Shown here: positions 1 through 64,000 of the stretch, one piece after another
How positions within the stretch are numbered: position 1 is the stretch's first letter
Layout of the letters: the number at the start of each line of letters is the position of its first letter
Virus record (IMG/VR): IMGVR_UViG_3300045988_060496
Location: 114,625 to 178,624 of that record
Strand: one strand, 5' to 3'
Source of the DNA: a virus
Length of the DNA stretch: 64,000 bases
Notes under the pieces: model-generated
The model's input: only the letters and a program-made list of their open reading frames with translations
Told to the model about the DNA's origin: nothing
Database searches by the model: none
Translations under genes and position numbers: made by a program

Positions 1-420
1 AGCTTTTTACTAATCTTATCTACCCAGGGCATACATTGCTTAACTAGGTCATAATGTTCCTCTGACAAAATATATTCCTTTTCTCTTGAAAGAATCTTCT
101 TAAAAGATAATTGTATTCCATACGTTTCGAAGATGTATATGGATAATAGCTTAATATATAAGGCTACTTCTCCCATCTCTAGACTAAAATATAATACCTT
201 AAAATCATCATCATCAAGATGTTCCATTAGTGGTCTATAAACATAAGCATAAAGGGCAAATGAAGTTTTACCTGCACCAGAGTTAGATAGAATTAGTGTA
301 TAGGTTTCCCTAGTAACTCCATCAATAATACTCTCTAGTTTAGGAAGTTTCATAGATATACCATGATTTAACCCCAATCTACCTCTATCAATTTCGTAAA
401 GAAGTTTCTCAGAAATCATA
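1..420 (-). CDS. DnaB-like replicative helicase (partial; start codon at 418-420, C-terminus beyond window edge)
   Basis: Manual translation of minus strand gives MISEKLLYEIDRG...SNSGAGKTSF (Walker A) and FSLEMGEV, the DnaB-family FSLEM motif. Confidence 0.55.
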
Positions 421-1021
421 GCAATCTCATGGAATCATAATTAACTCCGCCTTCATCTTTTAGTGCTTCAAGTTCTTCCCACTTATGGTCTATTACAAAG
501 TTGGCAATAGTGGTACATAGAATATTGTGCTCTCTAGCCCACTTTACTAGCTCTATAATTTGATTATGAATTTCTGGCTTCCATCTGATAGTCCTACCAT
601 AAAACCTATAGAAGTCTTCGATGGTGTCAAATTTCTTGGACACGCTTCTAAGACCCACTTGTGAATTATTAACTATCCCGAATTGAGGATAGGTATCCCA
701 TAATTCCTTACCTAGCTCAAATGAGCATTTGTAGAAATCTTTAACCACATTTTTGTTTAGTGGAATATCTAAGGGATTAAATACACTTCCTTTTTCAGGA
801 ATTTTATAGGATTTATGAATAATTCCAGCATTGCGAAGCCCAGTTAATAGTTCTATTGTAAAACCACGAGCACATACTCTAGAGGAGAAATACTCATGGA
901 CAATTTCTGGTTCGTCGCCTTCTTGGGCAATAAGAATAATTTCTAACAACAACAACTCGCTCGGATTTATACTATATTTCTCACAAAACAGAAGCTGTTG
1001 TTTCAATTCAAGATTTCTCAC
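416..1021 (-). CDS. hypothetical protein
   Basis: 201-aa ORF in track; overlaps downstream helicase start by 4 nt (ATGA). Confidence 0.5.
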   Translation of the reverse strand: MRNLELKQQLLFCEKYSINPSELLLLEIILIAQEGDEPEIVHEYFSSRVCARGFTIELLTGLRNAGIIHKSYKIPEKGSVFNPLDIPLNKNVVKDFYKCSFELGKELWDTYPQFGIVNNSQVGLRSVSKKFDTIEDFYRFYGRTIRWKPEIHNQIIELVKWAREHNILCTTIANFVIDHKWEELEALKDEGGVNYDSMRLL

Positions 1022-1278
1022 GTGTACAAATTAATAGATTTTCTACTAATCTATACACTAAGTCTAGTTTACCTGTTAAGGTGTTAAAACTTAGTTACGT
1101 GATAAACTTTAGTCCTTAACCTTTTCGTTGGCGGTTTCAAGAAGTACTGCGTAATCCTTCTTTAATTCCTTCAACTCAGATGTCAGTTTACTAACTTTAG
1201 TTTCTAGCGACTTACATTTCTTAGTAAGTGCAGATTTCATCTCATTATACTCTTTCTTAGTGTAATAAGTTTCCATAA

Positions 1279-2556
1279 TTAAAAACGATAAGTAAAATTT
1301 TGTATTTTCTTCTTATAAGGCTCATAGGGTTCTCCCCTTAGAACTTTCATAAGATTCTCTTCATCAATAGTTATATAATTCACTCCTTCGTGTGATTTCT
1401 TGTACCATTCACACTCTACAGTGTTTTCAATAACGATTGTGAACATTTCGGCATACTTAGTAGGTTCTTCCTTACGTATTACCCTACCAGTTCTCTGCTT
1501 ACTCTTTATAGGACTGGAATCTAAACCAAGAACAATACCAACAGATAAACCTTTACAGTCTAAACCTTCATTAGCTAGCTGGACGCTATTAAGCACTCCA
1601 GAACTAAGTGTGGAAAATTCTTCTATAGTTATTCTGTTTTTCTTTTTACTTTCTCTTCCAGTATAAACATATCCTATACCTATGCTTTCAGCCATTTTCA
1701 CATTAGCTGAAAAGGTAATGATTTTCTTATCAGACCTATACTTGATTATCTCCTTGGCTATTTCTAGCTTCTTAGCATGATTGTATATGAACTTTTTCCT
1801 ACTCTGCAAAGCTCTCATGAACGCCGTAGCATGAAAAGTAATTTCCTTGAAAACTTCTTTCCTATCCAGCTTGCTGTTTCGGTTACATAGTTCGTCCCTA
1901 TACTTAGCCCTATTGACAAATCCGTTTGGACCTAACATACTCATAACTAAGTCAAAATCAAAGTTAAAATATTCAAAATGTTGAACAAACTCCTTGTTAT
2001 ATTTTCTATACAAGTCTATGTCGTCCACTGTTATTATAACTTGATATTCTGAAAAGTTTGATACCCAACCATTGGCTTTGGCTACTTCTATAGAGATATT
2101 ATCAATCTCTGGACAGTATTTTTCTATGATACTGTGCTTTCCATCAAGTCTCTCTATAGTAGCAGTTAAGCCAAGAATAAGTTTATATTTTACCTTAGTA
2201 AATACAGAAGAGAAAGTATCAGCAGGACATCTGTGAATTTCATCCAGAATTAGAAGGTCACAATCATACCCGTTCTTTGCCATGGAATTAATAATTCCAA
2301 CTTCGACATTCAATCCATATCCCAAACTGTCTAGGATTCCAGACCATTGTTCTTGCAAAGTAGAATTTGGAACGACTACTAATACCTTAATAGAAGGATA
2401 CTTAGAAATAAGTTTTCCTATAATAATAGTAGCAACCCTAGTCTTTCCATATCCAGTACAAGCAACTATTGTACCTCTTCCTTTGGACTTAATCCACTTT
2501 TTGACGGACTCCTCCTGCCGCTCATCACGAGTGACAGGAGTAAAAAGGTCCTTCAT
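1279..2556 (-). CDS. SF2 DEAD/DEAH-box family DNA/RNA helicase
   Basis: Motif I ACTGYGKT, motif II DEIH, motif III LGLTAT, motif VI QRTGRVIR in the 425-aa ORF. Confidence 0.7.
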   Translation of the reverse strand: MKDLFTPVTRDERQEESVKKWIKSKGRGTIVACTGYGKTRVATIIIGKLISKYPSIKVLVVVPNSTLQEQWSGILDSLGYGLNVEVGIINSMAKNGYDCDLLILDEIHRCPADTFSSVFTKVKYKLILGLTATIERLDGKHSIIEKYCPEIDNISIEVAKANGWVSNFSEYQVIITVDDIDLYRKYNKEFVQHFEYFNFDFDLVMSMLGPNGFVNRAKYRDELCNRNSKLDRKEVFKEITFHATAFMRALQSRKKFIYNHAKKLEIAKEIIKYRSDKKIITFSANVKMAESIGIGYVYTGRESKKKNRITIEEFSTLSSGVLNSVQLANEGLDCKGLSVGIVLGLDSSPIKSKQRTGRVIRKEEPTKYAEMFTIVIENTVECEWYKKSHEGVNYITIDEENLMKVLRGEPYEPYKKKIQNFTYRF

Positions 2557-3419
2557 TAGTCTATATTTCTAGTGATGTCCCAACCTTTAAGTTCGGCAAC
2601 TTTCTTAATTTCTTCCATTTTGTCCTTCCATTGTTTGGCTTGACTTTCACATTGATTCTGGAAGCGATAAAGAACCTTGCTCGACAACAGTCTCAACTGA
2701 TCACTAGTTAAGTTTGCATATTTATCTCGTTTCAGTCTACACATCGATCTAAACTCAGCATAACTTAATCCAGTATCACAGATTTTAAGAGCAATAGAAG
2801 GATTCAAACGAAGTTCCTTACTTACCACCAAAAGTCTATTGACAGCTTTACCTGTTACAGGGTCTTTACGATACAAGTCCTTTTGCATTTCTTGCTGTGT
2901 AAACCAAAGTCCCATCTTGACAATGAAATTCAACGTCAAATGAGAGTTATCAAACAATCCCAAAGAATCCAGACAAGCATCCATAACTAAACTTACAGGT
3001 ACTTCTCTAAACTCTACAGGGATACCATTAAGAATATTTCCAATAGGATAAACTTTAATAGTCTCATTGGTCAAAATCTCTTTATTATTCTTGATGGTAA
3101 TTCTCAGGTCTTCCAAACAGCGGGTGTTTGTGTATTGTTTCTCAGCTCTAAGCCATCTAATAAGAAGCTCTGCTCGACATCTCTGTATTTGATCGGACAC
3201 TATATCTAGTAATGTTAAACGACCCGGATTCTTGGTATCCGAGTTGTACAACATTTGTTCACAGTGGTTATAGAAGCGTTTCAGCTGATCATAATCAGCA
3301 TCCACTAACTTTATTTCCTCCTGGACTCCATTTACTTTAGGTCCTTTCCATACATAGCTATTAACATCGTTTGCTTTATCATTCAAAGCCTCTCTCAGCT
3401 TATCTCCTAATACAGTCAT
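2556..3419 (-). CDS. hypothetical protein
   Basis: 287-aa ORF; TAA stop; no motif recognised. Confidence 0.5.
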   Translation of the reverse strand: MTVLGDKLREALNDKANDVNSYVWKGPKVNGVQEEIKLVDADYDQLKRFYNHCEQMLYNSDTKNPGRLTLLDIVSDQIQRCRAELLIRWLRAEKQYTNTRCLEDLRITIKNNKEILTNETIKVYPIGNILNGIPVEFREVPVSLVMDACLDSLGLFDNSHLTLNFIVKMGLWFTQQEMQKDLYRKDPVTGKAVNRLLVVSKELRLNPSIALKICDTGLSYAEFRSMCRLKRDKYANLTSDQLRLLSSKVLYRFQNQCESQAKQWKDKMEEIKKVAELKGWDITRNID

Positions 3420-3463
3420 AAATTATTCTTTAAAAATACTTCATAGTTCATCTAATTTTAATG

Positions 3464-3787
3464 TTAATCTAATAATATTTGTCCACATTCTAGAGACGGT
3501 TTTTCATGAATAAATTTCAGGAAAATTATATTCGTCTCCTTATATGGAACGAAATCTGTACCATCGTACCATTTATCGATGCCTTCTTCTACATATCTTA
3601 GAGATACATATCCAACATCACCTAATTTCATAGAACACTGATTCCAATTCGGAAATCGAACACACATTATGTCTTTGTAATCTAGATTATCATATTCTAG
3701 ACGTTCAAAGACATAATTTGCATAACCCATTCCGTCCTCACATTCAGCTACAAACTTAACATGGTAAGTTACTTCTTTGGTTTCCAC
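3464..3787 (-). CDS. hypothetical protein
   Basis: 107-aa ORF, compact operon context. Confidence 0.4.
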   Translation of the reverse strand: METKEVTYHVKFVAECEDGMGYANYVFERLEYDNLDYKDIMCVRFPNWNQCSMKLGDVGYVSLRYVEEGIDKWYDGTDFVPYKETNIIFLKFIHEKPSLECGQILLD

Positions 3788-3941
3788 ACCTCAAAGGTAT
3801 TAATATCCTCGAACTTCCTGCAACCATAAGAGGCAAAGTCCCCTTGTAGTTTGTCCATATTTGGCAAACAGGGATAGTTCTTACACCTAGTACAGCTACG
3901 TTCAGGATGTTTATAGTGAAAACCATCTTTGTCCTTAAACA

Positions 3942-4316
3942 TTACTTCAGTAATAGGCATAATAATATTAATACACATGAGCCAGCAGCTCCATATTTGA
4001 TTACGTTCTGCTTCTTCTTTAAAGACTTATTAAGACCTTCAATTGATCTATTTTTATCTTCAATTATGTTTCCATAATACAGTAACTGGACTCTGCGAAC
4101 AGAATCCGTTTTCTCCCAACTTTTGTTTATAAGTTCTAAATTAGTTATTTGACTCTTCAATAAAGGAACAGTTTCGGACAATTTCTGATGTTCAGCAAAT
4201 ATCAGATTAGTTGTCTTTAACTGTTCGCCGGTTATTGTAACGGTCGATGTATTCTGAGAAAAAGCACAAATTGATGCTATCAGAACTAGACATAATAGTA
4301 GACACTTTCTCATCAT
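3942..4316 (-). CDS. hypothetical secreted/lipoprotein
   Basis: N-terminal signal-like MMRKCLLLCLVLIASICAFSQ. Confidence 0.4.
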   Translation of the reverse strand: MMRKCLLLCLVLIASICAFSQNTSTVTITGEQLKTTNLIFAEHQKLSETVPLLKSQITNLELINKSWEKTDSVRRVQLLYYGNIIEDKNRSIEGLNKSLKKKQNVIKYGAAGSCVLILLCLLLK

Positions 4317-4498
4317 ACTCCTTGTCTATATATTTAATTTTCTCAACAATGGAATCATTAACTATATAAATGCTATCTCTAATGATAGAATCCCTCACAA
4401 TCTCTTGCACATTAGGAGTGCTAGGATTACTATCTCTCTTAGGGATAGACAAATATATAATTATTAATCCCATTATGACAATTAAAATATAGCAAAAC

Positions 4499-5089
4499 TT
4501 AGTCTTGTTCATTTATCTCAATACCTGCAGCCTTAGCCTCCTCTACGAGCTTAACGCATCCGACTACATCTACACCTTCCTTCATTGCCAGTTTCACAAC
4601 AAGTTTCTCATTGTCAGAGAGACCTTCCACTTTAGCTTTTAGAGCTTGCTTTTTGTCAAAACGAGCTTTCATCTGATTGTAACCCTTGATAATTCTCTCT
4701 GGATTCTCTTTAAGGAAATTAACCTCCTGCTTCAAGAAAGCCTTTACCAAGGTCTTACTAGCTACTCCTCTATCTCTAGTATAGATAGTAGGACATTTAG
4801 GGTCGTGCAAAGCTTTATTGTAGGCATTGGCTTTACCTCTCTCCTTGTCAAACGTATCAGTCGGGTGACATACACTGATACCAACAGATACGACTCTGCA
4901 AACCTCTGCGTAATCTGGATCGTCCACACAGACAAATTCGTCCATTTCGTTTACCCAACCTACCGCAAGTTTGCAACCATCCTCACTCTCTTCTGGAGAT
5001 TGGCTTAAAGCACACGCTACAATCTTGTGTTCCTCACCCTTAAAGTCTACAAACGAGTCAATCAAATACTCAGCTACATCCTGTTTCAT
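4499..5089 (-). CDS. hypothetical protein
   Basis: 196-aa ORF. Confidence 0.5.
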   Translation of the reverse strand: MKQDVAEYLIDSFVDFKGEEHKIVACALSQSPEESEDGCKLAVGWVNEMDEFVCVDDPDYAEVCRVVSVGISVCHPTDTFDKERGKANAYNKALHDPKCPTIYTRDRGVASKTLVKAFLKQEVNFLKENPERIIKGYNQMKARFDKKQALKAKVEGLSDNEKLVVKLAMKEGVDVVGCVKLVEEAKAAGIEINEQD

Positions 5090-5322
5090 TTTCTACAATT
5101 TTAAAACCGTTATTAATTAAATATTCTTCTGGAGCAAACTGTAATTCGAAAAACCTATGCAGTGAATAGTTCTTTCTCTTTACAGAAATTAAATTTTTCT
5201 TTTTAAGTGTGATAGGTTTATCAGAAGAATAATACTTCTCTTCCATGAGGGCTGCTCCCCATCCCCACATTTGATAAACCGAACTACAGTAGATAAACTT
5301 ATCATGTGTATATACAATCTGT

Positions 5323-5796
5323 TTATCCTTCTCGTAAGTCTTCCGTAAGGTCGTCATAAAATACTTGAATAGTTCTAAAGATAAACTTATTCTTTGCTGA
5401 ATTATAACATTCGTTCCAGCTACGATTTTTGTAGTGGTCTAGAATTTCGGAAGCTCTTACATTATAATATATATTTCTGCAAAAGCTTTCGTCCTCATCA
5501 CATTCAGCAGAATTTATTGTATAATTTCCGATGCCAATAGCGTAATGATAATGGCTTCCAGAAATTTCACTAAATCTATCTTCTAACTCATAATCTTCGT
5601 ATATTATTACTCTAAACTTGAATTTGTCCTTACTAAGAAGTTTTGCCAGGCAATATGCTACATAGCAGCACCCTCCGGCATTAATATCGTACTCTTCATC
5701 TAGAAACCTACAAAGTTTATTCAGCCTCTCCGCTAGAATTTCTTGTACTTCCGTAGATTTGGAGTTCAATCTCCTCCTTTGCTTTTTTAAACTCAT
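5323..5796 (-). CDS. hypothetical protein
   Basis: 157-aa ORF. Confidence 0.4.
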   Translation of the reverse strand: MSLKKQRRRLNSKSTEVQEILAERLNKLCRFLDEEYDINAGGCCYVAYCLAKLLSKDKFKFRVIIYEDYELEDRFSEISGSHYHYAIGIGNYTINSAECDEDESFCRNIYYNVRASEILDHYKNRSWNECYNSAKNKFIFRTIQVFYDDLTEDLREG

Positions 5797-6033
5797 CCAA
5801 GTACTTACCTAAAGTTACAACTTCATCTTTTCCGAATTTTCTTCTAACTGCATAGTGGATACATCTCTCCACTGCAGACTCTAGCAGGAATCCATATCCT
5901 ACTACCTTGAACTCTTTTCTCGGATTTTTACCACCAATATCGCATAACAACTCCAAGTCGAAACGAGGAGATGAATCGTTAATTGGAGTTAACCTGTAAA
6001 ATGGACCTTCAATTACCATCTCTTTTTAAATTA

Positions 6034-6846
6034 CTATCCGCATACATCTATCACTGTTAAATTATTATTACTAGGCTTATATCCGTAATCACAATATGAA
6101 TTAGTTATTATAACACGATCAAAATTGTTACACAGCTTTACCAAGCCTTCGATATTTACAGCATGACAAACTATGATCTCGAATTTAGAGTCTGGATATC
6201 TCTCTTTAAGAACTTTAAGCTCTCCAAGGAATGTTCCTCCAGCATCACACAAATCATCAATAAAGGTAAAGGTCGGACAATAACAATTAACCTCTCTTCC
6301 AATGGAAAACTCCTTAATCTTACCAGTTTCCAAATCTCTCACTTTATTGAACACAATATGTCCCCAATTATTAGAGAGAATTTTGTACCTTTGGTAAGCT
6401 CCAGCGTCTGGGAACACAATATTAGATTGAACATCCAGATGCGATTCAAAGTTAAACTTTTGAGGATAACATCTAGTTCCTAACAATCCCTTAGTTCTTT
6501 CCGAATGGGGTTCCAAAATCATAACATAACGATAGTTCATAGTATTCAAGATACTACAAACCACCTTTAGAGAAAATGGGCGGTTAAAGTCCATTACTCT
6601 ATCCATACGCATGGACATTAGATAGGTAATAAACAAATCCCACTCAATCTCTTGTCTATCAAGAATGTCTCCGACTTGAGTTAGAATAAATAATTCTTCA
6701 GCAGAAGTAATTCTACATATAACCTTTACTGAATCTTTCCTATCAAATTCGTCAGGAAAACTTATCTGAGGTTCTCCGTCAGGAAATCTAGTGAGATTAT
6801 ACTTAATCTCACTCTTGTCCAAGTTAATTAAGTTTAATAATTTCAT
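6034..6846 (-). CDS. ribose-phosphate pyrophosphokinase (PRPP synthetase) family protein; candidate ADPR-pyrophosphate synthetase of an NAD-reconstitution (NARP1-like) pair
   Basis: Prs-like motifs FPDGE (cf. FSDGE), SMRMDRVMDF (cf. ARQDR), IVFPDAGA (cf. VSPDAGG), IDDLCDAGGT (PRPP-binding DDxxDTGGT). Confidence 0.6.
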   Translation of the reverse strand: MKLLNLINLDKSEIKYNLTRFPDGEPQISFPDEFDRKDSVKVICRITSAEELFILTQVGDILDRQEIEWDLFITYLMSMRMDRVMDFNRPFSLKVVCSILNTMNYRYVMILEPHSERTKGLLGTRCYPQKFNFESHLDVQSNIVFPDAGAYQRYKILSNNWGHIVFNKVRDLETGKIKEFSIGREVNCYCPTFTFIDDLCDAGGTFLGELKVLKERYPDSKFEIIVCHAVNIEGLVKLCNNFDRVIITNSYCDYGYKPSNNNLTVIDVCG

Positions 6847-7315
6847 CTACAACATATTTTAAAATTTCGTAACTTTCTTCTAAGCCTGCTCTATCATCCA
6901 GTAAAATATTATAATAGGGCTTTTTAGAATTTGGGAATAGTCTACTACTTGTAAAGGGAGGTATGATCATATCATTGATAAGATTCCCTACCCTCATTTG
7001 AACACACTCCACTTGTTTCTCTATAATTTTATCTTCATCTTCTTCAGTGGAAAATAAAATCATTTCAAAACCTAGCATAGTACAATGTCTCAATAAGTTG
7101 ACGACACAACTATAGTCTCCTCCATTATTATGGTAGTCAAAAATAGTGTTATCATAATCGAAAGCGACTATTAGCTTTCCATATTTCTTGTACTCTTCTA
7201 ATAGTCGCTTCTTGCAAGCCTCTTTTCCAAATGGATGGTTAAAACTTTCCATAAAGCCCTTCATTAATCCGCTGTCTAATTTCTTTAAGAGTGTACTCCT
7301 TTTTAAGGACGCCAT
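6824..7315 (-). CDS. HAD-like hydrolase (possible); true start probably internal Met near 7264
   Basis: IVAFDYDNTI resembles HAD motif I DxDxT; 77-nt overlap with upstream gene suggests a later start. Confidence 0.35.
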   Translation of the reverse strand: MASLKRSTLLKKLDSGLMKGFMESFNHPFGKEACKKRLLEEYKKYGKLIVAFDYDNTIFDYHNNGGDYSCVVNLLRHCTMLGFEMILFSTEEDEDKIIEKQVECVQMRVGNLINDMIIPPFTSSRLFPNSKKPYYNILLDDRAGLEESYEILKYVVDEIIKLN

Positions 7316-8801
7316 CTTCGAACACAGTCTCTAAGCAGCCTCCGCTTTCTACCTCAGGAGTTACCTGGTCTTCAGCATAGTAAACGCCATTAACGTCCTG
7401 ATAGACAGCAATTAGACCTTTAAGAGAATTTTTAGTTCCATCATCTGTTTTAGGATGTTTGAATATTTCTTTCAATTCTCCATTAATTACACAAGCAGTA
7501 GCCTTAATTGCAAATCCTAAGCTATCTCTACTTGCATACTGATATGAAAATGAACCTACTCCTAGAACAAGATTGCAAGCTGCCATATGAGCATTCTCAA
7601 GTCTCATGTAGATTTGTTTCTGACGTTCAAGAGTGATAGAATCACCATACAACAAACCTATTTTCGTACTAGGATAGCGATAATCCTTAGAAGTAGTATT
7701 CCATCCAAAAATCTTACCAAGCATATAATAAGCACCGTAGTATTGACCTTCTGAAACTTCTACATACTCAGCATCATCGTTAAATGGGGCATAGCAACAA
7801 TAATACTTACCCTCTTTCATCCTGGTATGGAAGTGGGGATTAGTTCTCAGCCCACAAATAATATCAACAGGGTCTCCGCTATCTGGACGAATAACTACAC
7901 GTCCATCACGAGCCATAATATCCTTCTTTAATTTGGGAAGGAAGTTTTCAATAACATTCCAGAAGTCCCAAGTATCAGAAACTATAGAAACGAACCCAGA
8001 TGGATACAATTCGTTAATTAATCGCTTAAAGGTTTGAAGTTCATCCTCTTCTCCACCAGCACACATTACAGAATGTTCTGTAGCTGGAACAGTGGCGGCA
8101 ATTAATTCATTGTCAGAATTTGCACCATAATATTCTTCTAGAGCAGCAATAGCTGGAATGGTCTCACTTCCAACAAACGAAGTCATATGTGCCATACCAG
8201 AAATGATAGCGGCCTCTAAACCAGCCATTCCTCTCATAGAGAAGTCATGACACAAGAAATCCAGATTTACATCTTCTGGAAATCCAGTATGTACTGCGTG
8301 TCTTTTAAGTTCATTCTTATAGAGTCTTGCTCTAGTAGCAGAGGTGCAAGGCATCCACAGAGTACAACTAATCAAAGTCTCTAAATAATTAGTTAACCAG
8401 AAGAACTCTGACTTTGTATTAGTAATAGTCATCATAGGAACCCTAATAGGACACACTGAACCTTCTGGCAACGCTTTAATGCGAATGGGAAGATAACCTA
8501 AATCATACAAGGCTTCAATATGTTTATATCCTACGGACTCAATTCCCACGAAGTTATGAACTCTTCGATAAAACATTTCTACAGCTTTCTCTTTGGGCAA
8601 TCCAAAGAAATTCTTGTTAAATTCGTCAATCAAATACCTTTTAATTAAGTACTGGATTCCGAATACTACAGAACCTTCAGTGGCTTCTGGAAAGTATTTG
8701 TTGCTTCTGGGAGTCCAATTACTGTAAACTTGTTCAGTACCTTCTGGGTACATTCTGTGGTGGCCCAATTTATAGCCATCTGTTGCATTAATTATTTCCA
8801 T
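7239..8801 (-). CDS. nicotinamide phosphoribosyltransferase (NAMPT/NadV) family protein
   Basis: N-term INATDGYKLGHHRMYP (cf. TDSYKVTHYKQYP), DFSMRGMAG, VPATEHSVM, VSDTWD, RPDSGDP: type II PRTase NAMPT signature set. Confidence 0.75.
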   Translation of the reverse strand: MEIINATDGYKLGHHRMYPEGTEQVYSNWTPRSNKYFPEATEGSVVFGIQYLIKRYLIDEFNKNFFGLPKEKAVEMFYRRVHNFVGIESVGYKHIEALYDLGYLPIRIKALPEGSVCPIRVPMMTITNTKSEFFWLTNYLETLISCTLWMPCTSATRARLYKNELKRHAVHTGFPEDVNLDFLCHDFSMRGMAGLEAAIISGMAHMTSFVGSETIPAIAALEEYYGANSDNELIAATVPATEHSVMCAGGEEDELQTFKRLINELYPSGFVSIVSDTWDFWNVIENFLPKLKKDIMARDGRVVIRPDSGDPVDIICGLRTNPHFHTRMKEGKYYCCYAPFNDDAEYVEVSEGQYYGAYYMLGKIFGWNTTSKDYRYPSTKIGLLYGDSITLERQKQIYMRLENAHMAACNLVLGVGSFSYQYASRDSLGFAIKATACVINGELKEIFKHPKTDDGTKNSLKGLIAVYQDVNGVYYAEDQVTPEVESGGCLETVFEDGVLKKEYTLKEIRQRINEGLYGKF

Positions 8802-8814
8802 TCTAAAAATTATT

Positions 8815-9339
8815 TTAATAACTAATTGTTAATAAACTTTTCATGCCTTTACCACTAGCTAAATTCTTAAAACACTGAGTGATAAATTCCTTCGTTTCTG
8901 GATGGATAGCCCTAGGAGAATTTATATACTTAATCCACCAGTTATATTCTCCTTGAAAACTATTACCATTGTATGCTTTGCCGGCAGCTAGATAATCGCA
9001 TACCAATTCCAGAGCATACTCTTTAGGCATCTTCACTGGAACGCCTCCAATGTCTAGCTTAGTTACCCAGTACTCGTAATGATGTGGATTTCTTCCTCTG
9101 TGATGTAAATAAGACCTAGAATATCCTAGAATTTCTTTTTCCTTGTTTAAGGGAGATGTGTTATCATCGTAAAATTTTACAGAACGAGAGAACTCATACC
9201 ATCCGAATTTAGATAAGTCGTGCAAGACACCCTGTTTGTATAGACCTAACTGAAAACAGTAATAAGCTACCCAAAACTTATGTCTAAGTATTCGCCTAAG
9301 GTGTTTCAGTGTTATACACATACATTTAAGAATTTCCAT
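8815..9339 (-). CDS. HD-domain-like protein (putative phosphohydrolase)
   Basis: VLHDLSKF (H..HD..K-like) followed by a His-rich LHHRGRNPHH segment. Confidence 0.35.
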   Translation of the reverse strand: MEILKCMCITLKHLRRILRHKFWVAYYCFQLGLYKQGVLHDLSKFGWYEFSRSVKFYDDNTSPLNKEKEILGYSRSYLHHRGRNPHHYEYWVTKLDIGGVPVKMPKEYALELVCDYLAAGKAYNGNSFQGEYNWWIKYINSPRAIHPETKEFITQCFKNLASGKGMKSLLTISY

Positions 9340-9659
9340 ATCTTCTTCACTATTCTAGTTAGAAAATTATTTCCTCTTAGATTGAACTTATGTGTATATC
9401 CAGACAACTTATCTGGATTCCACACAGCGTGAACTATATAGAATAAATATCCTACCGTGTATAACATAATGTTCAGTACTGGGATAAATCCTAGAATTAG
9501 TATTACTAAAACTAGCCACACTGGAACTTTAAGGTCATAGTCTTCTTCTATAAGTGCCACACTTCTGCTATACCCATTGTAGTAAACGGTTACATGGGTA
9601 TCTTTCAAGATAAGCACCGTGATGATTACCATCACAGTGCATATTACTAGATACATCAT
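9312..9659 (-). CDS. small membrane protein
   Basis: Two hydrophobic helices (LVICTVMVIITVLIL; VWLVLVILILGFIPVL). Confidence 0.4.
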   Translation of the reverse strand: MMYLVICTVMVIITVLILKDTHVTVYYNGYSRSVALIEEDYDLKVPVWLVLVILILGFIPVLNIMLYTVGYLFYIVHAVWNPDKLSGYTHKFNLRGNNFLTRIVKKIWKFLNVCV

Positions 9660-10483
9660 TTGTTATTAGCTACGTCTTTAAATAAGGTGGGAACCTGACC
9701 ATAAGTAGGAAGTTTTCCGTCCCACTTCTTAATCATATCCTGTTGAACTATGAGAACTGACAAAGATGCTGAAATTTTTCTATTATATTCAGCTTCTGCA
9801 TCACCCTTAATCTTAAGAGCTTCTGCTTCTCCTTGTGCAGCCGCCACTTTCTTTTTAGCTTCGGCCTCAATAGTCTTAACTTCATTCTCTGCCTTCAAAG
9901 CCTGTTGAATTGCAGCATTCTTAGCATCAATAGAATTGACTAGCGTCTGTGGATATTGAAGACCAGAAGTCATTTGTTCAAGCTGAAAATTCTCAGCCAA
10001 GAGTTCCTTTGACAGTCTATCTTCTATAGACTTCTCAAACTCCTCACGTTTACTTACTAGTTCATCAGTAGTATAGTTATTTAGCTGAATACGAAAAGCA
10101 TTCTTTACGTAATTGTACAAAGTAGTGTTAATTACCTCTACAATATCTTCCTTTCTATACTTCTTAAATACTTCTGGTGATTTCCCGTCAACAATCTTCA
10201 AAGAAATTGTAGGGTCTACAGTAAATGATGACCCATCTTTAGCATTAATACTGAAAGGAGGATAGTCCACAGTCTGTACGAATGTAGGATATTCATATAC
10301 AGCCGTAGTAACAGGATTGTACCATACCGCACCAGTAACAAGAGACACATCGTCTACTCCTTTACCATCTCCGTATAGATTTACCTTGATGCCTTCATAA
10401 CCAGCATCAATTCTCTCATAGCCACAACTAGATAAGCCAAACACTAAAGTTAATACACACAAAATCTTAATAATTGTCTTCAT
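9656..10483 (-). CDS. SPFH/band-7 family lipoprotein
   Basis: Lipoprotein signal ...LSSCG; SPFH-like core (GYEGIKV...TAVYEYPTFVQTV) plus Ala/Glu/Lys-rich helix. Confidence 0.5.
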   Translation of the reverse strand: MKTIIKILCVLTLVFGLSSCGYERIDAGYEGIKVNLYGDGKGVDDVSLVTGAVWYNPVTTAVYEYPTFVQTVDYPPFSINAKDGSSFTVDPTISLKIVDGKSPEVFKKYRKEDIVEVINTTLYNYVKNAFRIQLNNYTTDELVSKREEFEKSIEDRLSKELLAENFQLEQMTSGLQYPQTLVNSIDAKNAAIQQALKAENEVKTIEAEAKKKVAAAQGEAEALKIKGDAEAEYNRKISASLSVLIVQQDMIKKWDGKLPTYGQVPTLFKDVANNK

Positions 10484-10679
10484 TTTCCTTATTTAAATAA
10501 TGTTTCTTAATATATTTGAATATCCTATAAACTAAACTTGGGATTGCCACTAGTAATAGTAACAACCCCAAGATATTTGCAGCATACAATGATTCGGATA
10601 ATAACCATAAGCTGATGTTGTAAATTACAACGATTAATAGAACGGCAACAAATGCCTTAATTAAGTTTTTCTCGACCAT
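10467..10679 (-). CDS. small membrane protein
   Basis: 70-aa ORF, two TM-like segments. Confidence 0.4.
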   Translation of the reverse strand: MVEKNLIKAFVAVLLIVVIYNISLWLLSESLYAANILGLLLLLVAIPSLVYRIFKYIKKHYLNKENEDNY

Positions 10680-10920
10680 AGAATAATATATTCTCTATTG
10701 CCGCTTTTATTATACCATAGTAGTACATTATCCTCTGTAATATCTACATACGGGTCATAATAAATATACGCGGCAAACATTATGCACACAATTATAAACG
10801 CAATCATGATTTATCGAGTTTTAATAGACCCAGGTCTGGTAGTTGCAGCCTGAAAGTCTTTTCCTTGTTTATCCCACCATGCTTGCTTTGCTTTTAACCA
10901 AGCTACTTTTTTCTTATACT

Positions 10921-11937
10921 TCATTGTTCGGAAATTATTACGATACGATTAAATTCATTATCTCCAAATTCAGTGGTAATTCCGCATCCCTTAACAACCA
11001 ATTTATCCTCTGGAGCACCATAGCTAATCAGAGCCTTCTTCATAGATTCTGCCCTAGCTACAGCAAGGTTATTATTAAACTCTTCTGGACCTTCTTCCGA
11101 AGCATATCCCTCAATTACATAAGTTTTTCCACTATTAGAAATATAGGAAGCTAGTTCTGAGACAGCCACATTGGAAGTTTTAGAAATCTCTGAAGAATTT
11201 TGAAGGAATTGAATTTTTGGAGTCAAAAGCTCTACTTTAGTAATTTCGATTGTGTCTGTCTTAACAATTTCTACTGGTTTACGAGCCATAAGTTCCTCAT
11301 TCTTGGCTCTCAACTCATTAATAGAAGCGTTTAGGCTTTCAACCTCGGCATCACTATACAACTTCATAATTGGAAAGTCCCCTTTGCTAGACTTAAAGCG
11401 ATAGGTAGCACCAATATAGACGTTAAACTCATGATTCAGAGGAGAAGTCTTGGGAAGTAACATATACTCAGGAGTAACATTTAATGCCCATCTATTAGAG
11501 ATATTAAAGTTACATCTAACGGCTCCACGGGCGGATACATTATTATAGACATCTCCATAAGTATGATACCAACCAGCACCAACGATTAGTATAGGCTCAA
11601 ACAGACGCCTATCTCCGTTATATCCACATATCAGGTTAGTAAGATTGGTAGTAACGTTAGCTGTCAAATTATGTGAATCAAAGAATGTTTTATTTCCTTG
11701 GTTCATTCCAGCCATCATGTCTAACTCCAAGCCAAAGATAGGAGTAATCTCCTTACCAATAGCAATGTTTACTAGTACATCATTTGGTTCTGCCCAACTT
11801 CTATGGTTATCCCAAATAGTAGTTCCAACATTACCAGAAATATACCAGTTATCCTTCATACTTTCAGTCTCAACAACTTGTGCGCTAGCAAATGCACACA
11901 TTAAACACAAACAAATAATACTAAAAATTCTCTTCAT
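10921..11937 (-). CDS. OmpA-family outer-membrane protein (signal peptide + OmpA C-terminal peptidoglycan-binding domain)
   Basis: Signal MKRIFSIICLCLMCAFASAQ; C-terminal YVIEGYASEEGPEEFNNNLAVARAESMKKALISYG matches OmpA_C motif. Confidence 0.65.
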   Translation of the reverse strand: MKRIFSIICLCLMCAFASAQVVETESMKDNWYISGNVGTTIWDNHRSWAEPNDVLVNIAIGKEITPIFGLELDMMAGMNQGNKTFFDSHNLTANVTTNLTNLICGYNGDRRLFEPILIVGAGWYHTYGDVYNNVSARGAVRCNFNISNRWALNVTPEYMLLPKTSPLNHEFNVYIGATYRFKSSKGDFPIMKLYSDAEVESLNASINELRAKNEELMARKPVEIVKTDTIEITKVELLTPKIQFLQNSSEISKTSNVAVSELASYISNSGKTYVIEGYASEEGPEEFNNNLAVARAESMKKALISYGAPEDKLVVKGCGITTEFGDNEFNRIVIISEQ

Positions 11938-11953
11938 AATTAAATTAATTAAA

Positions 11954-12388
11954 TTAATCCCACCAAGTTCTCATACGTTCAAACTTAAGTTTATTGTACA
12001 AGTACCAGGCTTTTTCTCTTCTTAAATGGTCTTGAAGAATAGGTTTACTCAAATCAAGATCAGCAGCTTGAGACCAGAATCGTTTCCAGTTCTTAATGTT
12101 TATGTGCCTATCCACGAATCCTTCAGACCCAGGTCTGAAATCGCAATGATAGGCAGAATCTATCTCTAGAACAATATCTAAAAGTCCTAGTGCGAGTTTT
12201 AGATTCTTTTCAACAACTTCATTACCTTCAGCAATTCTAGATACCTTGAAGTATTCATACATTCTAATTAAAGCTTGTTTCTCTAGGGAGAGAACAAAAC
12301 CATAATCAAACGGATAGAACTTCATAGCCTCTTTAATGAGTCTCTTGTTTTTGTTCTTTCTTAGTTTCATATTCTTGACTTGCTTCAA
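11954..12388 (-). CDS. hypothetical protein
   Basis: 144-aa ORF. Confidence 0.45.
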   Translation of the reverse strand: MKQVKNMKLRKNKNKRLIKEAMKFYPFDYGFVLSLEKQALIRMYEYFKVSRIAEGNEVVEKNLKLALGLLDIVLEIDSAYHCDFRPGSEGFVDRHINIKNWKRFWSQAADLDLSKPILQDHLRREKAWYLYNKLKFERMRTWWD

Positions 12389-12794
12389 CTGCTAATTTAT
12401 CTGCTAAATTGTTCATTTCAGAAAAGAAATCGGAATTTGAAGTGTGTCCCTTAACCCAACAAAATTTTATGTCAGGACAAAACTGGCTTGCCTTAGCAAA
12501 AACTTTGTCATATAAGTTCCACAACTCTACATTCTTTTTTCTTTTCCATCCTTTTGTAGCACATCCTATTACATACTGAGAATCTGAATAGATGGTAAGA
12601 GATTCTATCTTACGACTTACTGCATTAAGAGCATATATTACAGCTAACAACTCACATTTGTTGTTAGTAGTATTTGGAATCATCTTGCTAAATTCATAGG
12701 ATTTTTTCCCATCAATTACGAATACAGCTCCTACTCCTCCTGTATTTCTAGATGAACTAAAAGCTCCGTCAGTAAAGACCTCTAAATTACTCAT
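12333..12794 (-). CDS. rnhA: ribonuclease HI
   Basis: RNase H motifs TDGAFSSS, ELLAVIYAL, YSDSQYVI, GHTSN..NNLADKLA. Confidence 0.8.
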   Translation of the reverse strand: MSNLEVFTDGAFSSSRNTGGVGAVFVIDGKKSYEFSKMIPNTTNNKCELLAVIYALNAVSRKIESLTIYSDSQYVIGCATKGWKRKKNVELWNLYDKVFAKASQFCPDIKFCWVKGHTSNSDFFSEMNNLADKLAVEASQEYETKKEQKQETH

Positions 12795-13179
12795 TCTGAG
12801 TATTAGTCCTGAGATTAGTTCCTAGTATTGCTATCTTTAGCAGGTCGTCTTGATTGTCACAAAATATATTATCTAAAATATAGTTTGCGTAATCAACAAT
12901 TCTAACTCTCTTTCCTATAGCACCATATTTTTCGTTAAGCCATTTAAGCTGAGGAGCAAAATCTTCTAGGTCGTCTCCTAAATGCCGTAAAGCCTTCCTA
13001 ACAGGAACAGGAAACCACATTTTCTCCTTTATCCAGTCTAAATGACAATAACCAAACGCAAATGCTCTACTTAAATCCTTCTGAATAAACTCGTCTAACT
13101 CGAAATTTCTCTCATGCCTACCAGCTTCCTCGAAATCATCTTTCAAATCCTCACAAAAAATCTGATTAAATTCAATCAT
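12787..13179 (-). CDS. hypothetical protein
   Basis: 130-aa ORF, 8-nt overlap with neighbours. Confidence 0.45.
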   Translation of the reverse strand: MIEFNQIFCEDLKDDFEEAGRHERNFELDEFIQKDLSRAFAFGYCHLDWIKEKMWFPVPVRKALRHLGDDLEDFAPQLKWLNEKYGAIGKRVRIVDYANYILDNIFCDNQDDLLKIAILGTNLRTNTQNE

Positions 13180-13570
13180 AACTCCAAGTTTCTAGGCAAG
13201 CTATAAGTTCCAGCATCCCATATCTGCAAATAACCTTGAATGGTCCAGTAGCTATAGAAAGATAAGGACTTTTGTTGTCATTGTACAGCTTCATTACTTC
13301 TCTTAGTAGTATACTAGCATTTCTGGATAGTTCGTAAAGAGTGGGAACTCTGTGTTCGTTCGGACCTACATACATTTTCCATGTACTTTTGCCTATACAG
13401 CGACCCTCGTCATCATACTCTCTATGACTCTTGTTCCACTGCATATACTCCAGAACCTTATCAAAATCAAAGTTCTCCATAATGCTTTTGTATTGTTCCT
13501 CCAATGGGGGACAATCATCCCTTGTCAGGACTGTTCTCTTTGTTTTGCTCATTTTTGTAACAATTAACAA
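13172..13570 (-). CDS. hypothetical protein
   Basis: 132-aa ORF. Confidence 0.45.
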   Translation of the reverse strand: MLIVTKMSKTKRTVLTRDDCPPLEEQYKSIMENFDFDKVLEYMQWNKSHREYDDEGRCIGKSTWKMYVGPNEHRVPTLYELSRNASILLREVMKLYNDNKSPYLSIATGPFKVICRYGMLELIACLETWSYD

Positions 13571-13856
13571 GATTCTGTAAGTTGGACAACTTATCAGTTC
13601 TTACACTGACCAGTAGCCCACCCTTACGTAAGTTGTAACTAAGTTTAATTCCGCAATGATTTAGAATTTCGATAAACTCTCTCAATGCGCTTCCCTTTAA
13701 CACATTTCTGTAGACTAGTTTCTGACCATCTTGATATCCTGCTCGATAATATTCATTCGCAACATCAGAAATAAGCCATCGCTTAATAGGAGATACCCTA
13801 CTTAAGAGTTCATTGACTCTGGTTGCGATAAAATCCATATTACTGAATACTATCAA
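13515..13856 (-). CDS. hypothetical protein
   Basis: 113-aa ORF. Confidence 0.4.
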   Translation of the reverse strand: MIVFSNMDFIATRVNELLSRVSPIKRWLISDVANEYYRAGYQDGQKLVYRNVLKGSALREFIEILNHCGIKLSYNLRKGGLLVSVRTDKLSNLQNLVNCYKNEQNKENSPDKG

Positions 13857-14013
13857 TTACAAGACTATCCACACCTAGAGTGTCTACACTCATTGTGTCA
13901 GCAACTTCTTTAACGATTGCGATAGAATCGTTTTCTGGAGCCTGAGTTTTTGTATTACCTGCACAAGCAGACATCAGTGCAACCATTCCGAAAAGCAATA
14001 GTACTTTCTTCAT
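13840..14013 (-). CDS. small lipoprotein (57 aa, below ORF-track cutoff)
   Basis: Manual translation MKKVLLLFGMVALMSACAGNTKTQAPEND...: signal peptide plus lipobox Cys. Confidence 0.4.
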   Translation of the reverse strand: MKKVLLLFGMVALMSACAGNTKTQAPENDSIAIVKEVADTMSVDTLGVDSLVIDSIQ

Positions 14014-14488
14014 TTTTCTTAATTTAAATTAGTTAATAATCATTTTATCTATCAAAAAAAAAGAGTGGTTCCAGTATCTGTGCTTCACCAGATACTTTCC
14101 CCACTCCTATCACTCCGAAGAGCTTGTACCATTATTAGGTTGGTCAACCTCCCTCTTCATCTTGTTGAGAATTTGGGATAATAGTCACCAAGTTTAAAGA
14201 TTACTTGTAACTGAAGCAAAAGGCTAGAATCCCGAAGGGATTCCGTAACTCCTTCAACACGTGGTTGACGAGCTATGTAGGAAGCTAACGCGCAGGCAAA
14301 GATGAAGCCATAGTCAAAGACCTAGCTACACTAACAAAGACTAAGACAAAGACTCTCAATTAGAGAGTAGGTTGTAAATTTTTGTGTAGCCAGCGAATAA
14401 AGATTAAATCCATGCGGATTTAAGAATATACTGTTCATAATTATTCCTGTTAAGTATGTTATGTTAGCTTCCTACGGAAGTCCTCTAA

Positions 14489-15400
14489 TTACTTAGAGGA
14501 AGAGTCGCCTTGTCTCCTAATCTCTTCGAAAATATCTAAAAGATTCTTAGGCAAAGCGATTTTTAGTTTGGAAATACGTTCCATTTCAGAAGTTTTCCAA
14601 CTATTGAAACGACTTCTCAACTCTCCTAATTCGGAGGTATATTTGTCGTATTTTGCTTTAAATTCAGCCATTTTCTCACGATACTCTTGTTCTTGAGTGT
14701 TAGAAAGTTTATTAACCTCCTCCTTAAGCTCAGCTTTAAGAGCATTTAACTCCTTCTCGTAAGAACGATAGGTGTCTTGAAGAGACATGAACATATTGTC
14801 CACTTTTTCTACTTCGATGGTAGGGTCTTGGTAGTAGAGAATTAAATCTCTTCCAGAGCCTTCCTTATAGATAGGACAATTCTCAGCTGCATGAACTTCT
14901 TTTCGTGCTTTACTAAAGGCTCCTTTTGGATGAATATACTTTCCATAGGTAGAAGCAAACGCCTCTAATCTTAGGAATTTATTTCTCTTGTTAATATCCC
15001 ACGACTTTATGATAGTCTCTTCAGTCGGAGAAGGTAGAGCTTCTGGATACTTAGGCTGCTCTGGCAGTCCTATTCCCTGACTTTCTGCCCAATCATCAAG
15101 CATAGTAGCAGATACTTTGCCAATCATTCCTTCTTTCTCTTTAATAGCTTCTCGTACCCAAGCACAAAAACTATTCATGGCAGCGACCTTTTCCAAATCA
15201 TCTTTTATAAAGTCAAGGGACTTTTGTCCTACTGTCATTAACTGCTTTTCTCCTCCACCGATAGAGGCTACAGATACTTGAAAGAATTTCACATTATTCA
15301 AGCGTTCCTGTGCTGCTTGAATCATTTCTTGTGCGATGTTCGCATAGAAGTTTGCTGACGTAGAAGTCAACCCTTCATTTCCAAAAAATACACTGTTCAT
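14489..15400 (-). CDS. hypothetical protein
   Basis: 303-aa ORF with coiled-coil-like C-terminus. Confidence 0.5.
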   Translation of the reverse strand: MNSVFFGNEGLTSTSANFYANIAQEMIQAAQERLNNVKFFQVSVASIGGGEKQLMTVGQKSLDFIKDDLEKVAAMNSFCAWVREAIKEKEGMIGKVSATMLDDWAESQGIGLPEQPKYPEALPSPTEETIIKSWDINKRNKFLRLEAFASTYGKYIHPKGAFSKARKEVHAAENCPIYKEGSGRDLILYYQDPTIEVEKVDNMFMSLQDTYRSYEKELNALKAELKEEVNKLSNTQEQEYREKMAEFKAKYDKYTSELGELRSRFNSWKTSEMERISKLKIALPKNLLDIFEEIRRQGDSSSK

Positions 15401-15591
15401 ATTAGTTACGTTTTGTTAGTTTATCCACAACATTAATTATTGATTCTTCTCCTGCTATAAATCCATCACGATGAACATTTCTAAGTAAACTCTTCAGAGA
15501 TTCTAATTCTTCGTCTGACTTTAGAGTATTTTTTCTATATATTTCAATAAGTTCTTCTATATATCTTTCCATATTATTGATATTAAATTAG

Positions 15592-15677
15592 TACCCGAAG
15601 TGGGACTCGAACCCACACGCCCATTACTGGGCATCAGAGCTTAAATCTGACGTGTCTACCAATTCCACCATTCGGGC
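15592..15677 (-). tRNA. tRNA-Leu(UAA), type II
   Basis: Acceptor GCCCGAA/TTCGGGT, anticodon arm TCAGA-TTTAAGC-TCTGA, long variable arm, T-arm GTGGGTTCGAGTCCCAC. Confidence 0.7.
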
Positions 15678-16420
15678 ATAGTGATTAGCTATACTCACGT
15701 ACCGCTAATCAACTTACTATAATAACAGTACAAGTGTTAAATTCAAAGTTAAAAACCGTTAACTTATTTAAACTGCAAACAAATGTTAATAAATTTATCG
15801 ACATCAGTTCCGCAATCTACATAATTCGGAGTGTTAGCTTCGAAGTATTTGAGAACAGCCTCTGTTCCAAAAAGTCCTATCTCTTCGAAATCATACCCCT
15901 CACCGTGAATATCCGATGTAGGCATATTTGGTCTGAATACTAACCAGGCTGTACCAGGAAATTCACAACACGTACAAACAGTCAATCCACTTTCCCTTAG
16001 TTTATCTAAGATTTGTGGACTAACTGTTTTCAATACGACACAATTATCCGAGTTCTGCAAGTCGTTGTCTGATTTCATCTTCGGACATACTTTCCATTTT
16101 CTCAGACTGTTTCTTAGCCAGCAGTTCAGTCAGGCGTGCCTTCTCAGCTGCCTTATCTTTAGCTGCTTCTCTAGCGGCCTTGTCTTTCAGCTTATCAGTG
16201 ATAACATCTTTCACAATGTTGAACTTTAACTCCAGTTCGCTATTGCTAGGAGTATCATTAGTTATGAAAGATTTTCTAGGACTCTTGGCTAATTCTTCGT
16301 CATAGGACACTGCCAGTCTGTCCAATGCAGGCAGACTTAAGTCCCACAAATCTTCCACACTCAAATTACCTTTACTAGTTGCAAAGCGCAACTTCATTTT
16401 AGACGCTTGTTTGTACATAA

Positions 16421-18436
16421 TTAGAATTTAATTTTAAATGGTTTATTATCAACTTTAACTACAACCTCGTCGTGAGACGTACTAGAGAATCCTAGTCCAC
16501 TCAACTGGTTATCGTTGTATTCTGCTTTAGCTCTAGAGCCAATAGCTTCGAATACTCTCTTATGATCTTTTTCGAGATCGGGTCTCAGATATTCATTGAA
16601 GAATCCTCGAACTGGGTCAGGATTTTTACATCCATCAATCATGAAGAATAGGTGCTTGTTTCCTATTTCATTACCTTCCCAATAATTTGGAGAATACATG
16701 ATGCAAGAAACAGTTTGGAAACGCATAGTATCAATGCCCCACTCGTTCATAGACTTGTATGAAGTTGCACCTTCGGCAATTACCGGACTTAGGGTTATAT
16801 TACCAATAGAATCTACCTTGATAATTGCTACCGCAATATATTCTCTGTCTGACACCATCTTATCATAGTTGAACTTATGAAGTTCTCCATTGATTTCGAT
16901 TTCTACCTCGAATCCAAAGTCTATATGTTCTCTTTTGCAGAAGTTATGCACACGCACTTCATATCGACCTGCTCTGAGTTTAGATTGGTCAGTCCAGATA
17001 ATATTCTCGACTGCATCTCTGGTTTTACCAGAACCAGCGTTCATATCTACATCTAGTGTACCACCAGTTAATCCTCTCTTATGCCCGTAATAGATTTCAT
17101 TACCACCAGGTTCTGTTACATGGAGGTCAAGGTCATCATAGTTAAACCAGTGTAGAGAACATCTTAGGAATCCATTTACGTTACCACCTGCTGCTTTTAC
17201 TTTCTCCTTGAATGAATCCGCCATAGAGCCATTATACACCCAAGCGAAGTTATTCTTCCATTTGAACAGCTGACCTGCATCAGGGTTCTCTGGAGCAGTT
17301 AGGGTAACAAAATTAGGAATATGCTTATTCTCAACAAGAATTTGCACATCCTTAGAGTGTGGCAATACATTAGTTACAAACTCCGAAATTGAAATTTCAG
17401 TAGCTTTGGTATACTCTTTAGGATTAACCGTTGAGGTCTCTTTTAAAGAGTCAAATATACCTCCTTTCATACGTGCACGAGTGTCTCTATTTACGAACAG
17501 AACGTCGTTTACAGAAATATCTTCTACACGAGCATGACGGCGAGGAAGGGCATCAGTTAACCCAAGTTCTTCAACCTTCTTCTGAGCAGCCTCAATTTGT
17601 TTCTTAGTAATAAGAGCAGTAGGTCTCTTATAGTTAGATGGAGCCATAATGTTCTCATAAGACTTAACAGCTCTTTCCAGGTCTACACCATTACTTAAGT
17701 CAATCAGTAGAGTTCCCATAGCCGTATTTCTAATTTTAGCTATTGGAGATTTGAAGTTAAACCAACAATAGTTAGTGCGAACCTCTGGTGAGAGATTATC
17801 GGCCTCAAGCATAGTTCTTCTGAACTCTTGCAGAGTCTTTAGGAACTCTTCTCCGCGATAGAGATTATTATCCTCTATCAACTCAATTACGGTTTCTACC
17901 GCACTTAGTTTAAGCTCGGAAAGAGAGCGTTCAAAGACACCAGCTCTAGCTCTAACATCTCCGCGATAACCTGCGGCAGAATCGAAATGATGTACTCTCT
18001 TGTTGAATTTAAACTTGTTAGGAATAGTCACGTACAAGTGAGTCCAAGTTCTAGTAGTTCCATCAGGAAGAAGTTGCACATTATGGTCACAACCGTGAAA
18101 CTCATTAACATCCTGAATGAATATATCTCCTATTCCAGCTTCCTTAACGAGCTTAGCTAAATCAGATGCGGTCTTTTCATAGCCAGGAGTGTGAACATCA
18201 TCCCAGAAGGTTTTCACCTTGTAGGTTTGAGGGTCTATAGCGACTACCTTACCATAGTGACGTATGAAAGACTTACAAGCATTACAATTGTGATCTTGCC
18301 GAATTGTTTCGTCCTCAAAGGAGAGAAGATAACTCATCCACAAAAGGTCTTTGTCTACATTAACTACAAATAAATTATCTGCAATCATAGCATTGAAAGC
18401 AGACTCTACATCTTTCTTGAAATCTTTAAAATTCAT
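16421..18436 (-). CDS. large hypothetical protein (671 aa)
   Basis: Long uninterrupted ORF; no motif recognised by eye. Confidence 0.5.
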   Translation of the reverse strand: MNFKDFKKDVESAFNAMIADNLFVVNVDKDLLWMSYLLSFEDETIRQDHNCNACKSFIRHYGKVVAIDPQTYKVKTFWDDVHTPGYEKTASDLAKLVKEAGIGDIFIQDVNEFHGCDHNVQLLPDGTTRTWTHLYVTIPNKFKFNKRVHHFDSAAGYRGDVRARAGVFERSLSELKLSAVETVIELIEDNNLYRGEEFLKTLQEFRRTMLEADNLSPEVRTNYCWFNFKSPIAKIRNTAMGTLLIDLSNGVDLERAVKSYENIMAPSNYKRPTALITKKQIEAAQKKVEELGLTDALPRRHARVEDISVNDVLFVNRDTRARMKGGIFDSLKETSTVNPKEYTKATEISISEFVTNVLPHSKDVQILVENKHIPNFVTLTAPENPDAGQLFKWKNNFAWVYNGSMADSFKEKVKAAGGNVNGFLRCSLHWFNYDDLDLHVTEPGGNEIYYGHKRGLTGGTLDVDMNAGSGKTRDAVENIIWTDQSKLRAGRYEVRVHNFCKREHIDFGFEVEIEINGELHKFNYDKMVSDREYIAVAIIKVDSIGNITLSPVIAEGATSYKSMNEWGIDTMRFQTVSCIMYSPNYWEGNEIGNKHLFFMIDGCKNPDPVRGFFNEYLRPDLEKDHKRVFEAIGSRAKAEYNDNQLSGLGFSSTSHDEVVVKVDNKPFKIKF

Positions 18437-18767
18437 AATCTTTATTCGTTAAATATTTGATTGCATAATATAATAGTTAGACCAGTCATAACTGCGGTCT
18501 CAAAACCCGTTACTTCCCTAGTTACTAATAGTATTGTTCCCATCAGAACTATTACTAGTAATCTTACTAATTCCTTTTTCCACCATTTCATGCTCTAGCT
18601 TCTTCAAAGTTTCTACACTCTCCTCATTGAACTTATCCACTCCCAGCTCACTAATCTTATATATAATAAGAATTTGGTGAAATCTTAGATAAGGATATTG
18701 GTCAATGATTTGACTTAATCTAGTTAATATCTTGAAATTAGCTTTCTTTCTAAATTTGATAGCTTCT

Positions 18768-19262
18768 TCAATTTGAGCTTCCATATTTATTAAGTATATC
18801 TAATTCCAATTCCTTAACTTTACTTTCATACAAGGAATCCTCAGCGTAGCCAATTCTGTCTAGGAATTTGTAATAATCCTCTTCTGGGTTATACTTACTA
18901 AGGATAAATTGCTTATAAGCGAACACGCAGCTTATCCAACTATCGAACTTGAAGTAAGACATTGTTCTGGAGTTATACAACCCGAACAGATTGTTATTAT
19001 CCTTACAAAGTTTCGATTTAAAATTGCCAGATTCCAGAACAGCCTGAGCTGTTATAATTGCTGGATTTGGAAAATCGTAATGCTTCAAAGTATTGTACAA
19101 TACTTCTTCGTTTACTTCATCCAATAAGTAGAATGGATGCTCTGGCAGCAATACCATTTCCTCCTGTTTCTGATTGAAATGTATCAGATGATGCAAAGAA
19201 TAACCAGTTGCAAATCCGAATACAATACTAATCATAAGGATAATTAAAACTTTCTTTTTCAT
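18768..19262 (-). CDS. membrane-anchored peptidoglycan hydrolase, glucosaminidase (FlgJ/Mur-like) domain; SAR-endolysin-like
   Basis: N-terminal TM KKKVLIILMISIVFGFATG followed by ITAQAVLESGNFKSKLCKDNNNLFGLY (glucosaminidase signature). Confidence 0.5.
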   Translation of the reverse strand: MKKKVLIILMISIVFGFATGYSLHHLIHFNQKQEEMVLLPEHPFYLLDEVNEEVLYNTLKHYDFPNPAIITAQAVLESGNFKSKLCKDNNNLFGLYNSRTMSYFKFDSWISCVFAYKQFILSKYNPEEDYYKFLDRIGYAEDSLYESKVKELELDILNKYGSSN

Positions 19263-21033
19263 AAAACTTCTTCTTCTATTAATCTAATATCCCAGTAATT
19301 TTGAGTTACCGCCCATTCTATAGCGTCTTTCTTCTCTAGAAAAAGAGGAGAGATCTTCTCATAGTTTATAGGGACTTGCCCGTCATATGCCGTGGGAATT
19401 GAAATATAATATACTTTCATATCTCAATTGAATTAATAAATCTCGCATCATTAGCTAATTGATATACAGTAGTATTTAGCTCTGGCACATAGACTATATA
19501 GTAGTAATCAAAGAATTGATTATTATCCTCAAATCCTATGATTACTCCTTTTCGTCCTCCATCTACAATGCAGTCTCTATACATATATTTTGCAATATCT
19601 TGACGGATTCCGTCATGATTTATTACAGCCTGCAATGCAGAAAGTCCGTAGTAAGATGTATTTACACCCCTTATCTCATGTCCAAGCAAATCTTTATCAA
19701 AAGGAGAACTTACTATCATAACAATACTTTAGTTAGGTCCTCTACAGTTAGATTAGCTATCTTCGATAATTCACAGATTTGGTTTGAGAAATCTAGCCTT
19801 GTTTTAAGTTCTAAATCCCTCCATTGCCGTACCTCCTCTCGACTCTTTCTAAGTTCTTCTTGTAAGTAGGATATAGCCGCCCTTGCTGACTTTAATTGCT
19901 CTGTAGAACAAACGACAAAGTGCTTAGCTCCCTTCTTATTTGTAGAAGGAAGAGCGGCCTCAGCCTCTTCAATACTATCGAACTGTCCTAAGATAAAAGG
20001 AATATTATTACATTCCTTAATTAAATAGTACTTACTCATCTTTAATTCCTAGATAATCCTTTAATAATTGAATGTTTCCTTCTCTCAAATGCCGAATAAA
20101 AGCCTCCCTTTCTCTCTCAAATAGCAGAATTTTACTCTCTAACAGGTCTATTCGTCTTTGTTGATTTTCCTCGTATTCTTCAATAGCGTCAGAAATTGCT
20201 TTAAGTATAGAAGATTCCTTCATAGCGCTACTCATTGTAGAACTCTTCGTCCCCATTATCGTCGCCTATAGGATTCTCCCATCCATACTTTACAGCAGTA
20301 GCCTTAAACAAAGGCAACCCATCATAGCATAATTCTCTTCAGGATAATTCTCTAAGCCCTCTTCTAGAACTTGATTCCACCTTAGTACCACGTAGAACAT
20401 TAGGCTAGCTGAAATGCCTCTCTGGTCTAGAGCCTTCTCAAAACCAAACTCCACGTCAGACTTAAGTTGCTCTAGGATATTCTCTCTAGTCCATTCCTTA
20501 GGCTCTGGATAAGGCTCATCACCATCGTACTTGAAGCCTATTTTTTCTAACTGCTCTTCTGTTAAAAACTTTGCTAATCTAGAACCGAAACGGTCATCGA
20601 GAACTACGGCATAGTCTTTGTAATTGTCTAAAATCTCATTTAACGTTTTCATTTTTTACATATCTTTTAGGTAAATATTTTGAGGATATTCCCCGAATAC
20701 TGATAGAGTTACAGCACAAATCCATACCCTGTCATTGTAATTCTTACTTTTGCATAAGTAAGTTGCTCCACATTCATCCTCCTCAATTTTAGACAACGTT
20801 ATCTTAGCTGCAGCTGGGTCAACCATCTGCAATCTAACAAACTTATTATCTAGAGAATCAAGAAGTTCATCTGCACCACCAACCATTGCTAGTTCCTCTG
20901 GTGTTCCGTCATAATCTGGCCACCAATAGAACCAGACTCCTCCAACCTTTACAAACTCAAATGTTTTTCTCATCAATTATTAATTATATTAAACAAAAAA
21001 TACCCCAACAACTTCCGCTGCTGGGGTACATAG

Positions 21034-21105
21034 TAACGCCAACGGGATTCGAACCCGTATGGCAGGCGTGAAAAGCCTGAATCCTAACCATTAGATGATG
21101 GCGCT
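21034..21105 (-). tRNA. tRNA-Glu(UUC)
   Basis: Anticodon arm CAGGC-TTTTCAC-GCCTG; T-arm ACGGGTTCGAATCCCGT. Confidence 0.65.
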
Positions 21106-21108
21106 ATC

Positions 21109-21783
21109 CTACTGCACAATTAAGCTATAAGCTTCTTGCAACAGTTTAATAGTTGGAACCATATGGTTATCAACAACTATTATTTTATAAATGTTCAGAA
21201 TTTCTTTGTAGGTTAAAGATGTACAAGTTAGAAATATCTGCACATCTTCGTTTACAGAACCATTTGACAATCCCAAATCTACTTTAATCATACTGGGTAA
21301 TGTTCCAATCTGAGAAATATCCCAAGTAGATTTAGTTCTCCTGAAAACTTCCCGCTGTTTGGAAGTAAGTTGCTTTTCTTTCAATCTAGACTCAATAATA
21401 GTACCATCAAACGTTAACGAACCTCCATCGGTATTACTATTATTTAATGCTAGCTGAATCTTCTGAACTGCAGAGTCTTTAGGTTTTGGCTTAAATTGCA
21501 CTCCTTCCTTCAAGCCCTTAATAATCTGCAATGAAGGAATAAAGTCTTTTATTTGAGTTGCATTCCATACAAGAAATTTTCCAGGACTATCCTTAACAGT
21601 AACTATATACTTAGTCCCTCCGTTCAATGGGATAATTACTTGTAAGTCTGCATCACTCATTTTACTTAAATGGTCTGATACTCTAACTTTGACGTTTCCA
21701 ATGACAAAGTAGCGAGAAACAGTGGTTTCAGCTTCGATAATCTCGGAAGCTGTTGCTAATAAATACTTTTCTAATCTAGTCAT
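21109..21783 (-). CDS. hypothetical protein
   Basis: 224-aa ORF. Confidence 0.5.
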   Translation of the reverse strand: MTRLEKYLLATASEIIEAETTVSRYFVIGNVKVRVSDHLSKMSDADLQVIIPLNGGTKYIVTVKDSPGKFLVWNATQIKDFIPSLQIIKGLKEGVQFKPKPKDSAVQKIQLALNNSNTDGGSLTFDGTIIESRLKEKQLTSKQREVFRRTKSTWDISQIGTLPSMIKVDLGLSNGSVNEDVQIFLTCTSLTYKEILNIYKIIVVDNHMVPTIKLLQEAYSLIVQ

Positions 21784-21811
21784 AAATAATTAATCTATTA
21801 AATTACCAAAG

Positions 21812-21884
21812 ATCCCCCACTCGGATTCGAACCGAGGTCTCGAGATTACAAATCACGTGTTCTAACCAACTAAACTACAGGGGA
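21812..21884 (-). tRNA. tRNA-Thr(UGU)
   Basis: Acceptor TCCCCTG/TGGGGGA; anticodon loop TTTGTAA; T-arm CTCGGTTCGAATCCGAG. Confidence 0.65.
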
Positions 21885-21928
21885 ATAAATGCCGAGACTG
21901 GGGGATTCGAACCCCAACCTTCACAGTG

Positions 21929-22000
21929 CCGAGAGTACCAGACTCGAACTGGTGACCTTCGCATAGACAGTGCACTATTCTACCACTGAACTAACCCTCG
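21929..22000 (-). tRNA. tRNA-Asp(GUC)
   Basis: Acceptor CGAGGGT/ACTCTCG; anticodon loop CTGTCTA; T-arm ACCAGTTCGAGTCTGGT. A second T-arm/acceptor remnant (GGGGGTTCGAATCCCCC-AGTCTCGG) lies at 21891-21928. Confidence 0.6.
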
Positions 22001-22011
22001 GTGTAACTGGA

Positions 22012-22563
22012 TTACTCCAGACTAATTAAACCCTTCTCTAACATAATATGGTGATTCGGACATAACCATACTAAATTATTCTCGTTGTTAATCTCCTTAA
22101 TAAGAGTGTCTTCGTCAAATTCTAATATTCCTTTAAGATGATGTACTTCAAGTATTGCATCAAATTCATGATTATGACAATATTGACATACTTTCTCACG
22201 TTCGGAACTTTCTAATACTCTACGAGCATTAGTCCTTATTTCTTGACATTTAGATGATAAGTACTTCTGCCCAGATGTATAATAACCTAATGTTTTGTTA
22301 CCAATTCCATTAAGTTCTTCCCAGCAACTACGACACATTTCTGAATCTTTATGCTTAGGTTTACCACATCTAGGACATATCTTGTTTTCATCGTGCTTTA
22401 TCCTACCTCTATTATTGTAAGAAGCAGCACACGAATGACTACAAAACTGTTTCTTCCTCACATCTGCGACCCTCTGATTATCTAGTACTTCGATTACCTT
22501 ACCACATTCCTTACAGTGGTTAGGATTCTCATAATACAATTTAAGAGATTGTTCTCGATTCAC
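22012..22563 (-). CDS. HNH endonuclease with Cys-rich zinc-ribbon region
   Basis: C-terminal VHHLKGILEFD...NLVWLCPNHHIMLEKG HNH motif; several CxxC pairs. Confidence 0.7.
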   Translation of the reverse strand: MNREQSLKLYYENPNHCKECGKVIEVLDNQRVADVRKKQFCSHSCAASYNNRGRIKHDENKICPRCGKPKHKDSEMCRSCWEELNGIGNKTLGYYTSGQKYLSSKCQEIRTNARRVLESSEREKVCQYCHNHEFDAILEVHHLKGILEFDEDTLIKEINNENNLVWLCPNHHIMLEKGLISLE

Positions 22564-22700
22564 AGATAAGTTTAATTAATTTTAATGACAGTGTGATATG
22601 CAAGCCATTACACCACAGCCTCGAAAATGCAGGTATTTATCTCGTTACACCTGCGAGTCCGGCAATCCTTTCTTATATACCGCGTGAGCTGGCGGTTTTG

Positions 22701-22774
22701 TAGGGCTAATCAGACTTGAACTGATAACCTCCACATTATCAGTGTGGTGCTCTAACCAGTTGAGCTATAGCCCT
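22701..22774 (-). tRNA. tRNA-Ile(GAU)
   Basis: Clean cloverleaf: acceptor AGGGCTA/TAGCCCT, D-arm GCTC-AACTGGTTA-GAGC, anticodon CCACA-CTGATAA-TGTGG, T-arm ATCAGTTCAAGTCTGAT. Confidence 0.8.
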
Positions 22775-22780
22775 ATTATG

Positions 22781-23341
22781 TGGACCTAACGGGAGTCGAA
22801 CCCGTGTCCAAACAACCCTCGTTACAAGGATAACGTGCGTCTCATTTTTATTACATCAGCTAGGGAGTTCTAGCATTTAGGTAGTTTTATAAGTCTTACA
22901 AGAGTCCATACTAAGTATTTCTCTAGATGCTTATCTACAAGCTACCAAACTATAGGGCTGACCGAAGTCAACGTTCCACCACTCCATTTACGTTGGAGAA
23001 CGGGATGATACTTTAGAGATTCGTCACATCTCATGGAACACATCTTCCATCTGTTTTATGACGTAGGAGATTCAGTCTTACTAACTCTTAGAGTGTTCTG
23101 ATTAAGAGTATATTACTAGGATTAGAGCCTAGCTCTCCATTATATCAATATACTCAACCTCTTCTGTTTCTAGGTCTCTCCCGTAACCCGACTTAGTTAA
23201 TAGTGTCTACCAACAAGCCAGCAGCTTAGGCTGCCATTCTTACAGGTGCAATTTCTGCAGTTATTTGTTTTCTTCGTTTAAAGAGATTGCGCTCTACACG
23301 TCCTTATAATTCGTAATCGCCTGTCAAATCCAAGTAGGCCC
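22781..23341 (-). ncRNA. ssrA: tmRNA (ssrA)-like RNA, ~560 nt
   Basis: Minus-sense 5' end GGGCCUACUUGGAUUUGACAGGCGAUUACGAA resembles tmRNA 5' GGGGCUGAUUCUGGAUUCGACGGGAUUUGCGAAA. The 3' end GGACACGGGUUCGACUCCCGUUAGGUCCA resembles GGACGCGGGUUCAACUCCCGCCAGCUCCA. GGGCCUA pairs with UAGGUCC as an acceptor stem; no ORF >60 aa in 22790-23350. Confidence 0.5.
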
Positions 23342-23350
23342 ATGTTCCCG

Positions 23351-23926
23351 TCAATTAGACGGGAGTTTACATTGTTTAATTATTTCCTTAGTAATTACGT
23401 TATTAGCTTCTCTAGATAACTTATTCAGTTTCTCTAGGTCAAACTCGCTAGATTGAAACTTGAATTGAATCCAAGTTGGCTCGCTTGGTCTATAATCCAA
23501 CCAAGATTCACAGTCATCGGTTCCAAGAACTTCTCGTACCATAGCTAAAATACGTTCACCAGCAGCTTTAGTTTTTACGAATCCAGATAAATCATATCCA
23601 ACCCCTCTAGAATGCCAATATTCCCCTTCTTCTGGTCTAACATCCTTAGGTTCCCAATGCCAAGGAGGAATACCTTTTCTAGGATGGTCTATTTTTATAG
23701 CTTCTTCCTTTACCCATTCAGAGTTTGGGTCAGATGGATTTTCTGGATAAGCTCCATATAAGCACTTAGCAGTAGGGTTATTGCTCCTGACTTCAAAATG
23801 TATACCACAATGTTTACAAGTACCAGAAGTTAAACCTCCTCCAGATACGCAACTACCTTTAATGGCATCACAACCACAGTTGTGACAACCCCATTTTAGG
23901 TATTCGTCATAAAGTATTGATAACAT
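23351..23926 (-). CDS. hypothetical Cys-rich protein
   Basis: 191-aa ORF with CHNCGC...CKHCG cluster. Confidence 0.45.
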   Translation of the reverse strand: MLSILYDEYLKWGCHNCGCDAIKGSCVSGGGLTSGTCKHCGIHFEVRSNNPTAKCLYGAYPENPSDPNSEWVKEEAIKIDHPRKGIPPWHWEPKDVRPEEGEYWHSRGVGYDLSGFVKTKAAGERILAMVREVLGTDDCESWLDYRPSEPTWIQFKFQSSEFDLEKLNKLSREANNVITKEIIKQCKLPSN

Positions 23927-24222
23927 TATTTATTGAGTTTAAATTCCACTTCTTTTAGAACAACATACATTTTACCATCCTCTTTCTGTTCAACACAATT
24001 ATTAGCTTGTAAAAAATTAATTATGAAGTCCATAGGAATGTGGTAATTGTCAGTTACAAGCATACTGCCATCAATATGATAGCGTTCTTTTCTCTCTAAT
24101 CTAGTGGGATTACCATTTATAGTAATCTCACCAGAACATTCATTATCCTTATCTGGTTTAATTCCCTTTATGTAAATAGAATAACCAGCTTCAGCTAAAT
24201 AAACTTGTTGTATTACACTCAT
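23926..24222 (-). CDS. hypothetical protein
   Basis: 98-aa ORF. Confidence 0.4.
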   Translation of the reverse strand: MSVIQQVYLAEAGYSIYIKGIKPDKDNECSGEITINGNPTRLERKERYHIDGSMLVTDNYHIPMDFIINFLQANNCVEQKEDGKMYVVLKEVEFKLNK

Positions 24223-24644
24223 AGTTTTGGAACATCAGAACGATTATCATGATAACCTTCGTCCCCAACAAGTTGAGCCAGACAACCATGCATATAAGGA
24301 ACAAGCTCAGGTTTCTCCTTATAACACCTGTATAGCATCCAACTCATACTCATGGAATTTCCACTATGTCCTTTGTCGTAGTACGGAAGTTTGTCTTTGA
24401 TAGCCTCAATCAGCTCAAATAAGCTAGGATATTTCTCATAGAAGGCTTTACATTCCTCCAGACTCATTTCTTTGAAAAACTCAGAAAATGATAGAGCTTG
24501 CTTTATACAAGCCATTTCATAATCGAATAGGTCATTTTCTTCAAATGTACCATTACCAGCTTCAATGAATAAACGATTGAAACGTTCAATTCTCTCCTGA
24601 AATTCTTTCGGAAGAGATTCCTTCGTAAGATTCTTGAAATCCAT
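24219..24644 (-). CDS. hypothetical protein
   Basis: 141-aa ORF. Confidence 0.45.
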   Translation of the reverse strand: MDFKNLTKESLPKEFQERIERFNRLFIEAGNGTFEENDLFDYEMACIKQALSFSEFFKEMSLEECKAFYEKYPSLFELIEAIKDKLPYYDKGHSGNSMSMSWMLYRCYKEKPELVPYMHGCLAQLVGDEGYHDNRSDVPKL

Positions 24645-24675
24645 AATCTAATTTTAATTGTTAAAAATAACTTAG

Positions 24676-24748
24676 TAGCGGGAGTCGGATTCGAACCGAC
24701 GACCTTCAGGTTATGAGCCTGACTAGCTACCTCTGCTATCATCCCGCG
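24676..24748 (-). tRNA. tRNA-Met(CAU); C1:N72 mismatch suggests possible initiator
   Basis: Anticodon arm TCAGG-CTCATAA-CCTGA; T-arm GTCGGTTCGAATCCGAC; acceptor CGCGGGA/TCCCGCT with unpaired first pair. Confidence 0.6.
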
Positions 24749-24957
24749 ATATTACAAATGCTTTTTAATTAGTTTACAATGATTATACTCTCCTCCCCAT
24801 CTAATAGGAAACTCTTTTTCCTTAGCCTCTTTATACTTCTCTGCCTGTTTCTTGTCTAAAAAGATTTGGCAATCAGTTTCATAATTTTGAGGAGCATTAG
24901 CTGGGTGATAATTTACTACAACTACATATACTTTCATAATTTTTTAAATAAAGTTTG

Positions 24958-25030
24958 TGGACACGCAGGGACTCGAACCCTATCTTCCGGTGTGCAAAAC
25001 CAGCGCTCTAGCCATTTGAGCTAACGGCCC
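24958..25030 (-). tRNA. tRNA-Ala(UGC)-like, acceptor stem only partly paired (possible pseudogene)
   Basis: D-arm GCTC-AAATGGCTA-GAGC, anticodon CTGGT-TTTGCAC-ACCGG and T-arm TAGGGTTCGAGTCCCTG are canonical, but 5' GGGCCGT pairs only 4/7 with 3' CGTGTCC. Confidence 0.45.
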
Positions 25031-25558
25031 ATTTTTGGGATTTTCTTTTTAATTGGTGACATACCCATAAATTTCCACTGTTAAGATTCCACAACTTAAC
25101 AACACCAGATAAGTTTTTTTGTTTGAATCATGTTCTAGTAGCATAAGTCCGCAACCATGCTACTCTCTCAGTTCATCGACTATCGTGTCAGAAAAGGTCT
25201 CTATGATTCCGCAGGGACTGGCTTTAACTTAAACCCCGAATGGATTTTTACCTTGCCAGGTCAGGATATTATTACGTTTCTAGCACTCTGAATTGATTTA
25301 GCCTGTTTAATCTTATAATCACGAACTACTTCTTTCATATAAGAGTTAAATTCCTTCATGTCTTTCCATGAAATCTCATTAGCTAGTTTTGGAGTTTGAA
25401 ACATTTTGTACTTTTCTAATAGGTCTTTCATTTCTCTCTTTAGTTTTCAAAGCATTTTCACACGCTTGTTTCTTCATTACATATGGACAATCACAATTTC
25501 CACTGTAGTACCAACAACAATAATCACACTGATGCATAATCTAATATAAGGTCAATAG

Positions 25559-25630
25559 CTGGGGCACATGGACTCGAACCATGATTCTTTGATTAACAGT
25601 CAAAAGTTCTGACCTTTGAACTATACCCCA
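25559..25630 (-). tRNA. tRNA-Asn(GUU)
   Basis: Anticodon arm TTTGA-CTGTTAA-TCAAA; T-arm CATGGTTCGAGTCCATG; acceptor TGGGGTA/TGCCCCA. Confidence 0.7.
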
Positions 25631-25874
25631 ATAGTTAATTTTCTCCACGGGTGTAGATAAGTACCCCTTTGGTACTTACCTTTTAGTAGTATCTTTACTC
25701 TAGACCTCTATAAGGAGGCGGAATAGTTCCAGAAACTAACCATGTATAGCTCTTAGAACTCTGTTCAAAATACCACTTAGCAGCTTTCTTCACAACATTA
25801 ATTACTTTCTTCATAACATCAAAGTTTAAAATTGTTAATAATTAATCTAATTCAGAGCCACAAAAGGAGTTTAG

Positions 25875-25953
25875 TTGCGGAGGTAGGATTCGAACCGTTT
25901 ATGACGATTTCTAGGTTATGAGCCTAGCGAGATGACCACTTCTCTACTCCACG
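25875..25953 (-). tRNA. tRNA with CAU anticodon (Met/Ile2-like), atypical T-arm
   Basis: Acceptor CGTGGAG/CTCCGCA (6/7 paired, C1:A72 mismatch), D-arm GAGA-AGTGGTCA-TCTC, perfect anticodon arm CTAGG-CTCATAA-CCTAG, but stem flanking TTCGAAT pairs poorly. Confidence 0.4.
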
Positions 25954-26046
25954 ATATTGGTAACTACTTTACATCCGCTACCCAGGGATGCCTCTATCAC
26001 CAGTGAGGCACGGACTATTCTAACCGTTGTGCTATACCTACAAATG

Positions 26047-26121
26047 TGCAGGTAGAGAGACTCGAACTCTCCCCTCCAGATTGGAAGTCTGGCGTGCTCA
26101 ATCCATTAACACCACACCTGC
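26047..26121 (-). tRNA. tRNA-Gly(UCC)
   Basis: Acceptor GCAGGTG/TACCTGC; anticodon CCAGA-CTTCCAA-TCTGG; T-arm GAGAGTTCGAGTCTCTC. Confidence 0.75.
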
Positions 26122-26156
26122 ATAATGGAGAGTTTTACGATACTCTCCTAAACGAA

Positions 26157-26501
26157 TTACTCAGATAACAGCTCCTGCATATCAATCTCGCCAGCTACCT
26201 TAGTAATAGCGATTTTGAACGGATTCCCCTTGATTTTGTCAAACAAGTGAGCATCACGAGTTTCTTTCACCTCGTCAGGGACGTTAAATTTCTTCTTGCC
26301 TTTCTCTATGGTTTTCCATGTAACCACCTCGCAGCGAGTTATCTCGTAAACGCTGTCGTTTCGGTCAACGTAAACCTTGAAAAAGTTCTTTTTGTAGTTG
26401 AACTTCTCAACCCTTTTGAAATTCTTGGGATGAGCGTGAAACTTCAAGTCGCATTTTCCATTAGCTAAGAAAATCAATTCTGCCATAATAATACTCCGCA
26501 T
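26157..26501 (-). CDS. hypothetical protein
   Basis: 114-aa ORF. Confidence 0.45.
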   Translation of the reverse strand: MRSIIMAELIFLANGKCDLKFHAHPKNFKRVEKFNYKKNFFKVYVDRNDSVYEITRCEVVTWKTIEKGKKKFNVPDEVKETRDAHLFDKIKGNPFKIAITKVAGEIDMQELLSE

Positions 26502-26622
26502 AGTCGGAGATTCAAAGTTAAACTATGTTAATTCCAGTCTTTCGTCTGGCACTCCACCTCGTTTTAACCAATAGCTACTATTATTCACTATTTGAGCTAA
26601 GCTCTAAACTGGGATAAAGGTA

Positions 26623-27006
26623 TTAGTCTATGTAAATAAACGGTTTTCCAAATTCTTCCATGAAGGACTCAAACCATCCCTCCATTTCTTCGTCACTATC
26701 AAAATAGATAGATTCATCATGTCTTTTAGAGAACTCTAAAATGATATGAGGTTTCTGATATACTATTCCATCCTTGTAGAAGGATGTTCTCTTACTAATT
26801 GATTCGAGCATCCCTTTCTCAGAGTAAGTCCCAAAGCATGGGTCTAGAAGATACCAATAATCAATATGCCTTTTCCAGAATAAAAATTTGGTATCCGCTA
26901 TTCTATGCTTCCATTCTGGATGTTTTCTAGTTTTAAAAACTAGTATCCTCTTTATTAAATTTCCATTAATATATTTATCCATAATTAATCCCAATATTCT
27001 GGACAA
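26623..27006 (-). CDS. hypothetical protein
   Basis: 127-aa ORF. Confidence 0.45.
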   Translation of the reverse strand: MSRILGLIMDKYINGNLIKRILVFKTRKHPEWKHRIADTKFLFWKRHIDYWYLLDPCFGTYSEKGMLESISKRTSFYKDGIVYQKPHIILEFSKRHDESIYFDSDEEMEGWFESFMEEFGKPFIYID

Positions 27007-27413
27007 TCATCTGTCGTTAATAATCCTTTCTCGCATAGACCTCCATCATAGAATATACATGATGAGCATGAAAGATTGTCCCTGGACTCATATTCCTGAA
27101 TACCTTCTTGAATATCTCTTTTTGCTTTATATCTATCCTTTCTATTCTCTTTCTTGTATTCATATTGCATCATTCTGCTTCTATAAGGAGAAGTACAATT
27201 CTTAAGCATCTTTGCGTATTTAGAACTATCAAGGAAATCCGTAATTGACTCACAGACCTTCAACGCCTTATTCCTTATTATAGGAACATTATACCTTACA
27301 TTGGCTTTAATCCCGGCAACAGGTACGTAAAATTTGCCGCAAGCGTTGTAAACCTTTTTAGCTCTCGAAATCCACTTTCTTTTAGAAAGTTCTCTTCTCA
27401 ATTCTCTATCCAT
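26985..27413 (-). CDS. hypothetical Cys-containing protein (ORF-track N-terminus trimmed to internal Met because it overlapped tRNA-Cys)
   Basis: ORF 26985..27620 runs through tRNA-Cys; Met at ~27413 (MDRELRRELSKRKW...) gives a non-overlapping gene. Confidence 0.4.
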   Translation of the reverse strand: MDRELRRELSKRKWISRAKKVYNACGKFYVPVAGIKANVRYNVPIIRNKALKVCESITDFLDSSKYAKMLKNCTSPYRSRMMQYEYKKENRKDRYKAKRDIQEGIQEYESRDNLSCSSCIFYDGGLCEKGLLTTDDCPEYWD

Positions 27414-27433
27414 AAGCAATAAGATTAGTGTAG

Positions 27434-27507
27434 AATCTAGAGTGGGATTCGAACCCACGAAACACGGTTTTGCAGACCGTTCCCTTAGACCGCTCGGGCA
27501 TCTAGAC
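27434..27507 (-). tRNA. tRNA-Cys(GCA)
   Basis: Acceptor GTCTAGA/TCTAGAT; anticodon ACGGT-CTGCAAA-ACCGT; T-arm GTGGGTTCGAATCCCAC. Confidence 0.65.
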
Positions 27508-27534
27508 ATAAAGGGGAGACTAGCTCCCCAAGTT

Positions 27535-28950
27535 TTATAGTACCAAAGAGTTGTAAGTACCTCTACGATACAGAGACGGTTTACTATTTGGATCTTTAAC
27601 CCAGTAGTAGTTAACCTCATTATTTTCCTTAGTAACTACGATTCCCAACTTTTTGTCAATCGCAATGATTTCCTCATCATAGAAGTCGTCTCCAACTGAC
27701 AGATTTGCGAACTTAATATCCGAGGATACATAGAAATATGACAGACTGTGGAAATTGTGGCGACGATATTCATAATACTCGTTAAGAGCTTTTCTTTCCT
27801 CAACAGTGCAGTTATCCTCATCGTCTACAATAGGCTTCGGTATCGGATTGTTGAATCTCTCAACAGCTTTAGAGAACTCCTCAATAGAGAATTTACTCTT
27901 ATCGGCAGAAGAAATCTCATAAGCATATGCATAACCTCTGACGCAGGAATAGTCATACTCATTAGTTACTACATTGAAGAAGCTCTTAGCTCTTCTCAAT
28001 CCTTCTATACCGTGAATATTGACCTCATTAACTATAGTTTTGAGAATATCAATAGTAGATATAGTCAAAGAATCAATGAAATCAAGCAAATCTTGACGAG
28101 CTTCCGGCACTTGAAGTGCGTCGTCCAGATATTCGTTCACAACCTTCAAATCCAAGTTGCCAAATTCCTTGACATAACGGATTCTAGACGGACGTCCTAC
28201 CATATTCTCATTGATGGTCATAGCATTAGTAGTAAGCAGGAAAACCCTGCGATACTTAGAGTTGTAAACACCGTCCATGATTTGCAAGATAGTAGAATCC
28301 GATTCACTGAAATTCTTTTCAAATTCATCCAAGAACAGAATGCAATCTCCTTCAATACCAGAAAGGAACTCAATCATAGATTGATTATGGTCTCCCATAT
28401 CCTTTACGATAATGATGGGCAGATTTAGCTTGTTAGCCAGTTCCTTAGCAGTAACAGTCTTTCCAGTGCCCTTTGTACCAGTAAGCATAATTCCGAGATT
28501 GCCTTCTGTAGCGTGATACGTCTTAATTACATGGTCAATAAACTCGTTCTGCAAACCATACATTTTGTACGGGAATACAAACTTATCCGCATATCTGTCT
28601 AGGTGATAACCTGTCATTGTCAGACAAATACTGTAGATTCCAACTGGGAGAGACTGCTCAACGCTATAGCCTGAGCTTACCTGGGTATATGTAGACCCAG
28701 AACACATCCAAACTTTGTTCATTTTTTCTTTTTCTAAGTTACTTAAAACAGATGCCTGTTTGAGACATCCTACTAATTGATTAGCTATAGAATCTATAGC
28801 TTCTTTGTTATCAGTTTCCTCTGAGAGTCTTTTTACAAACCACTCTTTAGAACGGGCAACTATTTGCTCATCAGTCTCATTTTCAGAGATTGTTTCAGCA
28901 AATTCATGGTAGATACTAGTCAGCTTACCTTCTAATTCTTCTACGGTCAT
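27535..28950 (-). CDS. AAA+ ATPase
   Basis: Walker A GTKGTGKT, Walker B ILFLDEFEK in the 471-aa ORF. Confidence 0.65.
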   Translation of the reverse strand: MTVEELEGKLTSIYHEFAETISENETDEQIVARSKEWFVKRLSEETDNKEAIDSIANQLVGCLKQASVLSNLEKEKMNKVWMCSGSTYTQVSSGYSVEQSLPVGIYSICLTMTGYHLDRYADKFVFPYKMYGLQNEFIDHVIKTYHATEGNLGIMLTGTKGTGKTVTAKELANKLNLPIIIVKDMGDHNQSMIEFLSGIEGDCILFLDEFEKNFSESDSTILQIMDGVYNSKYRRVFLLTTNAMTINENMVGRPSRIRYVKEFGNLDLKVVNEYLDDALQVPEARQDLLDFIDSLTISTIDILKTIVNEVNIHGIEGLRRAKSFFNVVTNEYDYSCVRGYAYAYEISSADKSKFSIEEFSKAVERFNNPIPKPIVDDEDNCTVEERKALNEYYEYRRHNFHSLSYFYVSSDIKFANLSVGDDFYDEEIIAIDKKLGIVVTKENNEVNYYWVKDPNSKPSLYRRGTYNSLVL

Positions 28951-29327
28951 TAGTAATCCTCCTCGTTATGTTCATTAGTTATGAGAGAACGAGCCTTTTC
29001 CATACCAGATTCGTAAGCCTCTGTAACAAACACTATGGCAGTTTTTAGGTCCATTCCCAAGTGAGGGTTATGTACTTCTCTATGAGAATTAGCGCATAGA
29101 AGTTGACATTTATCTGCTTCCTCTTTAAGCCTTTCTAGACTTGTATTAGATAAATGTCTCATATCTAACTGAAACTCTTTCTCATCTGGATTGATATGGT
29201 GAAATTCTAGAACAGCTATGTTTCTATCATAGCCGCATAGTTCACATTTACCACCACGAGATTTTATTAGCTCTAATTTGCGCTTTAAACCTCTTAACTT
29301 TTGTGTATTATAATCATTGTAATTCAT
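28950..29327 (-). CDS. HNH endonuclease (start trimmed to internal Met to avoid tRNA-like region)
   Basis: CELCGYD...LEFHHINPDEKE...LLCANSHREVHNP HNH motif. Confidence 0.6.
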   Translation of the reverse strand: MNYNDYNTQKLRGLKRKLELIKSRGGKCELCGYDRNIAVLEFHHINPDEKEFQLDMRHLSNTSLERLKEEADKCQLLCANSHREVHNPHLGMDLKTAIVFVTEAYESGMEKARSLITNEHNEEDY

Positions 29328-29400
29328 ATACAAATATATATGAAAATAATCATAATACCAAATGTTTTGGTGCAAAATTAAAAATTCAATCCAGAAGTTG

Positions 29401-29477
29401 TAGGGACGGTGGGGTTTGAACCCACGTGCGACCAACTACCCTTTCTACAAGGTATAAGCTTGAGGGGATACGTCCCT
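29401..29477 (-). tRNA. tRNA-like gene, atypical (anticodon undetermined); adjacent tRNA 5'-half-like fragment at ~29495-29523
   Basis: Perfect 7-bp acceptor AGGGACG/CGTCCCT and T-arm GTGGGTTCAAACCCCAC, but no canonical D/anticodon arms fold. Upstream GGACCTATAGCTCAGCCAGGTCAGAGC looks like an orphan acceptor+D-arm. Confidence 0.35.
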
Positions 29478-30390
29478 ATCTGACTCATAATTAGTTGCTC
29501 TGACCTGGCTGAGCTATAGGTCCGATTTAGTCTCACTATCGTAGGACTATAAGCTCCCAACGTCCGACTGGCTACGGAAGGTTATTTACCGGTCTAATAA
29601 CCTATTCTACTGTTAGTTCCTGTTCGCAGACATATTCAACTAGCAATTCATCATTACCAAATACCATAATCTGCAATACCACAATTTCCGGCCCATCCTT
29701 ACTTAGTCTTGGTCTACTAGAGAATGCGTATTCTGACATAGAAGACCTAGAATGAAACCTTACGAATTTACTTCTAGGATGAGACCTCTGGATTATTCCG
29801 CTACTGGGAGTATTTAGAGATACTTTACTAGTTATCTCCCCAATATTGAAAGAAGTTACGTTAAGCATAAGCACTTATTGATTGACATTTAAATATTATA
29901 GTTTTACCGATAATATCATCAGGCTTTATGTTAAACTTAGCAAACTCCTCAACCAGCTCATTCATATCTTCTACAGAATACGTTTCTCCAATAACTCTCA
30001 TATTATCTAGAGAAGTTTGGAAATTCTTTAGTAGTTCTGTAAGTAAACAGCTATTAATTATCACTTTCATTTTACTATGATTTGCTCTTCAGGTTTTAAC
30101 TTAGCTGGAGCATCAGAGTGTAATTTACCACATCTTACACACCAACAAACTCCAAATGAATTTTCTCTCACTTTACATCTGCCTTTCTCACAGATTTTAA
30201 CTACTTTTCTGTAATTCTCCTTATCCATAATTATATAATTTAGAAATACAGCCTTACTACCCCTATGTTCCTAGTTATTCTTTAGCTAGCTTTAGATTAT
30301 TACTAGGTAATACCGCAACGGATTTATTCAGCTGACTTTACCGCCTCTTGGTATGCAAGGCTAGGTCTCCCTAGCGAAGCTGTATTTAGT

Positions 30391-30460
30391 TGGGCTACCA
30401 GGACTCGAACCTGGACTCTCAGAACCAAAATCTGATGTGACTACCATTACACCATAGCCC
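30391..30460 (-). tRNA. tRNA-Gln(UUG)
   Basis: GGGCTATGGTGTAATGGTAGTCACA...; anticodon TCAGA-TTTTGGT-TCTGA; T-arm CCAGGTTCGAGTCCTGG. Confidence 0.75.
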
Positions 30461-30524
30461 AGTTTAACTTAACTATTCTCTCGAACCGTTAAGCCCATAT
30501 TTACCATGAAAAACACACAATGCG

Positions 30525-30601
30525 TGGGACGAGGCAGGATCGAACTGCCGCTATCGTCCTGGATTTTCAGTCCAGCGCTCTACCTACTGAGCTATCGTCC
30601 C
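30525..30601 (-). tRNA. tRNA-Phe(GAA)
   Basis: Acceptor GGGACGA/TCGTCCC; D-arm GCTC-AGTAGGTA-GAGC; anticodon CTGGA-CTGAAAA-TCCAG. Confidence 0.75.
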
Positions 30602-30863
30602 ATGTAATTAGATACTCAAATCTAATACTTTTTTGTTCCACCAGTTAGTTAAATCTTGTAAAGAAAACTTAAATTCTTCCTCAAATTTTTCTACCGGAAC
30701 AGTTTCATCTCCTAATTCTATTGCCCATCTCCAGCAAGCTTCTGTTTCAGCTACGTCAATAGGCTCTTCCATTAACCAAGTATCATCCATAAGCATATCA
30801 AGAAATGACTTATGAAGAGACTTAAAGATTTCAATTCTTTCTTCCATAACAAATTTTATTAAG

Positions 30864-30948
30864 CGGAGGCAGCTGGATTCGAACCAGCGGGACCCGAAGG
30901 CCCTCCGTCTTAGCAGGACGGTGGTTTAAGCCACTCACCCATACCTCC
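30864..30948 (-). tRNA. tRNA-Ser(GCU), type II
   Basis: Acceptor GGAGGTA/TGCCTCC; anticodon CCGTC-CTGCTAA-GACGG; long variable arm; T-arm GCTGGTTCGAATCCAGC. Confidence 0.75.
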
Positions 30949-31010
30949 AAATTGCGAAGGGGCTTTTGTTATACTTTACTATTGAAATTGTAAAGCCCCT
31001 TCGCTGTGAA

Positions 31011-32984
31011 TTACTTCACTTCTTCAAACTCAGTTGTTTCAGCTTTCTTCTCCTCCAACTCTTTCTTGCCGAGAACACTTTTCAGTGTATCAGCGAAAGG
31101 TATAGAGCGAAGCAAGTCGAACGCAGGATTCAAGTTCTCAGCAGTTTTAGCCATGAAGTTACCAGCGGTATTCTCGTTACCATAAACAGTAACCTGTCCA
31201 AGGTGAACGTGTTCAAACATCTGAGCAGATGCTTCTGCAATACCTGTCAACTGGTCAACTGTCTTGTACTGAACCACCATTTCAGGAGTCAAGCCAGATT
31301 CAATCATCTTCTGGACTGCCAGAGCAGGAGCCATTTCAATAGCCTGGACTTTATCAGCCTCAGCCATCAAAGATGCTCTCTTACCCTCAGCTTCAGCAAG
31401 CAGTTTCTTTCTTGTACCTTCAGCTTCGGCTTCTAGCTGCAACTTTGTAGCATTCGCTTTAGCTTCTGCTTCTTTCAGAATTTCAGCAGCCTTAGCTTCT
31501 GCTTCAAGTACAGCTTTCTGCTTAACAGCTTCTGCCTCAATCGTAATACGTTCCTTTTCTTTTTGGGCAGGAACAATCGTCTCAGCATGAAGCTTAGCTT
31601 CCATAGCCAATGCAGCTGCTTCGTTTACTTCCAGTTGCTTTTCTTGCTTAGTTTTCTCGATAGTCATTTGAGCTTCTACCTTAGAAGTTCCTGCTACCTT
31701 TTCAGCTTCAGCCTTAGCTTTCTCGGCCTCTCCCTTAGCTTTAGAGACTTCAATTGTGGCATTTTGTTCTGCCACTCCTGCAATCTTATCAGCTTCAGCT
31801 GCCTTTACACGCTTGTCTGACTCATACTTAGCAACTGCAGCTTCCTGTTCGTTAATTGCCTTTTGCGTCTCAGCTTCCTGTTTTTGTTTAGCCTGAGCAA
31901 TACGAGTTTGTTTCTCTGCTTCTGCTTCTGCTTTCTTAGAGTCAGCTTCTGCTTTAGCCTTAGCTACATTAGCCTCAGCCAGTGATTCAGACTCTGCTCT
32001 GTTAGAATCGGCTTCTGCTTGAGCTTTAGCTATAGCTGAAATTTTCTCAGCTTCTGCTTTAGCTTTCTCTGATTCCGCTGCAGTATTAGCTTTAGCAATA
32101 TTGGCAGCTTGTTCAGCTTTCTGATTAGCAATACCTGATTGCTTATTCTTCTCAGCTTCTGCAAGTTTGATTTCCTTCTCCTGGTTAATCTCTGCCACAC
32201 GAACCTCTTGCTCTTGTCTAGTCTGAGCAACAGTAGTTTCACGCTCTTTCTCAGCGTCTGCTACAGCAATTTCACGTTGCTTGTTGGTTTCTGCAATCTG
32301 AATATCTCCTTTCTTTTTCTCTTCTGCAATGTCAGCCTGTGCCTGAGCAAGAGCTTTAGTTGCAGCTTTCTGACCTAGATTCTTGATATAGTTTGCATCA
32401 TCCGAAATATCGGCATTGTTAATGTTGATAATACTGAAACCTACCTTATTCAACTCGGTCTCAATATTCTCCTTAGCTTTGCCGATAAACTTGATTCTGT
32501 CAGCGTTAATTTCCTCAATCGTCATCGTAGCCATCAAGCTTCTCACTTCACCAATGAGAATATCCTTGATTTGGTCTGAGATTTCAGAAGTTTTAGCTGT
32601 TAAGAATCTACTTGCAGCGTTTTGCATTAATGTTTGAGTAGTTCCAATACCAGTGGTCAATGTTACAGGAATAGTTACCTTAATCATTTGACTGGAAACA
32701 CCAGTAACATTTACTTGAATTTGGATAGGTTTCAAGGACATTTTAGCCCAGTCTTGGATTACTGGCATTACGAATGTACCTCCACCATGAATGATTTTGG
32801 ACGGCAGAATAACTTCCTCCGACTTTCCAGTCTTCTCGTTAACTACCTTCTTCTTACCAGCCTTACCAAACACAACCAAGATTTCATCACTGGCACACTT
32901 ACGATACCGTGACAAAAGTCCAATAAAGGTTAAGACTACTAGCAATACAATAACACCTGCTACAATAAGAGTTTCTGTTGTCAT
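31011..32984 (-). CDS. flotillin-like protein (SPFH domain plus long Glu/Ala/Lys-rich coiled coil; YqiK/FloT-like)
   Basis: N-terminal TM, SDEILVVFGK...SPFH core, then ~350 aa of EA/KA repeats typical of flotillin C-termini. Confidence 0.6.
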   Translation of the reverse strand: MTTETLIVAGVIVLLVVLTFIGLLSRYRKCASDEILVVFGKAGKKKVVNEKTGKSEEVILPSKIIHGGGTFVMPVIQDWAKMSLKPIQIQVNVTGVSSQMIKVTIPVTLTTGIGTTQTLMQNAASRFLTAKTSEISDQIKDILIGEVRSLMATMTIEEINADRIKFIGKAKENIETELNKVGFSIININNADISDDANYIKNLGQKAATKALAQAQADIAEEKKKGDIQIAETNKQREIAVADAEKERETTVAQTRQEQEVRVAEINQEKEIKLAEAEKNKQSGIANQKAEQAANIAKANTAAESEKAKAEAEKISAIAKAQAEADSNRAESESLAEANVAKAKAEADSKKAEAEAEKQTRIAQAKQKQEAETQKAINEQEAAVAKYESDKRVKAAEADKIAGVAEQNATIEVSKAKGEAEKAKAEAEKVAGTSKVEAQMTIEKTKQEKQLEVNEAAALAMEAKLHAETIVPAQKEKERITIEAEAVKQKAVLEAEAKAAEILKEAEAKANATKLQLEAEAEGTRKKLLAEAEGKRASLMAEADKVQAIEMAPALAVQKMIESGLTPEMVVQYKTVDQLTGIAEASAQMFEHVHLGQVTVYGNENTAGNFMAKTAENLNPAFDLLRSIPFADTLKSVLGKKELEEKKAETTEFEEVK

Positions 32985-33002
32985 CTTTTAAAAATTCTTT
33001 TT

Positions 33003-33521
33003 TTAGTTAAAATAATACTTTCCATTCTCAAATTTAGAAATTACCACACGAGTACCAACCATATATCCCATTTTTGGGACTTCTGGATAGGCTACAATTT
33101 CCTCAGAACCTCCATTTACTTCAATAGTAATGAAGAAATGGTTTTCACAAGGAACTGTGATAATTCCAACCCTTCCAATCAAGGCTTCACCCTCTTCTGG
33201 AATGACTTGATGCTGGAGTTTTAAACAGAGTTTATATAAGTAGTAAAGTATAACCACGAAAAGAATACCGCATACTAATGCGATTAGATAATCATACCAT
33301 TCTACAGAATGGGATACGGATTGCTTAACACAAAGCCATCCACTAGCTCCCATTATAAAATGGATTAATCCCTTAAATGAGACAATATCACTCACGTTCA
33401 TATCTAGTTCTCCATCTAAATCAACATCTAAGTCAGTGTCTCCACCAAACCAAGATAAAATGAATTGAACTAGAAAAATGCCATACGAAATGGCTGCTAA
33501 GAGATAATAAGTTTCGCTCAT
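33003..33521 (-). CDS. NfeD-like membrane protein (flotillin partner)
   Basis: N-terminal TM helices plus C-terminal beta-rich segment IGRVGIITVPC...GTRVVISKFENG; sits immediately downstream of the flotillin-like gene, as in yqiJ-yqiK operons. Confidence 0.45.
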   Translation of the reverse strand: MSETYYLLAAISYGIFLVQFILSWFGGDTDLDVDLDGELDMNVSDIVSFKGLIHFIMGASGWLCVKQSVSHSVEWYDYLIALVCGILFVVILYYLYKLCLKLQHQVIPEEGEALIGRVGIITVPCENHFFITIEVNGGSEEIVAYPEVPKMGYMVGTRVVISKFENGKYYFN

Positions 33522-33759
33522 TGTAATTTACATAACCCTCCTTGAGCCGTATTATGAAGTACGTAATACACTCTCCCAGGAACGGAGACTCTATAGACAT
33601 TCATGTGACTATTAGGGTCGGTATATACCTTTATAACCGAAAAATGATTTCGGTCTTCCCTAGAAGTAAACGAACAACAGACTGCCGTAACTATTGCTAC
33701 AACAGCCATCATACAAATTAATCTAATTCTCTTCATAAGTTTTTAGTTATTGATATTTG

Positions 33760-33832
33760 CATAGGATAAAAGGGTCGAACTCTTACTTTCAGTTTTGGAG
33801 ACTGACGTGCTAACCATTAACACTAATCCTAT
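33760..33832 (-). tRNA. tRNA-Trp(CCA)
   Basis: Acceptor ATAGGAT/ATCCTAT; anticodon TCAGT-CTCCAAA-ACTGA; T-loop TTCGACC. Confidence 0.65.
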
Positions 33833-33838
33833 AGATTG

Positions 33839-33930
33839 AGGAGGCAGTGGGACTCCAACCCACACATCGCTGTTACACGATTACTGGCAGTTTTCAAGAC
33901 TGCTGCCTTAGCAATTAGGCTTATACCTCC
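33839..33930 (-). tRNA. tRNA-Ser(UGA), type II
   Basis: Acceptor GGAGGTA/TGCCTCC; anticodon GCAGT-CTTGAAA-ACTGC; long variable arm with ATCG/CGAT stem. Confidence 0.65.
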
Positions 33931-33931
33931 A

Positions 33932-34324
33932 TTATAATGAAACCTTATATTTATCCCAATCACTGGTTAATGTCAAGGCTCCTTTAACATTTATTTCACT
34001 TGAGGGAATCTCATACATGTCCCCAGTTATAACTACTACAAATACTACATCACAAGTAGAATTATCAAAATGTCTAATCTTAGAATCTCCAGATGAACCT
34101 CCGCAATTCTTCAACAAGACTTCATAATTTCCACTCTTTACCTAATGTTGAGTAGTTTTAACTGATACTCTCTTCAAACCCTCTTTATCTACTACAATGT
34201 CATATTTCTATGTATCATTCAAGGGAATTAGGACCGGAATGCAATGAGCAGTATAGTATGCTATAGCTCTTCCTAGTCCTAAATTTCCTTGATGAGATTT
34301 ATACTAACTTTCCCAAGCGTTCAT
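33932..34324 (-). CDS. TAG-recoded small protein, restriction-endonuclease-like (PD-(D/E)XK-like) fold candidate
   Basis: Frame tracing upstream of ORF 33932..34117 stays open through three in-frame TAGs to ATG 34322-24 (TGA at 34349-51 upstream): MNAWESQYKS...YDIVVDKEGLKRVSVKTTQHQ...; paralogous to gene 37726..38187. Confidence 0.45.
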
Positions 34325-34485
34325 TTTTACAAAATTTGTATTAGATTTTCATCTTTACGATTACATTAAACCTGACTCTGCCACCCTTCCAAAAGCTAGT
34401 CTTATGACTAGCTAAGAATCATACCAAGAAGCAATAATACACAGAATATAGCTAGAATACACCAGCCTATAGCCTGGATTGCTCC

Positions 34486-34965
34486 TCAGCCAAATATACA
34501 AATCATTGAAGATATAAAGAATACAGCTCCTCCTACCACACTTGTCCAACCTCCAGCATCTTCATCGTTTTTGGATAGTTTTCCTCTACCAGTTAGTAGC
34601 ATAAATACTGATATTCCTAATAGTATGGTGCCTACTACAATTCCAGCTATCTCCTTATAGAGAAGTTTCCATACTACGATAGTTATTGCTGTTTGTCCCA
34701 AATTAGAGTCTGCTATTCTGATGGCGGAATCTTCAACTGCTTTAAGAGTTTCATTAACAGCCACGCCTATTTCCTTACCAAGGTTAGCATACTCAGAAAC
34801 TTCCTTGATTTCACCCTTTATAGCTTTCTCTGTTGTTATCTTCTCAATTTGAGTTCTAGTATCACTAGGCAACTTATCATAGTCTTCTTGTGATATAGTT
34901 ATCTGAGAAAAAGCTGCTACGCTCATCCAGAGCATAGCAAGCATAATTACAAGGAACTTTTTCAT
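34486..34965 (-). CDS. membrane protein with signal peptide
   Basis: MKKFLVIMLAMLWMSVAAFSQ plus C-terminal TM segments. Confidence 0.45.
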   Translation of the reverse strand: MKKFLVIMLAMLWMSVAAFSQITISQEDYDKLPSDTRTQIEKITTEKAIKGEIKEVSEYANLGKEIGVAVNETLKAVEDSAIRIADSNLGQTAITIVVWKLLYKEIAGIVVGTILLGISVFMLLTGRGKLSKNDEDAGGWTSVVGGAVFFISSMICIFG

Positions 34966-35525
34966 TAGTCAAGCCATTCAAATTCTTCACCCTTGAAATG
35001 TCTTGCAAAACAAGCATCGAACACTAGCTTTCCAAACTGGGTTGATACGTATTTGGCAATCTCTTCAGATTTGCACGCAAGCATCCCGACACTGGAATCG
35101 GCAAAGCCGACGCCAAAGTTAGAACTGAAACAGCCGAGACCCGCACAGCCGCCACTATTCGCGCGGCTGCCCACCAACGCGAATTTCTCGCCCTGATAAC
35201 GGAAGTGACCAATGACTTCTGCATCCTTCGGAACTGATTTCATTCTAAAGAAGCGAACCCAGGGATACCATATAGTACCAGTTAACAGATTGAACTTGTG
35301 ACCTTCATTTAGCGCATCCAAGACTGTCTGCAACTTAGCTAGAGAATTTACAGATCTATTGTAGTAAATAGTATCTCTAGTAACACACCCTAGATAGTTT
35401 ACAGCATCCTCATAGGTTCTTATCCGTCCCATAATGTTTTCTGGAACGATTTCAACATTGCCAGTTTCGGCATTATAGATGGGTTTATAACCATCTGGAC
35501 ATTCAATTTCAATTGTCTTTTTCAT
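34965..35525 (-). CDS. DGR target protein 2 (small protein with C-terminal variable repeat, probable C-type-lectin-like fold)
   Basis: C-terminal ...LVGSRANSGGCAGLGCFSSNFGVGFADSSVG is encoded by VR2 and is homologous to the C-terminus of the tail-fibre target at 60105..61922. Confidence 0.6.
   Translation of the reverse strand: MKKTIEIECPDGYKPIYNAETGNVEIVPENIMGRIRTYEDAVNYLGCVTRDTIYYNRSVNSLAKLQTVLDALNEGHKFNLLTGTIWYPWVRFFRMKSVPKDAEVIGHFRYQGEKFALVGSRANSGGCAGLGCFSSNFGVGFADSSVGMLACKSEEIAKYVSTQFGKLVFDACFARHFKGEEFEWLD
35085..35177 (-). repeat. DGR variable repeat VR2
   Basis: ~93 nt matching TR (62001-62098) in minus orientation with essentially all mismatches at TR adenines; locally GC-rich/A-depleted patch in an AT-rich genome. 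Confidence 0.65.
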
Positions 35526-35555
35526 TCGTTATAATATTTAATAAAACATGATTAG

Positions 35556-35629
35556 GGTGTTATAGCGGACTCGAACCGCTGACCTCTACAGCCACAATGT
35601 AGCGTTCTGCCAACTGAACTAATAACACC
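35556..35629 (-). tRNA. tRNA-His(GUG) with encoded G-1
   Basis: Extra 5' G pairing with C73 (His hallmark); anticodon CTACA-TTGTGGC-TGTAG; T-arm AGCGGTTCGAGTCCGCT. Confidence 0.8.
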
Positions 35630-35635
35630 ATCAAA

Positions 35636-36100
35636 TTATTCGAATAGCGGCAGCAACTTCTTTCCTAGTATCTTCACCGCTTTCTGTACATCAGCTACAG
35701 TTCTAAAATAAACAACACCTGGATATTTTACGTTTTGATGCATAACGACGTACACTCCTTTTATATCAGTTTCCGTCTTTCCAGATAGAGAAGAACCCCT
35801 TCCAAGAAAATAGCCAGTATTACCTTCTGTTTTGATCCATCCTTTATTTAGATAGTTAGCAACTATTTGTAAACTAGCTAGAGAACTGAGTTGTTCTGTC
35901 ATGCTTGGAGGACATACTAATGTATTCCAAAAACCATAATCTTCTTCAGACTCTACTATCTCTTTAAAGGAAGGAATTAGCATTTCCTCACTAAATGCAG
36001 TAAGAGCTAATTTCTTCAAGTCTTCATTACCGCTTTCATACCATTCGCGTGCCTGCTCTAAAGTTACCTCAAGATAGGCTTTTGTCTTAATTCTATTCAT
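35636..36100 (-). CDS. hypothetical protein
   Basis: 154-aa ORF. Confidence 0.45.
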   Translation of the reverse strand: MNRIKTKAYLEVTLEQAREWYESGNEDLKKLALTAFSEEMLIPSFKEIVESEEDYGFWNTLVCPPSMTEQLSSLASLQIVANYLNKGWIKTEGNTGYFLGRGSSLSGKTETDIKGVYVVMHQNVKYPGVVYFRTVADVQKAVKILGKKLLPLFE

Positions 36101-36588
36101 TTTTGTTTATTAGTTTTTAATGGACACCAATCCGGAATTAATACCCTTTCGTAAGGTCTTAACATTCCTTCAATTAGTTTATTCTCAGACTCCTTACAGA
36201 GCGCTTTCTCGTCGTCATCATTGAACCAGTCATTAGGATCTGGGTCAGGAACAATTAAGCAGTGCGGACATTCTCTACACTGCTTAATTTCTTTTTGAAA
36301 TACTACACTAGTACCAGATTTCTGGTAAGTATCCTTCTCCGTACTCATAATTTGTCATTTTGTAATTTCTTTAAATTCGTTTATAACTGTTTTTATAAAT
36401 GGTTTAATATCAAATAATAGTATTACAATAACAAATATAGTATTTATTACTGGTAATGCCATTATTGCGAGTCTTCTAACTGTAACAAATCGTTCATTTA
36501 CTGCCATATAAAGGCCAACTATGTACGTGCTTATTACGTATATAAATGCTGAATATACAAATATCATCATAATATATTGAAATTAGTG

Positions 36589-36672
36589 TGGGATTGGGAG
36601 GACTCGAACCTCCAGTCTCAAAAGAGAGCAGATTTACAGTCTGCGCGGCTACCAATTACCGGTTACAATCCC
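36589..36672 (-). tRNA. tRNA-Tyr(GUA), type II
   Basis: Anticodon arm GCAGA-CTGTAAA-TCTGC identical to E. coli tRNA-Tyr; long variable arm; acceptor GGGATTG/CAATCCC. Confidence 0.8.
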
Positions 36673-36885
36673 GAATCGACCTAGTAGAGAACCCTGGTTT
36701 CCTCATTTAAATATGACTAACCTATATGCAGTGGGTATACATATTTCTAAAATCCATATCCTAGGTCTCGCTAATAGGGTTTTATTCATAGATAGATTGA
36801 TAATAATCTATCCAATAGTCTGCCTGCATATCTTCGAAGATTTCTTTGAGTTCTTCATCAGATAGCCCTTCATATTTGTCTTCCA

Positions 36886-37257
36886 TTATATCTTTCTCCT
36901 ATTAAATAGTCTAAAATATTCGTCAGAATATACGCTGCATAAGTCCTTACACTTTTTTGGCATAGGATAATCAAAGTCATCAAATGCAGACTCTTTAATA
37001 AATCCATCATGTAGAGCCATATTTGCTGTGGTAACAGCAATATTACAATTACGCTCCTTTCCCCAGTCAACAATGTTACTCATAACACTATTAAAGTATT
37101 CTGTATCATTATCTACTTGGAGATAGATTTCCACTCTGCAAATTGCAGGATTTTTGAATCCTTGTCTACCTTGTCTAAGAGTTATCTTAGATACGAAATT
37201 CAAGTCTAGCAAATCTGCTATTCTATCCTTAGCTACAATTCTAGAAATTCTTATCAT
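36886..37257 (-). CDS. hypothetical protein
   Basis: 123-aa ORF. Confidence 0.4.
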   Translation of the reverse strand: MIRISRIVAKDRIADLLDLNFVSKITLRQGRQGFKNPAICRVEIYLQVDNDTEYFNSVMSNIVDWGKERNCNIAVTTANMALHDGFIKESAFDDFDYPMPKKCKDLCSVYSDEYFRLFNRRKI

Positions 37258-37284
37258 CTTTTGGTAAGTTATTTTACATAATTG

Positions 37285-37368
37285 TGGGATAGGTAGGATT
37301 CGAACCTACTAAGCCTAAAGGCAACGGATTTACAGTCCGTCCCAACTCTCCATCGTTGGCGCTATCCC
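37285..37368 (-). tRNA. tRNA-Tyr(GUA), second divergent copy, type II
   Basis: Acceptor GGGATAG/CTATCCC; anticodon ACGGA-CTGTAAA-TCCGT; variable arm GCCT/AGGC; T-arm GTAGGTTCGAATCCTAC. Confidence 0.65.
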
Positions 37369-37580
37369 ATAAAGCAATTAACAGATTTGTTCTAATTAAC
37401 ATAGCTACTACAATTCTTCCTCTTGGCACCCCAAGTCCTCTAGTAGCTAATAGCCGCACTAGTGCGTGGTAACAATTTTAAGGGAACTCACCTCTGTTAA
37501 TTGGAGTAATCAGGGATTCATCTAAAAGGCACCCTACAGTCCTAATTGCTGTACTAATAGTGAATGTTGATTACTTCTTG

Positions 37581-37653
37581 TCTGGATAGCAGGACTCGAA
37601 CCTGCGGTCTCTACATCCCAAATGTAGCATCTTACCAACTCGACTATACCCAG
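37581..37653 (-). tRNA. tRNA-Pro(UGG)
   Basis: Anticodon CTACA-TTTGGGA-TGTAG; T-arm CGCAGGTTCGAGTCCTGCT. Confidence 0.7.
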
Positions 37654-37725
37654 ATGCAAACACGTGTTTCACAACAAATGTTTACTAGCGGAATAAAAGA
37701 AAAAGACTTCCCTATTAATAGGGAA

Positions 37726-38187
37726 TTATTTCTCTATCTTAGAGAAAGTATAATTTAATCTTTCTATAGATATGATGCAATCTTTTGCAAAGTTTATACC
37801 TTTTGTCTAATTATTAGCTGGAGGTTCCTCCCTAATAGTAATAGAATTTCTATTAGCAACATCACATTCTGGAAATATATAGATGTTATGAAGGTCGCAA
37901 CATATCATAATATCTATTTCATCCTCGTTGTATTTGTGAACGGTCCCTTTGTTATAATTATTACTTGTTAAACTAAAGTTCAACGAGTTATTTACAGTTT
38001 TACTCGCAGTAGTTTTCACCTAAGTTCTGTAAAACTTGTTATTATAATATATAACAAAATCAAATGGTAGATTGTCAGACATTGGTAATAAAATATCTAA
38101 TCCATATTTTGATAATTCACCAATGGCTATACGCTCTCCTATTTCTCCGAGCTACTTTTTGTTTCTTAATTCGTCTACATTTATCAT
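37726..38187 (-). CDS. TAG-recoded small nuclease-like protein (restriction-endonuclease/Hjc-like PD-(D/E)XK fold candidate)
   Basis: Manual translation from ATG 38185-87: MINVDELRNKK-Q-LGEIGERIAIGELSKYGLDILLPMSDNLPFDFVIYYNNKFYRTQVKTT... fuses with ORF 37807..38019 through an in-frame TAG; the ORF's own stop is TAG, and read-through reaches TAA at 37726-28. Confidence 0.45.
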
Positions 38188-38208
38188 AGCTTAATTATTT
38201 AAAGTTGG

Positions 38209-38279
38209 TTCTCCCTAAGAGAGTCGAACTCTTGTCTTTCGATTAAAAGTCGAAAGCTCTACCGTTGAGCTAAGGGAGA
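38209..38279 (-). tRNA. tRNA-Lys(UUU)
   Basis: D-arm GCTC-AACGGTA-GAGC; anticodon TTCGA-CTTTTAA-TCGAA; T-arm AAGAGTTCGACTCTCTT. Confidence 0.75.
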
Positions 38280-38286
38280 ATAATAG

Positions 38287-38358
38287 TCTTTCCTTCCAGA
38301 TTCGAACTGGAATTATCTGTTTAGAAGACAGAGGTTCTATCCATTGAACTAAGGAAAG
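38287..38358 (-). tRNA. tRNA-Arg(UCU)
   Basis: Anticodon TCTGT-CTTCTAA-ACAGA (anticodon TCT at positions 34-36); T-arm TCCAGTTCGAATCTGGA. Confidence 0.65.
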
Positions 38359-38420
38359 GATAACTAAGAGTTTGCCTACTATTATATAGTATAATCTAGA
38401 TTTCTCTTAGTTAAGAATTG

Positions 38421-39380
38421 TTAAATCTTCTCTTCAGAGATTAGTGCGTTCCCACAAGTAATTCGGTCAGAATCTTCCTCCTTAGATGGAACAAACACTA
38501 TAACATCCCAACCTTCTTTCAATAAAGGTTGTTCAAAGCGACGATAAACGTCATAATCAGAGTATCCAGTTACCTGGAAACCATTCTCTATAGCAGAAGC
38601 TGTTTCATGTATAGGAGTGATTTTAACAATAAATTTCTCCCTATCAAATAGCTTTGACAATTCCTTCGCATCGAGAATAGTTTGTGAGGTTACTGGAAAG
38701 TTTAGAGTATACTTTCTGCCTACCGGCATTGGTAACTCGTCAGCCAACCGAGAAATTTGTGCTAGTGACAAACTCTTAGAGTCAAACAGCTCATTTCTCT
38801 GTTCATCGTCTGTAGAATTGATTGAAAACTGCAAGCCTGCTTCTCCATTGTAGAACTCATTTTTTATGCTACACCAAACCTGTAAGAAGTTTCCAAGCTT
38901 ATTATTTGCTTTCGGAAGCATCGTGGAAACTACTGGATGAACAGTTTTAGCTATTAACCCTGCAGACTTAACCATACCTCTGAGAGCAAGTCCAAATGCT
39001 AATACATTATCATTCCATGTTGGTTCTCCCATTCTAGCAAAGTGTACATTAAACCTGTCTGTTTCTCTGACACTTTCGCCTTCTATAATAGTTCGGATTT
39101 GTCTATCCATATCTTCTATAGAAGCATTTCCATAGAATCCAAACTTGGGAACATCACAGAATTTACAATGCATAGGACAACCTTTCTGGGTAGAAATGGT
39201 TGCAACCCACTTCTTACTAAGGTCAACTTCAGTATTAGCTACTCCATTAATCTCCTTAGTTAATCCTAGGAAATTAGCTTTGATATTGTTCTCCTTTCCA
39301 TAGTCTCCTACAGTTAAGAACTCTAGTCTATGTTCTGTATCAACATAGATTTTTCCTGTATGGGTTAATACTGTTTTCAT
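38421..39380 (-). CDS. radical SAM domain protein
   Basis: CPMHCKFCDV = CxxxCxxC 4Fe-4S/SAM motif near N-terminus of the 319-aa ORF. Confidence 0.55.
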   Translation of the reverse strand: MKTVLTHTGKIYVDTEHRLEFLTVGDYGKENNIKANFLGLTKEINGVANTEVDLSKKWVATISTQKGCPMHCKFCDVPKFGFYGNASIEDMDRQIRTIIEGESVRETDRFNVHFARMGEPTWNDNVLAFGLALRGMVKSAGLIAKTVHPVVSTMLPKANNKLGNFLQVWCSIKNEFYNGEAGLQFSINSTDDEQRNELFDSKSLSLAQISRLADELPMPVGRKYTLNFPVTSQTILDAKELSKLFDREKFIVKITPIHETASAIENGFQVTGYSDYDVYRRFEQPLLKEGWDVIVFVPSKEEDSDRITCGNALISEEKI

Positions 39381-40383
39381 TCGTCTTCAATCATTTTCCA
39401 CATGATGATTAATATTATAAATACAACGATGTATGTCATACAATCCTCCAATCTGGTCTATTTCTAGTTATACGAAATTTGTTAGCCTCAGACCAGCTTG
39501 AGAAGGCCCTAACGACCTTCCCATAACTGTCTAACAGATAATATTTCATAGCGAACTAGTTCTCCATTTATTTGTACTGTAATCAATACTATCTCTCCTA
39601 CGATAATCATAGTTTCTACCACAATTATCTCACCGTTTATTTCGGTAATTCTTCTCATCATTGCCATAAGTCAAATACTTTTTTGGTTAGCGGATAGTTT
39701 CCTCTCCATTTTGTTGCATACTTAAAAATCGTAGACTGTCCTGTCTTACGCCAGATAGATCGAAATAGCGGGAATAAAATCGCCATAACGACAAGTCCAA
39801 ATACTAGAACAATGAAAGTTAAACCTTTCAGTATATGTTCTAATAACCAAACGGGTAAAGTAATGCCCCATCTAACAATTGCTAATAAATCTTCCATATT
39901 AGTTCTCAACTATCAGAGTGTTATGGATTCTCAATTCCTCTTCCGAAATCGGAATTAATTCTCCAAATACTCTTATGTATTTTTGTTCTTTGATTACTAA
40001 TGATGTGGTAATTTCAGTGATTACCTCGATGTTAGCATTGTGCCATCTCTTTAAATACTGAGAATGTATTCTTCTAGACAATTCGTAGTTGTCTGAAGAT
40101 GCTATTCTCGCAGCTTTGAATCTTTTTCTCATGGTTTTCTTTTTAATTCGTTAAATCTTTTTCTTGCTAATTTTCCATTCACAAATGTTTCTGTAACTGT
40201 TCTGATGCCTTCTATGTGAATGGTATACTCGAAGGCGTGGGTTCCAGTGAGAGTTATCACTCTTCCCCATGAATCTGTAAATCTTGCGCGAACAGTTGAA
40301 TCGCAGTGTAATCTGTTGAATTTTCTCATTTTCTTTTTCTTTTAATCCTGACTACCTATTTCTAGGTAGTTTCGTCTTAATTT

Positions 40384-50116: not shown

Positions 50117-52480
50117 ATGCCAAGAAAAAAGATATTACCTGAAGAAATATAGAATATTGTAGATTAGGTAAGAGAAAAAGAATAGAAAGAGGATGCTAAA
50201 GAAGCTAGAGAATTAGTATAGAAAATAAGAGAGGAAAGGGTCAGAAATTCTGACTATTGGGATGTTAAAATAGGAGATAAAATAGAAGTATTTGACCCTA
50301 CCTTATCTTATGAAATAACTGGATACAGACCTATTGACGAAACTCATGGATTGGACTTTAATCCAGATTGGTTTACCGAGACTAGGGAAGTATATAAACG
50401 AACTGGTCAATACTGTCCCTACCTTAGAGATAGTAAGCGGTACAACGAATTTTGGAAAGAGCAATATAGAAGATGTAAGTATGGAATGACAGTTAATGGA
50501 TACACCATTACTGGAGATAATTACTTCTTCTTAAATTTCTATTAGTTACCTACTATTGACTAGCAGAAAGCCTCTGGTGAGGGTACTGATAATGACTTCC
50601 CAATATTCTTTGCATCACATTATATGTTCTTTCATTATCTATAGATGGCTAGAGTGCTACACAAGCACGCAGCTTTAATGAAAGCTCGTTCTATTGGATT
50701 CTCTGAAATAAACGCCTCTCTTTCTGCTCGTATGTACTCTGTTATTAGAAGAAGTAGGGTTATGATTACTTGCTTTAATGATACCTTCCTTAAGGGTACC
50801 TTTAGTAAGTTTGATAATGCTCTTACATTCTTAAATACCTGTACTGGAGGAGGATTTTTTAAATTGCGACTTATTGACCAGGATTTGAGAAAGAAATCAG
50901 GTAAACAAATCAAAATAAATGGTTAGTTTGAAGACGTAGGATTTAAATCTGAGGTTGTAGCAATTAACGGAGCTAAACCATCTAATATTCGTGGAGACCG
51001 TGTAGATTTATTAATATATGATGAAGCTGGTTCCTGGCCTGGACTTGATACCGCTGTGGTACAAGGTCAAGAACTTTGTGAAGTTCAAGGTATGCCTCGT
51101 GGAACAATGTTGTTTGGAGGTACTGGCGGTGATATGGGTGCTCCTCTAGAGGGCTTAAAAAAGATTTACTATAATCCAAGAGCATATAAGATTCTTCCAT
51201 TTAGACATAATTGGACTTAGGATGGGACTACTATAGAGAGTGGATTCTTTATTCCATACTTTATACAATCTTTGAATCCAGAATTTATGGACCACAGAGG
51301 AGTATGTAATACTGTGGAATATAAGAAATTCTTATAGGAGGAGCGAGATAATCTGTTAGCTGTACCAGAAGACTACCTAAAGAAATGCGCTGAACGTTGT
51401 TGGAATGCAGAAGAAGCATTTAATCTAGAAGGTGTTAATAAGTTTAATAAAATTTTAGTTGCCGAATAGATAGCTAATATAAGACTTAAACAAATTGGCC
51501 CAAGACCCGAATGTGGTTATATTGATTATTTTTACAAAAATAATAAACATACTTAGGATAATATTGATGGTTTTAAATGGATTCCTAACAGCAATGGCAA
51601 AGTAAAAATTCTAGAGCATCCAATATGGTCTGACTTATATAAAGAACAAATGGAAAAGCTTAGATAGGAGGCAGAAGATAATGGCTAGGATTTTGAAGTT
51701 CCAGTTTATAAAGAGATGCGAGACTTATACGTAGCAGGTATAGACGGTATTGATATTGGAGCGAATTAGACTTCTAAGGAAACCAGAGACCCGTCTGATT
51801 TCTGCATAACGATTAAGAAACGTGCGTTTGGTATGAATGACCCTCAGTATGTTGCTATGTACAAGGATAGACCTGGAGACATCAGAGAAGCCTATAAAAT
51901 AGCTATGTGTTTAGCTCGCTATTATAATTGTAAAATAAATATAGAAGCTACTCGTATGGGTATGGTTACTTGGGCTAGAGAAAAAGGATGCCTTAACTAT
52001 TTTATGAAGCGCCCAAGAGCTACTCTAACTGACGTTAGAAATGGAACTACTAAATAGTATGGAACTCCTGCTACAAAAACTATAATCGAATAGCATACTG
52101 ATTTAACAGCCGCCTTTATAGAAGACTATTGCCATACTATATGGTTCGAAGAAATGCTAGAATAGTTCACTGCATATAATGATGAAAATAAGGGTAAGTA
52201 TGATATTGTAGCCGCTGTAGGTATGACTGAGTTAGCAGACCAAGAGCTATCAGGAAGACAGCCCGTACTTGTGGAGAAAGAAGTTGAATAGTTCCAAGAT
52301 TTTGGTTACTATTACGACGAGAGAGGAATTAAAAGATTTGGAGTTATTCCAACTAAGAAAACTCCTGAACTTAATATGCAAAGAAACGAATATGATGACC
52401 CATACAGAGTTGAAACAAGTGATCCTAGAATATATGAGGGACTTGTACAAAATGGAGTATATAGGCGGACTAGATATTGA
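50117..52480 (+). CDS. terL: terminase large subunit, TAG-recoded (787 aa, ~20 in-frame TAG)
   Basis: Frame traced from ATG 50117 (TGA at 50096-98 upstream) through ORF-track fragments 50351.., 50645.., 51833.. to TGA 52478-80. Contains ...RGDRVDLLIYDEAGSWPGLD...MLFGGTGGDMGAP... nuclease/ATPase-like segments; size typical of TerL. Confidence 0.6.
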
Positions 52481-52671
52481 GAGTTTAGACCCAGTTGGGT
52501 ATAAAGTCTCTTTTAACTTTGATAGGTCAGAAATGCCATTAGTAATAATAGCAGATTTACCAGACGAAGAATTTCTGCCATTTATTAAGGAAGAATTAAG
52601 AAGTAGGAAGTTGCAAAGAGTTAAGTATTATAACGCTACTAAACTTCCTCCAGAACAACATAATTTATGTT

Positions 52672-54843
52672 ATGAAAGAGAAGGAATTAATAGACAAGAC
52701 AAACGAGGCTATTGCGGAACTTGTATATGATAAGTATGAGTTACAGAAAGCTTATAATTATTATAATGGTAAAAGAGATCCTGAATAGTTCCGTTATCTG
52801 GAAGAAAACTTCGGAATAGGTAGCCCCACTTCGGTAGAGTTTACGCCTTTATTAAAGAAACACGTAGATGCTCTAGTTGGAGAATATTTAGGAACTCCTA
52901 TACTTCCGAAAATTTCTTGCAAAGATTCAGATACTATCAGTAATATAACAAGAGAAAAATAGCTAGAAATAACCAAGGGAATAGTAAAGTTTTTGAAAGA
53001 CCATTTAAGTAATTCAATTCTTAAGTTTATTGATGGCAAGGATATTACTGATAAAGCTGTAAAGACTTAGTTAGATAAAATTATATAGGATATTGACCAA
53101 TCCTTTATTTCTCAATATGAAATTGCAGCTTAGAATATAGTACATTATATTATGCAATCCAGAGAAACCGATTTAATTACTAAGTTACGTTAGTTACTAA
53201 CAGACTTATTAATTACTGGTTATACATTCTTTAGAGTGAAATCATCGGCTTCTGGAACTAATATTGAAATAGAGGTATTAAACCCACTTAATACATTTGT
53301 TGATAGAAATCCAGAATCTCCATATGTAAGGAACTCATATAGAGTTGTAGTAAGAAAGTGGATGAGTAAGAGTTAGATTTTAGCTAAATATGGCAAAGAA
53401 ATATCTAGAGAAGATTTAAGAAGACTAAAAGATGAATGGCGAGCTGATGATTCAGCTGCTGTTTATAGAAGAGTATATGGAGATACTTGTACAGTAGTAA
53501 ATGAAGATTAGAATCATGAAACCATTCCCGGCTATCCAGACAATGAATATAGTGCTCATAGGTTCTAGTTAATCCCAGTCTATGATGTTGAATGGATTGA
53601 AACAGATGATGATTTTGTGATGTAGAGATACAATACTATCAGAATAGGAGAAGAGATATATATTCTTAGAGGATTAGACAAGACTGTTATGAGGTCTAAA
53701 GATAATCCCAACTTCTGTTCTTTATCGGTAAATGGAGTATATTTCTTAAATCGCTCTTAGTAGCCTTATTCTCTTATATTAAAATGTGCACATCTGTAGG
53801 ATAGATACGACTTATTAAACTATTATAGAGATAATCTAATAGCTAATAGTGGTACTGCTGGAGTTATTATGGATATGTCTCTGTTGCCTACCAACTTAGG
53901 AGTTAAATGGCCAGAACGAGTACAAAAATGGTTAGCTTATAAAAAAGGTGGTATCATGTGGATAGACTCAAGCCAAGAAGGTAGGAATGACGGACAGCAA
54001 GCTCCAAACTAGATATATAACGGATTTGATGATACCTTAAAAGCATAGGCTGTATAGGCTATTGAACTAGCTATTCAATCAGTAGAACAAACTACATCAT
54101 CAATAACTGGAGTATTTAGGGAACGACTTAACGGTATAGAAACTAGAGATGCAGTTACTAATATTAAGTAGGGAGTAGCTAACTCGTATATAGTAACTAA
54201 GCACTATTTTTAGCAGATGGATTTAATAACCTGCGAGATACTACTAGATAGTCTTAATTAGGCTAAAGTTACTTATAAGAAAGGATTAACTGGAACTATT
54301 ATACTTGGGGATAAATATCAACAGATATTCACCGCACTTCCTGAGTATTTTACTGTTACTGACTACGATATTCATATTACTGCTAGTTCAGAAGTGATGG
54401 AAGATTTATAGACTATAAAATCAATCATTCCAGAGTTCGTAAAAAGTCAACAGATGGATCCAGATATTATTTTTGAGGCTCTTACATCTAAGAGTCTGAC
54501 AGACCTTAAATATAAGGTTAAGAAAGCTGTTCAAGTTCGCAAAGAGGAAAATAATCAGCTTCAGCAACTACAAGAAAAATTAGAAGAAACCTCTCAATAG
54601 GCTTAGTAGTTACAGCAAGAATTATAGAAAGCTCAGCAAAAGATTGAAAGCTTAGATGAATAGAGACTGGGATTAGAATAGTAGAAGATGCAGTTAGAAT
54701 ATAAAGTTAACTGGCTTAAAGCTCAGTCTGATTCTACTTATAAAGATAGACAAATGGATATTGAAGAAAAAAGAACTGAAATAGAGTTGGCTTAGCTTCA
54801 TGATGGAAATCCATATAATGACAAAATAAGACAAATACATTAA
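52672..54843 (+). CDS. portal-like protein, TAG-recoded (723 aa)
   Basis: ATG 52672 MKEKELIDKTNEAIAELVYDKYELQKAYNYYNGKRDPE-Q-FRYLEENFG... open to TAA 54841-43 with >25 in-frame TAG; directly downstream of TerL; Gln-rich coiled coil near C-terminus. Confidence 0.45.
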
Positions 54844-54844
54844 T

Positions 54845-55573
54845 ATGGCAACTGGAACAATTGTATACAACAAAGATTAGTAGTAGATTTATCCTATCTC
54901 TGATGGGACAGTAATTATAAGTAATGCTTCCGGTTCTAAATCAAATGTAGAAGACGACTTAAAAAAATTATTTAAGTAGGTATCAGATTTATCCGGTTCA
55001 AGTGAAGCAGTTAATAGTATTATTATTAAAATACATTATCTCCCTGCTAATACTGCCGATGAATCTGAAATAAAACTATCAAGTAAGTAGTGGTCTGATA
55101 CTTTTGAGCTTCCAACAGAAGAGAATCCATATATATGGAAAAGAACTAAATTTACTTTTTAGGGAGCTGATGAATCATAGGGAACTACTATCTATGAAAT
55201 AGTAGCGAGTGATGTCTCTACTATTATATAGACTATATATACTAGAACCGAGGGAATAACACCAGTTATAGAGTATAAACAAAAAACGAATGAAAAAGGA
55301 GATCCTCTCTATATAGATTCTGACGGGAGAGAAACCACAGAAGTAACCTCTATTAAAGCCTATGACTATAACTACTACTGGAATGGACAGCCCTCCTCTG
55401 GGATTGATAAATTACCTCCTACTCCAGATGGATAGTCTTATACCTGGACTGACTATCCACAAGATATTAGTTTATCTTTTACTTCTGTTTTTATGTCTAG
55501 ACGTATAAAGCAATCTGGAAAGTGGGGACCTTTTTCTACACCAGCTCAATACGGTCAATGGCCTAACACTTAA
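54845..55573 (+). CDS. TAG-recoded structural protein (242 aa)
   Basis: MATGTIVYNKD-QQQ-IYPISDG... to TAA 55571-73. Confidence 0.45.
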
Positions 55574-55585
55574 TATTATTGCAAT

Positions 55586-56317
55586 ATGGAATTTAGTATT
55601 GATATACATACCCAAATTAATGGGGAAATACTGATAGAAGATTTCTCAAAAGAATATGGCTAGTATATTGATGAAGATGTAGAGGTAGTAACTTCTTACG
55701 ACTCCTATAAGTATAGTGAGAGTGCTACCTTGAATACTATCATCAAAGTTAGTATAAGCGATGCTACTCTGATAGATGTCCTACTTAATGACCATACAGA
55801 AGACTTAGACTCGTGTATGTTTAAGGTCAAGGATGATGGTTATTACGTAGTAGACCATATCATTATTCCTAATATGAAATGGTATGAAAATTCATCGGAC
55901 GAATACAAGGAATACTATGAGACTATCTATGTTACTGATGGAGAAAAATTATATAAAGAAGTAGAAGGTAAGCTAGAAGAGTGTACAGTTAAAGAAGTTC
56001 TTGAACGAAACATAGAAGGAACTACTATAAAAAAATGTAAGGTAGATGTTTTCTTTACAGGAAACTTGTAGTAGTGTTACATTAATTATTGTAAGAAACT
56101 CTTTGATGCTTTACTAAATAAGTGTCTAACTAGAGATTAGGAAGCAGATATATTTGCTCGAGATTTCATATGGATGACTCTTAACATTATAGATTATTTA
56201 ATATGCTTTAAACAATTCATGGAGGCTGAAAGATTACTAGCGATGTTCCGTACCTGTGGAGGATTCTGTGACAATCACCACCATGGACATAAACGTATAG
56301 GTTGTGGATGCTCTTAA
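55586..56317 (+). CDS. TAG-recoded protein with Cys/His-rich C-terminus (243 aa)
   Basis: Contains track ORF 55730..56071; continues through TAGs to ...CGGFCDNHHHGHKRIGCGCS, TAA 56315-17. Confidence 0.45.
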
Positions 56318-56472
56318 GAGAAAGGCTATTAAAAGGTATGAGGATTTTCTAAGAAAACTCAAAAAGGGATATAAACCAGATTATCAAGATATTCTTAATC
56401 TAATTTGTTTTATTAACCTACCTGTAAGACTAGATAATCACGAATTTATTAAATAGCAATTATTAAACTAGA

Positions 56473-58047
56473 ATGATACAGTCTATTTACACTTCGGTAA
56501 GTAACGCAGATATAGTGCCTTGTGGTAAAAAGGGTAAGCCTATAAAATGTGAGCCTATACCTCTCTTAAGAAATAACTATTTAGGAGAATATAGGACAGA
56601 ACTAGAAAAAGCTAAAGTAAGAAAGAACTTAGGTATTGCTGATGAGTAGAGTCTATTGTGGGGAAACATTAGTGGAACCATAGAACTGCAAAAAGACCTA
56701 GTATAGTATATAGAACAAAAATGGACCTATACTAGTGACGTTGCAGAAGGCATTAATACTGTGAAGGATGCCCTAGACTATGCCCTATACTTTATTAGCG
56801 AATATGAATCTAATACAGAAGCAATAGAAGAACTGAAAGTCGATATAAGCAATATTAGAACTTCTATATCTGTATTGAAGGAGGATTTACAGCGAGAAAT
56901 TGATACTAATAGAAAAGGAATTAATAATCTATCTGAAGAAATAGTAAAAATCAATGAAGCTATAGTTGAGTTGAACAATGCTATTGAGAATATAGATGTT
57001 GATAAAAACATTCTTAATTGGATTAAGAATAGTCTCCAAAATTCCAAAACTATAGAACTAAAGGAAAATAATTCCTTAGAGGTGATTTTATCTACTTAGG
57101 AAGATAATGCTATTCATTTAATAGAATAGGAGATTGGAGAGGAAACCTCTTCTATTATCCTTCCAGGTATCTATGTTAAGAATCTTGAACCTGCTCTAGA
57201 AGAAACAAAGAAAGAAGTATAGAAAACTTAGGAAGCACAACAAGAGACAAATACTAAAGTAGAAGCTAATACTGAAAGTATTACTAATATACAAACTAAC
57301 TTAGAAACTATAGCTACTTATTAGACGGAACTCCCAGATGATACTACTTCAACAGTAATTGAAGGGACTACAGTAGAGAAACTTAAGGGCAAGCCCTTTA
57401 ATGAAATTATTGATACTTTACTGTTTCCAACAGTAGTTAGAGATTTAGTATACCCATAGCTTTATTATAGTTTTACTTCTCAAATAGTAGAAGTGGGAAC
57501 TGCTTTATTAACTCCTGCACTTACATTTATAAAGAATGATGCTGGAGAAGAAACTGACAGACGAGAAACTATTACTTATAACAGTTCTCCTGTAGAGTCT
57601 GATACATATAATTCTATTGGTACTTATACTCACTCTGGTACAGTGAGTTATGCCGCTGGAGAATATTTGATAAATAATAAAGGAGAAGTTACAGATAAGA
57701 GAGTAGAAGCTGGTTCTATTTCCGCTACCGCTTAGGTAGTAGCCACATATCCTTGGTATTCTGGTAATACTGATGGTGTGATTAAATAGGCGCTAGTTCC
57801 TTTTGGACAATCGTCTGGAACTATCACATTTTCACTAAGTGGTAAGGCTATTATAAAATTGCCAGGAAGTAACACATAGTTAAATTCATTTACCGTAGAT
57901 GGAGGACTTGGATATTTAAATGTAGACCTAAGTGGTTGGGAAACGTCTACCGAGTAGATAAATGGATTTACTTACAAGGTATGGACTAAGAAAGATACTT
58001 ACTCCTCAGCATTGCCACATCAAATTAACTTTATTCTATCACAATAA
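56473..58047 (+). CDS. tail-fibre/tail-associated structural protein, TAG-recoded (524 aa)
   Basis: MIQSIYTSVSNADIVPCGKKGKPIKCEP... includes track ORFs 56761.. and 57493..; coiled-coil segment then beta-rich C-terminus; TAA 58045-47 overlapping next ATG. Confidence 0.45.
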
Positions 58048-59885
58048 TGGCATTTAAATATACAGGTGATGCTACCTTAGGTGTCGCTTTAACCGTAGAA
58101 ACTCCGAAGCCTCTCGATAATAGAACAGTCGTTAATAACTTAGACGAACTTTATTCTATTCCAGAGAAGTATGCTTATCAAGGTATGACCGTTGCTAACA
58201 TAGATAACGGAAATATTTATATGCTGATTGATAAGTCTAAGATTAAATACAAGGAAGGATGGAAAGCATCCTATGAATCTATCTAGATAATCACCTGTAC
58301 AGAGGCTGAATATAAAGAATGGTCTGAGAATACTACAGACGATTTTAGGCCCATAGATGAAAGTAAACCATATCTTCATGCTGAGACATATTATTATATA
58401 TATGAGGATAGCTTAGACGATAACTAGTTTTACCTATCCGCGGAATGGGGGAAAAAGATAGAAGAGCAATTAAAATAGAAGGCTCTTAATACTACTGTAG
58501 TATAGATTAGAACAGACTTAGATAACACTATTGCTAGCCTATCAGATTATGCTACACTGGAAGAATTAACTACTAATTATGTCTCTAACGATTCTTTAGC
58601 TCTATCACTGACTAAGTATTATACTAAGGAAGAAACAAACGATATTTTCGTTACTAAAGAAAGCCTTAGAGGAGAGGGAATGGAAGGAGATGATTTTGTC
58701 TTCGTTACAAAGAAAGAATATGAGGAAGATTAGTAGGCTATCCAAGACGAGTTAGATAAAACTCTTAAGGTAGATGGAGATGGCTCCTTAGAAAGCATCA
58801 CTGTTGGGTAGATAAAATCTCCTGTGGCGGAGGGAGAGAGCTAGTTAGTAGTAGACGTTAAGTCTGAAGGATTATTTATAGGTGAAGATTAGATTGCTAC
58901 TGAATCGGATATTCCGAACTTAGTAACATTAACTGAAGAAGAGTATCTAAAGTTAGTAGAGGAAGGGACGGTAGAGCCTGATACATATTACTATGTATAT
59001 GACGTTACAAATGATGCAAAGGTTTATATTACTAAGGAATATTTGGATTAGAATTATCATACTACTAATCAATATCAGTCCTGGGTTGCTACAAATTATT
59101 ACTCCAAGAAGTAGATTGATGAAATAGTTCAAGGTTTGCAAAAACTTGGAAACTACGTTACTACAGAAGATATTAAGGCTTATTATACTATTTAGCAGGT
59201 TGATGACAAATTTCTTACTAAGGAAAATGCTCAGTCTACTTATGCTACTCAATAGTCATTATCTAATTTATCAGATTAGATAGCCGAAGATTACGTAACA
59301 AAAGAAAGTTTAAGGGGAGACTCTCCTGAAACCGGAGATGATGATTTCATATTTGTTACCTAGAAAAAATATCAGGATGATTAGGCTGCTGCTGCTAAAG
59401 AATTTAGCACTGAGCTTTTGAAATCTACATCAGTAGAAACTTCTGATATTACTATTTAGAAAATTGGAGAAAAAGAAGTACAATAGGGAACAACTGGAGA
59501 ACCTTCTGAGGAAACAGGAACTGAGCAAGTTATTGAGAGTTCTGTTAAACTTACCACAGAAGATAACAGGCTATTTGCTGGAGGCAAGCAAGTTGCTATT
59601 ACTGAAGAAGTACCAAAACTTGTATGCTTACCACAAGCTGATTATGATGACCTAGTTGAGAATAGTAAGACTGAAGAAGATACTTATTATTGCACCTATG
59701 GAGAAAAAGATTTACAAGATACTGGATATGTTAGAAGCGAATATCTTATAGAGAGATACTACACCAAAGCTGAGGTAGAAGAACTAATTAGCTAGGCCGT
59801 AGCCGAATTGTAGAAAAAGATAGACGCTTTATAGCCAGGTTCTAGTGTAGAGGTAGATGGAGAAAATGAACAATTAATATTTTAA
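58047..59885 (+). CDS. tail-fibre-like protein with internal repeats, TAG-recoded (612 aa)
   Basis: Repeated modules TKESLRGEGMEGDDFVFVTKKEYEED-QQ-A... and TKESLRGDSPETGDDDFIFVT-Q-KKYQDD-Q-AAA...; TAA 59883-85. Confidence 0.45.
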
Positions 59886-59890
59886 ACAAT

Positions 59891-60103
59891 ATGGGAACAA
59901 TTTATATTGAAGGACAGTTTAAGAGTTCTGCCAAACCAGTAAAAGTTGTTGGAGGAAGTATAGGAGGAGGCTCTGGAGTAGACTAGGAAGTTCTCAAGAA
60001 CTATGCTACTAAAGCAGAATTGTAGAAGGCTGTTGAGGACCTAACTGCTTCCATAGAGGGAATAGATCACGATGTAGTTGGTGAAACTTTAATAATACAA
60101 TGA
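59891..60103 (+). CDS. TAG-recoded small protein (70 aa)
   Basis: MGTIYIEGQFKSSAKPVKVVGGSIGGGSGVD-Q-EVLKNYATKAEL-Q-KAVEDL..., TGA 60101-03. Confidence 0.35.
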
Positions 60104-60104
60104 T

Positions 60105-61922
60105 ATGGCAGCAATCAAATCTATAAAGGTTGGGGAAACCACATACGATTTAAAAGCTACTTACGATGGTGCTGGAAATGTTATAGATACGACATATGCC
60201 AAAGCTAATGCAATTCCAACTAAAACTTCTTAGTTACAGAATGATAGTGGATATTTGACTGAGCATTAGGATATTAGTGAATTAGCTACTAAGGGTGAGC
60301 TTGAAGGCAAAGTAGATAAGGAGTTAGGAAAGGGACTTTCTGAAGCCAATTATACTGAAACTGAGAAGGAAAAGTTAAGTACTATAGCTAATAATGCTAA
60401 TAATTATGTACACCCAACTACTTCTGGAAATAAACATATTCCATCTGGAGGAGCGTCTGGATAGATGCTAGTTTTCTCAGCAGATGGTACTGCTGAATGG
60501 GCAGATTCAAGTTCTAAGCTAGAAGAGCAATTTACAGCACTAAATGAGGCTTGGGAAGAATTGTAGAAGGCACAACAAAAGCTTGATAAGTAGGTTACTG
60601 AGCTAAATAGTAATATGGATTTATATTCCTATGGAGTAGAATGGGATGTTACAGTAGCATCTCCGGAACTTACTAGAATAGGTAATCCTTTGTTGCATAA
60701 ATCTCTTCCTATTCAGTCAGCGTATAGAGGTTGTGTAGCAAACAATGATGTAGTAAATTACTATCTGTTTCCAGATGACTGGTCTTATAAAGAAGACGGC
60801 GAAACTCCATCTGTCTTAGATGGAACTGATGGAACAGTAAGAGTTAATACTCCTAAATTTTATGGAAAATCTGGCAGCGATGGAAACAAAAGATGGGTTA
60901 GAACTTCTACTGTCAAAATTGATGATTCATGGGTAGAAATTCCTGAACTATTAATAGATGCATACAGAAGTACAGTTGATACCACAGTCTCCGCAACTCC
61001 AAAAGCTGTATCAGTAGTTAATACTACTACTGCATTTAGAGGTGGAGGAAATAGAGCTAACTACGATGATTATCTAACTACAGAATTAGAAACTAAGGAT
61101 ATATTCAGAAGTGATTTAGGAAAGCCTAGAACTAATATTTCTAGAGCTACTATGAGAACATATGCAACAAATGCTGGTTCAGAATTGCTATGCTATGAAT
61201 ATTACAAATGGATATTCTACTGGAATTATGTCATTGAATATGCTAATTTTAATTCTTAGGCTGCATATAATGCAGAGTTAACTGCAGATAGATATCATCA
61301 AGGAGGTTTAGGATCTGGAGTTACAGATTGGGCTAACGCAGCTACAAGTTGGTCAGGGTATAATGCAACATATCCACTTACACCTTGTGGTTACTGCAAT
61401 GAACTTGGTAACTTCACTGGAGTAAAAGATTTAGTTATTCCAGAATGTACAGCTCAAGATGGCACAAATACAGTAGCAACTCATACATTTAAAGTACCTC
61501 GCTGGAGAGGATTCGATAATCCGTTTGGAGACATTTGGACTAACCTGGACGGAGTAGTTATAATGAGAGCAGCTGCTAATGAGATTAGCACTGTCTATAC
61601 AACTACTAACATATCGGAATTTACAGACGTAGTTGGAGAGAAAACCGTTGCAGGATACGAAGTAGCATCGGATGGTTATATTAAGGCATTTGACTTAGGT
61701 GAAACCGCTGAAATAATTCCATCCGCTGTTGGAGGAAGTGCTACTACTTATATTTGCGATTACCATTACTGCAACGCAAGCAGCACAGCGCTTCGCACGC
61801 TGCTGGTGGGCAGCGGCGCGGCTTATGGCGGCGATGCGGGTCTCGGCTGTTTCTATTCTTACTATGGCGTCGGCAATGCCGATTCCGTTGTCGGGTTCAG
61901 GACTCTGAATAGAGTATCTTAA
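60105..61922 (+). CDS. DGR target 1: tail-fibre/receptor-binding protein with C-terminal variable repeat (605 aa, TAG-recoded)
   Basis: Frame 0 from ATG 60105 through track ORFs 60615.. and 61563.. to TAA 61920-22; C-terminus ...ICDYHYCNASSTALRTLLVGSGAAYGGDAGLGCFYSYYGVGNADSVVGFRTLNRVS is encoded by VR1. Confidence 0.6.
61800..61897 (+). repeat. DGR variable repeat VR1
   Basis: 98 nt aligning with TR; every VR/TR mismatch (about 20) falls on a TR adenine; GC-rich patch. Confidence 0.7.
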
Positions 61923-62000
61923 GATATACAATATAAAAATCGATTTAGATGATAAATCGTAGGATATTACTTCTAAAAACCGTTGATTGGCAAAAAAGTA

Positions 62001-62098
62001 CTGCTAGTAGGCAGCAACGCGAATAATGGCAGCAATGCAGGTCTCAGCTATTTCAATTCTAACAATGACGTCAGCAATGCCAATTCCAATGTCGAGTT
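62001..62098 (+). repeat. DGR template repeat TR
   Basis: A-rich intergenic copy ctgctAgtAggcagcAAcgcgAAtAAtggcAgcAAtgcAggtctcAgctAtttcAAttctAAcAAtgAcgtcAgcAAtgccAAttccAAtgtcgAgtt between target gene and RT. Confidence 0.7.
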
Positions 62099-62239
62099 AT
62101 TATATATTTAGAAACATTTTATTATTTTTTTTTAGTTTGCTAAGTAATATCCTTGCCTCTAGGCAAAAGATAACGTAGTGTTGAATGAAGGGTGTTAGTA
62201 GGTTAATTCTCGAACGCTTCCGATGAAATATATAAAAAA

Positions 62240-63514
62240 TTGAAACGTGTAGGATATTTGCACGAGAAAGTATACGCTGAAGATAACATCGAACTAGCTG
62301 ACGATAAAGCTAGAAGAAATAAGTCTATTAGATGTGGAATCAAGCAGCATGATAAGAATAGATTAAAAGAAAATAAGGAATTATCCGATAAGTTAAGGGA
62401 TTTGATTTATCAAACCTCTGAATATAGTACCTTTATAATATACGAACCTAAAGAAAGATTAATCTTTAGACTTCCATACTATCCAGATAGAATAACTCAC
62501 CATGCTATAATGAATATTATGGAGCCTATTTGGACTAGTATATTTATAGACCAAACATATTCCTCTATACGAAATAGAGGTATTCATAAAGTAGAGTATG
62601 ATTTGTTCAAGGTGTTATAGAAACATCCAGAAGAAACAAAGTATTGCTTGAAAATGGATATAAAAAAATTCTATCCTTCTATAACTCACGACATTTTATA
62701 CGAAATGTTATAGAGAAAGATAAAGGATAAAAAACTATTAAAACTGTTGAAAGAAATAATTTATTCAGCGAAGGGAGTTCCTATTGGAAATTATCTATCA
62801 CAATTCTTTGCAAATTTATATCTGACATATTTTGACCACTGGGTAAAAGAGGAGTTAAAATGTAAGTACTACTTTCGATATGCTGACGATATTGTGATTC
62901 TTGGTAATGACAAGAATTATTTGAGAAATGTATTAGTATCTATAAAACTATATTTGAAACAGGTTCTTAACCTAGAGTTGAAGCCTAATTATCAAATATT
63001 CCCTGTAGAAAGCAGAGGTATTGATTTCGTAGGCTATAAATTCTATCATACTCATGTTCTACTGAGAAAATCTATAAAAATGAGGATGTTTAGGCTTATA
63101 AATCTATATAAATAGAATAAGATTGATAAAGATGAATTGAATAGAAGAATGAGGTCTTATTTTGGATAGATGAAATTTTGCAACTCTAAGAACTTGCTGA
63201 GAAAGGTAGAGGAGTTAACTGGATTGAAATTCTCTAACTGGAATGGAAAAGAAGTTAACATATCTAAGTTTTATAATAAATATATTCACATTGTAGAGGT
63301 TATTGATTATGACAATCATTTTCGAGTGCATTTCATGTATAACAATAAACCCTACTATTTTAAAAGTAAGAATAGGAGATTACACTATTCTTTGCTTAGA
63401 TACAAATTTCCTATAAATTTTAAAATAACACCTTATGTTAGAGCCGAATAGAATACAAATGGACGTTTATCCTTAGACAATCCAAAAACTTGGGAACGGT
63501 ACTTATTACTATAA
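62240..63514 (+). CDS. DGR reverse transcriptase, TAG-recoded (track ORFs 62240.., 62747.., 63170.. are one frame joined by TAG codons)
   Basis: YADDIVILG (RT YxDD box), RLPYYPDRITHHAIMN, IGNYLSQFFANLYL; all three track ORFs are in the same frame (offsets 507 and 930 nt); ends TAA 63512-14. The only in-frame start candidate found was TTG at 62240, so the 5' end is uncertain. Confidence 0.65.
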
Positions 63515-64000
63515 CTATGATATAAAAGAAATTAGTGTTGAAGTACTTGATTTAGACAATACCATAAAAGAAAAAACTTACTATAGTTTTATCTAGGTAT
63601 TATTAAATGGACAGCCTAATTACAAAGATTGTGTAAAAGCTATAGTTAGAAGATTCCTTACAGTCGATGAAGAATTTGATTTAATCAATTCATATAATAG
63701 CTATTCAGAAAATCTTACTTCTGATTCTGAAGTTATTAATGAATATAAGGAATATCTTAACATATTAAAATAGATAAAAGCTAAAGTCAAGGAAGATTTT
63801 GCTAAATTATGATATATAGAAATGGTAAGTTAATATTACAGGTCCAAAAAGATATTCTAGAACTTGTAGAACAAGTTTAGCAAAGAGTACAAAAGAACAT
63901 TGGAGCTATATATAAAGGGTCGTAGTTAGTCTGGCTTACCGTATACGATGCTGTTAGAAGCTGTTTTGGTAGCGGAACTTGGCTACAAGACAGACCTTGG

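What the first reader, a model, noticed from the sequence alone, without database searches (positions are those of the whole stretch)
6034..8801. Adjacent PRPP-synthetase-like and NAMPT-family genes: candidate NAD+ reconstitution (NARP1-like) counter-defence pair
6034..6846 has clear Prs motifs (FPDGE, RMDR, IVFPDAGA, IDDLCDAGGT). 7239..8801 has the NAMPT/NadV signature set (TDGYK..H, DFSMRG, ATEHS, RPDSGDP). The two are separated only by a small HAD-like ORF. Phage Prs-homologue/NAMPT-homologue pairs were recently described as an ADPR-PP synthetase plus nicotinamide ADPR transferase that rebuild NAD+ after depletion by defence systems such as Thoeris, DSR and SIR2. I found no NMNAT gene, which a classical NadV salvage route would need. 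That absence favours the NARP1-type interpretation, but it is inference.
Basis: partly seen in the sequence, partly recalled or inferred. Interest (0 to 1): 0.7.

Follow-up and report, generated by a model that had tools for sequence, protein, structure and literature searches.

The report
Phage NAD-rebuilding operon with HAD phosphatase
A gut crAss-like phage carries the known two-enzyme pathway (NARP1) that rebuilds NAD+ after bacterial defences destroy it, and the small gene between the two enzymes is a different kind of phosphatase sitting exactly where sister phages carry the known helper phosphatase.

Summary
Three overlapping minus-strand genes encode a Nampt-family protein (7239-8801), a small HAD phosphatase (6824-7264/7315) and a Prs-like protein (6034-6846).

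- The Nampt homologue scores 501 bits to the SpbetaL1 Namat crystal structure, against about 215 bits to true Nampt.
- It carries the published Namat-only adenine clamp (GSFSYQYASRD; T4-type NadV has GGGLLQxVxRD).
- The Prs homologue scores 59 bits on the general Prs model. A validated Adps scores 82 and E. coli Prs 423.
- It shares clade signatures with validated Adps.

This core is not new: the original NARP1 paper already lists close relatives (DAC15, DAC17, cr126_1).

What appears undescribed is the middle gene. It is a catalytically intact capless HAD phosphatase linked to Adps/Namat in phages and bacteria, in several gene orders. In a Namat-anchored sample of 76 loci, 51 have HAD, 15 have a Poa1p-like Macro gene (the Adpp family of NARP1-AP) in the same slot, 10 have neither and none has both. 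I infer it feeds phospho-ADPR back into NARP1. That is unproven, and counter-examples exist.

The parts
7239..8801 (-). namat: nicotinamide ADP-ribose transferase (Nampt-family, Namat clade), 520 aa, first gene of the three
   Evidence: Family: Pfam NAPRTase plus NAMPT_N and phrog_448 E 4.5e-182. Clade: 501 bits to SpbetaL1 Namat 9W5X/9W5W against about 215 bits to Nampt; clade with the validated SpbetaL1 and DyoEdafos Namat. Motifs: clamp helix GSFSYQYASRD, clamp loop PRSNKYF, catalytic ATEHS, RPDSGDP and YGDSI. Deviations: Glu at the SpbetaL1 D215 position and a 38-aa insertion at residues 318-355 relative to SpbetaL1.
6824..7264 (-). Capless (C0) HAD-superfamily phosphatase, 146 aa from Met18 (longest ORF starts at 7315, 163 aa). 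Accessory gene in the slot between namat and adps. Proposed phospho-ADPR phosphatase.
6034..6846 (-). adps: ADP-ribose pyrophosphokinase (ADPR-PP synthetase; Prs-family, Adps clade), 270 aa, last gene of the three
   Evidence: Family: phrog_619 E 5.6e-52. Not a housekeeping Prs: TIGR01251 59 bits against a cutoff of 113; validated DyoEdafos Adps 82, E. coli Prs 423. Inside the phage Adps clade. Motifs: FPDGE, RMDR, PHS, PDAGA, flexible-loop KVRD and DDLCDAGGTF, with PHS and DDxCDxGxTF shared with validated Adps and absent from Prs. DAC15 and cr126_1 orthologues (43-44% identical) are listed as Namat-associated Adps by Osterman et al..
8815..9339 (-). DUF5662 protein, 174 aa, immediately upstream of namat (13-nt gap). 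Possible HD-superfamily phosphohydrolase. Membership in the system is uncertain, and it is probably only a syntenic neighbour.

Best explanation
This is a three-gene, tightly overlapping operon (namat, HAD phosphatase, adps) in the standard-code gene block of a TAG-recoding crAss-like gut phage. It is a NARP1 NAD+ reconstitution pathway.

Mechanism of the core. When a host defence NADase (SIR2, TIR/Thoeris, DSR, SEFIR and similar) cleaves NAD+ to ADP-ribose plus nicotinamide, Adps uses ATP to pyrophosphorylate the free ribose of ADPR, giving ADPR-PP. Namat then displaces the pyrophosphate with nicotinamide, giving NAD+ directly. No NMN adenylyltransferase is needed.

The middle gene. It is a catalytically intact capless HAD phosphatase in the accessory slot of the operon. 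In sister phages the same slot holds the Poa1p-like Macro phosphatase Adpp (NARP1-AP). Most likely the HAD enzyme does an equivalent job: it removes a phosphate from a phospho-ADPR species that Adps cannot use, and returns ADPR to the pathway. Candidate substrates are ADPR-1''-phosphate made by RES-type NADases, or the monoester left when labile ADPR-PP or ADPR-cyclic-phosphate decays.

Shown here by computation: family and clade membership of all three proteins, conservation of their catalytic and specificity motifs, gene linkage, and the slot swap.

Inferred from characterised homologues: the two core reactions and the anti-defence role.

Inferred from position and enzyme class only: the substrate of the HAD enzyme. 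I put about 0.45 on a phospho-ADPR phosphatase. The confidence given below refers to the NARP1 core.
For: Namat
- 501 bits to the SpbetaL1 Namat structures against about 215 bits to Nampt.
- Clamp motifs match the published Namat signature and differ from NadV.
- Clade with two biochemically validated Namat enzymes.
- Phage hits fall into two tiers: NARP1 lineages at 35-50% identity, T4-type NadV at 26-29%.

Adps
- Scores like validated Adps and unlike E. coli Prs on the curated Prs models.
- Inside the Adps clade.
- Catalytic motifs are kept, and two signatures are shared with validated Adps but absent from Prs.

Operon and published status
- 26-nt and 23-nt gene overlaps, conserved in cr126_1.
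- Orthologues in DAC15, DAC17 and cr126_1 are listed as NARP1 in the original study.
- No NMNAT, Nudix, PnuC or NadR in 60 other window ORFs.

HAD
- All four catalytic motifs are invariant, the model is confident and the fold is HAD phosphatase.
- Linked to Adps/Namat in crAss-like phages, Bacillus Bastillevirinae, Flavobacteriia, Saprospiraceae and Cohnella/Paenibacillus, in several gene orders.
- Neighbourhoods are enriched in ADPR biology: NrtR 8, NADAR 4 and ADP-ribosylglycohydrolase 3 of 15 loci.
- In 76 Namat-anchored loci: HAD 51, Macro 15, neither 10, both 0, always between Namat and Adps.
- That Macro protein's relatives are the Adps-adjacent Macro/Poa1p-like genes of Vibrio harveyi and Pseudomonas phages.
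- L178 against L179: Namat 93% nucleotide identity, middle gene unrelated, Adps 72%.
- L142 against L156: 94-95% identity apart from a clean gap of about 530 bp, which is the HAD gene.

Precedent
- The middle slot has been shown experimentally to hold ADPR-feeding enzymes twice: Macro Adpp and RyDEP in DyoEdafos.
Against: General
- No biochemistry exists for any protein of this lineage.

Namat
- The nicotinamide-contacting Asp (SpbetaL1 D215; D215A cuts activity 8-fold) is Glu here and in 132 related loci.
- The TRD of the clamp motif is SRD.
- There is a 38-aa insertion relative to SpbetaL1.

Adps
- My tree is a small NJ tree with only three Prs outgroups, two of them partial. Support for the deepest Adps/Prs split is only about 55%.
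- The Bas63-like Adps homologue scores 119 bits on TIGR01251, just above the cutoff. The score criterion is therefore a gradient, not a clean line.

HAD as an Adpp analogue
- One bacterial locus (L132) has a Macro gene, Adps and a partial HAD gene together.
- In Mucilaginibacter a family member closes a canonical NrtR-NadM/Nudix-NadV-Prs operon, so the family is not specific to NARP1.
- About 18 distant family members lie in unrelated contexts.
- Lak-B5 has HAD next to Adps but no Namat within 20 kb.
- The sampled loci are not phylogenetically independent, so '0 of 66 with both' is descriptive and not a statistic.
- The fold comparison says nothing about substrate.
Confidence: 0.8

Rival explanations
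1. Classical nicotinamide salvage. The Prs-like protein makes PRPP from ribose-5-phosphate, the Nampt-like protein makes NMN from PRPP and nicotinamide, and a host or unseen phage NMN adenylyltransferase finishes NAD+ (a NARP2-like or housekeeping NadV route).
For: Both proteins belong to the Prs and Nampt superfamilies and keep the shared catalytic residues. Characterised Namat retains about half the NMN-forming activity of human Nampt in vitro, so some NMN synthesis is plausible as a side activity. The window covers only part of the genome, so an NMNAT elsewhere is not excluded. The DAC15 annotation is mostly 'hypothetical protein'.
Against: The clamp helix is Namat-type, not the GGGLLQ/GGALLQ form seen in T4-type and Mucilaginibacter NadV. 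The protein scores 501 bits to Namat against about 215 to Nampt. The Prs-like protein scores 59 bits where E. coli Prs scores 423, and the purified SpbetaL1 Adps gave no product in the PRPP-synthesis test of Osterman et al.. No NMNAT or Nudix in 60 window ORFs, and no convincing NadM hit in the window or in the full DAC15 genome. Osterman et al. found no phage carrying both NARP1 and NARP2.
Confidence: 0.07
2. The pair is NARP1, but the HAD phosphatase serves NAD+ synthesis in another way than Adpp does. Options: it hydrolyses the pyrophosphate released by Namat/NadV to pull the reaction forward; it removes the 2'-phosphate from NADP+ or 2'-phospho-ADPR; or it recycles ribose-1,5-bisphosphate-type decay products of PRPP or ADPR-PP.
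Against: The same-slot replacement by, and mutual exclusion with, a Poa1p-like Macro phosphatase in sister phages is most simply explained by equivalent function. Cells already have abundant inorganic pyrophosphatase (general knowledge). No structural feature seen here favours any of these substrates.
Confidence: 0.25
3. The HAD gene is an unrelated small phosphatase (for example a nucleotide or sugar-phosphate phosphatase, as its PHROG name 'phosphoheptose isomerase' might suggest) that merely travels with the NAD genes as part of a mobile accessory cassette.
For: The gene is dispensable: otherwise 94-95% identical phages lack it and 10 of 76 loci have no accessory gene. Distant family members lie in unrelated contexts. 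Identity within the operon is mosaic, so recombination is frequent there. The fold search gives no substrate information.
Against: Linkage to Adps/Namat persists across phyla, between phage and cellular genomes, and through several gene orders. Hitch-hiking does not predict that. The genes overlap by 23-26 nt, which implies co-translation. The neighbourhoods are consistently about ADP-ribose. The alternative occupant of the slot is a known ADPR-1''-P phosphatase family.
Confidence: 0.15

Closest known systems
NARP1 (Adps + Namat) of Bacillus phage SpbetaL1, E. coli phage Bas63, Bacillus phage Fado and mycobacteriophage DyoEdafos (Osterman et al. 2024; PMC12774641)
   Same: An Adps-clade Prs homologue and a Namat-clade Nampt homologue sit in one operon. 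The catalytic core and both adenine-clamp elements are conserved. The predicted reactions are the same: ADPR + ATP gives ADPR-PP, and ADPR-PP + nicotinamide gives NAD+. crAss-like relatives are already listed as carriers.
   Different: The gene order is namat first and adps last, the reverse of SpbetaL1, Bas63 and DyoEdafos. A third gene lies between them. Namat has Glu for the nicotinamide-contacting Asp, SRD for TRD, and a 38-aa insertion. Adps is only about 25-35% identical to the characterised lineages. Nothing from this lineage has been tested.
NARP1-AP (Adps - Macro-domain Adpp - Namat) of Vibrio phage Gary (bioRxiv 10.64898/2026.01.28.702374)
   Same: Three-gene architecture with a small phosphatase-class gene between the two core genes. 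Sister crAss-like phages carry a Poa1p-like Macro gene in exactly this slot.
   Different: The middle protein here is a HAD-superfamily phosphatase and not a Macro domain, so the fold and catalytic chemistry are unrelated (aspartyl-phosphate intermediate, Mg2+-dependent). No Macro domain was found in the window. Activity on ADPR-1''-phosphate is inferred and not shown.
NARP1 with RyDEP (Adps - RyR-domain glycosidase - Namat) of mycobacteriophage DyoEdafos (bioRxiv 10.64898/2026.05.28.727677)
   Same: The logic is the same: an accessory enzyme inserted between the core genes converts an ADPR derivative into linear ADPR, which NARP1 then uses.
   Different: RyDEP is a glycosidase that opens cyclic-ADPR Thoeris signals. 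The gene here is a phosphatase, and no RyR domain was detected.
NARP2 / KVP40 NadV + NatV, and the canonical bacterial NrtR-regulated nadM-nadV-prs operon
   Same: The same two superfamilies (Prs, Nampt) and the same goal of making NAD+ from nicotinamide. A member of the same HAD family closes such an operon in Mucilaginibacter.
   Different: Those systems use PRPP and need an NMN adenylyltransferase. Their Nampt has the GGGLLQ/GGALLQ helix, and their Prs passes the Prs models (Pribosyltran_N plus Pribosyl_synth). The window proteins fail these criteria, and no NMNAT was found.
Capless HAD phosphatases: BT_0820 of Bacteroides thetaiotaomicron (2OBB, function unknown) and the T4 Pnkp 3'-phosphatase domain
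   Same: Rossmannoid HAD core without a cap domain, the four catalytic motifs, and a size of about 120-150 aa.
   Different: Sequence identity is only 17-21%. BT_0820 is uncharacterised, and Pnkp acts on nucleic-acid 3'-phosphates. Neither is known to be linked to NAD+ genes.

Membership tests
NARP1 (Adps + Namat) | A Nampt homologue of the Namat clade, distinct from PRPP-using Nampt/NadV | tested here: met
   501 bits to SpbetaL1 Namat 9W5X/9W5W, against 201-219 bits to Xanthomonas, human and rodent Nampt. In the NJ tree it clusters with the validated SpbetaL1 and DyoEdafos Namat, away from RB16 and 44RR2.8t NadV. Phage hits fall into two tiers.
NARP1 (Adps + Namat) | Namat selectivity-clamp helix motif GS-X-phi1-X-phi2-X-phi3-TRD, with aromatics at motif positions 3 and 7 (PMC12774641) | tested here: met
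   The window reads GSFSYQYASRD: Phe at position 3, Tyr at position 7, phi1 = Ser, phi2 = Gln. Deviations are Ala at phi3 and Ser for Thr. NadV of RB16 and 44RR2.8t reads GGGLLQ.V.RD, and Mucilaginibacter NadV reads GGALLQKVDRD.
NARP1 (Adps + Namat) | Clamp loop (beta1-beta2) with Arg/Lys/Tyr at the third position; when it is Lys or Tyr, the fourth residue does the stacking | tested here: met
   PRSNKYF aligns with SpbetaL1 PRTSRV, giving Lys then Tyr, the Bas63-type arrangement. Whether Tyr actually stacks on adenine was not modelled.
NARP1 (Adps + Namat) | Intact Nampt-like catalytic core (SpbetaL1 F189, R192, D215, catalytic His, R306, D308, G360-D361) | tested here: inconclusive
   HDFSMRG, ATEHS, RPDSGDP and YGDSI are all conserved. 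D215 is Glu here and in 132 related loci. It keeps the carboxylate and is fixed in the lineage, so it is probably functional, but the D215A mutant loses 8-fold activity and no Glu variant has been tested.
NARP1 (Adps + Namat) | A Prs homologue of the phage Adps clade, separate from cellular Prs | tested here: met
   TIGR01251 scores: window 59, cr126_1 55, Zuko 77, validated DyoEdafos Adps 82, Bas63-like 119, E. coli Prs 423. The NJ tree places it inside the Adps clade, but with modest deep support and few outgroups. The PHS and DDxCDxGxTF signatures are shared with validated Adps. The DAC15 and cr126_1 orthologues are in the Adps table of Osterman et al..
NARP1 (Adps + Namat) | Adps active-site lysine (K162 in SpbetaL1 Adps) | tested here: inconclusive
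   The flexible-loop Lys (window KVRD; E. coli Prs K194) is invariant in all Adps and Prs sequences aligned. I did not have the SpbetaL1 Adps sequence, so I could not confirm that K162 is this residue.
NARP1 (Adps + Namat) | adps and namat in immediate vicinity (97% of Adps-clade genes in Osterman et al.) | tested here: met
   They are separated by a single gene of about 146 aa that overlaps both. The arrangement is conserved in all crAss-like relatives examined.
NARP1 (Adps + Namat) | Enzyme activities (ADPR + ATP gives ADPR-PP; ADPR-PP + nicotinamide gives NAD+) and rescue from NAD+-depleting defence | not testable with these tools
   This needs purified proteins, LC-MS and phage or plasmid challenge assays.
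NARP1-AP (NARP1 with associated phosphatase Adpp) | A Macro-domain (Poa1p-like; PF14519/PF01661/PF20016) protein in the operon | tested here: not met
   The middle gene has no Pfam hit, and its fold is HAD, not Macro. No Macro domain in 60 other window ORFs, and no tblastn hit of the sister-phage Macro protein in the window. The relatives are absent from the Macro-associated table of the aRES paper.
NARP1-AP (NARP1 with associated phosphatase Adpp) | ADPR-1''-phosphate phosphatase activity that feeds ADPR to Adps | not testable with these tools
   Only positional evidence is available: same slot, 0 of 66 loci with both genes, and a cassette swap.
NARP2 (Nampt + Nmnat) | PRPP-preferring Nampt-clade enzyme plus an NMN adenylyltransferase in the same phage | tested here: not met
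   The clamp is Namat-type. No CTP_transf_like or Nudix domain in the window ORFs scanned. No convincing NadM hit in the window or in the complete DAC15 genome (best E 0.25). The rest of this phage's genome was not available.
NARP3 (PnuC + NadR) | A PnuC-like transporter and a NadR-like bifunctional enzyme | tested here: not met
   Neither family was found by Pfam in the window ORFs. The definition is taken from PMC13464706.
Ribose-phosphate diphosphokinase (bona fide Prs) | Score above the curated cutoffs of TIGR01251 or the PRK equivalogs | tested here: not met
   59 bits against a cutoff of 113 for TIGR01251, and at most 53 bits against cutoffs of 296-536 for the others. No Pfam Prs domains reach threshold.
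HAD superfamily phosphatase (middle gene) | The four catalytic motifs (DxDxT/V; S/T; K/R; DD or related) and a Rossmannoid core fold | tested here: met
   [not shown]

The most novel reading that the evidence does not exclude
The HAD phosphatase is a non-homologous replacement for the Macro-domain Adpp. On this reading, crAss-like phages, Bacillus Bastillevirinae and several bacterial lineages run a 'NARP1-HAD' pathway. A capless HAD enzyme dephosphorylates ADPR-1''-phosphate (or a related phospho-ADPR made by RES-type NADases or by decay of ADPR-PP) to ADPR. This extends NAD+ reconstitution to defences that plain NARP1 cannot beat. It would be a case of convergent recruitment of two unrelated phosphatase folds into the same slot of one counter-defence operon. 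It would also assign a function to a family now mislabelled 'phosphoheptose isomerase'.
Probability: 0.4. Interest if true: 0.6.

Novelty: new variant of a known kind. Interest (0 to 1): 0.45.

Why it matters
The core result is confirmatory. An abundant human-gut crAss-like phage lineage carries NARP1, which implies that NAD+-depleting defences matter in Bacteroidales.

The added value is the middle gene. NARP1's known weakness is that it needs plain ADPR, and phages are known to patch this with a Macro phosphatase or a RyR glycosidase. Here a second, unrelated phosphatase fold sits in the same slot. It is never found together with the Macro gene in the sister phages sampled. It is present or absent between phages that are otherwise about 95% identical.

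This gives a directly testable hypothesis and natural isogenic-like comparisons. It also suggests that surveys which look only for Macro domains undercount extended NARP1 operons. In the phage collection, 82 records carry this HAD gene and 1,533 carry an Adps homologue. Finally, it links a poorly annotated HAD family (PHROG 1238) to ADP-ribose/NAD+ metabolism in both phages and bacteria.

Tried and rejected
- A sequence search of the HAD protein against the PDB found only chance hits, and the same search for DUF5662 found nothing. Pfam and NCBIfam have no model for the HAD protein.
- I considered DUF5662 as a fourth component, for example a cyclic phosphodiesterase acting before the HAD enzyme. 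It is upstream of Namat in many loci and inside the operon in L062. I rejected it as unsupported: it also occurs without NARP1, it is rare in annotated phages, and its HD-fold similarity is weak.
- I used the absence of NMNAT only as a minor argument. The window scan was negative. The DAC15 annotation is too sparse to be informative, and a single-query tblastn for NadM is insensitive.
- The sigma-70 promoter scan was at chance level (25 found, 25.8 expected), and no terminator-like site falls at a gene boundary. Bacteroidales promoters are not covered by that scan anyway.
- NARP3 (PnuC + NadR) was checked as an alternative classification and excluded.
- I looked for published mention of a HAD enzyme together with NARP1, Adps or Namat and found none in the searchable library. 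That library lacks many subscription papers.
- I could not determine whether Lak megaphages have a Namat gene elsewhere. Only +/-20 kb around the HAD-Adps pair was examined.
- I did not use the search of protein representatives, because it returns no annotation or context.

Full report
**What is there**

The window is part of a crAss-like (Crassvirales) gut phage. At the DNA level its nearest records are an uncultured faecal phage and Bacteroides phages DAC15 and DAC17. IMG/VR holds near-identical contigs of 95-193 kb.

On the minus strand lie four consecutive genes:
- a DUF5662 gene, 8815-9339;
- a 520-aa Nampt-family gene, 7239-8801;
- a small ORF, 6824-7315. Gene callers and homologues start it at Met18 (7264), giving 146 aa;
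- a 270-aa Prs-like gene, 6034-6846.

The small ORF overlaps the 3' end of the Nampt-like gene by 26 nt and the 5' end of the Prs-like gene by 23 nt. The same overlaps occur in cr126_1. The three genes therefore form one translationally coupled unit.

**Is the Nampt-like protein a Namat or a NadV?**

The 2026 structural study of SpbetaL1 Namat defines what separates Namat from Nampt. The catalytic core is shared. Namat adds an adenine 'selectivity clamp' made of a variable loop and a helix with the consensus GS-X-phi-X-phi-X-phi-TRD, whose aromatic positions 3 and 7 stack on adenine.
- The window protein reads GSFSYQYASRD. SpbetaL1 reads GSFTYQYNTRD. T4-type NadV of RB16 and 44RR2.8t reads GGGLLQ.V.RD.
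- Across all Namat homologues gathered, the motif sorts cleanly. The NadV of a canonical Mucilaginibacter operon has GGALLQKVDRD.
- The clamp loop has Lys-Tyr at its third and fourth positions, the Bas63-type arrangement.
- By sequence, the best solved structures are 9W5X and 9W5W at 501 bits. The paper identifies these as SpbetaL1 Namat. Animal Nampt scores 210-219 bits and Xanthomonas Nampt 201 bits.
- A small NJ tree puts the protein with the two biochemically validated Namat enzymes, SpbetaL1 and DyoEdafos gp79.

Three deviations should be noted.
- The Asp that hydrogen-bonds nicotinamide (D215; D215A loses 8-fold activity) is Glu. It is Glu in all 132 related loci that keep the Namat clamp, so it is a fixed lineage trait and not decay.
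- TRD is SRD.
- There is a 38-residue insertion at 318-355 relative to SpbetaL1.

**Is the Prs-like protein an Adps or a Prs?**

No Adps structure was found in the PDB copy. The best match there is an archaeal Prs at E 2e-7.

Scores on the general Prs model TIGR01251 (cutoff 113 bits):

| Protein | Bits |
|---|---|
| Window protein | 59 |
| cr126_1 orthologue | 55 |
| Bacillus phage Zuko | 77 |
| DyoEdafos gp77 (validated Adps) | 82 |
| Bas63-like homologue | 119 |
| E. coli Prs | 423 |

The protein keeps the Prs-type catalytic elements: FPDGE, R-x-D-R, the His loop, PDxGA, the flexible-loop Lys and the DD...GGT loop. It shares PHS (against DLHA) and DDxCDxGxTF (against DDxIDTGGT) with validated Adps. 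In an NJ tree rooted on three Prs sequences it lies inside the phage Adps clade. The tree is small, and the deepest split has only modest support.

Most directly, the supplementary tables of Osterman et al. already list the DAC15, DAC17 and cr126_1 proteins as Namat-associated Adps. They list the cr126_1 Nampt homologue as 'Adps-associated'. These proteins are 43-44% and 63-64% identical to the window's Adps and Namat.

**NMNAT and rival pathways**

Pfam found no NMNAT (CTP_transf_like), Nudix, Macro, PnuC, NadR or RyR domain in 60 other window ORFs. NARP2 and NARP3 are therefore not supported. This check is incomplete: the genome extends beyond the window, and the recoded late genes were not scanned. 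It is also not decisive, because the clamp and clade tests already exclude a classical NadV.

Its core is a new member of a known and already catalogued kind.

**The middle gene belongs to the system**

- then KdsC, class C acid phosphatase, deoxyribonucleotidases, GmhB, HisB-N and a phage pentose-1,5-bisphosphate phosphatase.

Linkage:
- All 60 HAD-anchored IMG/VR loci have an Adps homologue nearby, and 59 have a Namat homologue.
- Bacillus phage Zuko has the order Adps-Namat-HAD.
- Among 58 bacterial genome loci, 40 have an Adps/Prs-like neighbour and 38 a Namat/Nampt-like neighbour.
- Three gene orders occur there: Namat-HAD-Adps in Flavobacteriia isolates, Adps-HAD-Namat in Saprospiraceae, and HAD-Adps-Namat in Cohnella and Paenibacillus.
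- Neighbours in 15 diverse loci are rich in ADP-ribose biology: NrtR in 8, NADAR in 4 and ADP-ribosylglycohydrolase in 3.

**The slot swap**

Looking up a DUF5662 homologue led to sister phages with the order DUF5662 - Namat (78% identical to the window's) - a 164-aa Macro-domain protein - Adps. That Macro protein's annotated relatives are the Adps-adjacent Macro/'phosphatase' genes of Vibrio harveyi phages and the 'Macro_Poa1p_like' proteins of Pseudomonas phages. This is the Adpp family, which converts ADPR-1''-phosphate to ADPR in NARP1-AP.

In a Namat-anchored sample of 76 loci, chosen independently of either accessory gene, 51 have HAD, 15 have Macro, 10 have neither and none has both. 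The accessory gene always lies between Namat and Adps, and the Namat identity ranges of the two classes overlap.

At the nucleotide level:
- A HAD-type locus and a Macro-type locus share 93% identity through Namat, nothing in the middle gene, and 72% in Adps.
- A HAD-type locus and a no-accessory locus are 94-95% identical over 11.5 kb, apart from a clean gap of about 530 bp, which is the HAD gene.

The slot has also been shown experimentally to hold a RyR-domain glycosidase that turns Thoeris signals into ADPR. The simplest reading is that the HAD enzyme is another ADPR-feeding accessory, most likely a phospho-ADPR phosphatase.

**Limits of that inference**
- One bacterial locus has Macro, Adps and a partial HAD gene together.
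- In Mucilaginibacter a family member ends a canonical NrtR - NadM/Nudix - NadV - Prs operon. The family therefore accompanies both the PRPP and the ADPR-PP routes. That operon also recycles ADPR through its Nudix domain, so a phospho-ADPR or ribose-1,5-bisphosphate phosphatase would fit there too. A product-removal or decay-product-recycling role fits equally well.
- About 18 distant members lie in unrelated contexts.
- Lak-B5 has HAD-Adps with no Namat within 20 kb.
- The loci are not phylogenetically independent.
- Fold similarity gives no substrate.

I put about 0.45 on a phospho-ADPR phosphatase, about 0.25 on another NAD-related role, and about 0.15 on an unrelated passenger.

**Novelty and literature**

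NARP1 was described in 2024. The Macro-containing NARP1-AP and the RyDEP extension were described in 2026. None of the NARP papers I read, and no paper in the searchable library, links a HAD enzyme to Adps or Namat. The Macro-associated table of the aRES paper lacks cr126_1, DAC15, Zuko and BPS13.

In the annotated phage collection, 82 records carry this HAD gene and 1,533 carry an Adps homologue. The core is known. The HAD-bearing architecture is, as far as I can tell, an undescribed variant whose function is inferred.

**Other features seen**
- The phage recodes TAG in its late, plus-strand genes and carries two CUA-anticodon tRNAs among 23 tRNAs.
- It has a diversity-generating retroelement at the right end.
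- Its DUF5662 gene looks weakly like an HD phosphohydrolase.
- The promoter and terminator scans were uninformative.

Noticed in passing
window 41733-41803 (-), 44175-44247 (+), and ORFs across 48.9-63.5 kb (+): There are two suppressor-type tRNAs with anticodon CUA (ARAGORN labels them tRNA-Pyl) flanking the strand switch. Under the standard code the plus-strand late region has 5 open frames of at least 150 codons, 1,111 aa in total. Reading through TAG gives 14, 5,438 aa in total, with 4-28 in-frame TAGs each. TGA or TAA read-through changes little. So TAG is recoded in the late genes, as reported for some crAss-like phages. The window holds 23 tRNA genes in all.
   Followed up: yes
window 60096-63514 (+): VR 61800-61897, TR 62001-62098, RT ORF 62207-63514: This is a diversity-generating retroelement. 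A 98-nt variable repeat lies at the 3' end of a 608-aa (TAG-recoded) ORF. A template repeat 201 nt downstream is 79% identical, and all 21 mismatches fall on template adenines. An ORF with a reverse-transcriptase YADD motif follows.
   Followed up: yes
[not shown]
   Followed up: partly
window 7239-8801 (-), residue in GSETIP (aligned to SpbetaL1 D215); loci L007-L064 and L142-L215: The nicotinamide-contacting Asp of Namat/Nampt is Glu in this whole crAss-like lineage (132 loci). Namat of other lineages and NadV keep Asp. This could alter pyridine-base recognition or be neutral. It has not been tested anywhere.
   Followed up: partly
window 7239-8801 (-), residues 318-355: There is an insertion of about 38 residues (LRTNPHFHTRMKEGKYYCCYAPFNDDAEYVEVSEGQYY) relative to SpbetaL1 Namat. 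It splits the HMMER alignment to 9W5X into two pieces. I did not map its position relative to the active site.
   Followed up: no
window 6034-6036 (-), and loci L007-L064: The adps gene ends in TAG, followed immediately by a second stop codon, so TAG suppression late in infection would add no extension. Among close relatives, identity is mosaic within the operon (for example L016: Namat 100%, HAD 73%, Adps 97%; L014: 99%, 76%, 66%). That indicates frequent recombination at the gene boundaries.
   Followed up: partly
loci L049, L086, L094 and other HAD-plus-NARP1 loci (for example L084, L089, L091, L097): Some related operons carry further ADP-ribose enzymes. Pfam finds ADP-ribosylglycohydrolase in 3 and NADAR in 4 of 15 loci. 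ORFs of 330-343 aa lie inside the operon in L049, L086 and L094, and these may be the glycohydrolase genes. Bacterial versions are preceded by an NrtR regulator (8 of 15). This suggests a wider family of ADPR-funnelling accessories around NARP1.
   Followed up: partly
L004/L075 (Prevotella phage Lak-B5, MK250024.1 about 413-414 kb): The Lak megaphage has the HAD gene immediately followed by an Adps homologue (46% identical to the window's), but there is no Namat homologue within +/-20 kb. Whether Namat lies elsewhere in the 540-kb genome was not determined.
   Followed up: partly
PHROG 1238; RefSeq annotations of cr126_1, cr111_1, BPS13, Zuko and others: The HAD phosphatase family is propagated in RefSeq phage records as 'phosphoheptose isomerase'. 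Its motifs and fold are those of a HAD phosphatase, so the name is probably a misannotation.
   Followed up: partly
L102, L105, L106 (Mucilaginibacter chromosomes): This is a canonical NAD salvage operon: NrtR, NadM/Nudix, NadV (GGALLQKVDRD) and Prs (Pribosyltran_N plus Pribosyl_synth). A member of the same HAD family follows directly in L106, and after one to three intervening ORFs in L105 and L102. This is a link between the HAD family and PRPP-based salvage as well.
   Followed up: partly

Follow-up and report, generated by a model that had tools for sequence, protein, structure and literature searches.

A crAss-like human-gut phage carries a flotillin gene paired with an NfeD-like membrane protein gene

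Results

Gene content and phage context

The window analysed here, 64,000 nucleotides of IMG/VR record IMGVR_UViG_3300045988_060496 (positions 114,625 to 178,624), derives from a crAss-like human-gut phage of ~185–190 kb. The features of the window fit the Zeta group of crAss-like phages: late genes are TAG-recoded, and the phage has 23 tRNAs and one DGR. Terminase, portal and tail genes are located in the same window as the flotillin pair described below, and there are IMG/VR contigs of 170–193 kb, which bears out the phage origin assumed in the initial annotation. The terminase, portal and tail ORFs lie on the strand opposite to the genes of interest and contain 86 in-frame TAG codons. The genes for the flotillin, its NfeD-like partner, an SPFH lipoprotein and an OmpA-family protein (Table 1) are all found on the standard-code early strand. 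The strand of the flotillin pair also holds replication genes, nucleotide genes and tRNAs, and both genes of the pair lack in-frame TAG codons and stop at TAA.

The TerL relatives of the window all belong to crAss-like phages, with listed hosts that are all Bacteroidota (Bacteroides, Flavobacterium, Azobacteroides). Given that full-length relatives of the OmpA protein also occur in Prevotella Lak phages, a member of the Bacteroidota is the likeliest host, as had been suggested. A phmmer search with the four proteins against all six-frame ORFs of the window, with TAG read through, found no additional copy. PADLOC-DB defence models gave no match for the flotillin, the NfeD-like partner or the OmpA protein, and only a chance-level coiled-coil match for the SPFH lipoprotein.

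Table 1 Features of the three loci within the window
Feature	Coordinates	Strand	Length	Description or basis
Membrane ORF	9312..9659	-	115 aa	Directly downstream of the SPFH lipoprotein gene, 4-nt overlap
Prohibitin/HflKC-like SPFH lipoprotein	9656..10483	-	275 aa	Signal sequence ends LSSC, as read from sequence
Two-helix membrane ORF	10467..10679	-	70 aa	17-nt overlap with the 5' end of the SPFH lipoprotein gene
OmpA-family outer-membrane protein	10921..11937	-	338 aa	N-terminal beta-barrel and C-terminal peptidoglycan-binding OmpA domain
Flotillin (SPFH2-type)	31011..32984	-	657 aa	Anchor, SPFH domain, A/E/K/Q-rich helical region, flotillin-like C-terminal region
NfeD2-type partner (YuaF-like layout)	33003..33521	-	172 aa	Fold, transitive homology, synteny
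Small ORF	33518..33736	-	72 aa	Signal-peptide- or lipoprotein-like N-terminus; sequence

A phage-encoded flotillin

The flotillin/YqiK-like architecture proposed previously for the longest of these proteins was confirmed. Hydropathy reveals a single N-terminal hydrophobic helix (residues 6–24) followed by three K/R residues, after which residues 47–223 match Pfam Band_7 (PF01145; E 1.3e-19, 71.3 bits compared to a cut-off of 23.6). Residues 205–560 (~355 aa) consist to 65% of A, E, K and Q. BLASTP against E. coli YqiK returns an alignment with E 2e-13 that spans N- and C-terminal parts, while PDB sequence matches are to flotillin-1 and flotillin-2 only (E about 1e-17). The best NCBIfam match is the FloT model (E 1.1e-38), although the trusted cut-off of the FloT equivalog (NF058507) is missed by a wide distance (133.6 vs 700 bits). 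By sequence comparison the protein belongs to the flotillin family but is no equivalog of B. subtilis FloT.

The sole match for the C-terminal 179 residues is Flot (PF15975), at 17 bits and below the 27-bit cut-off. The orthologue from phage csAssE-Sib passes PF15975 at 38 bits and aligns with the window flotillin through that region. At 657 aa, the window protein exceeds YqiK (553 aa) as well as the csAssE-Sib (566 aa), L084 (518 aa) and KIT04 (473 aa) proteins, with the extra length residing in the coiled-coil region. An AF2 model predicts long helices at low confidence, and with a pLDDT of 52.8 is too poor for use. Flotillin is rare among sequenced phages, the csAssE-Sib protein being the one other full-length copy.

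The partner resembles NfeD2 proteins

The initial annotation counted three SPFH-family proteins; there are two, the third being the non-SPFH NfeD partner of the flotillin. Direct searches with this partner against Pfam, NCBIfam and PHROG gave no match, with no hit to Pfam NfeD even at E values up to 10, and the profile of the partner family found no NfeD match among PDB sequences. Among the Pfam families named beforehand, PF01145 is matched by both SPFH proteins and PF00691 by the OmpA protein, but PF01957 is not matched by the window partner directly.

The AF2 model of the partner (pLDDT 81.6) has helices at residues 3–23, 48–69 and 74–101, followed by five strands that form an OB-like beta domain (about 117–170). 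Comparison of this C-terminal fold to 48,164 PDB chains placed NfeD domains in all four best positions, ahead of other OB folds. The family profile search recovered 1044 clusters; two of the 34 full-length but distant members, all of which score E <= 2.6e-15 against the profile, match PF01957, the best with E 4.4e-6, and the distant member P0344 has a precomputed NfeD match and precedes a Band_7 gene. Furthermore, a 77%-identical viral protein (virus sp. ctML55) carries the UniProt name 'NfeD-like C-terminal domain-containing protein'. PMC2636767 describes NfeD2 proteins in which three hydrophobic helices at the N-terminus are joined by a short linker to an all-beta OB-fold domain at the C-terminus, a layout that the AF2 model of the window partner reproduces. 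The partner is a short NfeD lacking a ClpP-like domain, and a conserved acidic loop with the DxDxDG-type motif DTDLDVDLDG separates its helices 1 and 2. No similarity was detected between the partner family and E. coli YqiJ (DUF1449; hhalign probability 1.5%, E 0.035). The partner is NfeD2/YuaF-like and, by the hhalign test, not of the YqiJ family. Of the yqiJ–yqiK arrangement put forward in the initial annotation, the NfeD-type partner upstream of the flotillin and the bacterial gene order stand, but the likeness to YqiJ does not.

Conservation of the gene pair

The NfeD-like gene is transcribed before the flotillin gene and ends 18 nt ahead of its start on the same strand. This order is kept in all 77 IMG/VR loci, over a range of flotillin identity from 100% to 46%. 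Phage csAssE-Sib (41% / 37% identity) shares it too, as does, weakly, a Lachnospirales locus. Conservation of the order across such divergence argues for selection, and the two genes make up an operon of the SPFH2/NfeD2 type known from bacteria.

The small ORF in front of the pair may be the operon's first gene, as its stop codon (TGA) shares bases with the start codon of the NfeD-like gene in the sequence ATGA. In close relatives this slot is variable, containing one of two unrelated alleles (type A in 12 loci, type B in 20) that can differ beside identical flotillins, and no such ORF turned up in the 48 loci at greater distance, all of which retain the pair. The neighbours of the pair differ among the window, distant Zeta-like loci and csAssE-Sib, with no client protein besides the NfeD partner conserved beside it in these three settings. 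No protease gene or domain is linked to either the flotillin or the SPFH lipoprotein locus.

The SPFH lipoprotein and OmpA loci

The SPFH lipoprotein, correctly recognised as such at the outset, matches Band_7 (E 3.4e-22), PDB prohibitin-2 (residues 25–231, E 1.8e-6) and, in effect over its full length (residues 1–265), the 'lipoprotein' family phrog_200 (E 3.7e-60). Relatives were found in 565 of 50,697 phage records, including those of P1-like phages, Kayvirus and the crAss-like cr126_1. As a member of phrog_200, a family widespread in phages, it is ordinary, and its presence in a phage is not unusual. The flanking ORFs also have positional counterparts. A small membrane ORF is placed like the two-helix ORF in both cr126_1 and a P1-like phage, with an alignment identity of 23–30% that is too low to establish homology, while the cr126_1 counterpart of the downstream membrane ORF has 21% identity and a similar layout.

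The assignment of the OmpA-family protein likewise stands, with matches to both OMP_b-brl (E 6.5e-11, 43.1 bits, cut-off 28.7) and OmpA (E 5.8e-11, 43 bits, cut-off 27.2); its NCBIfam matches are to OmpA-like families only. The N-terminus (...AFASA/QV), as read from the sequence, resembles a signal peptide. OmpA barrels of this kind are uncommon in phages: full-length relatives occur in only 19 phage records, of which 15 are Prevotella Lak megaphages. Within the same phage lineage the protein is conserved at 86–100% identity.

The initial annotation viewed these genes as a scaffold and outer-membrane protein set. However, the loci lie 21 kb apart and are distributed independently of one another, which leaves a coordinated set unsupported; the flotillin pair, the SPFH lipoprotein and the OmpA protein thus do not form one system.

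Discussion

We propose that the pair serves to build an early flotillin dome on the cytoplasmic face of the host inner membrane that would reorganise or stabilise this membrane, with the remaining envelope genes acting independently. Drawn by analogy with bacterial systems, this explanation is given a probability of roughly 0.55 as a whole. The flotillin and NfeD partner would be made early in infection, as suggested by their location on the replication, nucleotide and tRNA gene strand, the lack of in-frame TAG and the TAA stops. By hydropathy and the charge rule only, both proteins are predicted to be inserted in the inner membrane of the host and to lie mostly in the cytoplasm, given the positive residues after the anchor of the flotillin and after the last helix of the NfeD protein. 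The orientation of the partner is uncertain, with a strongly acidic loop following helix 1. The flotillin may then form an oligomeric dome or cage that covers a patch of membrane containing the NfeD partner. Dome structures are described for flotillin and other SPFH proteins, and the solved HflK/C and QmcA–YbbJ assemblies are built in this way.

What the phage gains is a more tentative matter. The assembly might take over membrane homeostasis, so that the inner membrane stays ordered, sealed and energised while a long and demanding infection proceeds; by itself, this payoff is somewhat less probable than an even chance. It is modelled on the role ascribed to the sigma-W-controlled yuaFG operon under envelope stress. 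Bacterial flotillin mutants have mild phenotypes, and hence the benefit to the phage may be subtle or different. The variable small ORF resembles an exclusion or arms-race gene more than a housekeeping one. The SPFH lipoprotein, on the periplasmic side, and the OmpA barrel, in the outer membrane, would be separate rather than parts of one machine.

Superinfection exclusion or receptor masking, in which early membrane proteins alter the envelope so that other phages fail to adsorb or inject, is an unlikely alternative. The exclusion proteins that are known (T5 Llp, T4 Imm/Sp, Cor) are small membrane proteins or lipoproteins expressed early; all genes considered here are early and standard-code, an OmpA-type barrel, once exported, would be located at the cell surface, and the exchange of unrelated lipoprotein-like alleles beside identical flotillins is cassette swapping typical of arms-race genes. 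The flotillin–NfeD pair could act in this way in concert with the variable small lipoprotein; the SPFH lipoprotein and the OmpA barrel could do so separately. However, the pair itself is strongly conserved rather than diversifying, the more distant loci keep it without the variable ORF and, to our knowledge, no exclusion protein is a 657-aa scaffold on the cytoplasmic face, those described being small and simple. Slightly less probable again is that the phage controls a membrane protease of the host's quality-control machinery, for example FtsH, which phage SPFH assemblies would cage or recruit in the manner of HflK/C and prohibitins. HflK/C, found via lambda lysogeny control, cages FtsH, and B. 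subtilis flotillins affect FtsH. Prohibitins are the closest solved structures to the SPFH lipoprotein, and an interaction of YbbK (QmcA) with FtsH is cited in PMC2636767. The payoff would be protection of phage proteins or a reset of envelope synthesis. Yet neither locus is linked to a protease, the partner has no ClpP-like domain, and the sequence contains no specific pointer to FtsH. Furthermore, with the flotillin facing the cytoplasm and HflK/C the periplasm, a single mechanism cannot account for both phage SPFH proteins.

Flotillins are scaffolds for membrane protein complexes, and the phage protein could gather holins or membrane-tethered replication or packaging factors into a platform for replication, assembly or lysis timing. 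The window pair sits among early genes and tRNAs, and the csAssE-Sib pair lies inside a replication block, but the neighbours vary and the NfeD protein is the only conserved candidate client; we consider this improbable. Mis-assignment is already largely refuted and very improbable, whether the flotillin were in truth some unrelated coiled-coil structural protein, the partner a holin-like or generic OB-fold protein, or the region bacterial DNA. The flotillin similarity extends from the anchor, across the SPFH domain, into the C-terminus, and the structural ranking of the partner and the PF01957 matches of its distant relatives, one of them paired with a Band_7 gene, point to NfeD. Bacterial DNA is at odds with the terminase, portal and tail genes, and the conflicting MAG labels (Bacteroides, Clostridium, Gastranaerophilales) fit mis-binning. 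The inner-membrane dome is the reading we prefer over these alternatives. The phage-borne flotillin–NfeD pair is rare in sequenced phages, and no discussion of it was found in the literature searched.

Comparison with known systems

The B. subtilis yuaF–yuaG genes (NfeD2–FloT, an SPFH2a/NfeD2a operon; Hinderhofer et al. 2009, PMC2636767) have the partner ahead of the flotillin, as in the phage. For SPFH2–NfeD2 genes, an operon layout, co-evolution and joint lateral transfer have been described, with yuaFGI under sigma-W stress control (PMC2636767). The present pair differs in being phage-encoded, in its flotillin, which exceeds the homologues compared here in length and falls short of the FloT cut-off, in the lack of a yuaI-like third gene, and in the conserved acidic loop of the partner. 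E. coli yqiJ–yqiK likewise consists of two genes, the one for the membrane partner being upstream. The alignment of YqiK to the phage flotillin has only 24% identity, and YqiJ (209 aa) shows no detectable similarity to the phage partner family.

The large human-gut phage csAssE-Sib (OR575929.1) has the same pair, recorded as 'transmembrane protein' WOZ57346 and 'flotillin family protein' WOZ57345, but belongs to another lineage with a 151 kb genome. Its pair is located between DnaB helicase/primase and exonuclease genes, adjoining an acyl carrier protein. Close orthologues of the window flotillin already carry the label 'flotillin' (JGI), whereas the partner is annotated as merely transmembrane in the csAssE-Sib record or, for a relative of the window partner, as hypothetical (JGI).

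Among phrog_200 lipoproteins, the window protein is 65% identical to its crAss-like cr126_1 relative and differs in nothing notable; both have the same neighbours, namely NAMPT, PRPP synthetase and flanking small membrane ORFs. The OmpA barrels of Prevotella Lak megaphages, unannotated in their records, resemble the window protein over the full length (barrel and OmpA domain) at a low identity of 28–31%. A Bacteroidota host is named for the Lak phages and inferred for the window phage, and both are large gut phages.

A phage copy of the flotillin-NfeD operon

All four ORFs highlighted by the initial annotation were recovered at exactly its coordinates, on the minus strand of what is phage DNA. 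The flotillin and NfeD-like genes among them form a genuine, well-conserved phage version of an operon known from bacteria. The flotillin carries, close to its N-terminus, a single hydrophobic stretch (residues 6-24) with basic residues after it; a Band_7/SPFH domain spans residues 47-223 (E 1.3e-19), and residues 205-560 are composed to 65% of Ala, Glu, Lys and Gln. Among NCBIfam models, FloT scores best (at 1.1e-38, far short of the equivalog cut-off), while the sole matches among PDB sequences are human flotillin-1 and flotillin-2, at about 1e-17. E. coli YqiK matches at 2e-13, in the N-terminal as well as the C-terminal portion. The C-terminal Flot domain scores a sub-threshold 17 bits here, and 38 bits, above threshold, in the orthologue from csAssE-Sib (OR575929.1), another large human-gut phage, which aligns with the window flotillin across this region. 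The proposed flotillin/YqiK-like architecture is thus supported, and the alternative that the EA-rich part belongs to an unrelated coiled-coil protein is not borne out. No flotillin family was found in PHROGs, and phage sequences filled the lists of homologues, which carry no taxonomy.

None of the other homologues seen has so long a coiled coil, a region that varies by block indels. Since the coiled-coil part builds the wall and roof of SPFH cages, it is a reasonable guess that the window flotillin would form a taller or wider dome. An AF2 model of this protein, from an 18-sequence alignment of close homologues, was too poor for fold comparison (pLDDT 52.8).

The partner has no direct match in Pfam, NCBIfam or PHROGs, and its family profile returned only chance transmembrane matches among PDB sequences. 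Its AF2 model (25 homologues, pLDDT 81.6) shows three helices followed by five beta strands that make up the C-terminal domain. This layout matches the one that Hinderhofer et al. (PMC2636767) describe for the NfeD2 proteins that accompany prokaryotic flotillins: three hydrophobic stretches plus an all-beta domain, in proteins whose sequences are hardly conserved and which show co-evolution and joint lateral transfer with the flotillin. An exhaustive profile search expanded the partner family to 1044 clusters; 2 of 34 distant full-length members match Pfam NfeD (best 4.4e-6), and one of these distant members precedes a 518-aa Band_7 gene. Furthermore, a viral protein 77% identical to the partner is named 'NfeD-like C-terminal domain-containing protein'. 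We retain an NfeD2/YuaF-like label; assignment to the YqiJ family was rejected because hhalign detected no similarity to E. coli YqiJ. An acidic DTDLDVDLDG loop (DxDxDG-type motif) between helices 1 and 2 is conserved across the family and may bind cations.

The bacterial gene order suggested for the pair is supported. The partner gene ends 18 nt before the flotillin start, and lies directly upstream on the same strand in 77/77 flotillin-carrying loci retrieved from IMG/VR (flotillin identity 100% to 46%). The same arrangement is present in csAssE-Sib (151 kb; 41% and 37% identity). A Lachnospirales locus with a real bacterial flotillin holds it weakly, with a weakly similar partner, and Vibrio phage KIT04 has a flotillin without a partner of the window type.

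A small ORF adjoins the pair upstream in the window. In close relatives (loci L003-L083, about 3230-3465) this slot contains one of two unrelated lipoprotein-like ORFs of 72-76 aa, either type A (12 loci) or type B (20 loci); in 48 more distant loci the slot is empty. Each type was seen beside flotillins that are 100% identical, suggesting that cassettes are exchanged. The NfeD-like start in csAssE-Sib is overlapped by a gene annotated as acyl carrier protein, directly upstream of the pair (L001, 5182-5917), hinting at a lipid-related context there that is absent from the window.

Features of the window, with positions in nucleotides
Feature	Position	Strand	Remarks
PRPP-synthetase-like protein	6034-6846	-	
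NAMPT	7239-8801	-	
DUF5662 protein	8815-9339	-	adjoins SPFH lipoprotein
SPFH lipoprotein	9656-10483	-	275 aa, phrog_200
48-aa single-helix ORF	10661-10807	-	
OmpA barrel	10921-11937	-	338 aa
RNase H	12333-12794	-	3.4e-25
57-aa ORF	13840-14013	-	lipobox (MSAC)
671-aa protein	16421-18436	-	phrog_1735, 5e-242
AAA ATPase	27535-28950	-	phrog_2376
tRNA-Ser	30863-30948		
Flotillin	31011-32984	-	657 aa
NfeD-type partner	33003-33521	-	172 aa
72-aa ORF	33518-33736	-	signal- or lipoprotein-like N-terminus; overlaps partner start codon
tRNA-Trp/Ser	33759-33930		
Protein with weak radical-SAM match	38421-39380	-	phrog_24834
tRNA, anticodon CTA	41733-41803	-	amber suppressor, flanks strand switch
Strand switch	42000-44000		
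tRNA, anticodon CTA	44175-44247	+	amber suppressor, flanks strand switch
Amber-recoded late ORFs (examples)	50099-52480, 52600-54843, 58029-59885	+	terminase, portal and tail ORFs, open only on TAG read-through
Tail protein ORF	60096-61922		phrog_5302
DGR variable repeat (VR)	61799-61898		C-terminus of tail protein ORF
DGR template repeat (TR)	62000-62099		201 nt downstream of VR
DGR reverse transcriptase (RT)	62207-63514		phrog_1423, 1.3e-88

Separate envelope genes

The remaining two ORFs were also correctly identified: the SPFH lipoprotein has a Band_7 match (3.4e-22) and a lipoprotein-type N-terminus ending in LSSC, and the OmpA-family protein contains outer-membrane beta-barrel and OmpA domains, each above the Pfam cut-off. 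Two of the four ORFs are SPFH proteins, and not three as had been counted; a phmmer search of the six-frame window ORFs found no further SPFH copy or other homologue of the four proteins.

The three loci differ in distribution. The SPFH lipoprotein has relatives in 565 of 50,697 phage records, including the crAss-like phage cr126_1 (65%), Lak phages (46%), and P1-like, Kayvirus and Vi01-like phages; the family was reported in T4-like phages already in 2006. This part of the finding is ordinary. The protein is prohibitin-like, and phrog_200, a common family of phage 'lipoproteins' with members in P1-like phages, can be recognised as such. The OmpA barrel has relatives in 19 of these records, 15 of them Prevotella Lak megaphages, and the flotillin in 7, with a long match (79% of the query) in csAssE-Sib only. 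Lak phages combine the SPFH lipoprotein and OmpA without a flotillin, cr126_1 has the SPFH lipoprotein alone of the three loci, and csAssE-Sib has the flotillin pair and no OmpA match. Given these different distributions and the 21 kb separating the loci, a single envelope system spanning 9.6-33.5 kb was rejected in favour of separate envelope genes.

A NAD-salvage pair, NAMPT and a PRPP-synthetase-like protein, adjoins the SPFH lipoprotein, and cr126_1 has the same neighbourhood of NAMPT, PRPP synthetase, small ORF, SPFH and membrane ORF, the SPFH gene being flanked by small membrane ORFs there too. Small membrane proteins are plentiful in the early region. The 671-aa protein matches its PHROG, a family of unknown function, over the full length, with no Pfam, PADLOC or PDB sequence match.

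Phage context of the operon

Genes for NAMPT, PRPP synthetase, helicases, RNase H and the AAA ATPase lie in the minus-strand half, along with 21 of the 23 tRNA genes. The plus-strand half (42-64 kb) is nearly devoid of ORFs under the standard code; once TAG is read through, long ORFs appear that encode the large terminase, portal, tail protein and reverse transcriptase. Five late ORFs have 86 in-frame TAG against 24 CAG codons (three contain 19, 28 and 21 internal TAGs), and none of the 46 minus-strand genes contains an in-frame TAG. The flotillin operon lies on this standard-code early strand, with TAA/TGA stops. An amber-recoded late and structural module is known in some crAss-like phages. 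The tRNA genes (15591-44247) cover 19 standard amino-acid specificities, without Ala or Val, plus the two amber suppressors; they are scattered among early genes singly or in small groups, all but one on the minus strand, and two of these positions bracket the flotillin operon. Coding strand and GC skew both flip at the strand switch between the early and recoded late blocks, which is a point of divergent transcription and possibly a replication origin or terminus.

A complete diversity-generating retroelement (DGR) is present, with 21/21 TR/VR mismatches at template adenines. Terminase relatives, at 25-44% identity, come only from crAss-like phages of Bacteroidota. The exact flotillin sequence is found on contigs of up to 188 kb; IMG/VR contigs with relatives are 170-193 kb long. 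In the combination of large size, a block of tRNA genes, amber recoding and a DGR that acts on a tail protein, the phage matches the Zeta crAss-like group (PMC7886860, PMC12386605), to which it probably belongs. The phage genome also sits in GTDB MAG contigs of 140-186 kb (L003, L004, L005), labelled Gastranaerophilales, Bacteroides sp. and Clostridium sp. We read these copies as binning artefacts; the conflicting labels make them unfit for host inference, and they were left out of host assignment.

Possible roles in infection

In human gut viromes, Epsilon and Zeta each contribute roughly 13-18% of the crAss-like reads (PMC7886860); the carriers being crAss-like phages, the flotillin-pair genes are abundant in people. 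The literature searched contained no discussion of csAssE-Sib, crAss-like flotillin or phage flotillin/NfeD; public pipelines already label orthologues 'flotillin' and 'NfeD-like'. The partner, so far given no fuller label than 'hypothetical' or 'transmembrane' by JGI and in the GenBank record, can now be annotated as NfeD-type.

SPFH proteins are universal membrane organisers. That the complete operon has been kept over such deep divergence implies that its membrane function during infection is strong and selectable. A more far-reaching reading, to which we give a probability of about one in four, is that the flotillin-NfeD cage is a device dedicated to infection, which Zeta and Epsilon crAss-like phages build on the inner membrane of the host, with a swappable operon lipoprotein in some strains. 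Such a cage might protect the infected cell against premature lysis or abortive-infection effectors that depolarise the membrane, or close the membrane to rival phages. A rival to the membrane-maintenance role set out below is superinfection exclusion by phage membrane proteins, for which the swappable lipoprotein slot speaks; PADLOC returned no match to a known defence system. Alternatively, phage SPFH proteins could control a host FtsH-type protease, or the flotillin assembly could serve as a platform for phage complexes.

If the dedicated cage is real, no SPFH microdomain encoded by a virus would have had a defined infection role before it, and it would belong to one of the most abundant human-gut virus groups. 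The operon offers a natural gain-of-function handle on what SPFH cages do. In the likelier reading, flotillin and partner would, by the charge rule, be inserted in the inner membrane, most of each protein lying in the cytoplasm. As in solved SPFH assemblies (e.g. YbbJ chain 8z5g_B), the phage flotillin may form a dome above a membrane patch containing the partner. The benefit would be a host membrane maintained or reorganised through a long infection, paralleling the envelope-stress control of yuaFGI (PMC2636767).

Follow-up and report, generated by a model that had tools for sequence, protein, structure and literature searches.

A small phrog_11581-family protein is very probably a remote, active second target of the DGR of an amber-recoded crAss-like phage

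Results and Discussion

The single DGR of the phage studied here very probably has, besides the tail-protein gene that adjoins its cassette, a second and currently active target, namely a variable repeat (VR2) in the gene of a small protein encoded far away on the opposite strand. Activity is judged here from differences between genomes, and on this basis, hypermutation in an abundant gut phage lineage would affect a small protein of the early region just as intensively as the tail fibre. Remote targets of this kind are missed by design in large DGR surveys, and are undetectable by the own statement of one of them (Roux 2021). The window, that is the whole stretch of DNA that was analyzed, comprises 64,000 nt of the IMG/VR virus record IMGVR_UViG_3300045988_060496 (positions 114,625 to 178,624 of that record), and its relevant features are collected in Table 1.

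Table 1. Features of the DGR, of its two targets and of their surroundings (coordinates are those of the window).
Feature	Position	Strand	Description
Downstream 159-aa protein	34486..34965	-	Start overlaps the target-2 stop (TAATG)
Target-2 gene	34965..35525	-	186-aa stand-alone protein, phrog_11581 family, 0 in-frame TAG
VR2	35085-35176 (register 35176-35085)	-	92-nt variable repeat, remote second DGR target site
Neighbour ORF, 154 aa	35636..36100	-	N-terminal module (about 90 residues) of the target-2 family, without the VR-bearing half
Suppressor tRNA, anticodon CTA	41733..41803	-	ARAGORN
Second suppressor tRNA, anticodon CTA	44175..44247	+	ARAGORN
Target-1 gene	60105..61922	+	605-aa tail protein, TAG read as sense, 6 in-frame TAG
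VR1	61804-61895	+	Adjacent variable repeat, C-terminus of the tail protein; 21/21 TR mismatches at TR adenines
TR (template repeat)	62005-62096	+	92 nt, 30 adenines; non-coding, flanked by the genes of the tail target and of the RT
DGR reverse transcriptase (RT) gene	62240..63514	+	5 in-frame TAG; start codon uncertain

Three copies of the repeat in one register

The initial annotation had described VR2 as the reverse complement of the TR, with mismatches falling almost only on TR adenines. TR, VR1 and VR2 were aligned in one ungapped three-way register over 92 nt, and the description turned out to be exact: VR2 differs from the TR at 21 positions, all 21 of them TR adenines, and the 62 non-adenine positions of the TR are the same in VR1 and in VR2. 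Each variable repeat therefore carries 21 adenine-only mismatches. The location of the repeats was also right, while their strict bounds (Table 1) replace the intervals 35085-35177 and 62001-62098 given at first. When both strands of the window were scanned with the TR, adenine positions being ignored, three copies were found in total, and the inverted repeat formed by VR2 and VR1 was recovered separately by a repeat finder. The scan revealed no third target in the window, and a degenerate VR pattern found a maximum of three copies per contig in IMG/VR; it thus seems that the element has two targets and no others.

VR2 lies 26.8 kb from the TR, on the opposite strand. It is in frame in the target-2 ORF and encodes residues 117-147 (LVGSRANSGGCAGLGCFSSNFGVGFADSSVG), and the hypervariable sites are positions 1 and 2 of 11 AAY codons. 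The peptide had thus been quoted correctly and in the right frame, but it is not the extreme C-terminus for which it was taken: 39 residues of the protein follow, and VR2 is internal to the C-terminal half. The GC content is 0.62 for VR2 and 0.45 for the TR, as compared with 0.39 for the remainder of the target-2 gene and 0.36 for the window. On the sense strand, adenine makes up 0.10 of VR2 vs 0.33 of the TR. The GC-rich patch is therefore explained by adenine depletion, as had been supposed.

Variation of VR2 between related genomes

The comparison set consisted of 35 related IMG/VR contigs with a full-length target-2 gene (69-95% protein identity), that is 36 loci including the window. Seventeen of these contigs show at most three substitutions outside the VR, whereas within it a common set of 11-12 residues varies among them. 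Over the 36 genomes, entropy reaches 1.30 bits at TR-adenine sites, vs 0.07 at other VR sites and 0.33 in the rest of the gene. The population-level variation for which the annotation had suggested looking does exist and is confined mainly to TR-adenine sites, with 802 changes there and 44 elsewhere; 35 of the 36 VR2 sequences are distinct, and 26 of the 36 keep all 62 non-adenine positions. VR1 behaves in the same way, as the 24 copies found in relatives are all distinct (509 adenine-site vs 15 non-adenine changes).

The TR was found in 30 related contigs, and in 25 of them all available bases are those of the window TR (22 full-length). The target-2 gene outside the VR, with dS of 0.2-1.4 and dN/dS of 0.11-0.36 in eight pairwise comparisons, is under purifying selection. 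Within the VR, dS is 0-0.04 in five of the eight comparisons, for which it amounts to 0.2-1.2 in the rest of the gene, and dN is 0.22-0.39 in all eight, a combination predicted by repeated overwriting from a conserved template. The clearest evidence for information flow from TR to VR comes from a natural marker: contig 3300045988_059915 carries a private T4C substitution in its TR, and C4 is present in both its VR1 and its VR2. The T4C marker, the invariant TR, the varying VRs and the VR dS values all point to a directional transfer. The proposal that one TR and one RT serve both targets thus held, on the adenine-specific mismatches, the adenine-site variation in the population, the near-zero VR dS and the presence of T4C in both VRs.

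Two other explanations of VR2 can be weighed against these data. VR2 could be an inactive relic of a past duplication, of gene conversion or of a former target, which is no longer rewritten. Such decay does occur in some lineages, since four contigs (L019, L022, L031 and L035) whose VR2 shows 4-14 non-adenine mismatches have no exact match to the TR probe, and the lack of a recognisable IMH or hairpin (see below) would also fit a relic. However, the conservation of the 62 non-adenine positions in 26 of 36 copies, in TR-bearing genomes where dS elsewhere in the gene reaches 0.9-1.4, as well as the near absence of identical VR2 sequences, argue against it, and the appearance of a private TR substitution in the VR2 of the same genome contradicts it for this lineage. 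We thus regard a relic as very unlikely here. The other explanation is an assembly artefact, in which reads from the VR or the TR would have been placed by chimerism in an unrelated locus. Repeats of this type do confuse assemblers, and we noted two related contigs whose TR contains VR-like stretches and one with a frameshifted VR1. Nevertheless, 35 related IMG/VR contigs carry the same in-frame VR at an identical place in this gene and with conserved genes on either side, protein clusters of other origin contain it by the hundreds, and a VR-like motif is kept across distant members of the family, so that an artefact seems extremely improbable. What remains by far the most probable is an active second target.

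VR1 and VR2 from one genome resemble each other no more than do VRs taken from different genomes (identity at the 21 hypervariable sites 0.331 in the same genome vs 0.338 in different genomes); therefore the two targets are rewritten and selected independently. Also, the same nine TR adenines appear as G in almost every copy of VR1 and of VR2, which suggests common structural constraints on the encoded loop.

The DGR cassette

Target 1 matches the profile phrog_5302, "tail protein" (E=6e-82). The RT shows the motifs IGNYLSQ (GxxxSQ) and YADD, and matches RVT_1 (E=9e-20) and the phrog_1423 reverse transcriptase profile (E=7.5e-112); an RT of DGR type (GxxxSQ, YxDD) is therefore located beside the TR.

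The GC-rich element that had been expected at the 3' end of each VR, similar to an initiation-of-mutagenic-homing (IMH) sequence, was not found, nor was a (G/C)14 element at the 3' end of VR1 or VR2. There is only a short VR-specific end of the homology, which reads GTCGGG in every VR1 and VR2 vs GTCGAG in the TR. One genome has a G-to-A change at TR position 90 which is absent from both its VRs; this pattern is compatible with a short IMH-like boundary, without being a proof of it. For each VR and for the TR, 70 nt covering the repeat end and what follows were folded as DNA, and none of these stretches gave a better structure than shuffles (z = -0.2 for VR2 and -0.9 for VR1), so that no significant hairpin was recognised 3' of the VRs. 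No Avd gene was detected near the RT: the intervals that separate target 1, the TR and the RT contain no ORF, and the ORFs downstream of the RT, which were inspected in a relative, have no Avd-like Pfam match. Avd is not universal for DGRs, because it is reported to be missing from most of the DGRs that zeta crAss-like phages carry (PMC12386605).

As compared with the prototype BPP-1, the element shares adenine-specific mutagenic homing from TR to VR, the AAY codons and a C-terminal VR in a tail-fibre target. It differs from BPP-1 by the lack of Avd, of a (G/C)14 IMH and of a clear downstream hairpin, by its two targets, one of which is remote and non-structural, and by an RT gene that needs stop-codon suppression.

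Genome context and recoding

ARAGORN detected 23 tRNA genes in the window, two of them with the anticodon CTA. In the standard code, the ORFs of the minus strand are intact until about 43 kb. From 48.9 kb on, the large ORFs of the plus strand are intact only when TAG is read as sense, and contain 4-28 TAG each; this recoded block includes terminase, portal, tail proteins, the 605-aa tail target and the RT. The CTA suppressor tRNA is presumably required for translation of the RT and of target 1, and not of target 2, whose place in a standard-code block on the opposite strand had been recognised from the start and is borne out by the TAG counts of the three genes (Table 1). The standard-code block around VR2 contains tRNA genes and genes for an SPFH/Band-7 protein, an AAA ATPase and NAMPT, together with a weak, sub-threshold radical-SAM match.

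The phage is amber-recoded and crAss-like. Its named TerL matches are Crassvirales (25-29% identity), and better matches (43-46%) were obtained with two unannotated contigs from human faeces. The genomes of the relatives measure 185-192 kb in IMG/VR. From shared features, the phage would belong to the zeta crAss-like phages (e.g., ctoVY1, cthgQ11), because the size of the relatives, the CTA suppressor tRNAs, the amber-recoded late genes and the type of RT match those described for this group (PMC12386605). Zeta crAss-like phages have genomes of 183-189 kb with a GC content of about 35% and have, like the present phage, a CTA suppressor tRNA, an RT with amber codons and the GxxxSQ motif, and a tail-fibre target with a C-terminal VR adjoining TR and RT. 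The same study reports extra TR-VR pairs in Lera and ct1yV3, and a distal target in a replication/tRNA block is not mentioned in it. More generally, the papers found on DGRs of crAss-like phages (alpha, epsilon and zeta; including PMC12386605) describe only cassette-adjacent targets with tail or receptor-binding function, and DGRs are not mentioned by Yutin 2021.

Remote second targets in other phages

Distant targets had been called uncommon for DGRs, which is overstated: non-adjacent targets within 50 kb occur in many phage-associated DGRs (Wu 2018, PMC5758913). Quimbyvirus has a second DGR target that lies away from its structural module, on the other strand and within an island related to defence (Benler 2021, PMC8008677). 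The same two-target layout was described in four gut prophage species in a study that cites Benler for LoVEphage (Nature 2025, PMC12629997). Quimbyvirus and LoVEphage both resemble the present phage in having one RT and one TR, a VR in the adjacent tail module and a second VR far away, which lies on the opposite strand in the gene of a small protein whose neighbours are non-structural or counter-defence genes.

Among annotated phages, homologues of target 2 were found only in LoVEphage-type phages and in Bacteroides phage Versailles. In LoVEphage (OY731433.1), a homologue of 194 aa (54812-55396, + strand) carries a VR of 113 nt, whose partner is an adenine-rich TR beside the RT (70864-70752, - strand) with adenine-only differences, and another VR is present in the adjacent gene. 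The second target of LoVEphage is thus a homologue of the 186-aa protein of the window (about 30% identity, same family). The neighbours of the LoVEphage homologue are methyltransferases, a Holliday-junction resolvase, a PAPS reductase and a tRNA ligase, whereas target 2 of the window has tRNA genes, the SPFH protein and a paralogous half-gene in its vicinity. Also, LoVEphage is a temperate siphovirus-like phage of 71 kb, unlike the crAss-like phage studied here, and its second target is about 15 kb away. Another difference is that our phage has amber recoding in the RT and in the tail target, but a second target that is read in the standard code.

In Versailles (ON453897.1), a homologue of 193 aa (10181-10762), 33% identical to the protein of the window, contains a VR that matches a TR at 53832-53943. 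This TR, which is flanked by a tail protein and by the RT, lies 43 kb from the homologue and differs from the VR at 15 adenine sites and at one other site. As in the window, the tail protein beside TR and RT carries a VR1 and a phrog_11581-family protein carries the remote VR; unlike in the window, TR and second target share one strand. The second target is flanked by recombination and replication genes and is apparently not annotated as a DGR target in the Versailles record.

By these sequence matches, phrog_11581 proteins are the distal second DGR target in at least three unrelated lineages of Bacteroidales phages. The two-target layout with a remote second VR is therefore already known from other Bacteroides phages, with the same small-protein family. 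What is new is the amber-recoded crAss-like setting and how strong the evidence from the population is, including the natural marker of the TR that was copied into VR1 as well as VR2. The recurrence of this family as distal target points to a conserved function of a diversified non-structural protein, for the study of which the cultured phage Versailles and the LoVEphage-type prophages are tractable systems.

Family and predicted fold of target 2

Target 2 belongs to phrog_11581 by profile similarity over nearly its full length (E=1.6e-16, residues 25-176 aligned). This family comprises small stand-alone phage proteins and has no assigned function. An exhaustive HMMER search yielded, as representatives, 230 clusters at 50% identity, of which nearly all are stand-alone proteins 150-220 aa long. 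The family alignment shows two versions of the N-terminus and the conserved motif LVGGxAxxGxxxGLGxFxS...GxLxCxSxEIAxHxSKYF; the VR-like motif is also kept in distant members. Pfam, NCBIfam and PADLOC gave no match for target 2, for its homologues or for longer members of the family, and a PDB sequence-profile search gave none for either target.

Some members of the family are not diversified. One subfamily includes three proteins that are identical across three samples and show no GC anomaly, the homologue in Suoliviridae cr53_1, a protein of 122 aa, has no VR signature, and no TR was found within 10 kb of other phrog_11581 members whose flanks were searched. Since undiversified members exist, the scaffold also serves a role that is independent of DGRs.

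The AlphaFold2 model of target 2, built on the family alignment, is confident (pLDDT 91.3). It predicts, in this order, a beta-hairpin at the N-terminus, three helices, a sheet of three strands, a long loop and two C-terminal helices, the last strand of the sheet being the start of the VR. Mtd, TvpA and TaqVP are variable proteins whose CLec fold has been solved. The model of target 2 resembled neither these C-type lectin-fold proteins nor any other solved structure, in a comparison that lacked a validated positive control, as the domain of the tail target was modelled too poorly to be used as one; we therefore assign no fold to target 2.

Proposed mechanism and function

From established DGR biology, we infer that the TR is transcribed and then copied into cDNA by the adjacent RT with adenine-specific infidelity. 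As the sequence pattern shows, this cDNA replaces the matching 92 nt of VR1 in the neighbouring tail-protein gene and, independently, the 92 nt of VR2 in the 186-aa gene 26.8 kb away on the opposite strand. The eleven AAY codons are randomised, and the nine other TR adenines are G nearly throughout. Since the RT and the tail target need suppression and target 2, which is surrounded by tRNA and auxiliary genes, does not, homing would probably occur late in infection, on genomes about to be packaged, and a new variant of target 2 would probably be expressed from the standard-code block and act early in the next infection. This early and late timing is deduced from the recoding, and the amber-recoded RT makes it a testable prediction on the moment of diversification in the infection cycle.

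Target 2 may be an intracellular binding protein of variable specificity, involved in conflicts between phage and host or between phages, and not a receptor-binding protein of the virion; we give this reading about an even chance. It is suggested by the location of the gene in the early region in three lineages, by the absence of a signal peptide (judged by eye) and by the small size of the protein, and its grounds are gene neighbourhood, codon usage and the missing signal peptide.

A rather unlikely alternative is that target 2 is a virion-associated accessory receptor-binding protein or adhesin encoded outside the structural block, so that the DGR would diversify two host-recognition proteins. 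Indeed, the 31 VR-encoded residues match the tail target and the nine shared G positions suggest the same structure of the binding loop, and the Versailles homologue is annotated as "tail protein". Phage DGRs with two targets that are both proposed to be binders also exist. This is the case for the tentaclin DGRs, in which, as here, one phage DGR hypermutates two proteins of differing architecture; the tentaclins are proposed adhesins with an N-terminal C-type lectin domain and, after it, Ig domains (PMC10743442). Unlike these, target 2 consists of a single unit of 186 aa, has its VR in the interior and contains no Ig domains. The similarity to the tail target is itself limited, as hhalign aligned only 36 VR-encoded residues and homology of the two targets beyond the VR was rejected. 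The names in Versailles were assigned by HHpred against PHROGs, and we infer that "tail protein" is there an effect of the VR motif. Moreover, the gene is found among early, replication or counter-defence genes in three lineages, it has no TAG as compared with 4-28 in the large plus-strand ORFs from 48.9 kb, and its product shows no signal peptide by eye. These points favour the intracellular binder over the adhesin.

A bolder version of the intracellular reading, which we put forward tentatively and with some doubt, is that phrog_11581 is a dedicated non-C-type-lectin scaffold, possibly of a new fold, which would serve as an intracellular "adaptive binder", re-randomised by the tail-fibre DGR late in one infection, once amber suppression permits synthesis of the RT, and deployed early in the next against variable factors of host defence or of competitors. 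Such a binder would be used from temperate siphovirus-like phages to crAss-like phages of about 190 kb infecting Bacteroidales. If this were true, DGRs would be a diversification system for phage counter-defence, beyond tropism switching.

Genes next to target 2

The gene downstream of target 2 (Table 1) encodes a protein with an N-terminal hydrophobic stretch, by eye a signal peptide, and C-terminal stretches that by eye are membrane-spanning. It was considered as a conserved membrane-protein partner of target 2 and rejected as such: the gene is present in 34 of the 36 related loci and absent beside the LoVEphage and Versailles homologues, so that this overlapping neighbour is kept within the present clade only. 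On the other side, the 154-aa protein is related to the target-2 family (hhalign probability 90%, E=1.4e-6; hmmsearch E=2.6e-6), and the synteny of its gene is kept in 32 related loci.

Target 2 and its relatives

The gene next upstream of target 2 (the 186-aa phrog_11581-family protein that carries VR2, the remote variable repeat), from which it is separated by a tRNA-His, shares with the target-2 family an N-terminal module of the EWYxSGNxxLKxLAL type (Table). Its C-terminal half differs from that of the family and contains no VR, and its synteny is kept in 32 relatives. From its sequence, this gene looks like a half-paralogue of target 2.

Signs of DGR targeting were not found in some phrog_11581-family members (loci L104-L106 and L120). 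The 206-aa member of L104-L106 (10001-10618) had the same sequence in all three samples, and its gene lacked the GC-rich patch. In cr53_1, a crAss-like phage of the Suoliviridae, the homologue was truncated to 122 aa (L120, 3691-4059), and the VR signature was not found in it.

Irregular repeats were observed in other relatives. At four loci (L019, L022, L031, L035; about 10335-10445 in each), VR2 showed 4-14 non-adenine mismatches with the template repeat (TR) of the window, and the TR probe had no exact match in the corresponding contigs; together, these sequence comparisons suggest either that the TR has diverged or that the DGR was lost and VR2 decayed afterwards. The VR2 of another relative (L009) presented an internal 6-nt deletion. 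Among three related assemblies (L043, L051 and L039, i.e., contigs 3300045988_056908, ..._059870 and ..._070909), the TRs of two carried VR-like A-to-G/T substitutions along part of their length, and VR1, the repeat in the tail protein gene, was frameshifted in one. Either the assembler collapsed TR and VR, whose spacing is 200 nt, or TR and VR have genuinely recombined.

Expression of the reverse transcriptase and genome organization

The reading frame of the DGR reverse transcriptase (RT) opens past a TAA at 62204-62206 (62206-62510(+)), and its first in-frame ATG does not occur before 62510, well within the RT domain. The start codon is likely the TTG at 62240. A less likely alternative is a start by frameshift: an A-run (ATGAAATATATAAAAAATTGA) comes directly after the ATG at 62223, which lies in another frame. 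As the RT gene contains five in-frame TAG codons, the enzyme would be made only under active suppression. From 48.9 kb onwards, each large plus-strand ORF contains 4-28 in-frame TAG, and the standard code leaves all the listed minus-strand genes intact. One suppressor tRNA lies on either side of the point where gene orientation switches (Table).

Cumulative GC skew reached its minimum near 43 kb, and GC skew itself reversed sign at the junction of the two divergent gene blocks. Speculatively, this point may mark a bidirectional replication origin. If so, VR1 and VR2 would have the same orientation relative to the fork despite lying on opposite strands, and the lagging-strand template could, speculatively, be the pairing partner of the antisense cDNA at both.

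Table. Features of the window.
Feature	Position	Strand	Basis
NAMPT, full-length	7239-8801	-	Pfam NAPRTase E=8e-34; phrog_448 E=4.5e-182
SPFH/Band-7 protein, 657 aa	31011-32984	-	ORF
Half-paralogue candidate	35636-36100	-	N-terminal ~90-residue module as in target-2 family
Radical-SAM-like gene	38421-39380	-	Weak, sub-threshold Pfam match
Suppressor tRNA, anticodon CTA	41733-41803	-	
Suppressor tRNA, anticodon CTA	44175-44247	+	

Other genes

Radical SAM genes are annotated near the target-2-family gene in Versailles (L067, 11378-12385) and LoVEphage (L068, 9582-10499), the two genes being a few kb apart in these phages and in the window. This proximity may reflect genuine linkage or coincidence within the early regions of Bacteroidales phages. 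Within the SPFH/Band-7 gene, three direct repeats (31887-32105(-); 66-nt spacing, 60-70% identity) encode a repetitive stretch rich in alanine, glutamate and lysine. The phage-encoded nicotinamide phosphoribosyltransferase (NAMPT) is an auxiliary gene for NAD salvage.

What the first reader, a model, noticed from the sequence alone, without database searches (positions are those of the whole stretch)
61800..63514. Complete diversity-generating retroelement (VR-TR-RT) with adenine-specific VR/TR mismatches, itself written in the recoded TAG code
The last ~98 nt of the tail-fibre/RBP gene (VR1, 61800-61897) are repeated 100 bp downstream in the intergenic space (TR, 62001-62098). The two copies differ at about 20 positions. 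At every one of these the TR has an A while the VR has G, C or T, which is the signature of DGR mutagenic retrohoming. A reverse transcriptase (YADDIVILG box) follows at 62240..63514. That RT is split into three ORF-track fragments only because it contains in-frame TAGs, so DGR activity would depend on the amber suppressor. The VR-encoded C-terminus (GxxxGLGCFxSxxGVGNADSVVG) suggests a C-type-lectin-fold binding domain, though I could not verify this.
Basis: seen in the sequence. Interest (0 to 1): 0.9.

Follow-up and report, generated by a model that had tools for sequence, protein, structure and literature searches.

The report
Two-target DGR in a recoded phage
A gut phage that reads TAG as an amino acid carries a real diversity-generating retroelement; this cassette type is already published for the phage group, but it also rewrites a small uncharacterised protein 27 kb away, which I did not find reported.

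Summary
VR1 (61800-61897) and TR (62001-62098) differ at 21 of 98 positions, and all 21 are TR adenines (chance about 1e-14). A DGR-type reverse transcriptase (62240-63514, GxxxSQ motif) follows, with five in-frame TAGs. Related genomes show ongoing activity: 26 genomes have 26 different VR1s against a nearly constant TR.

The headline is not new. A 2025 paper on zeta crAss-like phages reports DGRs in 18 of 43 genomes, amber codons in seven RT genes, and no Avd in most.

My additions:
- The same TR has a second target, VR2 (35085-35176, minus strand), inside a 186-aa TAG-free gene in the non-structural block. VR2 is also hypervariable, and it copies rare non-adenine TR polymorphisms.
- The pairing of tail fibre plus this small-protein family recurs in Bacteroides phages Versailles and LoVEphage.
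- A confident model of the small protein (pLDDT 90) matches no solved structure, so no C-type lectin fold was detected.
- One RT TAG in this genome replaces an invariant Trp.
- TR adenines followed by G are almost always G in the VRs.

The downstream ORF is not Avd-like. Verdict: a genuine, ordinary DGR cassette with an unreported second target.

The parts
60105..61922 (+). Target gene 1: tail-fibre / receptor-binding protein, 605 aa, six in-frame TAGs, none inside the VR
   Evidence: phrog_5302 tail protein 6e-82. TAG positions. The C-terminal domain is homologous to the DGR-target fibres of crAssphage LMMB and phage Versailles.
61800..61897 (+). VR1, the variable repeat, encoding the last ~33 variable-region residues of the fibre
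   Evidence: 21/21 mismatches to the TR at TR adenines. 26 distinct versions in 26 related genomes, varying at TR-A positions.
61889..61897 (+). IMH-like 3' boundary, TGTCGGGTT (TR has TGTCGAGTT)
   Evidence: The G at TR position 95 is fixed in all VR1 and VR2 copies, while the TR keeps A. Assigning this as an IMH is inference by analogy with BPP-1.
61902..61915 (+). Candidate hairpin after VR1 (ACTCT-GAAT-AGAGT)
   Evidence: The stem is invariant in relatives while the loop varies. Folding energy is not better than shuffles, z = -0.8. Weak evidence.
62001..62098 (+). TR, the template repeat: non-coding, 30 adenines, mostly in AAY codons when read in the target frame
   Evidence: Identical in 18 of 26 related genomes. 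No stop codon is reachable by adenine substitution; about 9e15 possible peptides.
62132..62239 (+). Conserved TR-to-RT spacer, including an RT-17-like RNA element (62149-62237) with the hairpin CCTTGCC/GGCAAGG-like
   Evidence: Nearly invariant in relatives, while the AT-rich stretch after the TR is variable. The core is conserved in the LMMB and Versailles cassettes, with one compensatory pair. Rfam RT-17: 28.7 bits against gathering 40.4, E = 0.011, full-length match.
62240..63514 (+). DGR reverse transcriptase, 424 aa, TTG start, five in-frame TAGs, YADD box, IGNYLSQ (GxxxSQ) motif, basic ~85-aa C-terminal extension
   Evidence: The TTG start aligns with the annotated ATG start of the LMMB RT.
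63167..63169 (+). Private TAG at RT codon 310, where all relatives have TGG (Trp)
   Evidence: Alignment of 22 RTs. Sequence checked.
34965..35525 (-). Target gene 2: 186-aa protein of unknown function (phrog_11581 family), no in-frame TAG, in the non-structural minus-strand block
   Evidence: 230 family representatives at 50% clustering. No Pfam or NCBIfam hit. AF2 model pLDDT 90.2.
35085..35176 (-). VR2, the second variable repeat (pairs with TR 62005-62096), residues 117-148, followed by 39 more codons
   Evidence: 21/21 mismatches at TR adenines, P = 5e-14. 36 distinct versions among 37 genomes. Copies non-A TR polymorphisms.
41733..41803 (-). tRNA with anticodon CTA (amber suppressor 1)
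   Evidence: ARAGORN. Its amino-acid identity is unclear.
44175..44247 (+). tRNA with anticodon CTA (amber suppressor 2), most similar to the phage's own tRNA-Gln
   Evidence: 71% identity to tRNA-Gln(TTG) at 30389-30461. Q is the commonest residue aligned to TAG columns in RT homologues.

Best explanation
This is a diversity-generating retroelement of a TAG-recoded, probably zeta-type crAss-like gut phage. It has one template and two targets.

Inferred from the BPP-1 paradigm: the TR and its conserved downstream spacer are transcribed. The RT can be completed only once the phage's amber-suppressor tRNA (probably inserting Gln) is available. The RT copies the TR RNA into cDNA and misreads template adenines. 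The cDNA then replaces the homologous VR, with crossover near the TGTCGGG boundary.

Shown here: information flows from the TR to two places. One is the C-terminal tip of the tail fibre (VR1, a late gene with TAG codons). The other is residues 117-148 of a small protein of unknown function encoded 27 kb away on the other strand, in the TAG-free non-structural block (VR2). The AAY-codon design of the TR randomises about 11 residues without ever creating a stop codon.

No Avd is encoded next to the cassette. The basic C-terminal extension of the RT or an unrecognised factor may substitute for it (speculation).

The lineage's element is clearly active. Whether this particular genome's RT is fully active is uncertain because of a private TGG>TAG change at an invariant Trp.

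Function: VR1 most likely changes receptor specificity (inferred). VR2 diversifies a binding surface on a non-structural, probably early-expressed protein. My best guess is a host-directed or counter-defence binder, at low confidence.
For: - Adenine-only mismatches for both VRs, with P about 1e-14 and 5e-14.
- RT homology and the GxxxSQ motif. The nearest relatives are the RTs of crAss-like phage DGR cassettes.
- Population evidence for VR1: 26 of 26 distinct, and 552 of 578 VR-versus-own-TR differences lie at adenines.
- Population evidence for VR2: 36 of 37 distinct, and 799 of 843 differences lie at adenines, while the rest of the protein is nearly invariant.
- Rare non-adenine TR polymorphisms are mirrored in both VR1 and VR2 of the same genome in three genomes, 9 of 9 positions.
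- There are exactly three copies of the adenine-masked pattern per near-complete genome.
- The same dual targeting occurs in Versailles (11 and 14 mismatches, all at A) and LoVEphage (19 mismatches, all at A, plus the fibre VR).
- Recoding: ORF restoration, suppressor tRNAs, and Q at TAG columns.
- Conserved spacer with an RT-17-like match, in the same position as RT-10 in BPP-1.
- No stop codon is reachable from the TR.
Against: - No Avd was detected. The prototype BPP-1 system requires Avd (established knowledge).
- RT codon 310 is TAG where an invariant Trp is expected. With Gln insertion this gives W310Q in the thumb region, which could impair this copy.
- The IMH is very short, and the hairpins after the VRs are not thermodynamically significant.
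- No read-level data were available, so diversification within this population is inferred from differences between assembled genomes.
- Early expression and an intracellular role for the VR2 target are inferred only from gene position, strand and the absence of TAG codons.
Confidence: 0.88

Rival explanations
1. The cassette in this particular genome is a recently disabled relic. The VR/TR pattern records past activity of the lineage, but the RT here no longer works because codon 310 (an invariant Trp) has become TAG.
For: TGG>TAG is private to this window among 22 aligned RTs, including relatives 98% identical. The residue lies in the conserved thumb segment SYFGWMKF. The published epsilon crAss-like group contains many fragmented or lost RT genes.
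Against: In a TAG-reading phage the codon is translated, so the protein stays full length. The TR keeps all 30 adenines, and the spacer and both VR boundaries are intact. The change could also be an assembly or sequencing variant. W>Q may be tolerated.
Confidence: 0.2
2. VR2 is not a DGR target. It resembles VR1 and the TR because of an old domain transfer or gene conversion between the tail-fibre gene and the small gene.
For: The two proteins share only the 32-35 residue VR segment, as a transferred module would.
Against: VR2 differs from the TR only at adenines. It differs in 36 of 37 genomes at those same positions while its flanks are nearly invariant. It tracks non-adenine TR polymorphisms genome by genome. 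In Versailles and LoVEphage the family member matches that phage's own, quite different, TR. Gene conversion from VR1 would copy VR1's substitutions, which VR2 does not share.
Confidence: 0.02
3. The RT belongs to another retroelement class (group II intron, retron, or a defence-associated or abortive-infection RT), and the nearby repeat is a coincidence.
For: The best NCBIfam hits are group II intron RT (113 bits), retron St85 RT (67 bits) and Drt3a (60 bits).
Against: All of these are far below their curated cut-offs of 300, 235 and 200 bits. The RT has the DGR-typical GxxxSQ motif. Its closest homologues sit in tail fibre-TR-RT cassettes. The adenine-specific repeat has a chance probability of about 1e-14. 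No intron or retron RNA family was found by Rfam in 61000-64000.
Confidence: 0.01

Closest known systems
[quoted passage not shown]
   Same: Tail fibre-TR-RT order. RT with GxxxSQ. Amber codons inside the RT gene (reported for seven RT genes). No Avd in most genomes. Genomes of 176-189 kb, about 35% GC, many tRNAs and a CTA suppressor. This window and its IMG/VR relatives (about 185-190 kb, 35.5% GC) fit that description.
   Different: The paper describes one fibre target per TR, apart from the three TR-VR pairs of Lera and ct1yV3. Its text contains no mention of a second or remote target. Here one TR serves a fibre VR and a remote VR in a small non-structural gene. I could not compare sequences directly with the named genomes, so membership of that group is probable but not shown.
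crAssphage LMMB DGR (Intestiviridae; Viruses 2020, PMC7290462)
   Same: Same gene order (tail-collar fibre, gap with TR, RT, small ORF). RT 56% identical over 94% of its length. Homologous fibre C-terminal domain. Conserved spacer core and a sub-threshold RT-17 match.
   Different: LMMB uses the standard code. The small ORFs downstream of the two RTs are unrelated. I did not look for a second target in LMMB.
Bordetella phage BPP-1 DGR (prototype)
   Same: Adenine-specific TR-to-VR transfer into the C-terminus of a tail-fibre protein. AAY codon design. A structured RNA between TR and RT (RT-10 motif in BPP-1). Unmutated boundary positions.
   Different: BPP-1 has Avd between VR and TR, a long GC-rich IMH and a strong hairpin, a single target and the standard code (established knowledge). 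Here there is no Avd, a 9-nt IMH-like boundary, weak hairpins, two targets and a TAG-recoded RT.
Two-target phage DGRs: Bacuni phages of B. uniformis (PMC8143477) and tentaclin-encoding myoviruses (PMC10743442)
   Same: One TR diversifies two genes. In Bacuni phages one target lies far from the RT.
   Different: In those systems both targets are predicted C-type-lectin adhesin or receptor-binding proteins (DUF1566/Fib_succ_major, tentaclin, DUF6273). Here the second target is a 186-aa protein with no Pfam domain and no detectable C-lectin similarity. It lies among non-structural genes, and its VR is followed by a 39-residue C-terminal segment (helices and a short strand in the model).
Bacteroides phages Versailles (ON453897) and LoVEphage (OY731433)
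   Same: Each has a fibre-TR-RT cassette plus a remote VR in a homologue (30-33% identity) of the small protein. That homologue sits among replication, recombination or DNA-modification genes.
   Different: Unrelated phage backbones (58 and 71 kb; LoVEphage is temperate), the standard code, and different TR sequences. The second target is not mentioned in the LoVEphage paper. No paper combining Versailles with DGR was found.

Membership tests
Diversity-generating retroelement (DGR) | Reverse transcriptase of the DGR clade (RVT_1 domain, YxDD box, GxxxSQ motif in domain 4) | tested here: met
   RVT_1 1e-19. phrog_1423 2.8e-112. YADD and IGNYLSQ are present in the translation. The nearest homologues are RTs of crAss-like DGR cassettes. 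No DGR-specific curated model exists in NCBIfam, and hits to other RT classes fall far below their cut-offs.
Diversity-generating retroelement (DGR) | TR/VR repeat pair whose differences are confined to TR adenines | tested here: met
   VR1 21/21 and VR2 21/21. P = 1.1e-14 and 5e-14.
Diversity-generating retroelement (DGR) | Ongoing diversification: VR hypervariable at TR-adenine positions while TR is conserved | tested here: met
   Between-genome comparison only. VR1 entropy is 1.27 bits at A sites against 0.07 at non-A sites, and VR2 is 1.32 against 0.12. The TR is identical in 18 of 26 genomes. Non-A TR changes are copied into both VRs. Read-level heterogeneity was not testable.
Diversity-generating retroelement (DGR) | Adenines placed in AAY codons, so that no stop codon can arise | tested here: met
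   11 AAY codons in the target frame. Enumerating all adenine substitutions gives no stop codon.
Diversity-generating retroelement (DGR) | IMH at the 3' end of the VR, differing from IMH* in the TR, plus a downstream hairpin | tested here: inconclusive
   Both VRs end in TGTCGGG where the TR has TGTCGAG, fixed in all genomes. Small hairpins with GAAN loops follow both VRs, but the z-scores are -0.8 and -0.1.
Diversity-generating retroelement (DGR) | Accessory protein Avd (small, basic, four-helix bundle) next to the TR or RT | tested here: not met
   [quoted passage not shown] The ORF after the RT has no Avd or other Pfam hit, has pI 4.7, and belongs to phrog_11557 of unknown function. Only the cassette neighbourhood was tested. 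Avd is also reported absent from most zeta crAss-like DGRs, so this does not exclude membership.
Diversity-generating retroelement (DGR) | VR displayed on a C-type lectin fold | tested here: inconclusive
TAG-recoded phage (TAG read as sense, code-15-like) | Long ORFs restored only when TAG is read through, a suppressor tRNA(CTA) is encoded, and recoding is confined to one gene block | tested here: met
   Plus-strand ORF coverage rises from 20% to 56%. Terminase has 19 and portal 28 in-frame TAGs. The large minus-strand genes have none. There are two tRNA(CTA) genes. Gln is the likely amino acid: one suppressor is closest to tRNA-Gln, and Q is the commonest residue at aligned TAG columns.
Zeta crAss-like phages (proposed Echekviridae) | Phylogenetic placement by terminase or whole proteome with the named zeta genomes | tested here: inconclusive
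   The terminase is only 27-29% identical to classified crAss-like phages and 43-44% to unannotated 'Bacteriophage sp.' records. The named zeta genomes were not available for direct comparison.
Rfam RT-17 RNA (RF03020) | Score at or above the family's gathering threshold (40.4 bits) | tested here: not met
   28.7 bits, E = 0.011, full-length match at 62149-62237. LMMB scores 30.5 bits. The first hairpin and the conserved loops are shared, while the second stem is weak. I call it RT-17-like and not a member.

The most novel reading that the evidence does not exclude
The phrog_11581-type small protein is a previously unrecognised class of DGR variable protein. It would be a stand-alone, non-virion scaffold of about 190 aa with no detectable C-type lectin fold. 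It is encoded among early or replication genes and is kept as a second, remote target alongside the tail fibre in at least three unrelated Bacteroidales phage lineages. If so, phages would use DGRs to evolve a binder that acts inside the infected cell or on the host (counter-defence, host takeover or superinfection control), and not only to retarget adsorption. The largest DGR survey could not see remote targets. A side possibility is that these RTs have a context rule, with template A followed by G read as G about 95% of the time.
Probability: 0.35. Interest if true: 0.75.

Novelty: new member of a known kind. Interest (0 to 1): 0.45.

Why it matters
The cassette itself adds little. DGRs in crAss-like phages have been known since 2020, and amber-coded DGR RTs in zeta crAss-like phages since 2025.

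What may matter is the second target. Surveys that require the VR to lie next to the RT miss remote targets, as Roux et al. 2021 state. The view that phage DGRs serve only host-range switching through C-type-lectin tail tips rests partly on that blind spot.

Here one template rewrites both a late, TAG-coded virion protein and a TAG-free protein in the non-structural block. The same pairing occurs in three phage lineages that infect, or probably infect, Bacteroidales. That gives a concrete, testable candidate for a diversified non-structural phage protein.

The recoding also implies an order of events worth testing. The RT can be made only after the suppressor tRNA is expressed, so mutagenesis would be confined to the late phase.

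Tried and rejected
- Megablast of 57000-64000 against GenBank phages found nothing, so lineage had to be inferred from proteins.
- Avd: the ORF after the RT was rejected as Avd-like. I did not scan every small ORF of the window.
- First structure prediction of the VR2 target, using 40 close homologues, gave pLDDT 47 and was discarded. Two homologue searches were flooded by hypervariable near-identical clones. The diverse alignment from the representative library gave the usable model.
- Profile searches of both target families against PDB sequences found nothing meaningful. Pfam and NCBIfam gave nothing for the VR2 family.
- Whole TR-spacer RNA folding is not more stable than shuffles, z = +1.5. 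Hairpins after the VRs are not significant.
- A third VR was looked for and not found.
- One search counted the wrong alignment column (an indexing error of mine). One search is the corrected count.
- Rejected readings: chance or a simple duplication as the origin of the repeat, a group II intron, retron or defence RT, and gene conversion as the source of VR2 (see the rivals).
Full report

**2. The genes and the code.** Under the standard code the plus strand is almost ORF-free (20% coverage). Reading TAG through raises coverage to 56% and restores a terminase (50099-52480, 19 TAGs), a portal (52600-54843, 28 TAGs) and the tail genes. The minus-strand block (1 to about 43 kb) holds TAG-free genes: a helicase, an ATPase, a nicotinamide phosphoribosyltransferase and 21 tRNAs. 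Two tRNAs with anticodon CTA sit at the junction of the two blocks. One is most similar to the phage's own tRNA-Gln, and Q is the commonest residue aligned to TAG columns in RT homologues.

The target ORF is a tail protein (phrog_5302, 6e-82). The ORF 62240-63514 is a reverse transcriptase (RVT_1 1e-19; phrog_1423 2.8e-112) with YADD and the DGR-typical IGNYLSQ motif. Its TTG start aligns with the annotated ATG of the crAssphage LMMB RT. It contains five in-frame TAGs. Scores against group II intron, retron and Drt models are far below their cut-offs.

**3. A second target.** I scanned the whole window with the TR while ignoring its adenines. This gave one further match, on the minus strand at 35085-35176, with 64 of 68 non-A positions identical over the full 98-nt TR length. 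Within TR 62005-62096 there are 21 differences, again all at TR adenines (P = 5e-14). This VR2 encodes residues 117-148 of a 186-aa ORF (34965-35525, minus strand) with no TAG, 27 kb from the TR, and 39 more codons follow it. VR1 and VR2 carry different substitutions, so neither is a copy of the other. BLASTP and profile-profile comparison show that the two target proteins share only the VR segment.

**4. Evidence of activity from related genomes.** The RT has 565 relatives in IMG/VR, many on contigs of 183-193 kb. In 26 genomes with an alignable cassette, the TR is identical in 18 and keeps all 30 adenines in 23. All 26 VR1 sequences differ. 552 of 578 differences between a VR1 and its own TR lie at adenines. 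Entropy is 1.27 bits at adenine positions against 0.07 elsewhere.

The VR2 gene occurs in 36 related contigs. 36 of 37 VR2 sequences are distinct, and 799 of 843 differences lie at adenines. At the protein level the variability is confined to the AAY-encoded residues of an otherwise nearly invariant protein.

The rare non-adenine polymorphisms of the TR give the most direct evidence. T>C at position 8 in contig 059915, and four C>T changes in contigs 061465 and 065173, appear in both the VR1 and the VR2 of the same genome. That is 9 of 9 positions in three genomes. In a fourth genome only VR1 follows the TR. Information therefore flows from the TR to both VRs. A masked-pattern scan of IMG/VR finds exactly three copies per near-complete genome (VR1, TR, VR2), so there is no third target.

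**5. What is already known.** The RT's nearest annotated relatives (48-60% identity) are RTs of crAss-like phages. CrAssphage LMMB, the first crAss-like DGR (PMC7290462), has the same order: fibre, gap, RT, small ORF.

[quoted passage not shown] Its table lists amber-recoded, CTA-suppressor, DGR-positive genomes of 176-189 kb and about 35% GC. It is the only paper in the library that combines DGRs with stop-codon recoding.

The window fits this group, but I could not place it phylogenetically. Its terminase is 27-29% identical to classified crAss-like phages and 43-44% to unannotated records.

**6. The second target compared with the literature.** The zeta paper does not mention second or remote targets. 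Two-target phage DGRs are known:
- Bacuni phages have one remote and one adjacent target, both DUF1566/Fib_succ_major.
- Tentaclin phages have both targets in the cassette, both C-lectin.

Roux et al. 2021 state that their survey could not detect remote targets, and that annotated VR regions were systematically C-lectin.

In GenBank phages the family occurs only in Bacteroides phage Versailles and in LoVEphage.
- In Versailles a 108-nt TR between the tail protein and the RT matches the tail-protein 3' end (11 mismatches) and the family member (14 mismatches), all at adenines. The family member lies among NinB and replisome-organizer genes.
- In LoVEphage a 113-nt TR upstream of the RT matches the fibre 3' end and the family member 15 kb away (19 mismatches, all at A).
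- The LoVEphage paper notes only the fibre-RT pair, and no paper linking Versailles to DGRs was found.

The fibre plus small-protein pairing is therefore recurrent and, as far as I could search, undescribed. The ORF next to the VR2 gene (35636-36106) looks like a partial paralogue of the family's N-terminal half without a VR (hhalign probability 85.5%).

**7. Other anatomy.**
- No Avd. There is no ORF between VR1, the TR and the RT. The ORF after the RT (63460-63812) has no Avd hit, is acidic (pI 4.7) and is unrelated to the ORF at the same place in LMMB.
- The last ~85 residues of the RT lie beyond the PHROG RT profile and are basic (pI 9.9 for the last 96 residues).
- The ~105 nt before the RT start are almost invariant in relatives, whereas the AT-rich stretch after the TR is variable. 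The core, with a hairpin showing one compensatory GC>AU change, is conserved in LMMB and Versailles.
- That spacer gives a full-length but sub-threshold match to Rfam RT-17 (28.7 against 40.4 bits). [quoted passage not shown]
- Both VRs end in TGTCGGG where the TR has TGTCGAGTT. I read this as a short IMH/IMH* distinction. The hairpins that follow are not statistically supported.

**8. Two oddities.**

(a) RT codon 310 (63167-63169) is TAG in this window, but TGG (Trp) in all 21 other RTs aligned, including the relatives 98% identical. The other four TAGs are shared with close relatives, and the ~70%-identity clade has no TAG in its RT. This copy may be impaired (W310Q if Gln is inserted).

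(b) The fate of a TR adenine depends on the next base.
- Adenines followed by G are G in 96% of 392 VR observations.
- The first A of AAY codons gives A 23%, G 35%, C 11%, T 32%.
- The diverged TRs of the ~70% clade behave the same way: 95% G in 214 observations.
- Selection for scaffold glycines (AGC>GGC) explains most of these sites, and boundary effects explain the terminal ones.
- Two internal synonymous sites show the same bias: GCA|G here (47 G, 2 A) and GGA|G in the other clade (11 G, 2 A).
- I have no tested explanation. A context-dependent misincorporation by the RT is one possibility.

**9. Verdict.** The finding is a genuine DGR, active at the lineage level. As a kind of system it is already described for this phage group, so the flagged cassette is a new member of a known kind. 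The extra value lies in the remote second target, its recurrence in three phage lineages, and its unassigned fold.

Noticed in passing
window 63167-63169: RT codon 310 is TAG in this genome, but TGG (Trp) in all 21 related RTs aligned, including those 98% identical. It is a private nonsense or recoded change at an invariant thumb residue.
   Followed up: partly
window 62001-62098 (TR) against VR1/VR2 in the window and loci L001-L116: TR adenines followed by G are G in about 95% of VR copies, including synonymous third-codon sites, while AAY adenines are randomised. The pattern is the same in the diverged ~70% RT clade. It is not explained by protein-level selection alone.
   Followed up: partly
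window 35636-36106 (-): The ORF immediately upstream of the VR2 target, separated from it by tRNA-His, resembles the N-terminal half of the VR2-target family (hhalign probability 85.5%) but has no VR. It is a possible non-diversified paralogue.
   Followed up: partly
L118:2863-3444 and L119:2624-2731 (phage Versailles); L120:19869-20453 and 35809-35921 (LoVEphage): Both published Bacteroides phages have an apparently unreported remote DGR target of the same small-protein family, besides the tail-fibre target. In Versailles the gene is annotated 'tail protein', probably only because of the shared VR segment.
   Followed up: yes
window 41733-41803 (-) and 44175-44247 (+): Two different tRNA(CTA) genes flank the switch between the TAG-free and TAG-containing gene blocks. 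Only the second resembles tRNA-Gln (71%), and the origin of the first is unclear.
   Followed up: partly
window 15591-38358 (-): 21 tRNA genes are interspersed with TAG-free genes on the minus strand, including two tRNA-Tyr and two tRNA-Met.
   Followed up: no
window 58029-59885 (+): The 612-aa late protein upstream of the DGR target contains internal direct repeats about 600-650 nt apart (for example DDFVFVTKKEYEEDQ and DDFIFVTQKKYQDDQ). This suggests a duplicated domain in a fibre-like protein. It has no PHROG match.
   Followed up: no
window 7239-8828 (-) and 31011-32987 (-): The first is an auxiliary gene for nicotinamide phosphoribosyltransferase (phrog_448, 4.5e-182). The second is a 657-aa protein with an N-terminal hydrophobic segment and a long Ala/Glu/Lys-rich repetitive region (translated). 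The second was not included in any family search.
   Followed up: no
L002:5762-5859 and L079:5762-5859: In two related contigs the TR itself carries VR-like substitutions at several adenines: 5' end in L002, 3' half in L079. These are either chimeric assembly between TR and VR reads or real TR damage.
   Followed up: no
window 61914-61925: A perfect 12-nt palindrome, TATCTTAAGATA, spans the stop codon of the tail-fibre gene just after the candidate hairpin. It is conserved in relatives.
   Followed up: no
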